Below are positions 1-64,000 of a stretch of DNA of 64,000 nucleotides, one piece after another. Source of the DNA: Octopus sinensis (lineage: Eukaryota); NCBI RefSeq assembly GCF_006345805.1, contig NC_042999.1, forward strand, positions 139,252,001 through 139,316,000, in the 5' to 3' direction. The notes beneath the pieces are model-generated. The model ran no database searches, was not told the DNA's origin, and saw only the letters and a list, made by a program, of their open reading frames with translations. Position numbers and translations under genes: made by a program. Numbering within the stretch: position 1 is the stretch's first letter; each line of letters begins with the position of its first letter.

Positions 1-159
1 CATACGCACAAACATACAAATATATATATATAGACATACTTATATACGTACGTATATATTTGTGTACATATATATATATTTACATTCATATAAATACATA
101 GTGAAGCTCCTGAGTGAGACTTGGAGCCAACTTGTATAAATGCAAAGCAAATGTCAACC

Positions 160-197
160 ATAAAATAATAATAATAATAATGATTATAATTACTACA

Positions 198-281
<84 letters not shown>

Positions 282-290
282 GAACTATAA
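160..290. repeat. (AAT)n/(CTA)n microsatellite
   Basis: Direct reading. Confidence 0.95.
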
Positions 291-299
291 GTTTGGCTT

Positions 300-735
300 T
301 TGCTTTGTATTTGAAGGAGTTGACTCCAAGAGTCACACAGAGAGTCCAAGAGTCACACAAAGCGCAGCTCTGTATGCCTTGGGTATGTTCTTTTGTTTGT
401 CGTGATGCACTTGTTTTTACTGTACTGAAAGCGTTTCACGTAGGATGTGTGCAGAGCTTAGTGTTATTTACTGTATTTATATATATTTGTTTGTCCTTGT
501 GGTCTTGTTATGTATTTGTCTGAATATCTTTTTTTATCATACCTAATGCAGCAACTATGATAGGAATTATTTCTGTTTTTAGATTACATATTCGAGTTAC
601 CTCTACTCACAGATCTTTGCATTTTGAAAATTTCTCCGATTCCTTTAGAACAACATTGACATCTGTTGGCATTGATGCATTAATTACAAAGCATTTTTGT
701 TCTTGGTGGTCTCTCACATGTCTATCCGACCTACT
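300..735 (-). mobile_element. Dong/R4-like LINE 3' fragment (REL endonuclease relic plus 3' UTR)
   Basis: Degenerate VRDHQEQKCF...EKFSKCKDL...IIPIVAALGMIK, homologous to 8415-8860. Confidence 0.8.
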
Positions 736-754
736 GGCCTTCACTTTCACTATC

Positions 755-883
755 TTCTTCTTCCTCTTTTTCTTTCTCTTTTTCTTCTTCTTCTTCTTCT
801 TCTTCTTCTTCTTCTTCTTCTTCTTCTTCTTCTACTTCTTCTTCTTCTTCTTCTCTTCTTCTTCTTCTTCTTCTTCTTCTTAT

Positions 884-916
<33 letters not shown>

Positions 917-1196
917 CTCTTCTTCTTCTTCTCTTCTTCTTCTTCTTCTTCTTCTCTTCTTCTTCTTCTTTTTCTTCTTCTTCTTCTTCTTCTTCTTCTT
1001 CATCATTACCTTCTTTTTTTTCTTCTTCATCATAATCATCTTCTTCTTCTTCTTCTTCTTCTTTTTTCTTCTTCTTCCTCTTCTTTTTCTTCCTCTTCTT
1101 TTTTTCCTCTTCTTCTTCTTCTCCTTCTTCTTTTTCTTCTTCTTCTTCTTCTTCTTCTTATTATTATTATTATTATCATTATTATTATTATTATTA

Positions 1197-1229
<33 letters not shown>

Positions 1230-1230
1230 C
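755..1230. repeat. (CTT)n/(T)n/(ATT)n compound microsatellite
   Basis: Direct reading. Explains the poly-F/L/S/I ORFs. Confidence 0.97.
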
Positions 1231-1231
1231 A

Positions 1232-1460
1232 TTTTACTCATATCCTACGCAATTACTTTCTATGTAGCCTCCAGTTTTAAAACAAACATAATTTTCTTAC
1301 GGTTTCTTAAACATTTACTAGTACAACACCAACTACAAAACCAAAAATATGGCATCCTAGGCTTCACACCAACATGACCTTCCAAGTTGTTGTCTCTTGA
1401 GGTCTCTAGGTGAGACTTGAAGCCAACTTGTACAGATGTAAAGCAAAGGGCAAAAATATA
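1232..1460 (+). mobile_element. Dong/R4-like LINE extreme 3' end plus 3' UTR with (AAT)n tail
   Basis: HILR(K)LLSM* relic followed by a UTR homologous to the reverse complement of 11590-11770. Confidence 0.75.
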
Positions 1461-1564
1461 TTAATAATAATAATAGTAATAATATTAATAATAACAATAA
1501 TAATAATAATAATAACATAGAAAAATACGTTAGAAATGAGAACCTAAGTTAGAAAATTTCTCAA

Positions 1565-1610
1565 AACACCTGAGGAATGCTGGAGGGTATATCATCCGAA
1601 ACGTTGTGTT
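1565..1610 (+). ncRNA. Minimal type-I hammerhead ribozyme-like motif, canonical C3-G8 core
   Basis: AACAC-CTGAGGA-(21 nt, eroded stem II)-GAAA-CG-T-T-GTGTT. Stem I is AACAC/GTGTT; stem III is the palindrome ACGT. Confidence 0.55.
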
Positions 1611-1625
1611 GGCAACAAACAATTG

Positions 1626-1892
1626 AGATTACATAGAAAGTATTTTGCGTAGGATATGAGCAGTTCCCATGAGCACTATCTTTTGAATTTCTGCCATTTG
1701 AGGGTTTCCTGGTATCTGAGTTAGGTAGCAATCAGCTATCATTCCAAGGGCACCAATAACAATAGGTATTGTTTTACTCTTAAGGTTCTACATTTTGATG
1801 ATTTCTATTTGAAGATCTTTATATTTGCTCAGTTTTTGGTAGGTCTCGACAGATACGTTTTTATCGATTGGGACAGTCATATCAATGAGGAG

Positions 1893-1893
<1 letters not shown>
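1626..1893 (-). mobile_element. Dong/R4-like LINE 3' fragment
   Basis: Minus strand encodes AEIQKIVLMGTAHILRKILSM*, plus a preceding REL relic. Confidence 0.8.
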
Positions 1894-1894
<1 letters not shown>

Positions 1895-1945
<51 letters not shown>

Positions 1946-1946
1946 A

Positions 1947-1982
<36 letters not shown>

Positions 1983-2212
1983 GTATTACTATCATCATCA
2001 TCATCATCATCATCAACATCATCATCATTATCGTTATCATTATCACTATTATCATTATTATCATCATCATTATTATTATTATTATTATTATATTATTATC
2101 CTTATCATCATTACAACTATTATTATTATTATTGTTATTATTATTATTATTATTACTATTCTCATTATCATCATCATCATCATCATAATCATCATTATCA
2201 TTATCATTATAA

Positions 2213-2266
<54 letters not shown>

Positions 2267-2335
2267 CATTATTATTATTTTTGGTGGTGGTGGTGGTGGT
2301 GTTGGTGATGATGGTGGTTGTAACAAAATAGTTTG
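1895..2335. repeat. (ATT)n/(ATC)n/(GGT)n compound microsatellite
   Basis: Direct reading. Confidence 0.97.
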
Positions 2336-2440
2336 AAAATATATAGAAGGAGTTGATATAGCAGAATGAATTTCTATTTAACATTCATAATATCTATTTA
2401 ACTGGTCAGATAATTTTGTGACACATCAAAAATTAAAGAT

Positions 2441-3693
2441 TAAGTGGTCAAGAAAGTCCTTGCGGTTTTTAACCTTTAATTTCAGATGCACATATCTCGG
2501 CTCAAACAAAACTTTTTTAATCGAAATAACACCATCAGAATCAACACACTTTTAGTTATGCCAGTAGCGTAAAAATCCTGCATTCTAGTGGCGATGAAGT
2601 CGTTGAAGGTGTGTTTGGCATCGTCTTCGTTTTTTAAGCATTTCTGATGCAGGAAGTTGTCGAGACGCTTGAAAATGTGGTAGCCGGTAGGTGAGAGGTG
2701 TGGCGAGTATGGCAGATGAGGCAGAGTTTCGTAGCCCCATTCGTTCAACTACTGCAGTGTCAGTTGCACGACGTGCGGTCGAGCGTTGTCGTAGAGAAGA
2801 ATTGGTTCTTTTCTATTGACCAATACTGGCTGTTGTTGTTGGAGTTTCTTATGCATTTCATCCATTTGCACACAATATTTCTCCGCCGTAATGGTTTCGC
2901 CTGGATCCAAAAAGCTGTGATGGATGAGACCGGCTGCAGACCACCATACAGTCACCATGGCCTTCTTTTCGTGCAACTTTGGCTTCGGGAAGTACTGTGG
3001 AGCTTCGTCGGCGTCCAGCTACTGAGCTGAGCGTCGACGGTTGTCGTAAAGAATTCACTTTCCATCCCAAGTCACAATCCGGTCGAGAAACGGATCGTTC
3101 TTGTTGCGTAAAAAATGGAAGATGACACTTCAAAACGGCATTTTATGTTTTGAATTGTCGTTCAATTCGTGCGGTACCCATTTCTCATGTACTTTTGTTT
3201 TTCTAGTATCTTTCAAGTGGTTGGAAATTGTCGTGTACGTTACATCTAATTCAGAAGCCAGCTCTCGAACAGTTGTGCGTGGATTGGCTTCGGCTAAGGC
3301 TCCTAGTGTATCGTTGCTAACATTGGATGGCCGACTACTACGCTTATCATCTTGAAGACTCTCGTCACCGCTAAGAAATTTCTTGAACCACTATTGTACT
3401 GTACGTTCATTAGTGGTTCCTGGGCTAAACGCATCGTTGATATCAAGAGCGTGTTCGGCAGGTTTTCGGCCTAGCTTGAACTGGAATAAGAAAATTGTGC
3501 GAATTTGCTTTTTGTCCATGTTGTATTCAACGTTCCGGAAAAAATGGTCTAATTATTCAAAAAGATTAGATAGTGCGATAACCGGGCTTTAAAATGATAT
3601 ATAAAGTCAAGGTAATGTAATGAAAATTAATTTGAAAATAAATCATTTAAAACCAAAATTAAAAATTCCACAAGAACTTTCTTCACAACCAAA
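2441..3693 (-). mobile_element. Mariner DNA transposon, full length, transposase disrupted
   Basis: ORF pieces VTVWWSAAG, LLYDNARPHV and PYSPHLSPT. Diverged TIRs near 2441-2470 and 3660-3693. Length about 1.25 kb. Confidence 0.88.
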
Positions 3694-3743
3694 TAGAAAC
3701 ACTCATTCACTGATAGTACAATAAATAGTCGGCGGATACTTAC

Positions 3744-3758
3744 TTGGCACTGGTAATA
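3744..3758 (-). CDS. VWA gene exon 7 (15-nt microexon): VLPVP; gene continues beyond the left edge
   Basis: ttttcaattcaagttccag|TATTACCAGTGCCAA|gtaagtat. In frame after the VWA exon. Confidence 0.8.
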
Positions 3759-4787
3759 CTGGAACTTGAATTGAAAAGTAAAAATAAGATAATATAGTTC
3801 CTTGTCATAAATATTTCGTATTACAAATATACATACCTATTCGAGATAATGAATGTTTTAATAATTGCATAATGAATACTTGAATACGTTTCCTCAATAT
3901 TCTAATAATGATTATACTGATTGTGTCGTGCGTTTCACACACGTAATTTTTGTTTAAAATGTTTTAGAAATGTTCATATACATTTTATTACTTAACATAC
4001 ATAGACTTGATGTTCTAAGATATATGTATTAATATAACTGTGAATGAAATTATGTATATATGTATGTGTGCAGAAACTGATAAACGTGTAGAGCTATGAT
4101 AATCTTCCAAGTGTGATACATTGAATATAATTTCTGACATCAGAATACATATTAGAATGATTTCACGTGATTATCTGTATAATAAATTAAATAACTGAGT
4201 ACATTCATATCGTTAGCCATGTGCTCTGGTCATGAAATTGGTCTCAGGAAAAATGTTAGTATGCAACAATATTTATGTGTATTTGTTGTTTCAAATATCG
4301 AGGATTTCCATATTTATTTAAACGATCAATAGCTATATAAGAGAGAAACATTTATTGATAACCTATTAAAATGTCTTAAAATCTGAATCTATAGTACTGA
4401 GAATCGTGTCATTCACTGCCGTCGGCCGATAAAGCAGCACACTGTTTTAAGTTTGAAAATGGAAAACATTATCATCTTTTGAATATATTATATTAATGTA
4501 AAAATATGAATTCATTGCACTTCCTAACACGGCATCAAAGTACGTTTTAATCCCTTTTCAACACGATTAGGCATTATTTTACTATTCAATAATTTATTAC
4601 ATTTTAATTATATACTAATTCAATAATACATATCTAGTCTTCCGTTACAACGTGATTCTGAAACTAAAACTGTTCTGACACTAACACTGCCTCGCAATCT
4701 CCGACATTTTCAGAACCATGGAAAATTATGAAGTCTATCCTAGTGCAATAAATTTTACAATGAGTAGTTACAAAATTATATACATAC

Positions 4788-5354
4788 CATTACAAGTTCT
4801 TTTAATTAATTGCTTCGCGATGGACATAAGAGCATTAAAGTTTCTAACTGAAAACACATAATTTCGGCGTGGTGAGCTACCAATAACGTTCAATTCAGAC
4901 CGTTTAATTCCTTTGCCAACACCAATAGCAAACACAATGGCGCCTGTTTTTCGTAATTTCAATGCTGCGATTTTAGTTTTACTGAGACTGTTGGCTTTGC
5001 CATCAGTTAGAACGATAGCAATATTCGGGACACCTTTTCTATCTCCTGCTCCTCGTCTGAATGACCGTGTCCTCAAGTAGTCAAGAGCTCTATTTGTATT
5101 CGTACTTCCGTGTTTGTACTTTATTCTGCTGATTGCCCTGAGCAACCTCCTCTTGTTATAATACTTATTCATCTTAAATTGCAGTTTGACCTTCCCGCTG
5201 AATGTAATGGCTCCCACGCGAATTTTGTTTCTACCAATGTTAAAGGATTTCACTATATTTTGTGCAAATCTTTTCACTTTCTTGAAGTTCGTTGATCCAA
5301 CACTACCAGAATCATCCAAGACGAGCATAACATCAGCAACTGCCTTATCACAAC
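4788..5354 (-). CDS. VWA gene exon 6: complete von Willebrand factor A domain (matrilin/collagen VI-like)
   Basis: 567-nt phase 1-1 exon (tttcttttgtag|...|gtatgt). MIDAS residues DDSGS, HGST and LTDG are present, with flanking Cys (CDK...RTCN). Corresponds to ORF 4768..5328. Confidence 0.93.
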
Positions 5355-6079
5355 CTACAAAAGAAAGATCAATATTTGATGTCTGAGTTATTCGAAGATT
5401 AGTGTAACGGACAGCATTTTGAGATTTTCAATTTGAAATTGCATGTAATGGTGTATTTATTTTATTAGTATTTTTGAGAAGATGAATTACTAAAACATAT
5501 ATATAGCACTGACTATCTTTGCAATTAGTATGGTTATGAAGGTTCTTTGCCAGTAGAGGGATTGTACGAATATAATGTATTGCATTACTGGACTGCGTGG
5601 AGTGTTCCGTTCTTGTGTAAACATTTCATTTCAGGTTACACCACTCTACGTAGCTAGAAATGTAGAAATGAATTCCAACCAAGGACCACTTTAATATCTC
5701 TTTCCGGTTATCACATCCTTAATAGTCAGCTGGCTTAGTTATGGAAAGGCTGATATAGTAACTGCATTCAACTATATATGTACTTATAATAATTATACAA
5801 AACATAGTGATTACTACCAAACCATACCACTCTATGTTGGCGGTGATATATCTTGTTCTCGGTTGCTCCTTCTGGTTATTGATCGTACCATTTCCGTACT
5901 CTTTTCAGGCAGTATCTTTCACATAGCCTCTAGTGGATGAACCTAGCCACGTTATCGTGCCTCCTTTCGTAATACTTTTGGGCTAGCTTCATACACTCAC
6001 TCAAAATTTATAAGATTGTTTCATTTTTATTGCCACACATCCTAAAAAGGGGTGATCCACTACACTTATTTATTTGGAA

Positions 6080-7720
6080 CCTGGTGTAATTGGTTCTCAG
6101 AGCTTATTCCTTGGCGCTGCATATAAATGCCTCAGTGCATCCTTTCAGATAACTTTTTCTTAGCTATCCCCAAGTGTTGGTCTGGTCTTTTCATTCAATT
6201 TCTTTGATGAATTTCCCATGCAGTGGTTTCATCTTGCAGTTGTTTACTCTTTCTTCTTCTTTCTTAAATGCTTGTAGGTACATCTTATTTTTGGTAGGTA
6301 TTATATTGTTAATTCTAACAGCGGCGAGCAAAGATTCACTTTGTTTTTTGATGTACCATCCCAGACTGTTCTTCCCGTTGACAACACAGATCTTGCATCC
6401 TCTGAGACCTCTTCCACTTCTGTTTCTAGGCACATAGAGTCTGTAAGTATTGCTTTCAGGTGTAGCCCCTTGTTAACTGTCATCACTTTTCTAGTTTTCT
6501 TGTCCATTTCCTCAAGCTCGTTATTTGTCCACCTAAGAACACCTGCGCTGTATCGCATTAAGGAAACAGCCCATGTGTTCAATGCCTTGGCGTTGTTTTT
6601 TTCCATTGAATCAACCTCCCATAATTAACGTGGTTCTTCTGAGCTATTTTCGCCTAAAGCTTTCTTTCATTTCACTTTCCTTGATCTTTTCACATTCTAA
6701 AATCCCCAGATATTTATATCCATTAGTTTTAATGTCCTTGGTCTTTTCGCTGTTGGGTAGCACTATACCATCAGACGACCCTAATCTGCCTCTTTGTATT
6801 ATAAGCATATCACAATTTTTAGTCCTAAATTTCATTCTGATATCCTAACTGAATATCCGTATAGTTGAAACTAGGCCATTTATTTCACGTTCGGTCTTTT
6901 CAAAGGTCTTTACATCATCCATATATAACAGATGATTTAGTTTTCCTCCACTTTTGAATGTGTATCCCGATGTCACTTTCCGTAGTATCTGTGTGAGAGG
7001 TATCATACAAATCACAAACAGTAACGGAGATAGACTATATCCTTGAAATATGCCTCTATTAGGTTAACCCTCACCAAAAGTACTTTCCACATGAAGTTAA
7101 CTCTGTATTCCAGTTTTTCATTGATCTCTTAATAAAATTTGATATGCTCTAGACTTTCTAAAATCCAGGAATGGGGGACCATATCATATGCTTTCTTATA
7201 ATCGATCCTCGCCTTGCCTAGATTAGCAAGACTTTTGTTGCAGTCGTTCAGTACCATTCTGTTTATCAGAAGCTGTCCCTCGGCTTTTCCTTCTGAACCC
7301 TTTCTGTTCGACTGGCAGTTTATCATTCATTTCCAGGAAGATATACACATAATTATATATTATACTTGTCATCAGCTTCCATATCAGGGGCAGGCAGGTG
7401 ATAAGCCGGCAATTATTCACTACATTGCTTTTGCTGGGATCCTTTTGGCAAAGAGCTGCTTTGCTTGTGGTCACCCACTTTGAGATTTGTATACCGTTGG
7501 TGATCATTTTATCCATTTGCGTGGCTATTCTTTGGAAATGTTTCAGCCATTATCCTTGTACCCCATCTGGTCCTGGGCATTTCCAGTTTGGAATCTTTGT
7601 TGTCTGTTCGGTTACTGTTCGATATTCTATTATTGCTGTGTTTCACTTCATATTTTTCCGACCTTGGGTCCTTCAACCATTTAGCATATTATTATTATTA
7701 TCATTTATGGTTTCCTTTCA
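6080..7720 (-). mobile_element. Old Dong/R4-like LINE (RT region), heavily mutated
   Basis: Fragments DYKKAYDMVPHSWI, RLITCLPLIWKL, DKKTRKVMT and PLHGKF. Confidence 0.82.
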
Positions 7721-7789
7721 TTATAATTTTATTTCAGCTGTCTTAGTACCGGGCATCCTCCGGAGGCCAACAGTAGCAAGGTCACTTTT

Positions 7790-8160
7790 GTTTTGCTATG
7801 CATGCTACAATTATCACCACATTGTGCTTTCCGTAGTATATGGGCTGTAGCTATCAAGGTTATCTTTTGTAGTTCACGGAGATCGTAGTTACCAATGAGT
7901 TGCTTAATATACTTCCCAGCTCCCTTCTTTATCATTCCCATCGCACCAGTTACTACTGGTATCATCGTAGTACTAAGCATCCACAGTTTTGCGATTTCAA
8001 TTTGCAGATCTTTATAGTGAAAACGCTTTTTGCATTCCTTTCTTGAGACATTTTGATCTTGTGGCACAGACATATCTATTACCAGACAAGTTCCTCTGTT
8101 GGAGTCCTTGATCACAATGTCAGGCCCATTGGAGTCATTTTTTTATCGTTATGTATTGGG
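7790..8160 (-). mobile_element. Dong/R4-like LINE 3' fragment (REL domain)
   Basis: TCLVIDMSVPQD...YKDLQIEI...TAHILRK in ORF 7729..8115. Confidence 0.82.
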
Positions 8161-8341
8161 AAGTTCCAATGGATTTTGAGCCTCACCATTTACTACATTG
8201 GATAGTGCCTGTACCCCTTATCATGGGATTTTATTTTGTAGTATTTACAAGAATTCCAGTGGATGTACTGCCCTAGTTTGTCATGTTTTATGGGGTACAT
8301 ATTATTATCATCATTATCATTATCATTATTATTATTATCAA

Positions 8342-8414
<73 letters not shown>

Positions 8415-8417
<3 letters not shown>

Positions 8418-11400
8418 TAGTATATTTTTTATAGCGTGCTTTCACTTCGCTACCGAGCGCAGCTATGTATGCCTTGGGTATGTGCTGTGATTTGTTGTGA
8501 TGCTCTGATGGTTACTGTATGGAAAGTGTTCTGCGTAGGATGTGTGCAGTGCCTAGTAGTGCAATTTTCTGTATGTTATATGTGTTTGTAAGTCCTGGTG
8601 TTTTTGTTATGTATTTGTCTGAATATTATTTTATCATGCCTATTATGATAGGAATTATTTCTGTTTTTAGATTCCACATTCTGGTTACCTCTATTTCCAG
8701 GTCTTTGTATTTTGAAAGTTTCTCTATTTCTTTTAGAGACACGTTGTCATCTGCTGGTATTGATACATCAATTAGAAAACATTTATTTTCTTCATGATCT
8801 CTGACAACTATATATGTTCTGTTGGCCTTAATTTCTCTATCTGTGTGTATTGGCATATCCCAGGGTATGGTTGCTTTCTCGTTTTCTATGACCTTTTCTG
8901 GTGTGTGCTTATACCATCTTTTTTCTGTTGTTATTTCATAATGCTGGCATAGCTTTCAGTGTATATAGGTCCCAACTCTCTCGTGCCTGTGAATATATTC
9001 CGTCTTAGCCAGGACTGGGCAGCCAGAGATAATATGATTTATTGTTTCTTGTCCATCACATATTCTGCAGTTACTTGTTATATTTCTTTTCATTACATGT
9101 TTTTGGTAATTTCTGGTGGGGAGGCTTTGGTCTTGTGCTGCAATTAAAAATCCTTCTGTCTCTGCTTTGAGTCCTGAGCTTCTCAACCATTGCTGGGATC
9201 TTTCTTTGTCTATTTCTTTTGCATTTAGTTTAGTCCAGTATTTGCCATGAAGGGGCTTTTCTTGCCATCGTTTGATCATGGTTCATTGCTGTTCTATTTT
9301 TAGTTTGGATTTCATTTGTTTTATAGTTTTTGTTGTTTCTTCATCTTCTTCTTCTTCTTCTTCTTCATATTTGTTAGGTGGTATGATTTCTTGTTTGTAT
9401 TTGTCAGCTTCCTTAAATACTGAGAACAGTTTTTTGTTTTGCTCGTGTTTTGCCGCTATTTGCATCAGTTTTCCTTCCTTCTGAAGTAGATATTTTTGCA
9501 GTCCTATGGTGGTTATTTTATAATAGTTTTCCAGCTGTATAAGGCCTCTACCACCTTCTATACGTTGTATATATAGCCTTTCTATGTCAGATTTTGGGTG
9601 ATGCATCCTAGATCCTGTCATTATTTTTCTTGTTTTCCTATCTATTTTGGTCAGTTCATTTAGTGTCCAGTTAAGGATATTGTAGCTGTAACTTATAACT
9701 GGGACGGCTAAAGTGTTGATACCTATTATCTTGTTTTTAGCATTAAGCTCTGTTTTCAGTATTGATCTAACTCGTCTATAATATTCTTTTTTTATTTTCT
9801 TTTTCATTTGTGTGTGTTGTGTCTTATCTAGTTCATGGATTCCTAAGTATTTGTAAGTTTGGCTTTGGTCTAATTCTTTTATTTCATTGGTTTTATCTAC
9901 TGTGATATGGCTACTCTTAACTAGTTTTCCTCTTTTCAGGGTTACTTTGGCGCATTTCTCTAATCCAAATTTCATATCTATTTCTTTGGTAAATCCATGA
10001 ACTGTCTTTAGTAGTGCTTCCAGCTGTTTGTCATTTGTAGCGTATAGTTTTAGGTCATCCATATATAAAAGGTGGCTGATCGTTTTGCCGTAACATTTAT
10101 ATCCGCATCCAGTTCTGTTTAGCATATCCGATAGAGGTGACAGTGCCAAGCAGAAAAGGAGTGGAGAGAGCGTGTCTCCCTGGAATATTCCTCTTCTAAT
10201 GGGGATGACTTTGGTTTTCAAAGGTTCCTCTTTTGTTTGTAGCTGTAGCACTGTATGCCATTTATTCATAGAGTATCCTATGTATCTTATAATTGTTGGT
10301 GTAACTTTGTTAATGGCTAGTGTTTCGAGGATCCATGTGTGGGGGATGCTATCAAACGCCTTTTTGTAGTTGATCCAGGCCATACTGAGGCCTATCTTTT
10401 TTCTGTGGATGTCTTCAGTTATGGCTTTATTGATTATTAGTTGATCTTTACAGCCATATGAGCCTTTGTGGCATCCTTTCTGCTCTTCTGGAAACAGGTT
10501 GTTTTCGTCCAGGTGCTTGTTCAATCTTTGTGATATTACTGCAGTAAATGCTTTGTACATAGTAGGGAGACAGGTTATAAGCCTGTAGTTTTCTGGCTTT
10601 GCTGTCTCGTTTGATTTGGGAATTAAGATGGTTTTCCCCTTCGTGAGCCATTCAGGCATTGTCTCTGGCTCTGCCAGTATGTTGTTAAAGTTTTCAGCCA
10701 GCTTTTTGTGCATTCCTGTTAGATATTTCAACCAGAAGTTGGGGATCTTGTCATGCCCAGGTGCCTTTTAGGTGCTTAGTCTTTGCAGTGCCTGGGTGAC
10801 CTCTTCAGTTGTTATGGGGGTCCAACGTTGCTCAGATGCTGAGTTTGTTGTTGTAATGCTCCTTTGTTTTTGGTTGTTCGTTCGCCGACCATATTTCTCT
10901 CCAAAATTCTTCCACTTCTTCTGCCGTTGGTGCTGCAGTGATTTCTATTTTATTTTTGCCAAGTTCTTGGTAGAACATTTTGGGGTTAGAGTTGAACTGT
11001 TTATTTTGTTCAAAGAAACGTTGGTGTTTCTCGTAACGGAGGATCCTTTGTGCTTGGGAAGGATATCTTGCTTTAGCTTTTCTTTTATCTCAGGTAAATC
11101 TTTTTCTGTGATGTTGTATTTGCGGAGTATTTTTGTTTTCTTTTTGTTGCTCAGTAGCGTTGATTGTCTACTGATTTCATTAAGAATCGACAGATCTTTT
11201 CTAATTTTTTTTATTTTGTTTTGGATGTTATTTATCCACAGGGTTTGTTTGAGTGGTGGTACTCCTGTTTGGATGGGTTTGAGTGAGTATCCAGCTTCTT
11301 TTGTGGCTGCAGTGGCTGCTGCGTATACTAAGTCATTTAGCTCAGTGATATCGCTTTTTGTTTCAGTGGCTATTAGTTCCGTGACGGCTAGGTTTATGCT

Positions 11401-11540
11401 GTTTATAATTGATGTTGTTGTTTTGTCTATTTTGATTTCTGGGAGGTATGGTCGGTGGTCCATTTTGAGCTCTGTGGTTTTCAGTTCTTTGATTATTATT
11501 ATCATTATGAGAGCCACTGTCTGGTACTGCATCAGGGCAT
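8415..11540 (-). mobile_element. Near-full-length Dong/R4-like non-LTR retrotransposon, frameshifted
   Basis: RT ORF 9283..10731 (QGDTLSP, YMDD), CCHC CRICDGQETINHIISGC, and REL motif IDVSIP...EKLSKYKDL. (AAT)n on both sides. Confidence 0.92.
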
Positions 11541-11584
<44 letters not shown>

Positions 11585-11589
11585 CTATG

Positions 11590-14500
11590 TTTGACTTTTG
11601 CTTTATGTTTGTACAAGTTGGCTCCAAGTCTCACCCAGAGACCTCAAGAGACAACAGGTTGGAAGTTCACGTCGTTGTTATGCCTAGTGTGCCATATATT
11701 TGGGGTTTTTTTGTTGTTGTACTAGTGAATAATAAATAAATTTTTAAAAAAAGGTTTGTTTTAAACCTTGAGATTACATAGAGAGTATTTTGCGTAGGAT
11801 ATGAGCAGTTCCCATGAGCACTATCATTTGAATTTCTGCCATTTTGGGGTTTCCTGGTAATGAGTTAGGTAGCAATCAGCCCCTTTCGCTATCATTCCCA
11901 GGGCACCTATGACAACAGGTATTGTTTTAGTCTTCAGGTTCCACATTTTGCTGATTTATATTTCAAGATCTTTATATTTTCCCAGTTTTTGGTAGGTCTC
12001 GACAGACACGTTTATATCGATTGGGACTGTCATATCAATGAGGAGGCATGTTCTTTGTCTGAAGTCCTTCAATATGACGTCTTGCCTGTTTGCATCTATC
12101 TTCCTGTCAGTTTGAATGGTGAAGTTCCAGAGGAGTAAGATGTGGTCATTTTCAAGCACTGGAGGTGGATTGTGTTCCCACCAGTTTTTTTCATGGGGCA
12201 AATCCAGGTTTTTGCAAATTACCCAGTGAATATATTGTGTAGCTCTATCATACCTGTTGAGGTACTCTGTAGGCGCTAGAAGACTGGTTTCATTTTGTTG
12301 TCGACATACACGACATGTTGGGCTACTGCCGTTCTTTAATATGTTGGCCTGGTAGTTTCTTGTTGGTAGGCATTGATCTTGAGCTGCTATGATAAACCTT
12401 TCTGTTTCAGATTTTAAGCCAGAAACCATTAGCCATTGATGGGTCAGGGCTTTGTCAATATTTGCATTATTCGCTCTCTTTGGGTATTTGCCATAGAGAG
12501 GTTTTTCTTGCCATTTATTATTCAGAATATCTAAGGCCGCAGTTTTGGCACGGGTTTTCATGCGCTTAGCTTTTTCTGTGCTTGTTTCTTGTATGACTAT
12601 CTCTAATTCCGAAATTTGTTGTATTCGTAATTCACTTAGATATTCCTTTGCCTGTTTTGTTACTGAGTATGATGCTTTCTTGTTTTCAAGTTTTGAGACA
12701 AGTTTTAACATCCTCAGACTTTTTCAGGTAGGTGTCTAGGACAATTGTAGCAATCTTCATTGTTATTGCCAGTTGTAAAAGACCACGGCCTCCCTCTTTT
12801 CTTGGCAGATAAAGTCGTTCTGTATCTGCCTTGGGGTGGTGCATTCTATGCATTGTCAACAGTTTTCGTATTTTTCTGTCAAGCTGACATATTTCAGTAA
12901 TTGACCAGTTAACGATATTGAAACTGTAAGTCACGACTGGTATGGCTAATGCAGTGATCGCTTCGATCCTGTTTCTTGCATTCAGCTCTGTCTTGCGTAT
13001 TGCTCTCACTCTTCGATAACATTCTCTCCTGATCCTTTCCTTCATCTCTGGATGCCTTATTCCGTCCCCTTCAATTACCCCTAGGTACTTGTAGCTCTCC
13101 GCTGGGTCTAGTTTTTTATGACATTCTGCTGGTCAATGTTAACGTTAGATGTTTCTGTAATTTTTCCTATGATAAAGGTAGCTTTTGCACATTTATCGAG
13201 GCCAAATTGCATTCTGATGTCGTCACTGAATTGTTTGACTATCGCTAGTAAGCCCTTGAGTTGTTGGTCATTTTTTGCAAAACGTTTTAAATCATCCATG
13301 TAAATGATTTGATTTATATTTTTATCAAACATTTTATACCCGTACTGCGCGTCATTGAGCAGTTTTGAGAGAGGTATTAAGGCAGAAAGTCACCCTGGAA
13401 AATGCCACATGAAATTTTTACATCACCAGCATTTAGGGATTCATTGTCACTGTTCAAAGTTAGTGTGGTTCTCCATGATCTCATACTTACAGTCAAACAT
13501 TTTCGCAGAGTAGGTGCTATCTTATAAATTTCCAGGCATTTCTTAATCCAGCTATGTGGTAGGCTATCAAAAGCCTTTTTTATAGTCTATCCAGGCTATT
13601 GATAAGTTTTTGTGTCGTTTGTGAAAATCTTCTAAGATCATCTTATTGATGAGTAGTTGATCTTTACAACCGTAGGATCCACATTTACATCCTTTCTGTT
13701 CCTTAGGGAATATGCTGCTGTCTGTTAAAAAACTATAAGTATATTCCGTCAGGACAGATGTTTGCGTTTTATACATAGTTGTTAAGCAGTTTTTTGGTTC
13801 ATTTGTTTCTTCACTTTTTGGAAGCAGGAGTATTAACCCATTAACTAGCCAAGGAGGCATCCTACTAGGGTGTTGCAAAACATCATTGTACAGTTCTGTT
13901 AGCAGTTCATGGCTCTCTGGGAAGGCATTCAGCCAGAAGTTAGGAATTTTATCCTTTCCTGGAGACTTCCATTTGCTTGACCTCCTGAGAGCAGATCTTA
14001 TATCTTCTACCTTGACACCCTCCCACTTTTGCTCTTCTAAGGAGTCCCGTTCTGTAGATATTCTGTCAATCCAGGGGGCCTTTTCGTTGTGTGTTTTTTC
14101 TTCTGCCCAAATTTTATTCCAAAATCCCTGCACTTCTTCTTTTGATGGTACAGACCTTACAGTAACTGCTGTTTTTCCTATCTTCCTGTAAAAGTTTTTG
14201 GGGTTATTTTTGAACATGTTGTCCTTGAAAAATCTAACACGCTTTTCACACCTCGCTATGCGGGCAGCTTTGGCAGATACCTTTTGTTTGATGGTTTCTA
14301 TGGTGGCATCAATATCAAGTATAGTTTTCATATTATATTTTTTCATTAATTTTGGGGTTTTTGTAGGTTTGGTAGTCTTGTGAACCTTAAGGTTTTTCAA
14401 ATATTCAATGTCAGATCTAAATAGTTTAATTTGTTGTTGCAAACGCTCTTGCCAAGAAGGCTTTTTGTGGGAATGTTGCCGTTTTCTAATCTTTACACCA

Positions 14501-15318
14501 CATAGGATCGTTGAGATTTTCGCAGATGCATAGTATAGGTGGTTGAGATTTGTAATATCAACATCATTAGCTGAAATTATATCCTTAAGTGCAAGCCGGA
14601 TTTTACCAATTATTTTCACGTTTTGGTTAGAGTTGCGGATTTTAGAGAGTGCATCGCGTTCATCCATGCTGGTTTCTTTAATTTTCAGCCATTCAATCAT
14701 GATTTGATTTTTTAGCTCATGTAGTTCTGTTGGGTCAATATTTGTGTGACTTTCTTTATCTATTTGATGTTCATTTGTGTTTATGAATGGTTCAGGGAGT
14801 ATTTCACTTTGCCTATCACTTATACTAACTCTTTCAATCCTTACTTCGTTTATATCAGCCCTGGGCTGGTCTATAATTATTTCCTCTGTATTATCCTCTC
14901 TAACTGCAGCTTCGTTCATTTTATCCGTTACTGCTTGTCTAACTTGATCAATCTCAAACTTCAGTCAGTAATTTTTTTTATAATGTTTCTTCTGACGTTG
15001 GCAAGTTTGTTACTGTCTATGTAGGGTCTTGTTTCAGGGTGTTTCTGTCTCCAGTTTAAGTATGTTTGTGCAGTGCTCGATTTATCTGTGGGGAAATATA
15101 TGGCATGGTAGAAGGCCGCAAGAACTTCTTTATTATCTTCCCTAGACCATTTTTCCTTCTTTTTCTTTTGATTATTTGGTGACGAGCATGGATGGCCATC
15201 TGTTGGAATATTCCGGTTGTGGGGTACGTCCAGCTCCTGTGTGTTGGGAAGATTTGATCCAGTAGCCGATTTTTCAATCAGAATTTGGTTCAATTTTCTG
15301 GTACGTGGTCTTTTGTAA
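11590..15318 (-). mobile_element. Near-full-length Dong/R4-like non-LTR retrotransposon (second family), frameshifted
   Basis: ORFs 13567..14919, 13108..13332 (YMDD), 12686..13045 and 11956..12711 (CRVC knuckle, IDMTVP...YKDL). (AAT)n on both sides. Confidence 0.92.
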
Positions 15319-15336
15319 TTATTATTATTATTATTA

Positions 15337-15395
<59 letters not shown>

Positions 15396-16000
15396 GAGTG
15401 AGAGAGCAGTGCATACCATCAAAGTGACACTGGGGTAAAATATACGAAGCCCAGTATACCCGTCATGACTACCCGTCTGATAAGAGTACACTAGGCACAT
15501 GCATCACAACCATATGTGCGCGACATGGTGATCTCATATCAAGATAAACAGCACATTAGCTTGCAGGTGGGGCCCAGTTAGGATTTTCTTCAGGTCAAGT
15601 AACCCATCACGCTCAAAAGGTCCCTGAATAAGGGTTGTTTAAGGATGTTGAACGAAACACCCATGTTTCCAGAGATGAATTATTCAAACCCCAACGAATC
15701 CCTCTCAAAACATGGCTATGATGCTCCCCCACTACTTCTGTTCGTGATCAGAGATTCACATATCGTCAGCAACTAAGGGACATGCTCAAGTGGTTAAGGT
15801 TAAACAACTGACAAGCAAATCTGTGGTATTGAGCAGAATATTTGCTGTAGCCCATCATTTATACCAAGACAAAACAATGTACATGATAACACTTCCAATC
15901 AGTTAAGATCAGAAGCCATGAGAGCCACTGTCTGGTATTATATTATTATTATATGTCTGGTATTATATTATCAGGGCATTTATTATTATTATTATCAGGG
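15396..16000 (-). mobile_element. ~600-bp non-coding repeat in (ATT)n; probable Dong 5' UTR or Dong-mobilised non-autonomous element
   Basis: Its terminal GAGAGCCACTGTCTGGTA...ATCAGGGCAT also caps the LINE at 11500-11540. Microsatellite on both sides. Confidence 0.55.
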
Positions 16001-16051
16001 CATTTATTTATTATTATTATTATTATTATATTATTATTATTATTATTATTA

Positions 16052-16084
<33 letters not shown>

Positions 16085-16099
16085 CATTATTATTATTAC

Positions 16100-16149
<50 letters not shown>

Positions 16150-16154
16150 GCGTT

Positions 16155-16186
<32 letters not shown>

Positions 16187-16190
16187 TATT

Positions 16191-16368
16191 GGGGGTAGAA
16201 TCGTTAGGCCGCTGGATGAAATGCCGAGCGGTATTTCGCCCGTTGCTACCTTTCTCTGTTCAAATTCTGCCAAGGCCGACTTTTTCTTTCGGGGTCGATA
16301 AATTATGTACCAGTGACTAGTCCTCTCTCTCCGAATTTCAGGCCTTGTGCCTTTAGTAGAAAGGATTA
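16191..16368 (+). mobile_element. tRNA-derived SINE
   Basis: GGTAGAATCGTTAG...GAAATGC head and TTTCGGGGTCGATAAATT core, recurring at 36370, 39480, 58200 and 58450. Confidence 0.7.
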
Positions 16369-16543
16369 TTTTTGTTATTGTTGTTGATTTCTCAAGCAGT
16401 ACTTTATGGAAGAGTATTATAACCTCACTTTGTGTTAGAGTTACTGACGGCATTATATCTTTATAATAAACATAATTTTTTTTATTGTTTCCTGAAATGT
16501 AATCTTCAATAACCCACTTTATAGTAGTGACAATTGTATTAGA

Positions 16544-16635
<92 letters not shown>

Positions 16636-17108
16636 CAGTAGTACATTTTGTGTGTGATGAAGCAGAATGAATTTTGAACTAGAAACGCATAAACAAAAAG
16701 CGAATTAAAAGAGAAAATTATTAAAGAGAAGCTAGGCAGATACTCACTTTTTACTGTTGTCATTTTTGTTGAAGAAGTTTGTAAAGGAAAGAAAAAGTAA
16801 ATTAGTTGTTACAATAAATACAAAAATTGAATTATATAAAGTACTTAGGATATTATGTTTCACATTTTCCTCCTTGAATATATCACTTAAGTTACATAAA
16901 TATAACTATAATATGATAGCGTGTATATATATATGTGCATATGTTTTTAAGTGTTTGCATATGATCCAGGCTTCTGTAGTGTATTTGTAGATTACGCACA
17001 GCCCGTATACTTGTGAATGCTATAGTATACCCTGTATAGTATTGTATAATCTGTAAATACATAACCAATATATAAATGCGCGCGCACACACACACACACA
17101 CGCACACA

Positions 17109-17150
<42 letters not shown>

Positions 17151-17294
17151 GCACGCACAAACACGTACGCACACACACACGTAAATAATATCTAGTCGGT
17201 TGGACTGATAATTGTGAGATTTTGATAATTATATCAAAATATAAATAGACACGCTCATTCACTCTAGTGCAGGAACAAGTCGGCAGATACTTAC

Positions 17295-17309
17295 TTGGCG
17301 CTGGTGGTT
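17295..17309 (-). CDS. VWA gene exon 5 (15-nt microexon): KPPAP
   Basis: ttttcatttcaattcccag|AACCACCAGCGCCAA|gtaagtat. Paralogous to the microexon at 3744-3758, including flanking intron sequence. Confidence 0.8.
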
Positions 17310-18829
17310 CTGGGAATTGAAATGAAAAGGATAGGATAAATTAGTCCCTTGTCATTAAACATTTCGTATTACATATATATGATCCTATTCGTCTATTCGA
17401 GATTATGAATATTGTAATAATTGCATAATGAATACTTGACTATGTTTCCTCAATATTTTAATAGTGATTCATGTTGTGTGAGTTATGCGTTTCAGTTACG
17501 CAGTTGCTCATCAGACTCATAAAAGTACGTCTTTACAAGAATGTCTAGTATACGATATATCACAGCTACACGAGATTTGGCAACAGACATACATTGAGTA
17601 ATATTAATAACGTTTACATTATTGAACTGCTTCGACCACCAAATTTAAATACACACATCTTTAGATATATGTGTGTGTGTGCGCGCGCGTTGCGTGTATC
17701 ACGCACACACACATACATACATTGCCAGATGAACTGTTTGGGTGAGGCGTGGCAGTTTGATATTTAAAAACTCAAAACTCTTAAGATCGCAGGAGCCTTA
17801 CTTATGATACAACCCAGAGCATACGTAGGATATATTTTAGACTTGAATTATTGGGTTAGTCAATATCAGAGAATAGACCAGACAACGAGTAATAGTTATG
17901 TATCAGTTAACAAGACAGAAATGTGGCAACCGAGGCACTGTTATGAATGGACACCGCCAAGAGGTCCCGAGATGTGAAAATAATGAGATACAGGTCACGG
18001 ATCTAATTATCATTGCTTCTCAGGATTTCGACCCATCAATATAATTTTGTGCGTAATAATTATATGTAATGCATAAAATACGTCATCTGTACCTATTGGG
18101 GAATCTACTAATTTTGATTCCAGTTTTTTTGTTTCTTTCCGAGTAAATTGAGAGTCTGCAGAGGGTTTTATTTACATGTTTATGTTGTTACTGTGCCCGA
18201 ACAAAAACTTGATTTAACTCGGGTTGCTACTGCAGAAGTGTGCTCTCCAATTCCAATTAGGCATATGATGCTATTCATTTATCAACTGTGACAGGTCAAA
18301 TGTGATTGTGTTCTGTGATTTTAAAACCGAGTACAGTTCAGGTTATCAGGAATGGGTGTACCGCATATTTTCTCATTGGTGGGAAAGGAAATGTCCGGGA
18401 CATTGTTACCTTGCGGCTCAGTATGAAATTTTACCTGAAATAACATGTCACCGGATGATATCCGAATGGATATGTATGTTTGAAAAATTCAGAAGAAATC
18501 TAGAACTGTGTCCCTTTGTGGATATTGAACGGAAAGCAAATGAAACAATAGTGCAAAGCAGTCATACTAACTGTTACATATGTGGGTGTGAGTGCCATCT
18601 AATCGTTTTTCTACTTACAGTAACGGGTAAGTTAGGAAAACAGGGTAGTGGGAAAGAGAAACGGTACAACGAACAACAACTGTAGTTACCAGTAGACGTT
18701 TCCATAATACCACAAGTCATATGACCGATTGTAGAGTTGTGGGATTTCTTTATTCGTTTTGTATTTTTATCTGTATTTGATTTAATTGTATCTGTGCGCG
18801 CGCACGTGTGTGTGAAAGTGTGTGTGTGA

Positions 18830-18914
<85 letters not shown>

Positions 18915-19026
18915 TGTGTGATAGAGAGCGGTCGACTTTGCCAATCGTCTTTTTAGGGACGATGAAGTAGGTGTCAGTTGAGACCAGGATCAAAAACTTT
19001 TGTTTTTGTGTGCCAAAACTTTGAGG

Positions 19027-19395
19027 TCATTATTATCTCCGTCTTAGCGAAGGCGGAGGTATTGTTTTCAGTCACGTTTGTTTGTTTGCTTGTCCGTGGA
19101 CAAGATATCTCAAGAACCGCTAGATGAATTGGGATGAAACTTTCAGGGATCCTTGGCCTCATGACTGGCACAAGCTAATTAGATTTTAGGATCTATCCGA
19201 TACCGGACAAAGATGGATTTTGAATTATTTTTCTTGTTATTTTTACTTAATTTTTGTGAGCGGTCCGATTCTCGTTTGTGAGAGCAGTCGAGTTTATTTC
19301 AGATATTCTCATTTAAAAAATTATCTCTAGCTAATCGTTGAGAGGATGTAGATGTTGTCTTGGCGGAGGTTTGCGCTCTCTTGGTGCTCTTGTTA
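19027..19395 (+). mobile_element. DINE-1/Helentron-type non-autonomous element
   Basis: Sub-terminal TCCG/GGCGGAGGT repeats at both ends, (TTTG)n internal repeat, and GCGCTCTC...GTGCTCTTGTT end. Confidence 0.55.
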
Positions 19396-21521
19396 TTATT
19401 TGGCTTTGCTTCATGCATGGGTATTTCTGTGGCAAAATCAGATATCTTTGTATCTGGTTTGTTGCTAAGAGAAGCAAAAGGCTTTTTGTAGTATTTACCT
19501 AGTTTAGAGGAGAATATATTTGACATTCTGAAAGAAATACAGGCTTATTACCAATTAGCTTTAAATTATATTTGTAAAACTTTTATTCATTGATATGTTT
19601 GAGACGTATACATTCAGCACATTTCCCCAAAAGAAAATTCAAAGGAAGTAAAATGAGATTTCCATACATACATATTTGCATAAATTCAAACATTCGCACT
19701 GTAACATACAAGATGCAATCACTAAACATTTTAATAAACTACTTTGCTAGCGTAACCAGCCAGAAAAGACTACTACACATAGTTCTTTAGTAAAAAGAAA
19801 AATGGGAATGCTATGCTCTGAATAATGGTGATTTCTTCTTCGAGAAAGTCATCAACAAAAGGGTAAGGAAGAAATTGGCATAGCTCTGTGCCTCCAAAAG
19901 AAAAATCTTATATATACTTAATAAAGCATAGTAAGAAAAGGCTCTGGTTAGTGTGCGGAACGATGCCGACTGAAACGACAAGATTAGATCGTATGATAGC
20001 TTGTCTCTGGTCTTTACAACCGAGGTCGGGATGAGGCAATACTCCTAACACGTCCGATAGACGTGTGTTGCAAAGTAAGGGAGACAATATTCATGGGCCA
20101 CGGCTAAGGACAATGGTCGACCACTTTTGCGGTACATGACACGAAATAAAATGTTATTGGAATGGGGCTCTATAAGACCTACTAAACCACAATGACTTTT
20201 AAGAAACCTTCTAAAGCGACAAAGCTATTCCAAACTTGTAACTCAGTGTCATAACAGAAAGAAATTAAGTTTTATTAATCGTTCACGACAGATAACTCTG
20301 CATGGTATACGTATAGGAGCTTCCTGTTCTGGGTAGCTTAAATGTAGATGAAAAAAGAAAGCGGTATTTATTAGCAACGACGGTAATATTAACACCAGGC
20401 ACCTGAACTCCTATATTCAGATCACCATCGGACATAGTTGGGAGAGTAAATAAAGATGGCCTTATCCACAGTACCAGAAGCCAATGGCCACGAAGCCGAA
20501 ATGTTTCTCCTTCCAGAAATACAAGTTCATTTTTGTATGACGATAAGACAGAAATTGCAGCAGGCTGGAAGGACAAATTTTTGAGAGCAAATGCAAAAAC
20601 AATGAAGTTACTCCCCAGCCTATCCTCTTTATCAGCTGTAGCTAATGTCAGAGAAGCGGGACACCGAGCAGAAGAAATGTCTTTCTTTCTGGTACACACT
20701 TAGTCTTTCCTGCGCTTTCAAGCAATCGTCTTAAGACTATGTGATAAAATGGAACATAAGATCAACTAGAAACTACTGGAGGCCAAAACTCAGCCCCAAA
20801 ACAGTCGACAAAATTTAGAGACCAGTACGTTCGACTTCCAGCAAATATTCACACACATAACATAGAAAAAAATCGCTGGACGCTTGAATTTCGCTATACA
20901 TCAGGTGTCTTGGATACGAAACGTTGTATCACAATCAGTACTGGCTATAATTTCTATAAAAAATCTATAGGGATAAACTTAACAAGTGATGTAAGAATAC
21001 TGCTATCACAGTAGAACATGGTATTGACTTATAAAAATGTTTAATATACTTGGAGTATATTATGGTTGCATAACCGAATACTGTGTTTCCTAGAAATCAT
21101 TAAAATTTCGAAACTGTCGGCAAAAAGAACCTAAAGCTGACGTAGCACCTAAACATGTAAGTCGAAAATATAGTACTGTTGGGGTAGGGAAAGGGATTCC
21201 TTCACAGACACCATAAATATTGACTGTTGTTGAAGACAACAGCTACACTTTATCAACGAATAAAAGCCCTCTTTCTCGTTGATGTGGGAAATTAGGCTCT
21301 TTGCCTTACGGTTGCCTTTAAGAGACTGAAAGTAAAAACCCACACTCCAGGTGGTTTGATTTTTGTATATAATAGCAATGTCATGACTGAAAAGTTGATA
21401 GACACTCATGATTGATGAATGGCTTTAGACGGACAGGCAAACAAACAGCAGACAGATAGATGAAATATAGATACTTAAATAGATAAATAGATAGGTAGAC
21501 AAAGTAAATACAGTTACTTAC

Positions 21522-21557
21522 TTTTTCCTGGCTTTATCGGAAAAATATCTGGTTTTT
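21522..21557 (-). CDS. VWA gene exon 4 (36 nt): KKPDIFPIKPGK
   Basis: Acceptor tttcatttctctacttttatcttgacag and donor gtaagtaa. Length 3n, open in phase 1, Lys/Pro-rich like neighbouring exons. Confidence 0.72.
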
Positions 21558-22433
21558 CTGTCAAGATAAAAGTAGAGAAATGAAAATGTTATTTAGACAT
21601 TTCCTTAAAATATTTTTCATTACTAATCAATATTGTTTTAAGATCAGGAGAAAATCCTTGTTTTTAAATCAGCGAGTTGTTAGAAAATTTCAGACTCATT
21701 TAGCTTACAATGAGCATAAAGTGTTCAACATAAATGGCATTGTACGTGAATTGAGATTTGCTCGTAAACTCGCTTTACTGAAATTATCTGTTCTAAGATT
21801 AATCATGCATTTAAGAATTTAACTTAGACAACAATAAATTGAAAACCATAAAGCCATATTATGAAATTTAAGCCATTTGAGTTGAATATAACTAGCCAGT
21901 CGTCTTTATTCACGTTTAACTTCACGCACAGAATTATCTGACTACCTGTGCGTACAACGCAATTTCTCTATCTAACATATACTCACACACGCGTATGTAT
22001 AAAGATAAGTTGCGTGCAAATATTTAATGGCAGTTGCTATTAAATATTTGCATATCTACTCTTAAATATATGCTTGCGAATATATCTACTTCTAAATATA
22101 TACTTGCAAGTACATCTTTTTTTTTTTTAGAAAATAAACATTTCAGGCCAAATGTTTTTGGTTGTATTACCATATCATTAAAGTGTTATGTAAGAGTGCA
22201 GAATTACTAAAGCGTGCACCGAGGAATTCCTTACGTAGGTCCTGTGACGAAAGTGCACAACTGCAGATGGCATGCGGTAACCGTAAGTGGTGAACATGCT
22301 CTCAAGGCACACAACTGAGGACATAAACAAAACAAGGCATGGATACTACATTTTAAAGTCGCGTATCTAAACTTTAACTTTGGATATAATTTGCTTACAT
22401 CCATCCATACATATAAATATACATGTGTGTGTG

Positions 22434-22478
<45 letters not shown>

Positions 22479-23242
22479 AAATAAGGATTCATATGGAATC
22501 AGGCACTTGAAAAGATATGCACTAGGTAGGGTTGAATAAATTTGTGGTTCTGGCCTCTGGTTGGTAAGTATCAAATAAGATATTTCGGTTGTGAACTCAG
22601 AGAAAAACAGCCCTATAAGTATTTATCACCTAGGAGCCAGTCCAAAGCATGAATAGTACGTTGTTGGTATAATCTAGGATGTCCGACAAGTCGTAAATCC
22701 CCTGGGTGTATTATAATCAAATGAATAATAACAGACGATGGATAACTGTCACCTCATTACAACTGTTTCTTACGCATTTTTAATAGAAGTATGAAAACAT
22801 TACTTCATTTAAAAAAACTGCAATCATCAGAGGAAACTTAATTTTACAAGCAAAATAATATCCCAAGAATACAGCAGGGACGTGGCTAAAGTCTATCGAG
22901 GCTATGAAATGGAAGAATGGCCAACAAAATTTCCTGTTGTTGACATTAGGGGATGGAGTTGGGTTCATAATACACAATGCAATCTATGTTCTTAACCTAA
23001 CCCCAACCCCTACCTTCAACGGCCAATTTTGTTTGTCATTCTCCCATTTCATAGTCAACCTCGACAGACTTCAATTACTTGCCTGCTGTATTCTTGGACT
23101 ATTCTTTTATTTGCAAAGTTACGTTTCATATGATGATTACGGTTTATTATAATGAAGTAATGGTCTATTTTTCTAGTAAAATATGCGCAAGAAACATCTG
23201 TAAAGAGCTGACAATTATCCCTCGTCTGTTATTATTCATTTG

Positions 23243-23274
<32 letters not shown>

Positions 23275-23276
23275 CA

Positions 23277-23310
<34 letters not shown>

Positions 23311-24270
23311 CATACATACATACGTACATACATACATACGTACATACATATATACATACATATATATGTCACTGAACACAATTACTAAACAGACAACATA
23401 AAGAGTTCTACTATTGCGTTTTAAAATTATTTAAGACCTTTAGATTTTAGTACAAATCTCAGTGCATTAAAAATAAGTACCTCTGTATATTCCTTTTACA
23501 CATTACTTTCCCTGAAACATAGTTCGGTTATGGTATAAGCTGAAATAAACTAGTATATTTAACTTATTTTATTCTTCTGTCTCAACCCATCATATAGCGG
23601 CCGCTTATATTTTCACTCTTCACCTAACTTATAATTTATATAATACCTATATTTAAGTTAAACACTTGTTAAATTAAATGTATGTACTTACTTTATTTAA
23701 TTTATTTATTCAACCTATTTATTTATCGTCATTTTATTTTATCATATGCTATACTTCACTCTATTCGAATCTAGTGGTGACTTGAGGTTTTATTTATTTC
23801 CACTTTCAATAATATTTTTATAGATGACACTGTTATAACCATTTGATCTCTTTACTCCTCTACCATATTACCTCCAATCTATTATTCAGCATAATTCCTT
23901 CTCCAACTTACACCAAGCCAAAATCACTACGTTAAACTGTTATGGTCTAACCCTCAAACGCAACGTACTTCCTTTCACTATGTGATAACTCTAACCTACA
24001 CTTGACTTTGCCTATACATTAGAATTCTTGTCAGTTTACATATGGTCTTCTTCATACCTTATCATTGAAACTCTCATTCCTTACTTATTTCAGTATCACT
24101 AAACTTTTATATGAAAGTGAATATATTGGTGCGTATGTGTTGCATGTCTATATGTGTGTGTAGGTGTACGTGTAAAGTATATATGTATGTGTAGGTGTAG
24201 ATTTATATATATATATATTATATATATATATTATATATATATATATTATATATATATATATATATTATAT

Positions 24271-24314
<44 letters not shown>

Positions 24315-24354
24315 TAGATGAGAAAGTTGGTTTGTGAAAGGACGTGGTTGAATA

Positions 24355-26395
24355 TATAGAAAATAGTAAAAAGTGAAAAAACTACAGAAGGCTTGTTTTA
24401 AAAGGTTAAAAAATATATATTTGAGTCAATATGTCTGAAGAATATTATAAATTTTTTCCTACAATGACATAGTTTAGAAGAAATGACCGGTTTCGCGTTC
24501 AGCTTTTCAAATTTTTTACATCGTTATGTTTATGTTGAGAAGAGTTATCGTTATGTTTATGTTCTAGATAAGGGGAGGTAATAAGTGATTTCTTCCGGTG
24601 TAAGGGAGATAATCGCTTAAAATATTTTGTCTTTCCTTTGGAGTGAATTTCTCTGTATAAGTATGTTGGAATGGTTAAGTCTGGGCTTGTACTTTTCAAT
24701 GAAGAATGTTTCCTTGTTTAGTCTAATTTGTGTTGGTGTTCCGATAGCACATTGGTAAAATGGAAAGATTAAAAGTTGTGGTAGTAGTTGCTTTGCGCAT
24801 TTCCCAATGTGCTCACTAAAAGGTATCATTCTGTATTCTGGGAATGCAATCTGTTGTCGATGCAGTATGCATCTACGTCTGAGTGATAGTCCCGTGGATC
24901 CCACGTAGTCTTGGTGGCAGCCCGAGCATTTTATGACATAAATTATGTTTTCAGAGGCACAAGTAAAATTAGATTTGATCTTGAATTTCTGTCCCTCTTT
25001 GAAGAGGAATTCTGATCCTTCTAGCAGGTTTGGACATGTTGCACAGTTCGGTCTACCACATTTTTTTACTTTTGCATCCGTAATTTCAGAAAACAATTTT
25101 GCCTTTGTGAGAATCTTTTTAAGTGATTTAGGTTGTTTGTAGCTTTTAATGATTTGGTGTATGTTTAAAATTTCCTTTAATTTGGGGTCCTTATGAAGTA
25201 TTGGTAAATTCTGGGTGATGATGGTGAAGGCTTCTTTGTTTCTGGGGTTGTATGTGGATATGTAAGGTAGTATTTTCGGGGAAGGTGTGTTGTTGTGTTG
25301 AACTTTTCTTAAAGTTTCTATGTTGATTTCTGTTGCACGTCTGATCCCATCCTCTATGAGTTGAGCTGGGTAATGTCTGTCAATTAGGGTGTTTTTGAGT
25401 TATTGTAGTCTAAAGTTCCTGGTATTTTGTTCTGACACTATTGTGCATATCCTTCTTGCAAGGTTGAAGGGGATGTTTGTTTTAGTGTGTCTTGGGTGGC
25501 ATGAATTAAAAAGAAGGTATTGTTTGGCGTCTGTGGCTTTGTAAAACATGTCTGTTTCTATTTTAAGGTAAATTTTTTTAATTAGTATGTCCAAGAATGG
25601 GAGCTCCTTTTGGTTGTATTCCATTGTGAACTGTATATTTGGGTTTATGCTGTTCAATAGGTTTTTATATTTTAGGAGTTTATCTGTGTTTTCATTCCAG
25701 AGTATAAAACAATCGTCTAAGAATCGTTTCCAATTCTCTTTTATGTATTGAGAGAGGGGGTTTCCAAAGATTGATAAAGATTCCTAGTAAATGATTATTT
25801 CCAGGTAGCCCATTGTTAGGTTCGCAATGGCTGGTGCTGCCCCTGTACCCATAGCAATTCCGGATTTTTGACGGTAAAATGTATTGTCAAACATGAAGTG
25901 GTTATTATGTAGGATGAATTCAATTGATTTAGTAATGAATTCTTTACTAATCCTTTTTGGTATTTCTTCCGGAAATTGGTCCAGCCAGAACTGTATTGCC
26001 TCTAGTCCATAATTATGAGATATACTGGTATATAAGTTAACTACATCAAATGAAACCATGATTGTTTCTTCCTTGGCTTTTTTTGGAAGGTGGTTTAACA
26101 TATCTAAGTCATCTCTGATATGGCTATCGATATGTTTAAGGAAGGGTTTCAGGAGGATGTCCATAAATAGACTTAGTCTGTGTGTTTCACAGGTTGGGCC
26201 AGCTACAATAGGTCGTAGTTTTAGGTCCCCCGGGTTAGGTGTGTGTATGTATGTCTTTGGTGATTTTTTAATGGTTTCATTTATAATTTGGCTTTTATGA
26301 ATTTTTGGCAGACCATAAAAAAGGCTAGGTTTGCATTTAAAGTTTGTTAGAAATTCAATCTCTTTGACTGTTAGTTCCTTTTCATGGGTTTTAAT
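24355..26395 (-). mobile_element. Penelope-like element, 5'-truncated (left arm of palindrome)
   Basis: RT fragments (GIAMGT, RFLDDCF) and a GIY-YIG domain (IIYVIKC...DYVGST) with CxxC motifs. Confidence 0.95.
24478..24517 (-). ncRNA. Hammerhead ribozyme motif, U3-A8 core (one stem-I mismatch)
   Basis: AAAAAAT-TTGAAAA-GC-TGAAC-GC-GAAA-CCGG-TC-ATTTCTT on the minus strand. Confidence 0.6.
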
Positions 26396-28345
26396 TCATA
26401 AAAGCCAAATTTTAAATGAAACCATTAAAAAATCACCAAGGACATACATACACACACCTAACCCGGGGGACCTAAAACTACGACCTATTGTAGCTGGCCC
26501 AACCTGTGAAACACACAGACTAAGTCTATTTATGGACATCCTCCTGAAACCCTTCCTTAAACATATCGATAGCCATATCAGAGATGACTTAGATATGTTA
26601 AACCACCTTCCAAAAAAAGCCAAGGAAGAAACAATCACGTTTTCATTTGATGTAGTTAAATTATATACCAGTATACCTCATAATTATAGACTGGAGGCAA
26701 TACAGTTCTGGCTGGACCAATTTCCGGAAGAAATGCCAAAAAGGATCAGTAAAGAATTCATTACTAAATCAATTGAATTCATCCTGCATAATAACCACTT
26801 CATGTTTGACAATACATTTTACCGTCAAAAATTCGGAATTGCTATGGGTACAAGGGCAGCACCAGTCATCGCGAACCTAACAATGGGCTACCTGGAAATA
26901 ATCATTTACCAGGAATCTTTATCAATCTTTGGAAACCCCCTCTCTCAATACATAAAAGAGAATTGGAAACGATTCCTGGACGATTGTTTTATACTCTGGA
27001 ATGAAAACATAGATAAACTCCTAAAATATAAAAACCTATTGAACAGCATAAACCCAAATATACAGTTCACAATGGAATACAACCAAAAGGAGCTCCCATT
27101 CTTGGACATGCTAATTAAAAAAATTAACCTTAAAATAGAAACAGACATGTTTTACAAAGCCACAGACGCCAAACAATACCTTCTTTTTAATTCATGCCAC
27201 CCAAGACACACTGAAACAAACATCCCCTTCAACCTTGCAAGAAGGATATGCACAATAGTGTCAGAACAAAATACCAGGAACTTTAGACTGCAATAACTCA
27301 AAAACACCCTAATTGACAGACATTACCCAGCTCAACTCATAGAGGATGGGATCAGACGTGCAACAGAAATCAACGTAGAAACTTTAAGAAAAGTTCAACA
27401 CAACAACACACCTTCCCCGAAAATACTACCTTACATATCCACATACAACCCCAGAAACAAAGAAGCCTTCACCATCATCACCCAGAATTTACCAATACTT
27501 CATAAGGACCCCAAATTAAAGGAAATTTTAAACATACACCAAATCATTAAAAGCTACAAACAACCTAAATCACTTAAAAAGATTCTCACAAAGGCAAAAT
27601 TGTTTTCTGAAATTACGGATGCAAAAGTAAAAAAATGTGGTAGACCGAACTGTGCAACATGTCCAAACCTGCTAGAAGGATCAGAATTCCTCTTCAAAGA
27701 GGGACAGAAATTCAAGATCAAATCTAATTTTACTTGTGCCTCTGAAAACATAATTTATGTCATAAAATGCTCGGGCTGCCACCAAGACTACGTGGGATCC
27801 ACGGGACTATCACTCAGACGTAGATGCATACTGCATCGACAACAGATTGCTTTCCCAGAATACAGAATGATACCTTTTAGTGAGCACATTGAGAAATGCG
27901 CAAAGCAACTACTACCACAATTTTTAATCTTTCCATTTTACCAATGTGCTATCGGAACACCAACACAAATTAGACTAAACAAGGAAACATTCTTCATTGA
28001 AAAGTACAAGCCCAGACTTAACCATTCCAACATACTTATACAGAGAAATTCACTCCAAAGGAAAGATAAAAAAAGTTTAAGCGATTATCTCCCTTACACC
28101 GGAAGAAATCACTTATTACCTCCCCTTATCTCGAACTCTTCTCAACATAAACTTAACGATAACTCTTCTCAACATAAACATAACGATGTAAGAAATTTGA
28201 AAAGCTGAACGCGAAACCGGTCATTTCTTCTAAACTATGTCATTGTAGGAAAAAAATTATAATATTCTTCAGACATATTGACTCAAATATATATATTTTA
28301 ACCTTTTAAATCAAGCCTTCTCTAGTTTTTTCCCTTTTTACTATT
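26396..28345 (+). mobile_element. Penelope-like element, 5'-truncated (right arm of palindrome)
   Basis: ORFs 26331..27296 (RT) and 27600..28208 (GIY-YIG). Reverse-complement copy of the left arm. Confidence 0.95.
28190..28229 (+). ncRNA. Hammerhead ribozyme motif, U3-A8 core, intact fold
   Basis: AAGAAAT-TTGAAAA-GC-TGAAC-GC-GAAA-CCGG-TC-ATTTCTT. 7-bp stem I, palindromic stem III ACCGGT, GUC cleavage triplet. Confidence 0.72.
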
Positions 28346-29049
28346 ATATATATATATATATTAATGTGTGTGAGAAAAAAATAAGCTCAAGTAGAACAAT
28401 TAGAACTTTTTGAGGAGTTCATAAAGAGAGAAAATAATTTCTAATAAAAATTCTTCATATTCAGAAATATCCTTCTAGAGCAAGCTATAAGAATATGAAA
28501 ATAACAAGTGAAAAGTTCGTTATAGGTATAAAGCACCATAAACAATTGTAAAAATGGAGGACAGATGTTAAAAGATCAAAATGGGATTTAATATGCACAT
28601 ACGAACGTTTCAAAGGGCAATACAAATATGTAAGAAAAAAATATAGTAATAATTATAATTAATGTTATGTATTGTCATTCTCGTCAGTACGAAGAGTTTA
28701 AAGAAAAAAAACATTAAAAAAGGTATTAATAATAATCAAAAAGGAAAAACAAATGGGATAATAGGGAAAATTTGACCGGATATTTACAAATAACTTGTAA
28801 AAGGGAAAAATTAAGGGAAATGGAAAAGAAGGACATGTCAATCTGTATGCAAGTCTATTTATGCATAAATAGGCTTGCATATGCATTTTTATAATTGTTT
28901 ATGGTGTTTTATACCTATAACGAACTTTTCACTTCTATTTATATATATATATATATGTGTGTGAGTGTGTGTGTGTGTGTGTGAGTATACATATATATAT
29001 ATATATACATACTAGAAGAGATACCCGGCGTTGCTCGGGATTAAAATGT

Positions 29050-29215
29050 TTCACTTCCATCGGTCATGTGAATTCGGCCAAGCTGGAGTATCACCTTTAG
29101 TCGAAGAAACTGACAAGAGGATTTATTCTTGGTTAGCATAGTGCTTATTCTATCCGTGTGTTTTGCAAACGACTAAGTAATGGGGACGTAAACACAGCAA
29201 AATCGGTAGTCAAAT
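29050..29215 (+). mobile_element. SINE fragment
   Basis: GGCCAAGCTGGAGTATCACCTTTAGTCGA...GGGGACGTAAACAC. Homologues in reverse at 36640-36810 and 38715-38880. Confidence 0.65.
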
Positions 29216-29253
29216 GATGATGGGAGTACAAACACAGACACACACACACGCAT

Positions 29254-29328
<75 letters not shown>

Positions 29329-29700
29329 CGAAATTTACAACTTACCCGCTTTATAAATTCAGTGACAGCGTAACCTTCACGCAACGCCAAAATAAAGAAC
29401 TGTATTTCATCAAAAAATTTAGACCAAGTTTGAACACCCTGGGCCAGGAATATTAAAACAAAAGATTGGTCCTCCGAAAAGGAGAAGCGAAATTCTACCA
29501 CGGCCGCTGCCTTAAACAGTCACTCACACTAACAGAGATATGTCTTAGGGAAAGAAAAAAATTTATAAAAAGATCTCTACGAGCAGATCTAATCCTGATT
29601 CGTCAAGAAACTGATGACGTATTACCTCAGTGGGCAAGCTATTGTCACCCTGCTTGGTCGGTTTCCACATACGATACAGATAAGGGTCAGACCCGATTCT

Positions 29701-29868
29701 GATTGGTCAAAACATTGATGACGTCTCGTTCTGCTGGACTAGCCACCTAACGGGATGATTGGTCAAAACATTGATGACGTCCCGTTCTGCTGGACTAGCC
29801 ACCTAACGAGATGATTGGTCAAAACATTGATGACGTCTCGTTCCGCTGGACTAGCCACCTAACAGGAT
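29701..29868 (+). repeat. 3 x 56-bp tandem repeat
   Basis: Units start at 29701, 29757 and 29813 (GATTGGTCAAAACATTGATGACGTC...). Confidence 0.92.
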
Positions 29869-30466
29869 ACAGTCATGGATCAGATCTAATTTCAATCCGT
29901 CAAAAACAAGGATGACATATTTCTTCCGTGGCCAAACTGTCGTTCTGCTTGGTTGGTTTCCTAACAGGATATATTCGTTGAGACTGAGTTTTGATTGGTT
30001 GGGAACTATATGAAGTCAGTGAAAAATGCAAGTGAGACAGCTAAGCTGAGTTGATATAAAACCCAAACAATTCACAAAATTCACCAAAACTATACGAACA
30101 GACACCAACCAAAAGTCATTACAGTTGCTCCCATTGGAACACAAGGTAAAATCTAAAATGAATTCCTCGCTTTTTCAAGAACATGAATTTTTTATATTGA
30201 ATGCATATCACCACTACGAACTACTACATCATACTCTTTAAACATATAGCATGGACTCGCTTTACTATATATGAATTTTTTATGTCTGACTCTATTGAAT
30301 ATTATATATGAATTTTTTTATATTTGATAGCATGAACTATCTTTTTTATATATAATTTTTTTTTATAAGGTTCGTCATTTCAAGAACCGAAACATGTTAA
30401 ATAAATAATGTATATATAAAAATTAAAATTTGTCTAATATAGCAGCATTTTCAAACTTCATTTTTT

Positions 30467-30544
<78 letters not shown>

Positions 30545-30549
<5 letters not shown>

Positions 30550-30745
30550 CGGAGATGTACTTGCATAGCGAGTGACTTGATCTGAGATCGTGTGCTGGAA
30601 CGAAAACAATTGCAGCGTGGACGGTGTTTATAAGCCATTTAAGAAACACACAAAATCGTTAGATTCACTTCAACATTTAAATTTAATTTGTCAAAATATT
30701 TTCGTCGCATTGAGACCGCGACCTGTTCACTGACAAAACTTCGTG
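30545..30745. mobile_element. Non-autonomous repeat carrying a G3-C8 hammerhead (same family as 38340-38695)
   Basis: About 200 bp near-identical to 38340-38540. Confidence 0.75.
30687..30737 (-). ncRNA. Hammerhead ribozyme motif, G3-C8 core, intact fold
   Basis: TTTGTCA-GTGAACA-G-GTCGC-GGTCTCAAT-GCGAC-GAAA-ATAT-T-T-TGACAAA on the minus strand. 7-bp stem I, 5-bp stem II, palindromic stem III AATATT. Confidence 0.68.
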
Positions 30746-31319
30746 GCATATATATATATATGTATGTATGTATATATACATGTATAAATATATGTATGTA
30801 AGTATATATATATGTATATTTATGTATTTCGTTTTGGGATTTGGTTTGCAAGATTCTTTATATGAGTTCGTGTGTTGAAGCATATTCTGTTGTGTCTGGG
30901 GAGAGTCATTTTCTTTTTGTGCACACTCAGCGGTAAAATTTCCACTTTTTTTCTGATGTTTATTTTCCTAAAATTTTCGTTGCGTCTTGTAAATAACGGA
31001 CAGAGTCAAAACTATTGAAAAGATTGCAAGACGCAACGAAAATGTTAGGAAAATAAAAATAAGAAAAAAAGTGGAAATTTTACCGGTGAGTGTGTTACAT
31101 TATAAGGCACAAAAAGAAAATGACTCTCCCCAGATACAACAGAATATATTTATGTATATATACATGTATATGCATGACAGTAGTATATTGAATGGTGAGC
31201 TACCCCGAAAATGACCCGCTGTGGATGGTAGTAGTAACTGTTGAATTCTTGAAACATCTTTTTTGAATGTTTTGTTTACAAAATTTGCGTAGGTGTTATT
31301 CTAAACAGCAATAGTGGTA

Positions 31320-33030
31320 AAGTTGTGGAAACTTATGCGAAACCGTTAGAACATTTTTCTCTCACAACGCGAATCAAGGACCTCCAAACAAGACAGCATA
31401 TAGGATCATATACTCTCACTACATACCAAATGAAACATCACATAGTACCACAATGGAACAAATCACTCAGAGATGGAAAGTACGCCTTTCGGAATATGAT
31501 CCAAAACAACAACAAAGCAGATATATACGAAAAATGGCTCAATCGGACGCCGTTAATTCTTCCACGTAAATTCCATATCAAAGCCATTTACAGATGAACC
31601 TGAAACACAAAGATGCCTCAGGGAAAGAATGGCACTGGAAAAAATGAAAATGGAACTAGAACTTCTAAAATTGAGGGTCCAAACGAATGAAGATAAAGTA
31701 AAATCCACCGATGAAGGGAACAACCAAGAAATTCGCAAAATAACCCAAGGCCCCGATGAAGAGAAGATCTCCAAAGTATGGAAAGAGGACTGTAAAAAAG
31801 AAAAACTGAAATCTCTCCAACGCTGGGAGAAAAGCGCCACTTGGTTCTCAAACTATGAAACCATCTTTCAAACAGAGCACGCGTCCAACAACCCTTTCCT
31901 GAAAATAAGAAAATCAAAACAACACTCAAACACTGACTCACACCGGTCTTAAAATTGGAACCATCACCCCTACCAAAAAAAGAATACAGGACCTAATCCT
32001 AACTTTTTAATACAATATCGGGAATACACTAACATCAAACAGAGAAAGGATAAATCATCACCCGCAGGATAGACACTGCATCCCCCCACCATAAGGAGTT
32101 ACCAACGAAATTTTCGTTCCAACAATCTACTAAACAATCCATGCACAACAAATCAGTACCACACGCATTAATTACCAGCGACCCCTCCACCACAAAAAAA
32201 AACGCCACATCCGAATATGGTATATCGGGACGCAATACCGCTTCAAGAACCCACACCATAAATCACAACAGGGTACCCCACAACAACAAAGAACAACTAC
32301 ATAATAGCTACCGTCCCAACCACCGCAATAGAGCACCCCGCAACAATAAGGAACGACTACATAATAGCTACCGTCCCAACCACCGCAATAATTTTTTTAG
32401 ACCCAATATGCAAACACAGAGATACAAAATAGCACCAAACAGGCAGGAGGAACCAAAAGTGATAAAATTATCAATCTAACTCACAATGAACTAATAGCAA
32501 GCCAAATCAATATACTCTCCAAAGGACTCAAGTTTACACCCACCCCACAACACCCCAACTACAATGAATTCTGTAGAAACTTACGACTCGCTGATGAGCT
32601 ATACGACAAATACAATGAGGACGAATCGTTGGTACGAAATAGAAGTAACTACAACCCCTCAAAAGGTAAGAAGAAAACTCTTGATCATTTCTGTGAACAC
32701 ATCTCGAATTACCCACATCAACATATGCACAAACAAAAACACAAACCAAACTTCAGCAAAAAAGAATGGGCTGAGCTGAACAAATTAAAAGATGACAAAA
32801 CAATAACAATCAAAGAGGTTGGTAAAGGGACACGGTAATTTATATAACTTTAGTACTATACATATTAGAAGACACAACATATTATGAAAAGGCCCAACAC
32901 TACAGTCAGAAGAAAATAGTGAGACCTAAAATCCATGTTAAACCTATACAAAGAAGGGCTCACCGACAAAGAATATGACCGGCCAATTCTACGGTATTCC
33001 TAAGATACACAAATGTGAGAAATAAGTAAC
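31320..33030 (+). mobile_element. Old Penelope-like element, 5' part, degenerate
   Basis: Relics LSKGLKFTPTP, EDESLVRNRSNY, NFSKKEWAELNKLKDD and FYGIPKIHK, homologous to the N-terminal part of ORF 55596..56933. Confidence 0.8.
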
Positions 33031-33044
33031 GCATGCAAGATACG

Positions 33045-33509
33045 TTGATACAAAAGAGGTCTAAATGGGGCTGGAAGGGGATTAAAATTTACAGGAGGGG
33101 GTAACCTGAGGTAAGAAATTCATTGGGAGACGTTTTGGGGCCTTTTTGTGGTTGCTTTGGTGTGAAAACGGGGATTTTATTAATTTTGGGGGACACTTGG
33201 CGGTCTAGATTCGACACCTTTTGCCCGATTTCAATCAAATTTTCAACATGGCAAAGTGGAATCGGATTTGTAATTTAAGCGCGGAAATCTAATTTTTTTA
33301 TACATGGGAGAGTGATAGATAGAGAAAGATAGAGATTAAGAGAAAGTGATGGAGAGTCCGAGAGAAAGGAAGAGTAAGAGAGTGGGAAAGTGAGAGAAAA
33401 AGGAGAGAGAAACAAAGAGGGAGAATGTGACGATAAGAAACAGAAAGGAAGCAACAGAAAGTAACAACCACACCCTCACCCGCGCGTAGAGTGGGTCACC
33501 TTAAGCTAG
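33045..33509 (+). mobile_element. Non-autonomous Helitron-like element
   Basis: Ends in a GC-rich hairpin followed by CTAG|T. Confidence 0.45.
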
Positions 33510-34625
33510 TCTGCTTTATATTTGTGAAAACAGCGGACGTTGTCTCAGAAGCAGTTGTGCAGGCAAAAGTTTTTAGTAAATGTGGTCGGATTGATCTGAA
33601 AATTTGCACGCCTTAGTTAAAAGTGCTGGGGAAGGCAATTTTGAGTTTGCTCAATTGAAAGGTGTGGCCTCTAGGGCAAAAAAAGGTTCTCTTCGATCGA
33701 TTTGGGGGTGTGGAGTTCGTGTTTTTTGTGCAATTTCAATAAAACACACGACTGCATGAACCTCAGGCTCTTTTGTATCAAATGCATGCAAAATGTTTTG
33801 GAAAATTTCGCAAACAACACAAGATTTATTCAAAAAACTATTACTGGTTACTTTTTTTTTTGCGCCTGCTTAAATCTTATTGGGCGTTTGCTTCTGCCAC
33901 TTTGCATTTTTTTGCCAAATAAAAATGGTACCTGCATGTAGTGTGTGATGAGATATATTATCTATATTTTTAATCACTCAAAAATTCAGTCGATAAGTAC
34001 AAAAATATTCAAAGAGATTAGTAAATTAACTATTTTTTGTACCAATTTTGTGGAACGGGCGAAGGCGAATGTTGCTCACGTTTGGCCGCAAAGGCTTATC
34101 AATATTTTTTCTTGTGTCAAGGGCTTGCGTAGTACGTGAGCTAGCGCACGAAGGCGATTACTATTCAACAGCTATTTTGCTTTTAAGTTTTAATTAGAGC
34201 TTGATTTTTTTTATATTTTAATTCCTTCAACGTCGATACAAAAGGGATGAAAGTATATAAATGTTATTAAAACGATAAAAATAAAGATTGGGCGCTGATT
34301 CCGCAAAATTGGGTTGGGTGCGACTACGTATTGTACTCAAAAGATTGTGAGTGCAGTCATATTATACTGTTTCAGTTTTTTGTAGAGACATGATTGGTGT
34401 TTTTTTTTTCCAGCATTTCCCCGTCATTTTTGCGCTTCACATCTGCATTTGCGAGGTTTCTCCAATCACTTCTCAAAGATTGTTTAAATATTTGGCATAC
34501 TTTTTTTCATTACCAATTTTTAATAAAATTTTCGTTTTTTTCTTTTTTAATTCCTCATCTTTAAAATTTGGCCCGTGTAGACTCGAATGAAATCGGGTTA
34601 GAATACTATCATATATATATGTATA

Positions 34626-34953
34626 TGGAGCACTCCGTCGGTTACAAGGACGAGGGTTCCAGCTGATACGATCAACTGAACAGCTTGCTCGTGAAATTAA
34701 CGTGCAAATGGTTGAGCAATCCTCAGACACGTGTGCTCCCTAACGTAGTTCTCAGGGAGATTCAGCGAGACACAGAATGTGACAAGGTTGGCCCTTGGAA
34801 ATACAGGTACAACTTATTTTTACCAGCTGAGTGGATTGGAGCAACGTGAAATAAAGTGTTTTGCTCAAGGATACAACGCATCGCCGGGAATAGAACTCAT
34901 GACTTTACAATCGTGAGTCGAATGCCCTAACCACTAAGCCACGCACCTTCACA
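34626..34953 (-). mobile_element. tRNA-derived SINE, near full length
   Basis: Minus-strand head with A box TGGCTTAGTGG and B box GAGTTCTATTCC, then a TCCTTGAGCAA..CACTTTATTTCAC body. A fragment of the same family lies at 56935-57040. Confidence 0.8.
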
Positions 34954-34985
34954 CTAACACACACACACACGCACACATGTATACA

Positions 34986-35650
34986 CAGAGGGGTTGGACA
35001 AAATAATGGAAACACCTAGCATCATAGCATCATAATTTTAAAATTTCTATAAAATCGTAAAAAGCTTGCTTATTTTTATACTTTTTGAACTATTATTAGT
35101 GTTGCTTAATATGTTTTGCTAAAATTGCTGTTTCTTTTTCAGATATCGTCAGACAAAGGTAATTAAAATTCATTAAAATGACAGATCTATCGGACATTGA
35201 AAGAGGTAAAATTGTTGTAGCGTAACGAAAACAGCCGAAATGTTTGATTATCAAGAAGTACTGTCTTGAAAGTAATGGCAACCTTTGAGAAAGAGGGAAA
35301 AACCTCCTCGTCGAAACAAAACTCTGAAAGAAAACCAAAGCTTTCAGATAGGGACCGTCGGATCTTACGCGAATTCATAGAAAGGATCACAAAAGTACAG
35401 CTCCCAAAGTTACTGCAGAGCTTAATGACCACCTGGAGAACCCAGTTTCCACAAAAACTGTTCACCGGGAGCTGCACAATGGGAGGGCTGCAATCAGAAA
35501 ACCACTACTTTCAAAAAGAAACGTTGCAAAGCGTTTAGAGTGGAGAAAAAGCATGCAGAATTGTTCCCTAGAGCAGTGGAAGAATGTTATTTTCTCGGAC
35601 GAGTCATCCTTTCCCATATATCCGACTACCGGGCGAGTATACGAGTAGAG
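34986..35650 (+). mobile_element. Tc1-like transposon, 5' half
   Basis: TIR-like CAGAGGGGTTGGACAAAATAATGGAAACACC. Transposase relics KPKLSDRDRR, RKPLLSKRN and SDESSF. Confidence 0.8.
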
Positions 35651-35659
35651 ACAGCAAAA

Positions 35660-36300
35660 AGAAGTGTGTGTTGCGTTTATCTGGGTGTGCGCTGTGTTTA
35701 TCTGGAAGTGCGTGTTGCGCTTATCTGGGTAGTATGTGTATGCGTGTACATTCTGCGCATGTTGGTACTGAGTAAGCGTTTGTGTGGGTATATTATGTGG
35801 GTTGTGTGGGTATATGTGGGTATGGTTTATGTAGTTTCCGGGTGTGTGCACATGTGTGTTCTGTATTTGTGAGTGGTTTGTTTTGTTTGTATTGTTAGTG
35901 CAGTGTGTGTGTATACGTGTGGATGTGTTTGTGTGAGTGTGTCTATGTGTCTTGTATTTTTCAGGGAGGTGTGTGTGTAACACACACGGACACACATAGA
36001 ACCCCTGATAAATGCAACACACTCACACACACATACACACCTACATACACCCACACATACTCACACACACATACATATGCACACTAACACACTCATACAG
36101 TTGCTCACATTCACACACACACCACCGAGACAATTATAACAACACAAACACACTCAGAGACACACACACGCTCACACCATTCTAGCCCCTTAGACCAACC
36201 CCCAAAACCACTGAACCATGACAGACTAGCCCAGAGACAAAAAAAATCCTTTTGATTCCACATTGTTCTTCCTTCCCCCACAACCAACCTCACACGCTAT
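35660..36300. repeat. Degenerate TG-rich then CA-rich low-complexity tract
   Basis: Direct reading. Confidence 0.8.
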
Positions 36301-36526
36301 CCCTTAAAATATTTTTTTTTACTACCCACAAGGGGCTAAACACAGAGGGGACAAACAAGGACAGACAAACGGATTAAGTCGATTACATCGACCCCAGTGC
36401 GTAACTGGTACTTAAGTTATCGACCCCGAAAGGATGAAAGGCAAAGTCGACCGCAAATATTCCTTAGCTACACGCAAGACAGAAAATGTCAGACAGACAG
36501 GTCGGTTATTCCTCTCCAATTTTTTG

Positions 36527-36611
<85 letters not shown>

Positions 36612-36809
36612 ATATGTTTGTGTGTCTGTGTTTGTCCCCCCCCCCCACCATCGAGTGACAACCGATGCTGGTGTGTTTACGTCCCCGTCACATAGCGGTT
36701 CGGCAAAAAGAGATCGATAGAATAAATCCTGGGGTCGATATGCTCGACTAAAGGCGGTGCTCCAGCATGGCCGCAGTCAAATGACTGAAACAAGTAAAAG
36801 AGTAAAAGA

Positions 36810-36844
<35 letters not shown>

Positions 36845-36845
<1 letters not shown>

Positions 36846-36958
36846 CCAACGCCAGAACAACATCGATTTCTTCGTCTGCCGTAAGGCATTATTTTTACTC
36901 ACACGCCAGCTAATTTGAATTGTCTAAAGTCGAAAGACGCCCGTTGTCCTTGTCCTGC

Positions 36959-36991
<33 letters not shown>

Positions 36992-37000
36992 TACTACTAC

Positions 37001-37067
<67 letters not shown>

Positions 37068-37825
37068 GATTTTTATTTTTTGTATTTATTTTCGTATAAC
37101 TTTTTGTTTTTTGTATTTATTTTCGTGTAACATCGTCCGCTTTTCTGTCCTTGTTCAGTATACTTTCGATCCTTTTTCCAAGAAATCTAATGCTCGTATC
37201 TTAGTTTTTCCTTGGGGCTGGCCAGATCGGAGCAATCTTAAGATTAATCAGCCGAAATTGCCAGGATGATCCGGTTCTTGACTGAAGATTAGAGGCTTCG
37301 AATGACCCGTCCGTTTTCGTATCGTCTATTTGAATGTTTGCGTTCTTTTCCCATTTTATATATTTTTTATACATATATTTTTGCGGCGTACGTACAAACT
37401 TTCCTCTTATATGTATGTAAGCATTCCACTAAACTCTGTACGACTACTACACACACTTTCTCTGTTTTTCTCTTTTCTCACTTCTTTGATTCTTTGGTCT
37501 CCTCTTTCCCCACCCTCTCACATCTCTCTGCTTTTCTTACTCTGCACTTCACTGACCCTACCTTTCTTTTGTCCCGCCAATTCTTGGCACGCTCTCTTTC
37601 TTCTCCCTCTCTTTAATTCCTTCTTTCTCTCTTTTTCTCTCTCTTCTCCCTCTCTTTAATTCCTTGCCCCTTTTTTCTCTCTCTTCTCACGTGACCGCCG
37701 TGACCAGAACAACGGCTTCTGACCAGAACAACATCGATTTCTTCGTCTGCCGTAAGGCATTATTTTTCTTACACGCCAGCTAATTTGAATTGTCTAAAGT
37801 CGAAAGACGCCCGTTGTCTTTGTCA

Positions 37826-37880
<55 letters not shown>

Positions 37881-38160
37881 GTTGTTTTTTGTATTTATAT
37901 TCGTATTACTTTTTGTTTTTTGTATTTATTTTCGTGTAACATCGTCCGTTTTTCTGTCCTTGTTTCGTATACATTCGATCCTTTTTCCAAGAAATTTAAT
38001 GCTCGTAGCTTAGTTTTTCCTTGGGGCTGGTCAGATCGGAGCAATCTCAAGATTAATCAGCCGAAATTGCGAGGATGATCTGGTTCTTGACTGAAGATTA
38101 GAGGCTTCGAATGACCCGTCCGTTTTCGTATCGTCTATTTGAATGTTTTGCGTTCTTGTC
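36845..38160 (+). repeat. Two direct copies of a ~450-480 bp repeat with internal (ATT)n
   Basis: 36845-37350 and 37720-38160 align end to end. Confidence 0.85.
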
Positions 38161-38199
38161 CCATTTTACATATATATATATATATATATATATCACACC

Positions 38200-38345
38200 T
38201 CTTTCAGCACTATGACTGGGTTTTGAAATAGCTACTTGACCATTTAGATGTCAGTGTGACATACCTTGACTTTGCACTTTGCATAGGCATTTGATAAGGT
38301 AGATCATCGCCTGATATCGTAAGATGCGCAGACTTGGCATTACGG
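38200..38345 (+). mobile_element. CR1/Jockey-type RT relic
   Basis: Degenerate LDFA..AFDKVDH motif. Confidence 0.55.
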
Positions 38346-38393
38346 AGATGTACTTGCATAGCTAGTGACCTGATCTGAGGTCGTGTGCTGGAA

Positions 38394-38695
38394 CGAAAAG
38401 ATTTACAGCGTGGAAGTTGTTTATAAGCCATTTAAGAAATACACAAAAACCGTTAGATTCACTTTAATGTTTAAATTTAATTAGCTAAAATATCTTCGTC
38501 GCTTTGAGACCGCGACCTGTTCACTGACAAAATTCCGTGATGCAGCACGGAATTTTGTCAGTGAACAGGTCGCGGTCTCAAAGCGACGAAGATATTTATT
38601 TTGGCTAATTAAATTTAAACGTTGAAGTGGATCTAACGGTTTTTGTGTATTTCTTAAATGGCTTATAAACAACTTCCACGCTGTAAATCTTTTCG
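38394..38695. repeat. Fold-back palindrome, ~146-bp arms, 6-nt spacer, with two mutated G3-C8 hammerheads
   Basis: Arms 38394-38539 and 38546-38695. Confidence 0.92.
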
Positions 38696-39329
38696 TAAAT
38701 CATTTATATGTGTGTGTGTGTTCGCCACCACTGCTGGTGTTGGTGAGTTTATATCCCTGTAAGCTAGCGGCTCGGTGAAGAAACCGATAGGATAAGTATC
38801 AGGCTGAAATAGATAAGTATTGCTGTCGATTCGCCTGAATAAAATTTTCGAGGTAGTGCCCTAGTATTGCCGCAGTCTAACGAGCGATATCGTAGAGAGA
38901 GAGAAAGAGGGGGGACAAACACAATCACACACACACACACACACACACATGCACACATGCACACACGCACACACACACACATGAAGACTGACAGAGTCAC
39001 AAGAAATGAGAAATAGATGCTATATCTTCCTTGGACATGATCGTGCTTCTCTTTGCCCTCTTAATCGTCTATTTCTGAAAATAAACGCACTCATAAAACA
39101 TAATCTACGGAACAACAAAGAGGGGTGGAAGAGGATATTACTTTTCATATACACACTGGTGTACAAATTAGGAAAATATGAAACAGTCAAAAAGTCATTT
39201 ACACTCTTATGAATTATCGACAATATCGTTAATAAAGCTAGGGCCATAAATATAATCTACAGATAGCGGTTATAGTAATTATAGCATTACATGGCAACTC
39301 TAACAATGATTTCTAATTTTGGCACAAGA

Positions 39330-39630
39330 CCAGAAATTTCCAAACGATGGACGAAATGCCGCTAAGCATTTTGCCCGGCGTGTTAACAATTGTACCAGCT
39401 CGCCGACTTCATGCAAGCTCTAATAATCATTTCTTTTCAAAGCACAATGCCTGACATTAGGAGGAAGAGGTTAAATCGATTACATCGACCGAAGTGCTCA
39501 ACTGGTACTTAATTTATCAACTCCGAAAAGATGAAAAGCAAAATCAAACTCAGCGGCATTTGAAAACAGAACGTAAATACGGACGAAATGCCGCTAAGAT
39601 TTTTTTCCGGTGTGCTAACGGTTCTACTAG
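39330..39630 (-). mobile_element. tRNA-derived SINE (two partial copies)
   Basis: Reverse complement of the 16191-type family. Confidence 0.65.
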
Positions 39631-39775
39631 CTTACTTTCTTAATGCTGACACTAATAATGCCAATATTTCTTATGTTTGGTAACGAATGGATTTTTTTTC
39701 TGATCAAGTTTACAATGATAGTGTAAAGGAAAGTAATTTCAGATTTTCGTTAAAATGGGAAAAGTGACAACTTAC

Positions 39776-39793
39776 TGATAATTTTCCGCGACA
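39776..39793 (-). CDS. VWA gene exon 3 (18-nt microexon): LSRKII
   Basis: Strong polypyrimidine acceptor ttttttcttatctgctttcag and donor gtaagttg. Length 3n, open in phase 1. Confidence 0.7.
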
Positions 39794-41403
39794 CTGAAAG
39801 CAGATAAGAAAAAATATATTATACATACATACAAATATATTGATTATGCATACAATTACATGCATAGATGACGAAGGTGACAATGAAAACGCTGCTGAAG
39901 TGAGAATGAAGAGACAAAATGTGGGCGATGATCATGGCTACGGGTATCATAGCGATAAAACATATATCTAAATCGGGTTATAATTTTGTTGCTCTTATTA
40001 TTTAATGAAAATCACTTGATCAGATTTTGTAGCTATCAAATTATAAAACAGAATGCTGTACAGAATAAAGAACTGAATTCAAGTCGTTTCATTAACACCA
40101 GCTTATGCCTTCGCCAATTACAACACTTTCTATTACACTTAACTTATACATGCGTAGACACACACACACGTATAAAATAAAGCCTCCTCTTCTACAAGTG
40201 ACCACAACCGAGGTGCGCCATATCCAACTGCGCTTGAAATTTCAATCCATTAGCTTTGGTAGCTTCTCACTTTCATGTTACGTGTTTCTACCTATATCAT
40301 CGACATAGTTGTGCGATCTTAGTCCTCTGTTCGAGTGCGCAAGTCTCTAAGATATAATATCCGATATGGTTCTATGCTCCGTACGAGCATATGAGTCGCA
40401 AGTCTCCTTGTGCTATGCGTCATTTTATAATTTTTTTTTATTTCCCCAGCTTACATACCAGATTAATGTCTTACTACAGTTATTTATTCAACCATCTTTT
40501 CTCAACCTTCAACTTCTCTTATTTTGACCAATTCCATCCTACGATTGAACCTATACAGCTGTGTCTTTTCACTTGACAGTTTGTATGAGCCCTCACATAC
40601 TTTACATAGGTAGTGAATTCTTTATTCAGTCAGTTTGTAGGATTTTTGTGCATTTAAAAATACTTGTATTTAACATTTGAGTATGTTCCTGTATATGTTT
40701 GTGTGAATATATATGTCTTATCTTATTGAAGGGATCGACACAAAGTCATGGGTGATATGCATTTATTTAGATCTAAGATGAACAGGATTCCGTAACCATG
40801 AATTCATTCAATCGGCCTATTGATCGACTGTATACATTACCAGATAGTAAGTCCAGGTCATGACTGTTTTGTAGTACATGACAAAGAAGTTGAGCTTGTG
40901 TCAGCAGGTCAAACGATACTACATTTTTTAATTGAAGTTAGCTGAATTAAGCTTTAATTAACAAACATTAACCATTGTCAGTATAAGCCAGAAATCCACA
41001 CTCAGTCATGGTTTCGAAATGTTTTATGTACGTAAGCAAACAAAATTTCTTAAAAATCACTTTGCCAAAGGATATGCTTACGACTCATAATATTTGCTAG
41101 TCTTTAACTAACTCAAGAGAGAAGTGAATTTTGAAAAGAGTTAAAAGTAATTCATGTATAGACAAGAAATTCTTGTTTTCAACATATAATTATCACAATA
41201 ATTTTGTTATATTTTCCTGCTGTTGTAGCTTGACGGAAATATTCAAACTAATACAGAAGTATAAATTCTAACTCATCATGAGCAAATTATGACTAACTTT
41301 CTTTAGAAGTATAAACTGTTTATCCTTTGTATAATACGACTACCCAAGTATGTTCGGGCTTGAAGGTTCTTGAGGAGACAAGAGAAATCAGAACTCTGTG
41401 TTT

Positions 41404-41458
<55 letters not shown>

Positions 41459-41542
41459 CGCGTGCGAGTATGCATGTAGCGGGGCATGTGTTTATGTATA
41501 AAGACATGTACTTATGTATAAACACAAGCACACACTTATATA

Positions 41543-42320
41543 TACAGGGTGTGATTGATAAATTGTCACTATTTTATATTATTTATTTTGCGCATGTATA
41601 TTGTTTGTTTTTGATTTTGTCTACTGCACAGTATAGTAGAGTCAGTTGGGCACCGTCTGTGAGAAAACAGCAGCATGATGCAATTCAGTCTGCCAGAAAT
41701 TTGGAAACGATATGTTGTACTGCTTGGCGTTGGAAGCGCCAATACGAACATTTCAGAGCGTTTGAGTGTCGATCTGAGGACAGTGCAGTCTGAGGGCATA
41801 TACCGAGAAGGACAAAAATCAGACTTCCAGTCAACATCATGATGTTTGGAGTGATCACCAGTAATGGCGACGTTGTGCCTCCATTTATCTTCCCACACGG
41901 CCTCAGACTCAACACGGGAGCCTACATCAAGTTACTAGAGGAGGTGGTGCTGCTCTGGGTTAAAAGGGTGGCTTCTGGAAGACTATGTCTAGCAACAGGA
42001 CTCTGCAACGTGTCACACAAGCAGGAGAACCAGTCATGGCTGCCAGACAATTTCTGCGACCACATCGCCCTTAACATCTGGCCACCAAACCCCACAGACC
42101 GCAACCCCCTTGATTACTATGTGTGAGACGTAGATGAGCGAGAGACCAGCAAAATTCCTTGTAACACCAAAGGTGAACTGAAGATGTGGATTATGGCTGC
42201 ATTAACCAACTCCAGAAGAGTTGCGGGAGATTTCGAAGTCATCTTGGATCCGTGGTTGAAGCCAATGGCGATTTTATAGAATAAATTTACTCTTTAGTAT
42301 TTCAAGATATTTTTATGTAA
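41543..42320 (+). mobile_element. Degenerate IS630-Tc1-mariner element (maT/Tc3-like)
   Basis: IMMFGVITSNG and WPPNPTDRNPLDYYV relics. TA-CAGGGTGT terminus. Confidence 0.7.
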
Positions 42321-42735
42321 TTTTCATTCTTTCGGGAGGTCGACGGTTGTCTTGAACGAGATTGGTCTTCAAGCGACAAATGAACATTCTTAAAGCGTGG
42401 AAACCACTCATAAACTTATGTTTTCCTCGCGGTAGCGTTCTTATAAGCTGTTTGAAGCATGACAACTGTTCTGGGCGACGTTTTCCCCAGGAGAAAATAG
42501 AATTTCTCAGAAGCACGCAGTTCCTTCGTTTCCGCAATCACAAAAACAACGAACAGAGGAGGAGCACTGAAAACAAAGACGCACCATGTGGCAGTACGAC
42601 TTCAGTGGACAATGCTGGTTTGCAGACTGATGCCTGAGAGTGGCATCAAGTTGCTTTTGTCGGTGGAAACCTGAACTACAACGGTTTTGTCCCACAGAGA
42701 ATGTTTCCAGTTACTTTTGGGCACCCATTCGTGTG
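42320..42735 (-). mobile_element. Mariner 5' fragment
   Basis: Frameshifted N-terminal HTH relic (ORF 42313..42537) and a TIR-like end near 42735. Confidence 0.65.
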
Positions 42736-42980
42736 TGTGTGTGTGTGTGTGTGGTGTGTGTGTGTGTGTGTGTGTGTTTGTGTATGTGTGTACAAGCATA
42801 TATACATTAACTACCCTCTTGATCTTATCACAATTTCAGTGAAAGAACATCGTTTCTAATCTAAACACCGGATCGTCCTTCATTTCTGAGCCGTGAGAGA
42901 GAGAGAGAGAGAATGTGTGTGTGTGTGTGTTGTGTGTGTGTGTGTGTGTGGTGTGTGTGTGTGTGTGTGTTTTGTGTGTA

Positions 42981-43045
<65 letters not shown>

Positions 43046-43073
43046 GATAACAATTTTTTAAAATATTACTTAC

Positions 43074-43112
43074 ATGGCTCTCCTGCTGCAATTAGGCATA
43101 ATGCCAAAAGAG
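43074..43112 (-). CDS. VWA gene exon 2 (39 nt): ALLALCLIAAGEP, second half of signal peptide
   Basis: Acceptor ttatctcattgcag and donor gtaagtaa. Phase 1-1. Completes a hydrophobic h-region ending A-A-G. Confidence 0.85.
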
Positions 43113-43955
43113 CTGCAATGAGATAATGTTATTTATTAGACAAAACATTACAAATAAGCATTGTATTTTGACAGTTTGTCAAAAAGAATAATAATTTATT
43201 GTAAGCAATTTAATTCTATTATAAACGATCATTATTATTATTTTCCCTTTCCCCGCAGCGTGATGCATGAGAAATTTGGCGCTCACAGTATTGAAAATCG
43301 TAACGTAAAACTACAAAACTAGGTGTTAAAACTGTTATACTATTATTTCTCTACTTCAAGTGAACCGCTGCCATTTATATAAAAAATTGGTAACTTTAAC
43401 TATACACAAATTTATAGAGTAGGCATGACAGATGCTAGTGTGTTCCTCAAAACATAGATGAAGCATAACAACTGAGTGAATTGTAACATCAGGAATGAAT
43501 TGAAAGCGCACTGTTCCTTATAATGACGCTGCACCTCTATTTATATAATTAATTGGAACTAACTCTGATATCTTGAAATATATTAGCTAGTTCTAGCAAT
43601 TTCATGCTCTCTACAATATGAAAATTATTCTCGTCTGTATAATTCTTGTAATTTGTATTTAATGCCTTATTGTTGGATCATTGTCAGAAATACATTCCAA
43701 TGTGACCGACTGTCACTCTTCAAAGTCGATCATTTAACATTTGATTCTGAACGTCAACGAGATGGATTATGAAGATCGAGATGGGTGGAGGATCAATATC
43801 ATGCAAATACGAGTTAGCTCTTCTTTATAATAATTAATTATGAATATATGGTAAAATCTACTACACTCGCATATCTTCTTTTAAAAAATGCATCAAGCGT
43901 CATATTTGCTATGTTAATAAACCAATTGTGACTTGATCAGACAAAACATTTATAT

Positions 43956-44037
<82 letters not shown>

Positions 44038-44174
44038 CATAGCTTTCTATTATTGAATGATATTTCAAAATGAAATCTCAAAATATATCTTGTAACTCAA
44101 TTAAAGATGTCTATATATCATAAAAGACGAGACAGAAATATTATCCAAGAAAGTGCAAACACAATGATACTTAC

Positions 44175-44205
44175 CAGCAAAAGCTGCAATTACCGATAAC
44201 TTCAT
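44175..44205 (-). CDS. VWA gene exon 1 (coding part): MKLSVIAAFA, first half of signal peptide
   Basis: ATG AAG TTA TCG GTA ATT GCA GCT TTT GCT G followed by the consensus donor GTAAGTAT. Ends in phase 1. Confidence 0.85.
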
Positions 44206-44242
44206 CTCGGCAAATTGTGCTGCCACTTTCCAAAAACCGAAA

Positions 44243-44251
44243 CTTTATATA
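44243..44251 (-). promoter_or_regulatory. TATA box of the VWA gene
   Basis: Minus strand reads TATATAAAG. An Inr-like GCAGCAC lies about 30 nt downstream and the ATG lies 46 nt downstream of the first T. Confidence 0.7.
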
Positions 44252-44949
44252 GTAAGTGAAGTGGTATTTTCCAGATACAATCAATACGAACAATTAATAA
44301 CGCTTATTATATAAAGCACAGGTGGTGTATTGAATATTATAAACTTAAAGGATTTCATGCGTGGGAACTAATTTATCAAAAACTGGGTGTATGCGGTTAC
44401 AAACCAAATATTAGTTTATTGATATTTATTGTATGTTTGATGGAAGAACCAGAGTTCTGTAGTTGTGGTTTCAGTTAGCATGTTTGGCAGTTTCATCTAT
44501 CCGAAAACTAAATATTCAATGCCAATTTGAAATAGTTTCACACATTACACTTGTCTGCATTTGAGAATTATTTTCATTTTTATTCGTAGATGTGATCTTA
44601 TATTCTTAGGTTGCTGACTTTAATATATCTAGACCATTTTGCTCTGTCACGTAAGAATTTTAATAAAATACAAATTATAATAAAAAATGTGAATTTTTAA
44701 TAAATTGTTACTTTTTAAAAATGAAGCAAGTATTCATGGAAAAGCATAGTGTTAGTTCCAAGAACATATATATTCCAAATCAACATGAAATGAATCATGT
44801 TCATCATGAAATGAATTGTGGGTTATCATCATTAGATCAAATGAATGTAACAGAATTATACTCCTAATGGTTAACCTATATGTTGATTCAAAGGAAGGAG
44901 AACCGCTTTGAATTCCGTTTGTGATGTGCATCCGAATCATCATGTTTCA

Positions 44950-46690
44950 ATGATCAGCAGTAATCCACCATCATGCTGACATTCCATTTGCCTTACTATC
45001 GAATTTTTGCTGTCTTTGTCCCTCATTATAGTCTCCACAAGTTTTGGGAAAATAGTCAAGATGTGAGTACAAAAAGTGCATCTTTACACTCATTCTTGAC
45101 CCAAGTTGTTGGAAACTTGAAATCAGGTGTTGGGTCATTTTTCCATATTTTGGGGTGCAGCTGTTTCCCAATACGTTTTGGACAATCTGCTTGAAGGAAA
45201 ACTAGGCATTCATCTCGATACCTGCTAATACTTCCTCAAAATGCTCGTCCTTCATCAATCCCCGAATTTGAGGCTGGTTACACATGTGATTGTCCTTTAA
45301 GAATTGGCCCGTACTTACACATACATAGTCGATTACATATACATCCATATACATACTAACGCTCTGACACACACACACACACATCAAAACTAGGCATTCA
45401 TCTCGACACCTGCTTAATGCTTCTTTAAAATGCTCGTCCTTCATCAATCCCCAAATCTGAGGGCCAACGAAGATTCCTATCTTTAGCTTGCCTTCACTTA
45501 TGAGAAGACCTTGATTCCAACTACTTGAAAGCAGCTGTTCTTCATGGTTGGTTACACATGCGATTGTCCAGAGCCTTCAAAAAAATTTTCATAAGCCCTA
45601 ATTTGATGTGGAGCGGTGAAAGCAGAATTTTCTTGGGGTTATCTAGTGATATAGTTTTCACATTGTGAATTCCGGGTAAGAAGCTGGTTTTGGTCGCCAA
45701 TCATTTTGTTCATAGTCCTGGCTTTCTGCCCTACTATCCCAAAGATTAAAGACATAGGGATACTTGGTGTATCCGCTTGAAGACCCAGTAGGAGAGCAAT
45801 AACTTTTAAATCACCACTAGCGAGAGAATTATGATTATGGTACTTGATGACAGTTATGAGTGACTTCATATTTTCATAAGTTTCTGACATTTGGACACTA
45901 TGGCCAGTTGGCACAGATGCAACTGTTTTGCCATTGTAGAGAATAACAACCTTTAAACTTCTGTTAGAAGAAGCAATGAAGAGCCACCATTCATCTGCTT
46001 TGTACGACATCTCCATGTATTCAATAAGGCCAGAAATATTTGAATAGAAAATTAAAGAATCTTGTTTCTCAAAGAACTGAGTGAATCCCGCTTCACAATG
46101 ACGGTACCAAGTACATGTTGTTCCAGGAAACAGAAGCCTGTGCACTTCCCTTCGGAAGGTTAATGATCCTCACCAAATCATTAATCTCAACTTGATTGAA
46201 TAGTTTACGATCGTCATTTGTTGGTGGTTCATAATTTACTAATGAGATGGAAAGCTCATTAGTATCAATAGTATCAGACTCTAATAAAATTTCCCATGTC
46301 TCAAGAATATCGGCTGGAACAAGCTTTATTTATTACTGACAGAATATTTGGGTATATTATATGATCCTTAGTGTTCTTGTTGAATCTAGCTACTTTAGTC
46401 ATACAGATTTTGGAAGTCATTATGGTGGTTCATCTGCTCCTATCATACCATTGATATTCCAAAGGGGATACATTTCAGTTTCCCAACTGACCATCTTTGA
46501 AACTTGTTAATGCAACTTTTGCAAGCAGTATGAAGTGTAAATGGATTGTACTCGTATCCCAGTTTGCAGCCAAAATAAGCTAACTAGCAGCGCTTCAACA
46601 AGGGAGTAATATTGCTCCAGAAATCTGAGGTTGAATTTATACCCGCAGACATAGAAAACTATGCCTGATAAATTTATGCAGCCTAAAGAC
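44950..46690 (-). mobile_element. Degenerate DNA transposon, probably CMC-Chapaev3-like
   Basis: EWWLFIASSNRSLKVVIL, GDLKVIALLLG and MSVKMHFLYSHLDYFP relics. The superfamily assignment is from memory of the motif family. Confidence 0.6.
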
Positions 46691-46806
46691 ATATTTACAA
46701 TCTGAAATCAAAGAAAAATATATCAGATTTAATATAAGGTGAGCATTTTCATTGATAACATACTTTATCATTCTGAGTTCATATTCCACTGAGGTCGACA
46801 CACACA

Positions 46807-46862
<56 letters not shown>

Positions 46863-47149
46863 CTGTCAGCAATCCATTCCTGAGTTGATATCTTCCAGCA
46901 CCGAAATTAACAGTTTTCGACCTGATCCACACTTGCGCTTCTTAGCACTTCCCTCATCCACCTGTCTGCTGAGATTATCGTACTCTGCTCGCCATTTTCG
47001 AACTATTCGGAGATCCAACATCTACTTACAGAAAGCCGTAAGATTCTTGTTATGTGATTCTTGCACAATTCCTTTCTTATCCTCTTTCTTTTTGCACTCA
47101 TCTTGCCTGGGGAACAAAGGAATCAAGCCAAGGGAGTCAACTCCGTGCA

Positions 47150-47345
47150 TGCGCGCTTAGCGCAGACTTTAGCCAAGCTGCAGTAGTTCATTTACTTTGT
47201 AAACATCACATGGTCTTGCTAACATGTTGATGCATTTTTATCTAGGTCTTATTTTCAGGGTAGGACTTATATTAAAAACATCCGGAAAAATCATGGTAGG
47301 GCTTATTTTTGGAGTAGGTCTTATTTTCAGGGAAACACGGTATCC
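47150..47345. mobile_element. pogo/Tigger-type MITE fragment
   Basis: GGTCTTATTTTCAGGGAAACACGGTA terminus and repeated GGTCTTATTTT. Confidence 0.55.
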
Positions 47346-47632
47346 TATTTTTCTAAATTAGGAAATTTATGTATTTTTATTACTATTAGACCGCAGATAA
47401 AATAACATTTGCTATAGAACATTCCCTAAACTGGTAAAATTCAATAAATATGATTTTAGGTTAACTCAAGCACTATCGTTAAGAAGACAAAGTTCTAGTT
47501 TCCTTTGCAGTAAAATATTTTAAAAAGCAAAGTTTAATAATATACTAGCATTATGACCCGTCGTTGCCGGGTCATAGTGCTAGTGCATGTATATATGTGT
47601 ATATAAATGTGTACATATTACATGTACATCTA

Positions 47633-48922
47633 CGAGGGACGTTCAATAAGTAATGCCTCTGACCCACTTGCAGTTGTTTGATCTAGCTGAAATTTTGCAT
47701 GTGCAATCATTTATATCTCTATAGAGTAAGTGACAAATTACAGCTCTGAATTAATTGTGGTTTCTGATTTACAGGTGTTTGAACCGAGTCAAGTGTGAAA
47801 TGGAGCCTGTTGAGTGTCGAGCAGTGATCCGGTTTTTGTATTTGAAAGGACGCACACCACGGGAGACTTTTGATGAAATGAAAGTAACTTATGGTGATGA
47901 TGCCCCATCATATGACCTTGTAAAACGCTGGCATCGTGAATTCAAACATGGTCGGAACTCTGTGGAAACAGCTCCCAGATCTGGTCGCCCCTTCTGCCAT
48001 TGATGAAGCATCTGTCCGTCAAGTTGAGGCTGCCATTTTGGAAGATCGACGCATAATTATTCGCCAAATAGCCCATGAGGTCAAGATTAGTACCGGGTCT
48101 GTGGAAACTATCATTCATGACCATTTGCATATGCAAAAGGTGTCTGCCAGATGGATTCCCAGGTTGCTCACGCCTTTCCAGAAGCAAGAACGTGTCGAGT
48201 GCTCGAGGGTGAATTTGGAGATGTGCCAAGAAGATGAGTCAAAATTTTTCAAAAGACTGATTACACAGGATGAAACCTGGGTCCATCACGATGATCCAGA
48301 GACCAAAGCCCAGTCAATGCAGTGGAAGCACCGTGACTCACCCCCTCCAAAGAAGGCAAGGGTGCAGCCCTCCGCTGGCAAGGTCATGCTCACAGTCTTC
48401 TGGGACCAGGACGGAGTAGTGATGACAGATTTCCTGGCAAAGGGTACCACAATTGCAGGAGCTTATTATGCTTCACTTTTGAGGAAATTAAGAGAAGTTA
48501 TCAAAATCAAGAGGTGGGGAAAGATCAGCAAAGGCATCCTCCTCCTGCAGGACAACGCTCCGGTCCACAACTCGCTTGTCGCCAGATCAGAAGCACAGGC
48601 GTATGGCTATGAACTCCTCCCCCCTCCCCCTACTTTCCTGACCTTGCACCCTCTGATTTTCACCTCTTCCCAGTCATGAAGTTGTTTTTGAAAGGAAAGC
48701 GTTTCCCAGATGATGCAGCCTTGATTTCTGAAGTCACGTTCAGGTTGGAGGACCAAGCTGGGGTCTTCTACAAAAACGGTCTCCAGAGCTGCATCAAACA
48801 ATGGGAGAAATGCGTAACTCTGGGTGGTTCCTATGTAGAAAAAGACTAATAACTGTGCCAAGTTTCGTTGCTCTACTGCTATGGGAAGTGGGTCAGGGGC
48901 ATTACTTATTGAACGCCCCTCG
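47633..48922 (+). mobile_element. Mariner transposon, full length (1290 bp), frameshifted transposase
   Basis: Near-perfect TIRs CGAGGG(A/G)CGTTCAATAAGTAATGCC with TA TSD. WIPRL, TQDETW, LQDNAPVH and PDLAPSDF motifs. Confidence 0.96.
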
Positions 48923-50149
48923 TATATATATATATATCTACATATAAAATACAAATTACAAAGTTATATCTTGATATCGCTAGTGATAACAATACAAAAA
49001 ATATATAACAGACTGGAATTGTAGGCCCGTCTCTTGCAATTTCGATCAACTGTATCTTGTCCTCCCTCTTGTATAGAAGTGTGGCTACAATCCAGCCTAC
49101 ATCTACTTCTGGGGGGACATTTTAAATTTTTTATAAAGGTAAAAATAAAATATTTCCACTTTGCAAGGTTCGAGTCGAGTACTCCCTTACACGCACCGTT
49201 GACTCGAACCTTGCTTCTATTGTGGCGAATTTACCGCCTCTGGTTAGATACTTGATATCTTTCATAGTCGCACCAAGACACTTTTCGATGGTGCTTTCCT
49301 CCAGGTGTTCAAATCTATATTTTACTCTACATTATATACTTTATAGACAATAGTCTTTTTTTAAATTTTACTTTTTATTTCGTTTGGTGGTGTTATCCTA
49401 GATTCACCATCTTTGTCGGTGATCAATCCGAAATAGGTTTGTATTTCTTCCATTTTAATTTTAATGAGTTCGCGCCCGCCGACGGCTGCAGCGAAATTCA
49501 TTTTTGTACTTTCTTCTAACGAAGGCATTTTAGCAAAGATGCTTCCGTATAAACGGTGAAAATATTGTCAATTTCCCCAAACAAGGACACAATTCAATTT
49601 TTAAACAATAACCAAAGCTCCTTCTCCCAAAGGGGGAGGGTTACAGTTTACAATTATTTAACAAATGCAACACAACACGTTTCCCTTACGAGGAACCAAC
49701 AAACGTGATAACTATAGTTAAACAGTAATAATAATAACAACAAACCTTACGGTGAATCAAAAAGCAGTACGCAGTTGAAGCTATAGTCCTTTATGTATAA
49801 TAAATAAACCAACAGCAGTACTCAGGAGAAGCTGAAACTTAATGCTAGCTAATTAGCATATAATCTAATGTAAAAGCCGTGGTAAAGGGTATGTGCACAG
49901 CTCCATCTGGACTATTCCATTTCTACACACTAATTTTATTTTTAATTTATTCCCATTCATGTGAAACCACTTATTCAAGTTCGAGTCATTGATGCAATTT
50001 TATACCAATTGCTATTTTTACATTTAATTGTTATGTTACGATTTAATTTAGTTTGATTTTAATTATTACTTACTACATATAATTCAATTGTTATTATTAT
50101 TTTTATTGTTAAAGTGAAAGTATCTGACATAAAATAAAGAAATGTTTTT

Positions 50150-50484
50150 GTTTCACTTTTAACACGTAATACTGAAGTAGTAGAGAAGATATGATATTGT
50201 TATGGGCTCGCCCTAGGCAAGAAGTTGAGCATTTGTTTTTGCCTATAAAACTACATGGACCCTAAGTAAGGCATGTGTAAAATTTGAATGAAATTGGTTG
50301 TGTAGTTCTCAAGTTTTAGGGAATCATAGTGGAGAAGATATGATATTGCTGTGGACTCGCCCTAGGCAAAAAGTTAAAAGTTTTTTGCCGATGACACTCC
50401 CGATGAAATTGGTTGTGTAGTTCTCAAGTTTTAGGGAAACAGACAGACAGACACACATTCTCAGTTTTATATATATATATAGAT
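50150..50484 (-). mobile_element. Non-autonomous Helitron-type 5' fragment with internal duplication
   Basis: ATCTATATATATAAAACTGAGAATGTGTGTCTGTCTG start on the minus strand. Duplicated ~120-bp unit. Confidence 0.5.
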
Positions 50485-52296
50485 TAACACAGAAGAGAAA
50501 TAGCATGTGCATCAGTAATTTTCCTCAAAATCTGCTGTTTACATAAATATACATACATATATACGCATAAATTCATACACATAACAGTTTATTCAAAACG
50601 CGTAGCTAGTCTTACAGTTCTGAGCTCATATAATCAAATCATGCGTTTTGGTAGCCTGACAGTTCGGTACAAATCTGTCCTACTACCTCACAATTCCTCT
50701 TATATTTTGGTTCAGTTTCAATGGGGTGGTGAGGACATGGTAGATAGGGGATGTCGTTGAAAACACTTACATGAGATCTAGACCCTGGAGATTATTTGGA
50801 TGGTCATCCTTAGACGAAACCCATGAGCAAATGTGATGTTTGTTTCCTCCGGTAAGGGCAAATTCGATCTGATTGGATAAAGCGTAATGAGTTAAGAAAA
50901 TTTGCTTCAAAAATTACTCGTTCAAACTCCAAACCTTCAGCTTTCTGAGATCAAATTTTGAAGTACAAACAGTCAGGATCAGTTTCGCATACAAAATCAT
51001 ACACTTGATTTTTGGAATTTAAAACACTCCTAAATAACGGCTCCACTTCAAAACGTGGACAATATGTGAACTACATAAGTACAATATTAGACTCAGCACA
51101 CGTAGCTAAACTTGATTCGCTAAAACGTCCAATGTGAAATATGACAGTGGAGGTTATGCTTTTAATGGACCGGTACCATTTAGTCAAATCTTACTAAACT
51201 AGTGTCCTCTATTCTAAAATGCATCAATGATCGTATCACATTTATTCTTGGACTTTGAAACAATTCCTCAGTCACGCTTGTGAGTTGTTAAACTGCCATC
51301 ATGCACTGCACTGAGCAGGAGATCAACGAATTCAACAGTCAGCTACTCTTAATATTTCAAAAGTTTCTGATCATGACACAATGTCCTAAGTGATGATTTC
51401 AATGTGTGAATATGAAACGACTATTTAACATGACCCTACATCATACACTGATATGGAGTTTGTGAAATGAACTCAAACGGGTTACGTTTATTTTCACTAT
51501 ATATTTAATCTAATAACACGTTTTCCTAACACCACAAACATCATATGACAACTGGTATCCTGGATTCAAGGAACTGCACATGATTGACAATATCATAACG
51601 AGAAAACGAAATGTGAGGACTTTCGCATTATATATTTATTTCACAACGCCGACAAAGATTCTTTTCACTTCTTCCGTAAAATAAAATTTTTGTAATCTTT
51701 AATATCCCTAAACGAATCAACGTCATGTCGAGAAGGCATAGCTATCTGAAGAACTTGAATCACTTCGAAATTCTGTGGAAATCTCGGTTGACATCAAAAC
51801 CTCTTGACAATTCGTCGATTGATACTATCAACTCAACTTTCTTTAAACTCATCGAGCTTGCTATTCGGAAATGCAGATTACAGTTAACATGTTATCTTGT
51901 CTAAAATAAATATCATATTAGGAATACAATAGACTGGTTCAGACTAATCACAGACAAGTGGCGGAATCTTTGTAGTTGACTAAAACTTGCCGCACTACAG
52001 GATCCCTGTAACAGAAATGATGCTAAATCTTCCAGTGAAAGTAGAAGTGCTTAGCATCTATAGCTAGCCATGTTTTGGGGGATCACAACGATTTCTTGAA
52101 ACATTTCTTCAAGAATAGGGATAGGAAAATTGTCTGCAAAAGTCATTCTGCATTGTCTGACAACTCCATCAACTGCCTAAACGCTGAATTGGTGAGCTAA
52201 CCCCTTGGTGAGTTAGCAAACACAAATATAAGGACCGGGCATTTTTTTTAGCTATTTGTTCAACTCTCATGTTCGCATTGGATGGAAGAATTCATC

Positions 52297-52387
<91 letters not shown>

Positions 52388-52734
52388 TGTGTGTGTGCGT
52401 GTATTAGGGGAGTGCTTGCGTCAACATCCACATCTATACACATTTATAAATATCTGCCGATCAAAATTAAAAAGATAAAATATATCTATCTTCGTATATA
52501 TATATTTGTTTGTGTACATATATATATACATATATATATATATATAATGTAATAAATAAAATATATGCATACATACATACATATATGTACGTACCTACAT
52601 CTACATGTATATATACATGCATATATATATATATATATATATATAGTGTAATAAATAAAATATATGCATACATACAAACATATATGTACGTACCGACATC
52701 TACATGTATATATACATGCATATATAAATATATA

Positions 52735-53154
52735 TATACGTACAGGACATCACAAGAAGACGAAAAAATCAACAGAACGAAAACGGAGAAGACATTTTGT
52801 TACAACAGAAGGACAGAGACGTGGAACAAGACGAAACGAAAACGAAAACGGGAAAAACAATTATGTGCAGCAGAAAAACAAAGTACAGGACATGCTACAC
52901 AAGGAAAAATCCCCTTCATCAGCTGTCGCTAGCAGACACGTGTTTCGAAGGCAGAGACAGAACACGTAAGGTCAAGCTAGGTCTTCCTACGAGAGGATTA
53001 AAATAAAATAAACTCGTAGAGGGGTAAACGAGCAAAAAAATGTAACACAAAAAGGGACGTAACAAAGAACAGCACAAAAAATACATACAAGAAAAAAATA
53101 ATACAAAATTAAAGATACATGTACACGAAAATACATATATATATATATATATAC

Positions 53155-53229
<75 letters not shown>

Positions 53230-53580
53230 TACAGGATACCACAAATAAACGTAGCACACAACGAGAAACGAAAACATAAAAACAACTAGGAAACGGACTT
53301 TTTTAACAACGAAAAAACAGAGTACAAGACAAACAATACAAGGAATATCCCCCTTCATCAGCTGTCCCTGAATTGACTCAATGCGTGTTTCGAAGGTAAG
53401 GACAGAACACGACCCGTCGATCCAATCCTTCCTGCAGAGGAATCAAATAAAATTCCTTTGCAGAGGGGTAAGAACAAGGAAAGAAAAAAATGTGACAAGA
53501 ACAGGACGTAAAAGCAATACAAATAAAATATAATTACAAATAAGAATACAAATACAAAAAAATACAGTACACATAGAGAA
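52735..53580. repeat. Two diverged direct repeats with hammerhead-like motifs on the minus strand
   Basis: Shared CCCCTTCATCAGCTGTC...GTGTTTCGAAGG blocks at ~52910 and ~53350. Confidence 0.75.
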
Positions 53581-53717
53581 TTAAAACAGGACAAGGAAAC
53601 AAACATTAAGGGCTGTTTTTAAGCCTAGACGATGGATAAATTCAGAGCGCAAAAAAGTCATGTTGACTTGTAGAAAGCTGCCAGTGAAAGGAAGTTCGGC
53701 AGTGAGAGAGATGAGGA

Positions 53718-53767
<50 letters not shown>

Positions 53768-53888
53768 CGGAAAGGAAACCAGAAAGGGTGAAAAATAAGA
53801 GGGAGAGAGTCGGGCAAGGAGGAAGACAGACAGGAAGGAAGGAAAGGTCAAGCAAAGGGTTAAAGAGTTCGCGTCTTATATATATATA

Positions 53889-54322
53889 TATATACTTTTT
53901 TATCCAAGGAGAGGCAACAGGAGCAACAACCACAGGAACACCACAAAATTTAAAGATAGACCAAACACATGCAAATCTTATATACTAGTTTATATCTATA
54001 CAGTCCGACATATTAGTGTATACAGCTTATTGGAGCACTTCTATTTCCAGTCCGTTGTATATCCTGAGTGTTGTTGTCACTCAAGATATAACTTTATATT
54101 TTATACATACATATATATATATATATATAGTGACAACAACACTCAGGATATACAACGGACTGGAAATAGAAGTGCTCCAATGAGCTGTATACACTAATAT
54201 GTCGGACTGTATAGATATAAACTAGTATATAAGATTTGCATGTGTTTGGTCTATCTTTGAACTTTGTTGTGTTCCTGTGGTTGTTGCTCCTGTTGCCTCC
54301 CCTTGGATAAAAAAGTATATAT
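53889..54322. repeat. Fold-back inverted repeat, ~190-bp arms
   Basis: Arms 53889-54081 and 54129-54322, with few mismatches. Confidence 0.93.
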
Positions 54323-54479
54323 AAATGTATAGCTATATATATATGCCTGCTCGCTTAGCCAGCGGGGTGGTGTCATTCGAAGGCTAAAACAATGCGAATG
54401 CATTGTGATCAGCGATGTGTAACAACATCTGATGGTCTGGTCAGTCACGTGATCACGTGATATATATATATATATATGT

Positions 54480-56935
54480 ATAGAAAAAAGTAAAGAGTGA
54501 AAAAACTACAGAAGGCTTAAATGTAAAAAATATATATATTTGCGTCAATATGTCTGAAGAATATTAGAAAATTTAAAACAAAATTTTTTCTCTTCTAATG
54601 ACATAATTTAAAAGAAAGACCGGTTTCGCGTGTAGCTTTTCAAATTTCTTGCGACGTTACGTTTATGTTGAATAGAGTTTTCGTTATGTTTATGTTCAGG
54701 AGAGTTCTAAATAAGGGAAGGTAGTGAGTGATTTCTTCCGGTGTAAGGGAGATAATCGCTTAAAATTTTTTCCTTTCTCTTGGTGTGAATTTCTCTGTAT
54801 CAGTATGTTCGGATGGTTGAGTCTGGGCTTGTACTTTTCAATGAAGAATGTTTCCTTGTTTAGTCTAATTTGTGTTGATGATCGGAAAGCACATTGGTAA
54901 AATGGAAAGATTAAAAATTGTGGTAGTAGTTGCTTTGCGCATTTCTCAATGTGCTCACTAAAAGGTATCATTCTATATTCTGGGAATGCAATCTGTTGTC
55001 GATGCAGTGTGCATCTACGTCTGAGTGATAGTCCCGTGGAACCCACGTAGTCTTGGTGGCAGCCCGAGCATTTTATGACATAAATTATGTTTTCAGAGGC
55101 ACAAGTAAAGTTAGATTTGATCTTGAATTTCTGTCCCTCTTTAAAGAGGAATTCTGATCCTTCTAGCAGGTTAGGGCATGTTGCACAGTTCGATCTACCA
55201 CATTTTTTTACTTTTGCATCCGTAATTTCAGAAGACAATTTTGCCTTTGTGAGAATCTTTTTAAGTGATTTAGGCTGTTTGTAGCTTTTAATGATTTGGT
55301 GTATGTTTAGAATTTCCTTTAATTTGGGGTCCTTATGAAGTATTGGTAAATTCTGGGTGATGATGGTGAATGCTTCTTTGTTTCTGGGGTTGTATGTGGA
55401 TATGTAAGGTAGTATTTTCGGGGAAGGTGTGTTGTTGTGTTGAACTTTTCTTAAAGTTTCTATGTTGATTTCTGTTGCACGTCTGATCCCATCCTCTATG
55501 AGTTGAGCTGGGTAATGTCTGTCAATTAGGGTGTTTTTGAGTTCTTGCAGTCTAAAGTTCCTGGTATTTTGTTCTGACACTATTGTGCATATCCTTCATG
55601 CAAGGTTGAAGGGGATGTTTGTTTTAGTATGTCTTGGGTGGCATGAATTAAAAAGAAGGTATTGTTTGGCGTCTGTGGCTTTGTAAAAAATATCTGTTTC
55701 TATTTTAAGGTTAATTTTTTTAATTAGTATATCCAAGAACGGGAGCTCCTTTTGGTTGTATTCCATTGTGAACTGTATATTTGGGTTTATGCTGTTCAAT
55801 AGGTTTTTAAATTTTAGGAGTTTATCTGTGTTTTCATTCCAGAGAATAAAACAATCGTCTAAGAATCGTTTCCAATTCTCTTTTATGTATTGAGAGAGGG
55901 GGGTTCCAAAGATTGATAAAGATTCCTGGTAAATGATTATTTCCATGTATCCCATTGTTAAGTTCGCAATGACTGGTGCTGCCCTTGTACCCATAGCAAT
56001 TCCGGATTTTTGACGGTAAAATGTATTGTCAAACATGAAGTGGTTATTGTGTAGGATGAATTCAATTGATTTAGTAATGAATTCTTTACTGATCCTTTTT
56101 GGTATTTCTTCCGGAAATTGGTCTAACCAGAACTGTATTGCCTCCAGTCCATAATTATGAGGTATACTGGTATATAAGTTAACTACATCAAATGAAACCA
56201 TGATTGTTTCTTCCTTGGCTTTTTTTGGAAGGTGGTTTAACATATCTAAGTCATCTCTGATATGGCTATCGATATGTTTAAGGAAGGGTTTCAGGAGGAT
56301 GTCCATAAATAGACTTAGTCTGTGTGTTTCACAGGTTGGGCCAGCTACAATGGGTCGTAGTTTTAGGTCCCCCGAGTTAGGTGTGTGTATGTATGTCTTT
56401 GGTGATTTTTTAATGGTTTCATTTATATTTTGACTTTTATGAATTTTTGGCAGACCATAGAAAAGGCTAGGTTTGCATTTAAAGTTTGTTAGGAAGTCAA
56501 TCTCTTTGGTTGTTAGTTCCTTTTCATGGGTTTTGATTAGTGAAGATAGAGTTTTCATTATTTTTTGTGGGGTGTAGTTGGTAATTTTTTCATAATGTAG
56601 GTCGTCATCAAGCAAGGAAATTACAAGATTTCTGTAGTATGATGTATCCATTATTACAACTGCATTTCCCTTGACTGCTTCCTTAATGGTTATATCCTCA
56701 TCATTTTGAAGTTCTATCAGTTCTTTCCATTGTGTAGTGTTAAAATTTGAGTTAACTTTCTGTTTATGTATAGTATGGTAGGGAAAGTTCTCAATGTGGT
56801 TACAGAATTCGTCAAGATCTTTATTTCTTCCTCTGTGTGGGATGTGTTCACTTTTGTTCTTGACTAGTGATTCATCTTCAGTATTGAAACTGGTTGATGC
56901 TTCTGCTAGTCTTAATTTTCTGCACGTGTACACGT
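54480..56935 (-). mobile_element. Penelope-like element, 5'-truncated, RT plus GIY-YIG ORF with a single nonsense codon
   Basis: ORFs 55596..56933 and 54696..55580 are in the same frame, separated by TGA where the other copies read AGA. Confidence 0.96.
54612..54650 (-). ncRNA. Hammerhead ribozyme motif, U3-A8 core (1-nt loss in stem I)
   Basis: AAGAAAT-TTGAAAA-GC-TACAC-GC-GAAA-CCGG-TC-TTTCTTT on the minus strand. Confidence 0.6.
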
Positions 56936-57038
56936 GTTTGTGAAATGCTCAGCCACTTGCACATTAATTTCACGAGCAAGCTATTCTGTTGATCGTATCA
57001 GCTGGGACCCTCATCGTCGTAACCGACGGAGTGCTCCT

Positions 57039-57100
<62 letters not shown>

Positions 57101-57439
57101 ATCCAAACATGAACAAGCAAGAAAAAACAACAACGTGAGGACGTGGAATAAGTACAGTGTTATTGGACGCTCATGAAAGGAAAGAAAAGATAGAGGATTT
57201 CATGTTTCGATCGGAGCTCTTCATCAGAAATATACAAAGAGACCAAAGAAGGGAAGATGGAGAAAGAAAATCGCCAACGATACACACGCGGTCACATAAT
57301 GAAATGAGCGGAAGGGAATGGGCGAAGAAAAAGTTCTTTCAAAGACGGGGCAGTGCAAGAGAAAGAGGTGTGTGTATATATATATATGCATGTATATGTG
57401 TGTGTGTATGTGTGGTGTGTGTGTGTGTGTGTGTGTATC

Positions 57440-57605
57440 GGCCTTTGCCTTTCCCTTGAGTAACACTGGTGGCGTGGAGAGGGGAGGCCGGTATGCATGG
57501 GCGACTACTGGTCTTCCATAAACAACCTTGCCCGGACTTGTGCCTGGGAGGGTAACTTTCTAGGTGCAATCCCATGGTCTGTGTCGTGACCGAAGGGGGT
57601 CTCAG
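57440..57605 (+). mobile_element. SINE/LINE 3' tail fragment
   Basis: GC-richer repeat-like block between microsatellites. Family not determined. Confidence 0.4.
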
Positions 57606-58094
57606 ATATATACATAGACAGAGAGGGAAGGAGAAGAAGAAATAGATAGAAAGACTGATACATACATACATACATAATAAAATATCTGTAAGTGTGTGTG
57701 TGTGTATGTGTGTGTGTGTGTGTGTGTATGAGTGTGTGTGTGTATCAAGGCGTGTGCCGTTATGCATTTACACTTTCGTTTGTATGGCAACAAATGAATT
57801 TAATGAAACGGTCCTTTGTCTACGATAGCATCGGTGTCTCACTTTGCAGAGAAACTTTGGCTTAGTTTAATCAGGAAATCCTTTCAGTCAACTTCAGCAA
57901 AATTAACAAATATAATAATCAGTAAAAGGAAATCTGAATCTGATGTCGATACTTATATTGGAGGTATGAAGTCAATGGCTTAAAGTGCAGCAACAGAGAA
58001 AATTTTATAGCCTGTAATCATTCATATATCAAGCGCAAAACTATTAGTCAATATACTGCACTAGTTTAAAACTAATATCAGAATATCTATAAGG

Positions 58095-58480
58095 CAGCAA
58101 GCTAACAGAATCGTTAGCATGCCAGGTAATTGATTAGCAGCCATTTGTCCGTCCTTACCTTTCAAATTCCGCCGAACTCGATTTTGCCTTTCATCCTTTC
58201 GGGGTCGATATTATCGACTCACCTACTTCCCTGAAATTGTTGCCCAAGTGCCAAAATTTGAAATCACTATCACAGACTATTTAACAATAAATTAGTAAAA
58301 TTCTAGTAAATTCAATGCTGAAAAACTAAGCCGTAAATACACAAATATCTTTTTCTACTCTAGGTACAAGGCCCGAAATTTTGGGGGAGGGAGCCAGTCG
58401 ATTAGATCGGCCCCAGTACACAAGTACTACTTAATTTATCGAACACAAAATGACGAAAGGCAAAGTCGACCTCGGCGGAT
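58095..58480 (+). mobile_element. SINE fragments (16191-type family)
   Basis: AGAATCGTTAGCATGCC head and CATCCTTTCGGGGTCGAT core. A second fragment is in reverse at ~58380-58480. Confidence 0.6.
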
Positions 58481-58934
58481 TTTGATATACAAATATTAAA
58501 AAATAAAATGAAAATTACCATGTTTAATTATTTATTATTAATTTTTTATCTATTTATTTATTTATTTATTTATTTATTTTTCACTATGTGGCAACGTGAG
58601 TAATTTTGAATAATTATGAGAATAGTACATACAATATTTAAATTCATTTGTGTTTTCAGTGTGGGAGAAAAAGAAAAAGTGACACTTTTAATATATATTT
58701 AATCTGTAACAGCCGGTAGATCTAAAGTTCATTTTTGCTTTTCATATACCGTTCCCTTGCCTATTCAATTAAAAACATGACTAGAAGTCAATAAAAAGTC
58801 TTTTCAAAAATATATTTCAAGCGCGTATGAAACTAAGCATATAACATTTTTCTTAATTTATATGTCGAAGAAGATATATGTTTGCATATGCGTATATCTG
58901 TATGTATATATACATACATATATAAATACATAAA

Positions 58935-59000
<66 letters not shown>

Positions 59001-59038
59001 ATGTATGTATATATAAGTGTTTGTGTGTGTGTGTGTGT

Positions 59039-59076
<38 letters not shown>

Positions 59077-59108
59077 TGTGTGTGTATGTATATGTATATG
59101 TATATATA

Positions 59109-60355
59109 TTGGGTTGGCAACTAAGTTCCCCCAGTTTTTTTAATTTAAATTTTTTAAAGTTTTAATAAAAAATAACAAGTAATGAATCAATAATGAATTT
59201 ACCCTTGTTTACAATTTCTTCCCAACGTTCAACAAGATTTTCATTACTTCGTTGGTAGAAATCACTCGATTTCGACTCAAAAAATTGATCCAGCCAAACT
59301 CTCAATTCTGCATCAGTACTGAACGAAACTCCACGCATAGCATTTGAAAGAGATCGAAAGAGGTGGAAATCCGTTGGTGCCAAATCAGGAGAGTACGACA
59401 GGTGTGGCAGCACCTCCCAGCCATGCGTTTGAATGGCTGCCTTGGTCATATTGGCGATATGAGGGTGGGCGTTGTCGTGCAGCAGAAGAACTCCATGCTG
59501 CGGATTAGGTCTTTTCTCTTGAATAGCTGTGTTGAGTTGTTCCATCTGTTGAACATAGAGTTCCGCGTTGACCGCTTGGTTCCGTTCAAGCAATTCGTAA
59601 TGGATAATCCCTTCCCAGTCCCACCAATCGCACAACATCGTTTTACGCGGACGAAGATCCTGTTTCACGCGCGGTGTCGCCATTCCTTACGCTGCTTCAT
59701 ATTGATGTACAGGCACCATTTTTCGTTGCCAGTAACGACTGGGTAAAGAAATCATTGTTTGTGTCCATGAGTTGAGCAGTGACGAGTAAGCAAACCAGCG
59801 GAGATTGTGGTTCGTTGATTTTTGTTGTTGTCACTTAAAGCATGCGGAACCAATGCTCCATACTTATGAACCTTTCCCATCGAGTGAAGAAGCTTCTCTA
59901 TAGCAGTGTGGGAGCGTTCCATTTTCTCTGCCAGTTCCCTTGTCGTTTGTCGAGAATTTTCGTGCAAAAGTTGGTTTATTCGCTCTTCATCGAACTCAAC
60001 TGTACGGCCAGAACGAGGTTGTCTTTGAGGTCAAAATTTCCATTTTTGAATTTGGCATACCAATCACGAGCGGTTCTTTCAGCTATGGCACCCTCTCTAT
60101 ACATAGCACAAATGTCGCGAGTAGCTTTTGCGGCCTTAGAACCTTGATTAAAAGCAAAAAGGTGTCGAAAATGCTCGTTTTTCCTTTTTCTTAACTTGAC
60201 ATTCCATTTTAATGATCTGAAAATAAACAAAAATTAACTAAAATTAACTAGAAAAATAAAAATAAAATAGATTCCAAAATGATTCAAAAATAGAATTCTC
60301 GAAAAAAAGAATTCCAAAATTAAAAAAAAAGGCGGTAACTTAGTTGCCAACCCAA
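59109..60355 (-). mobile_element. Mariner transposon, full length (1247 bp), frameshifted transposase
   Basis: TIRs TTGGGTTGGCAACTAAGT with TA TSD. LLHDNAHPH and SYSPDLAPTDF motifs. Confidence 0.96.
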
Positions 60356-60367
60356 TATATATATATA

Positions 60368-60760
60368 CTAGCAGTATCGCCCGGCGTTGCTCGGGTTGTA
60401 AGGGAAATAACTATATAAGCATTTTTAGAGAGTTATAGCCAAAAAATAGCAAAAAAATGCATTAAAAATTGAAAAAAAATTAAGGTAAATTTTTTTTAAA
60501 TCGTTGACACATCGTAAATATTTTTAGAGAGTTACTTCCCTTATATAAAAGCGAAAAAATGCATTAAAATGGAAAAATATGATGGTAATTATTTTTTAAA
60601 TCGTAGACTCATCGTAGACGCGCGCTAATACCCAGAAGGGCTCGATATGAATCACGACTATAAGATACCCGGTTTTGGTTAAACTGCACCGCAAAATGTG
60701 GGAGTAGTTACGAATCTAAATCGTAGGAGACAGACACACAACTTCACTCTTATATAAAGA
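60368..60760 (-). mobile_element. Non-autonomous Helitron
   Basis: 3' end CCCGAGCAACGCCGGG hairpin plus CTAG. 5' ~250 bp shared with 62845-63070. Confidence 0.8.
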
Positions 60761-61440
60761 TGCTTTTTTTTTTCAGTCATAGAGTTAGATTTATGAAGGT
60801 CTTCAGTAGAAAATCCTTCGAATTCTGACTCGCTGCTTGATATAATGAAATTCGTATCCATTTTTTGTCAGAATTACAAATTTTGAAAACACAATAGGAA
60901 CAAATTTCGGAAAAAAATCTCCCATAATTCACGGAATTAAAATTACACTTCGATTTTTGTACAAAACTGTATTTGAAGTGTTTACGAAGTATAATACGTG
61001 TTTTCACGAATGTACTAAAGAAATTTACTCTGATATTCTCATTTAAATATGAATAGGTAAATTCGGGCGGTTTGGTAACGAAAGGGTTAAACGGATGCAT
61101 ACATTTATTAATAACTATATATAAGTGTCGTCTGTTTATACATAAACACTGTTTCATACTTTCAGTTTAGTCTTCCTCAAATCACTCTGTCGCTATTTAC
61201 TCTCTTCCAAGAACATTTTCACTCACTCTTATCTCTTAGCTTGCCATACATTTTACTCATGTATCTATCAGCGTGATAGACAGAAACAAATATTACATCA
61301 CCATCGCCATCGCCATCGCCATCGCATTCTATTATCTACCTGTCAACACACTCACAGTGAATTAGTTTCACTTTATTTGTTGCACACTGTGTGTGTGCGT
61401 TTGCGTGTGCTGTAAACCAGACTAAGAAAAGCATTTGACA

Positions 61441-61838
61441 TACACACCAGAATGTGAGTTTTCTGTAAATTTTGCTTAATTGGAGTTTAAATTTTAAAAA
61501 CTGGACCTGGCATGACCCGATGCATTCTACTCTTAAAAATGCTAGGTAAATTGTAATTGAAGAAATCCTATATTGTAGATTTCTATAAGTGACAAAGGGA
61601 GGCAGATAAAATCTGCCTTTTATAATAAGAGATGTATATATATATATCTCTTATTATAAAAGGCAGATTTTATCTGCCTCCCTTTGTCTCTTATAGAAAT
61701 CTACAATATAGGATTTCTTCAATTACAATTTACCTAGCATTTTTAAGAGTAGAATACATCGGGTCGTGCCAGGCACAGTTTTTCAAATTTCACCCCCAAT
61801 TAAGCAAAATTTCGAGAAAACTCACATTGTGGTGTGTA
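61441..61838. repeat. Head-to-head inverted pair of Helitron-like 5' ends around (TA)n
   Basis: Arms 61441-61633 and 61646-61838. Confidence 0.85.
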
Positions 61839-61865
61839 AGTGAAGTGCTTTTCTTGGTGTGGGCT

Positions 61866-61908
<43 letters not shown>

Positions 61909-62844
61909 AGCGAAATGCTTCACTCATGCTATCACCCTAATTTCTCCTCCTTTCTCTTTGCAAGTGTGCAACGATTAAAGTGAAAGTATTTATATAAAAC
62001 GAGAGAAGTGTACCTTAAACCACTACTCAAAAAAAAAAACACAGCAAACAGAAACAAATAAATACATAACGATTTACTCCTCACACAATTTCTTCAATTA
62101 GAGTTTACCTATGATTTTTCAAAGTACTTCCATTCGGTCATGGCATACAAAATTTCTTTCAATTTCACCCCCATTTCAGAAAAAAATTCGAGAAAACTAA
62201 ATATTTTACCGTTTCACTCTTTCACTCTGCATATTACTCCCACTTCATCTTTACACACATAGACACGCAAATATATAAATAAAATTGTAAGCTAACGTGT
62301 GTGTGTGTGTGTGTGTGCGTGTGTGTGAGTGTGTGTGTGTGTGTGCATGTGTGTGTGAGGGTGCGTGTGTGTCTGTGTGTGTGTGTGCGTCTGTGTGAGT
62401 GTGTGACAGGGATGAGCCAATCAGACTGGTCATCCTTTTTGCTAGATCACCTATGGTCTTATATGCTACACCACTGGTTTTCAGTTCATATTAATCAAAT
62501 TAATATTCACAAGAAGGACTATTCATAATACATCAGTTCCACACATTTACCCTGGTTCCATTTCGGACAACTGCACAAACATTTGCCATTTCACACATGT
62601 ATGTAAACAAATTCCTTTCTTAAAAATTTCAATTCATTTTCTTTTTCAATTCATACAAAGATTTTAGGACGAATATAAGATCTAAAGTATATCCAAGTAG
62701 CAGAAAGATCGCCCAAAAGTGTATATAGATATTTAAATGTATTTATATATTCATCTATACACAGATGTATGTATAATGTGTGTGTATATATTTCCATAGA
62801 GGCAACCATTCACTCCATACAAAGTTTTTTAGGACGAAAATATT

Positions 62845-63688
62845 TATATATAAAAGAAAGGTTGTGTGTCTGTCTACTCCGATTTAGATTCCTAACTACT
62901 CCCACATTTTGCGATGCAGTTTAACCAAAACCGGGTATCTTATAGTCGTGATTCATATCGAGCCCTTCTGGGTATTAGCGCGCGTCTACAATGAGTCTAC
63001 GATTTTACAAATAATTTACCATCATTTTTTTCCATTTTAATGCATATTTCTTTAAATAAAGGGAAGTAACTCTCAAACTTCACACCAATATGCGTGCTCA
63101 TATGCGACGTAATATCACATCAGCAGCATTTCCTCACACCCTCCTTGCACTTGGCGAAGGCAAAATACCAGGGGATGAAAATGGTAATATTGCCATCGAT
63201 TCCATTTGTACCATTGTTAAGACGCCTTCTGATCTCAGAGATGCAGTGTTCCCAGATCTACAAGCTAATTATCAGAATATGGATTGGATTGGCAAAAAGG
63301 CTATACTGGCCCCGAGGAATAAAACTGTTCACCATATTAATGATGAAATGCTAAAACTCACTCCTGGGGGAAGTCTATGTATATCAGTCTATCGATACAA
63401 CTCCTGACCCAGAGGACGTCATCAACTATCCAATAGAGGTACTCAATTCCTTTGAGCACCCCGGACTACCACCACACTTTCTCAAACTTAAAGTTGGTGC
63501 CCCTATAATGCTCATCAGAAATTTGGTTCCCCCAAAACAATGCAATGGCACACGTTTGATCGTTAAGTCCTTATCTCCCACCGTAAACTTATATCAATAT
63601 TTGCCTGAATAATCATCATAATTCAGTGCAATCATTAACAGTACTTTCAAGCAATTCAGCCCCGAGCAACGCCGGGCAATTCTGCTAG
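62845..63688 (+). mobile_element. Internally deleted Helitron retaining a Pif1-type helicase fragment
   Basis: AILAPRNKTV and LKLKVGAPIMLIRNL...CNGTRLIVK relic at ~63075-63585. Hairpin plus CTAG|T end. Confidence 0.88.
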
Positions 63689-64000
63689 TATATATATATA
63701 TATACTTTGTATAATTAGGGTTCAGCAAAATAATTTACTTTACCACACACCGAACTTTTAGAAATAGCAGCCAAAGAATTTAGCTATTTCCTCTACTATA
63801 AGAAGAGTCTCCCAGACAATGTATACTCAAAAATAATTCACGTAGGTATAGAGGGAAAAATAACAAAAGATCACTCGTACATCGATTACCGAGAACGCCG
63901 TTTCTGGGTTAGTTAGATATAGAGATGCTAGAAATACATACCTATATCAACATTCCTGTCATCAGCCCAAGATTTCGTTAAGTTTAAATTTGAGAGCACT

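What the first reader, a model, noticed from the sequence alone, without database searches (positions are those of the whole stretch)
3744..44251. A 40-kb gene hidden as a chain of phase-1 microexons
Only one exon shows in the ORF track. Six further exons of 31, 39, 18, 36, 15 and 15 nt, each with a GTAAGT donor and the internal ones with pyrimidine-rich acceptors, splice to one open frame with a signal peptide split over two exons and a Lys/Pro-rich linker. All internal exons are symmetric phase 1-1, so any can be skipped without frameshift. Introns are 1062, 3280, 18218, 4212, 11940 and 1029 nt. Automated annotation probably misses or mis-joins these exons.
Basis: partly seen in the sequence, partly recalled or inferred. 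Interest (0 to 1): 0.72.

Follow-up and report, generated by a model that had tools for sequence, protein, structure and literature searches.

The report
Octopus VWA gene start, tiny exons
The finding is the real 5' part of a large secreted multi-VWA matrix-type gene of the common-octopus group, whose signal peptide and short proline-rich linkers sit on tiny exons separated by transposon-filled introns; this is an ordinary gene architecture that three public annotations model badly, not a new kind of system.

Summary
The window is about 98% identical to Octopus vulgaris chromosome OX597816.1.

How well each part is supported:
- **Exon 1, its TATA motif, exon 2 and both VWA-exon borders:** conserved in Argonauta hians.
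- **Exons 1-3 joined to the VWA exon:** reproduced in an O. bimaculoides model.
- **The 15-nt linker exons 5 and 7:** part of a repeated family. A third, older copy keeps 11/12 exon bases and 7/8 donor bases, while its flanks are only 39-51% identical.
- **Exon 4:** supported only by its own sequence signals and a low false-positive rate, 2 hits in about 286 kb of antisense DNA.

The gene is not 40 kb. It runs off the window. In O. vulgaris it continues through four more VWA-plus-linker units and VWD exons.

All three public models mis-handle the start. The O. vulgaris model uses a first exon with no signal peptide and cuts every VWA domain short. The Argonauta model skips exon 2. The O. bimaculoides model reads into an intron.

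No transcript data could be consulted. Verdict: real, ordinary, useful mainly for annotation.

The parts
44244..44251 (-). TATATAAA motif, the putative TATA box, 46 nt upstream of the ATG
   Evidence: Read directly from the sequence. The same octamer lies at a similar distance from the ATG (about 42-48 nt, depending on which of two in-frame ATGs is used) in the Argonauta hians locus L004. Promoter function is inferred.
44175..44205 (-). Exon 1 coding part, 31 nt: MKLSVIAAFA plus 1 base. It encodes the first half of the signal peptide. Donor GTAAGT, ends in phase 1.
   Evidence: Matches the N-terminus of O. bimaculoides P0001. Homologous to Argonauta exon 1, which has the same GCTG|GTA(A/T)GTAT junction.
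43074..43112 (-). Exon 2, 39 nt, phase 1-1: (A)LLALCLIAAGEP. It encodes the second half of the signal peptide.
   Evidence: P0001 carries the same residues. A 39-nt phase 1-1 homologue with the same borders lies at L004 11622-11660. Exons 1+2 give a hydrophobic core with a 12-aa Kyte-Doolittle (hydropathy) mean of 2.87.
39776..39793 (-). Exon 3, 18 nt, phase 1-1: LSRKII
   Evidence: passes the strict filter. P0001 has LIRKAI at the same place. No equivalent was found in Argonauta.
21522..21557 (-). Exon 4, 36 nt, phase 1-1: (K)KPDIFPIKPGK. Candidate linker exon.
   Evidence: passes the strict filter. The O. vulgaris orthologue at L003 6891-6926 has one non-synonymous change. It is absent from the P0001 model and has no paralogous copy. 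This is the least supported exon.
18410..18446 (-). Alternative first exon used by the O. vulgaris model CAI9720130.1 (MLFQVKFHTEPQ, 37 nt, donor GTAACA). Probably spurious.
   Evidence: An exact copy is present in the window, corresponding to L003 10001. It has no hydrophobic core (Kyte-Doolittle hydropathy mean 0.45). It lies inside intron 4 of the chain.
17295..17309 (-). Exon 5, 15 nt, phase 1-1: (K)PPAP(S). Linker microexon before the first VWA exon.
   Evidence: passes the strict filter. It is identical in O. vulgaris. It is paralogous to exon 7 and to L003 74313-74324. Against the latter, the exon is 11/12 identical and the donor 7/8, while the flanks are 39-51% identical.
17243..17494 (-). 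Duplicated block that carries exon 5
   Evidence: 79% identical over 257 nt to 3691-3937 (alignment).
4788..5354 (-). VWA exon, 567 nt, phase 1-1, donor GTATGT. It encodes one complete von Willebrand factor A domain bounded by Cys residues.
   Evidence: Pfam PF00092, E=6.6e-48, profile positions 1-173 of 174. Both borders are conserved in Argonauta. It is 95% identical to the first VWA exon of O. vulgaris. The DxSxS, T and D residues of the metal site are readable in the translation.
3744..3758 (-). Exon 7, 15 nt (or 21 nt from the acceptor at 3764), phase 1-1: (V)LPVP(S). Linker microexon between VWA units. The frame stays open past it.
   Evidence: Six copies lie about 7.2 kb apart in O. vulgaris, five of them about 1 kb after a VWA exon. 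The resulting peptide CN-VLPVP-SC fits the C-x-V-x-P...C linkers of distant multi-VWA relatives.
3691..3937 (-). Duplicated block that carries exon 7
5355..17294 (-). Intron 5, 11,940 nt. It holds three non-LTR reverse-transcriptase copies (6404-7585, 9286-11499, 12713-14919).
   Evidence: Pfam RVT_1; tblastn copy map.
21558..39775 (-). Intron 3, 18,218 nt. It holds an inverted pair of reverse-transcriptase elements (24620-28070) and microsatellites.
1..3743 (-). Start of intron 7. It contains a mariner remnant (2569-2985) and long trinucleotide arrays. The gene leaves the window here.
   Evidence: In O. vulgaris the next VWA exon lies 5.7 kb beyond the linker.

Best explanation
The span is the promoter and first seven coding exons of a large secreted multi-domain gene of the Octopus vulgaris species complex.

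Proposed structure, 5' to 3':
1. A TATA-type promoter drives a transcript whose signal peptide is split over a 31-nt and a 39-nt exon.
2. Three small phase 1-1 exons (18, 36 and 15 nt) add a Lys/Pro-rich spacer.
3. A single 567-nt phase 1-1 exon encodes a complete VWA domain with an intact metal-binding motif.
4. A 15-nt (or 21-nt) exon adds a Pro-rich linker before the next VWA exon, which lies outside the window.

In O. vulgaris the same gene continues with four more near-identical VWA-plus-linker units spaced about 7.2 kb apart, then VWD-domain exons, and possibly more. The introns are long because retrotransposons, mariner copies and microsatellites have accumulated in them.

The product is most likely an extracellular, collagen-VI-alpha3-like or PTMP1-like array of VWA domains that binds matrix ligands through its metal sites.

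Shown: all sequence features, conservation of exons 1 and 2 and the VWA borders, and the family of linker microexons.

Inferred: actual splicing of exons 4, 5 and 7, the transcription start, secretion and function.
For: - **Sequence anatomy:**
- **Species and locus:** the window is about 98.2% identical and colinear with OX597816.1. O. vulgaris protein CAI9720130.1 has five VWA domains followed by a VWD domain.
- **Exon 1 and promoter:** the TATATAAA motif and the exon 1 junction are conserved in Argonauta.
- **Exon 2:** conserved in Argonauta with the same length, phase and borders.
- **VWA exon:** acceptor phase and TGT-NNN-G|GTATGTAT donor conserved in Argonauta. It encodes a complete Pfam VWA domain.
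- **Exons 1-3 joined to VWA:** the O. bimaculoides model has the same join.
- **Specificity of the microexon filter:** 4 chain exons against 0 hits on the opposite strand, 0.86 per 128 kb in shuffles and 2 per about 286 kb of antisense cephalopod DNA.
- **Linker microexon family:** there are three diverged copies. Between exon 5 and the oldest copy, the exon is 11/12 identical and the donor 7/8, while the flanks are 51% and 39% identical.
- **Family architecture:** distant multi-VWA relatives carry the same kind of short Pro-rich inter-domain linker.
- **Signal peptide:** the hydrophobic core appears only when exons 1 and 2 are joined.
- **Intron size:** transposable elements fill the long introns.
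Against: - No transcript, EST or peptide evidence could be consulted.
- The closest relative's model (P0001) joins exon 3 directly to the VWA exon, without equivalents of exons 4 and 5.
- Argonauta has no convincing equivalents of exons 3-5.
- The O. vulgaris consensus model uses another first exon and an internal donor.
- Exon 4 has no paralogue or distant orthologue.
- The window and O. vulgaris are too similar (98%) for conservation to say anything about exons 4 and 5.
- The VWA exon differs from its O. vulgaris counterpart at 9 non-synonymous codons against 2 synonymous. Constraint on the protein therefore looks weak, and expression is not guaranteed.
Confidence: 0.72

Rival explanations
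1. Only exons 1, 2, 3 and the VWA exons are used, as in the O. bimaculoides model. Exons 4, 5 and 7 are pseudo-exons that are never or rarely spliced in, and VWA exons are joined directly (…CN-G-CDK…).
For: - P0001 joins LIRKAI directly to the VWA domain.
- The Argonauta model joins VWA exons directly at some junctions, and no equivalents of exons 3-5 were found there.
- All these joins are in frame.
- Exon 4 is unsupported outside the species complex.
Against: - About 0.3 false sites are expected in the span, against three observed beyond exon 3.
- The PAP-type microexon is a conservation island across an old duplication.
- Relatives have Pro-rich linkers, not a two-residue Cys-to-Cys join.
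- Short-read-based models routinely lose 15-nt exons, and the Argonauta model demonstrably lost the conserved 39-nt exon 2.
Confidence: 0.2
2. The O. vulgaris annotation is right. Transcription starts at the 18446 exon. Each VWA exon is cut at the internal ATTG|GTAGCT donor. The upstream signal-peptide exons belong to nothing, or to another gene.
For: CAI9720130.1 is an EVidenceModeler consensus that could draw on Iso-Seq and RNA-seq. Its first exon is intact in the window.
Against: - The model has no signal peptide although it consists of extracellular VWA and VWD domains.
- It removes about the last 30 residues of every VWA domain, including the closing Cys. All homologues keep these residues.
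- The full-length exon border is conserved in Argonauta.
- Exons 1-2 are conserved and are joined to a VWA exon in O. bimaculoides.
- Its C-terminus looks like read-through into non-coding sequence, and the next model starts in the middle of an EGF-like stretch.
Confidence: 0.04
3. The locus is a decaying or silent tandem array. The exon chain is a fossil of a gene that is no longer expressed.
For: Between the window and O. vulgaris the VWA exon has 9 non-synonymous codon changes against 2 synonymous. The only protein on record is 'hypothetical predicted'.
Against: - All six VWA reading frames examined are intact and full length.
- The metal-site residues are kept.
- Every splice site of the chain is intact in both genomes.
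- The signal peptide is 22/23 identical to the O. bimaculoides relative.
- A high non-synonymous rate also fits fast-evolving secreted proteins and gene conversion among copies.
Confidence: 0.04

Closest known systems
Octopus vulgaris CAI9720130.1 / A0AA36APU3, 'hypothetical predicted protein' (OX597816.1, GCA_951406725.2)
   Same: It is the same locus. The window's minus strand 28355..1 aligns colinearly at about 98% identity, and the first VWA exon is 95% identical at protein level.
   Different: The public model lacks exons 1-5 and starts at a 37-nt exon with no signal peptide. It truncates each VWA domain at an internal donor and omits every linker microexon. The window may come from another haplotype or assembly, or from the sister species O. 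sinensis.
Octopus bimaculoides XP_014769910.1, 'collagen alpha-1(XIV) chain-like' (old Gnomon model)
   Same: The signal peptide is 22/23 identical, an exon-3 peptide is present, and there is a single VWA domain about 70% identical.
   Different: It has no equivalents of exons 4 or 5. Its C-terminus is a read-through of the homologous intron (the tblastn alignment continues to 4747). Whether it is an orthologue or a paralogue is undecided.
Vertebrate collagen VI alpha-3 N-terminal VWA array (PDB 9han_C)
   Same: It is the best solved match, with repeated VWA domains in series. From my own knowledge, each N-terminal VWA domain of COL6A3 is encoded by one exon of about 600 bp in phase 1-1, and some of these exons are alternatively spliced.
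   Different: No collagen Gly-X-Y region was seen in the window or in CAI9720130.1. The linkers sit on separate microexons, and VWD domains follow the array.
Mussel proximal thread matrix protein 1 (PTMP1, PDB 4cn8)
   Same: It is the second-best solved match (E=1.3e-44). It is a molluscan secreted protein made of tandem VWA domains.
   Different: PTMP1 has two VWA domains and is a byssus protein. Nothing links the octopus gene to a comparable tissue.
Schistosome micro-exon genes (MEGs); described from my own knowledge
   Same: Both encode secreted products with a run of symmetric microexons whose skipping keeps the frame.
   Different: In MEGs most of the coding sequence is made of microexons. 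Here microexons contribute 154 of 721 coding bases in the window, and far less of the whole gene. There is no evidence of combinatorial skipping.
Argonauta hians GAB1600458.1 (locus L004)
   Same: It has the same promoter motif, exon 1, 39-nt exon 2 and VWA exon borders. The VWA domain is 51% identical.
   Different: EGF exons of 113 nt sit between VWA exons where Octopus has the 15-nt linker. The public model skips exon 2 and seems to fuse three tandem gene copies.

Membership tests
von Willebrand factor type A domain (Pfam PF00092) | Full-length match to the domain profile above the curated cut-off | tested here: met
   163.6 bits against a cut-off of 23.8, covering profile positions 1-173 of 174.
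von Willebrand factor type A domain (Pfam PF00092) | Metal-ion-dependent adhesion site residues (DxSxS, a downstream T, and D in the TDG strand) | tested here: met
   Read from the translation: LDDSGS, GSTNT and LTDG. The assignment of these residues to the site rests on general knowledge of the fold, not on a structure computed here.
Collagens with VWA domains (types VI, XII, XIV), as in the database name 'collagen alpha-1(XIV)-like' | A collagenous Gly-X-Y triple-helix region | tested here: not met
   None is present in the spliced window product or in the 1086-aa O. vulgaris protein. Parts of the gene beyond L003 were not seen.
Phase 1-1 extracellular module exons (exon-shuffling class) | A domain encoded by one exon that both starts and ends in phase 1 | tested here: met
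   The VWA exon 5354..4788 has these properties. So do the Argonauta VWA and EGF exons.
Secreted protein with a cleavable signal peptide | An N-terminal basic residue, a hydrophobic core of about 10-20 residues, and small residues at positions -3 and -1 | tested here: inconclusive
   MK, then LSVIAAFAALLALCLIAA, then G-EP, with a Kyte-Doolittle hydropathy mean of 2.87. An A-x-G site can be read by eye. No signal-peptide predictor was available.
Schistosome-type micro-exon genes | Most of the coding sequence is built from symmetric microexons of 36 nt or less, between conventional terminal exons | tested here: not met
   The six small exons give 154 nt and one is 39 nt. The VWA exon alone is 567 nt, and at least four more VWA exons follow.
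Schistosome-type micro-exon genes | Protein variation produced by differential microexon skipping | not testable with these tools
   No transcript data were accessible.
Neuronal microexon programme (SRRM3/4-dependent) | Neural-specific inclusion directed by an upstream UGC-containing enhancer | not tested
   A literature search for cephalopod microexons returned nothing relevant. There are no expression data.

The most novel reading that the evidence does not exclude
The locus could be a cassette system. It would combine a highly conserved split signal peptide, a set of phase 1-1 linker microexons, and a tandem array of near-identical but fast-changing VWA exons. These could be combined in different ways to give a repertoire of secreted adhesion or recognition proteins. 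This would resemble schistosome micro-exon genes or alternatively spliced COL6A3, and possibly evolve under diversifying selection.

A second thread is that the 15-nt linker exon may be the vestige of an EGF-domain exon that Argonauta still has at the same position.
Probability: 0.08. Interest if true: 0.55.

Novelty: new member of a known kind. Interest (0 to 1): 0.24.

Why it matters
The main value is practical. Three independent cephalopod annotations get this gene's start wrong in three different ways:
- *O. vulgaris*: the wrong first exon.
- *Argonauta hians*: the conserved 39-nt exon is lost.
- *O. bimaculoides*: the model reads through into an intron.

As a result the protein looks non-secreted or truncated in the databases. 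Secretome, matrix-protein and gene-family studies in octopods would inherit these errors.

A corrected model gives a secreted multi-VWA protein whose signal peptide is much better conserved than its domains. That may be worth a look for people studying cephalopod extracellular matrix, adhesion or immunity.

The architecture itself is textbook: phase 1-1 module exons, small linker exons and introns swollen by transposons.

Tried and rejected
1. **Exact-sequence look-ups.** Searches for P0001 and for the window's own VWA ORF found nothing. The O. bimaculoides locus could therefore not be examined for exons 4 and 5.
3. **First word-index search.** It did not return the O. vulgaris protein, although that protein is 94% identical. 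It was found only by the exhaustive search.
4. **Loci L001 and L002.** These come from an ENA metagenome assembly and their VWA domains are 46-49% identical. They are too distant to inform on the microexons.
5. **More VWA exons or relics.** A search of the window found only the one exon.
6. **Argonauta equivalents of exons 3-5.** Nothing convincing lies between its exon 2 and first VWA exon.
7. **Linker microexon as a remnant of the Argonauta EGF exon.** An in-frame read-through of the exon 5 block gives ..PTCSCTR.., compared with ..YTCSCKT.. in the EGF exon, a 10/11 nt match. The local DNA alignment is not significant (P about 0.15 and 0.27), so this remains a speculation.
8. **Literature.** A search for cephalopod microexons returned nothing relevant.
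9. **Window versus O. vulgaris conservation.** At 98% identity it cannot separate exons from introns.

Full report
**What is in the sequence.**

The window is eukaryotic: about 36% G+C, full of microsatellites and transposon ORFs. The only long ORF with a cellular domain is 4768..5328 on the minus strand.

| Element | Coordinates (minus strand) | Length | Notes |
|---|---|---|---|
| TATATAAA motif | 44251..44244 | 8 nt | 46 nt upstream of the ATG |
| Exon 1 (coding) | 44205..44175 | 31 nt | starts at the ATG |
| Exon 2 | 43112..43074 | 39 nt | |
| Exon 3 | 39793..39776 | 18 nt | |
| Exon 4 | 21557..21522 | 36 nt | |
| Exon 5 | 17309..17295 | 15 nt | |
| VWA exon | 5354..4788 | 567 nt | donor GTATGT |
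| Exon 7 | 3758..3744 | 15 nt | alternative acceptor at 3764 |

- The introns are 1062, 3280, 18218, 4212, 11940 and 1029 nt.
- All six small exons end in GTAAGT, and all internal exons are phase 1-1.
- The joined frame reads MKLSVIAAFAALLALCLIAAGEP/LSRKII/KKPDIFPIKPGK/KPPAP/S-VWA-CN/VLPVP.
- The frame is still open at 3744, where a further GTAAGT donor follows. The remaining 3.7 kb of the window hold a mariner remnant and trinucleotide arrays but no exon. The gene therefore runs off the window.
  - The exon 2 acceptor is only 55% pyrimidine.
  - Exon 7 has an in-frame alternative acceptor 6 nt upstream.

**Is it more than chance?**

I applied a strict filter: at least 70% pyrimidines upstream, no AG in the 12 nt before the acceptor, AG|12-45 nt (a multiple of three, open in phase 1)|GTAAGT.

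- It finds four sites on the minus strand of the window, all in the chain, and none on the plus strand.
- Block-shuffled sequence gives 0.86 per 128 kb.
- The antisense strands of the window and four cephalopod loci give 2 hits in about 286 kb.
- Every hit on a sense strand of the window, L003 or L004 is a gene-consistent exon.
- About 0.3 false sites are expected in this 40-kb span. Three are seen beyond exon 3, which has independent support.

**Where it comes from and what the gene is.**

- The VWA exon encodes a complete PF00092 domain (profile positions 1-173 of 174). Its best solved relatives are the collagen VI alpha-3 VWA array and mussel PTMP1.
- An exhaustive protein search found O. 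vulgaris CAI9720130.1, 94% identical. It has five tandem VWA domains followed by a VWD domain.
- Its locus, L003, is colinear with the window's minus strand 28355..1 at about 98.2% identity. The window therefore comes from the O. vulgaris species complex: another haplotype or assembly, or O. sinensis. Reported heterozygosity is 1.22% (PMC10700109).
- In L003, five full-length VWA exons are spaced about 7.2 kb apart, each followed after about 1 kb by a copy of the exon 7 linker.
  - A sixth linker copy follows the array, together with duplicated VWD exons.
  - The next annotated gene starts in the middle of an EGF-like coding stretch, so the two models may be a single gene.
- The '40-kb gene' is therefore only the 5' part of a gene of roughly 90 kb or more.

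**Support for each exon.**

- *Exon 1.* Exon 1 and its TATATAAA motif are conserved in Argonauta hians (locus L004), including the GCTG|GTA(A/T)GTAT junction.
- *Exon 2.* It has an Argonauta homologue of identical length, phase and borders, encoding AILVLSQCTEGKP.
- *Signal peptide.* Only exons 1 and 2 together give a proper hydrophobic core.
- *VWA exon.* Its acceptor phase and its TGT-NNN-G|GTATGTAT donor are conserved in Argonauta.
- *Exons 1-3 joined to VWA.* The old O. bimaculoides model XP_014769910.1 reproduces this join. Its signal peptide is 22/23 identical and it has LIRKAI where the window has LSRKII.
- *Exons 5 and 7.*
  - They lie in a duplicated block of about 250 nt that is 79% identical.
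  - A third, older copy lies at L003 74313-74324 (CACCAGCACCAA|gtaagtaa). It keeps 11/12 exon bases and 7/8 donor bases relative to exon 5.
  - The aligned flanks of that third copy are only 51% and 39% identical to exon 5's. That makes the microexon an island of conservation.
  - More distant multi-VWA proteins carry short Pro/Lys-rich linkers of the form C-[ENK]-V-x-P...C between domains. The peptide CN-VLPVP-SC has the same form.
- *Exon 4.* It rests only on its consensus signals and the low false-positive rate. Its O. vulgaris orthologue differs by one non-synonymous base.

**Evidence against the full chain.**

- The O. bimaculoides model goes from exon 3 straight to the VWA exon.
- Argonauta shows no convincing equivalents of exons 3-5.
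- No transcript data could be reached.

**State of public annotation.**

- *O. vulgaris.*
  - The model starts at a 37-nt exon with no hydrophobic core. An exact copy of that exon sits in the window at 18446..18410, inside intron 4.
  - The model skips exon 5. It leaves each VWA exon at an internal ATTG|GTAGCT site, dropping about the last 30 residues including the closing Cys.
  - It omits every linker exon.
- *Argonauta.* The model skips the conserved exon 2 and appears to fuse three tandem gene copies, because the exon 2 homologue recurs at 11622, 48249 and 86207.
- *O. bimaculoides.* The model ends in read-through of the homologous intron.

**How it most likely works.**

This part is inference from domain content. 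The product is probably a secreted protein with a short basic, Pro-rich N-terminal spacer and a string of VWA domains separated by short Pro-rich linkers. The VWA domains have intact metal-site residues. VWD and possibly EGF modules follow. This fits a matrix or adhesion protein of the collagen-VI-alpha3 or PTMP1 type.

The long introns are explained by three non-LTR retrotransposon copies in intron 5, an inverted retroelement pair in intron 3, and mariner and microsatellite sequence elsewhere.

**Comparison with known systems, and novelty.**

- Phase 1-1 single-exon modules and small linker exons are the classical architecture of extracellular mosaic genes.
- The database label 'collagen-like' reflects VWA similarity only. 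No Gly-X-Y region was seen.
- The gene is not a schistosome-type micro-exon gene, because microexons make up only a minor part of the coding sequence.
- The locus is already public and partly annotated. What is new is a better 5' model.
- I rate it as a new member of a known kind, with low interest.

**Unusual points that remain open.**

- The signal peptide is far better conserved than the VWA domain.
- The VWA exon differs from its O. vulgaris counterpart at 9 non-synonymous codons against 2 synonymous.

These leave a small chance of a fast-diversifying cassette system.

Noticed in passing
window 4788-5354 compared with L003 23151-23717: The VWA exon differs from its O. vulgaris counterpart at 13 of 567 bases, giving 9 non-synonymous codon changes against 2 synonymous. 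Between the window and O. bimaculoides P0001 the signal peptide is 22/23 identical while the VWA domain is only about 70% identical. A conserved signal with a fast-changing mature domain is typical of rapidly evolving secreted proteins. Gene conversion among the tandem copies could also contribute.
   Followed up: partly
L003 74313-74324 (O. vulgaris, downstream of the window's gene part): This is a third, diverged copy of the Pro-Ala-Pro linker microexon: 12 nt, phase 1-1, GTAAGT donor. Its exon and donor are conserved but its flanks are near random identity. It follows an EGF-like exon and precedes an intron of more than 7 kb.
   Followed up: partly
L003 71610-72546: The first O. vulgaris model ends in a peptide that looks non-coding. 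The next model's ATG sits inside an EGF-like coding stretch (..CKCKKGHVIKRGKCV|gtaagt). The two annotated genes may be one gene split in two.
   Followed up: no
L004 11622-11660, 48249-48287, 86207-86245 (Argonauta hians): The 39-nt signal-peptide exon recurs three times, once before each VWA-EGF-VWA-EGF-VWA block. The 1682-aa Argonauta 'gene' is probably three tandem copies fused, and each copy's exon 2 is missed.
   Followed up: partly
window 17195-17309 and 3644-3758, compared with L004 15148-15260: In Argonauta a 113-nt EGF exon lies about 0.9 kb after the VWA exon, where Octopus has the 15-nt linker about 1.0 kb after it. In-frame read-through of the exon 5 block gives ..PTCSCTR.., compared with EGF ..YTCSCKT.. 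(10/11 nt). The alignment as a whole is not significant. The linker could be a vestige of an EGF exon.
   Followed up: partly
window 24620-28070 and 54699-56933: Three copies, 94-96% identical at protein level, of an element with a reverse-transcriptase ORF followed by a Cys-rich ORF. Two of them form an inverted pair inside intron 3. The second ORF carries a GIY-YIG-like motif typical of Penelope-like elements (my own knowledge), but Pfam matched only RVT_1.
   Followed up: partly
window 6404-7585, 9286-11499, 12713-14919: Three diverged non-LTR reverse-transcriptase copies lie in intron 5, all in the same orientation as the gene.
   Followed up: partly
window 2569-2985, 47936-48679, 59165-59683: Mariner-type transposase remnants (Pfam Transposase_1). 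One of them lies in intron 7.
   Followed up: partly
window 557-2336: Very long trinucleotide arrays (AAG/CTT and AAT/ATT types) produce spurious ORFs of 100-236 aa on both strands.
   Followed up: no
L001 and L002 (ENA assembly ERZ21867824): Contigs filed under a metagenome assembly carry mollusc-like VWA, VWD and EGF exons with introns. One holds a perfect 6.9-kb tandem duplication of a VWA exon. This is eukaryotic host DNA inside a metagenome record.
   Followed up: no
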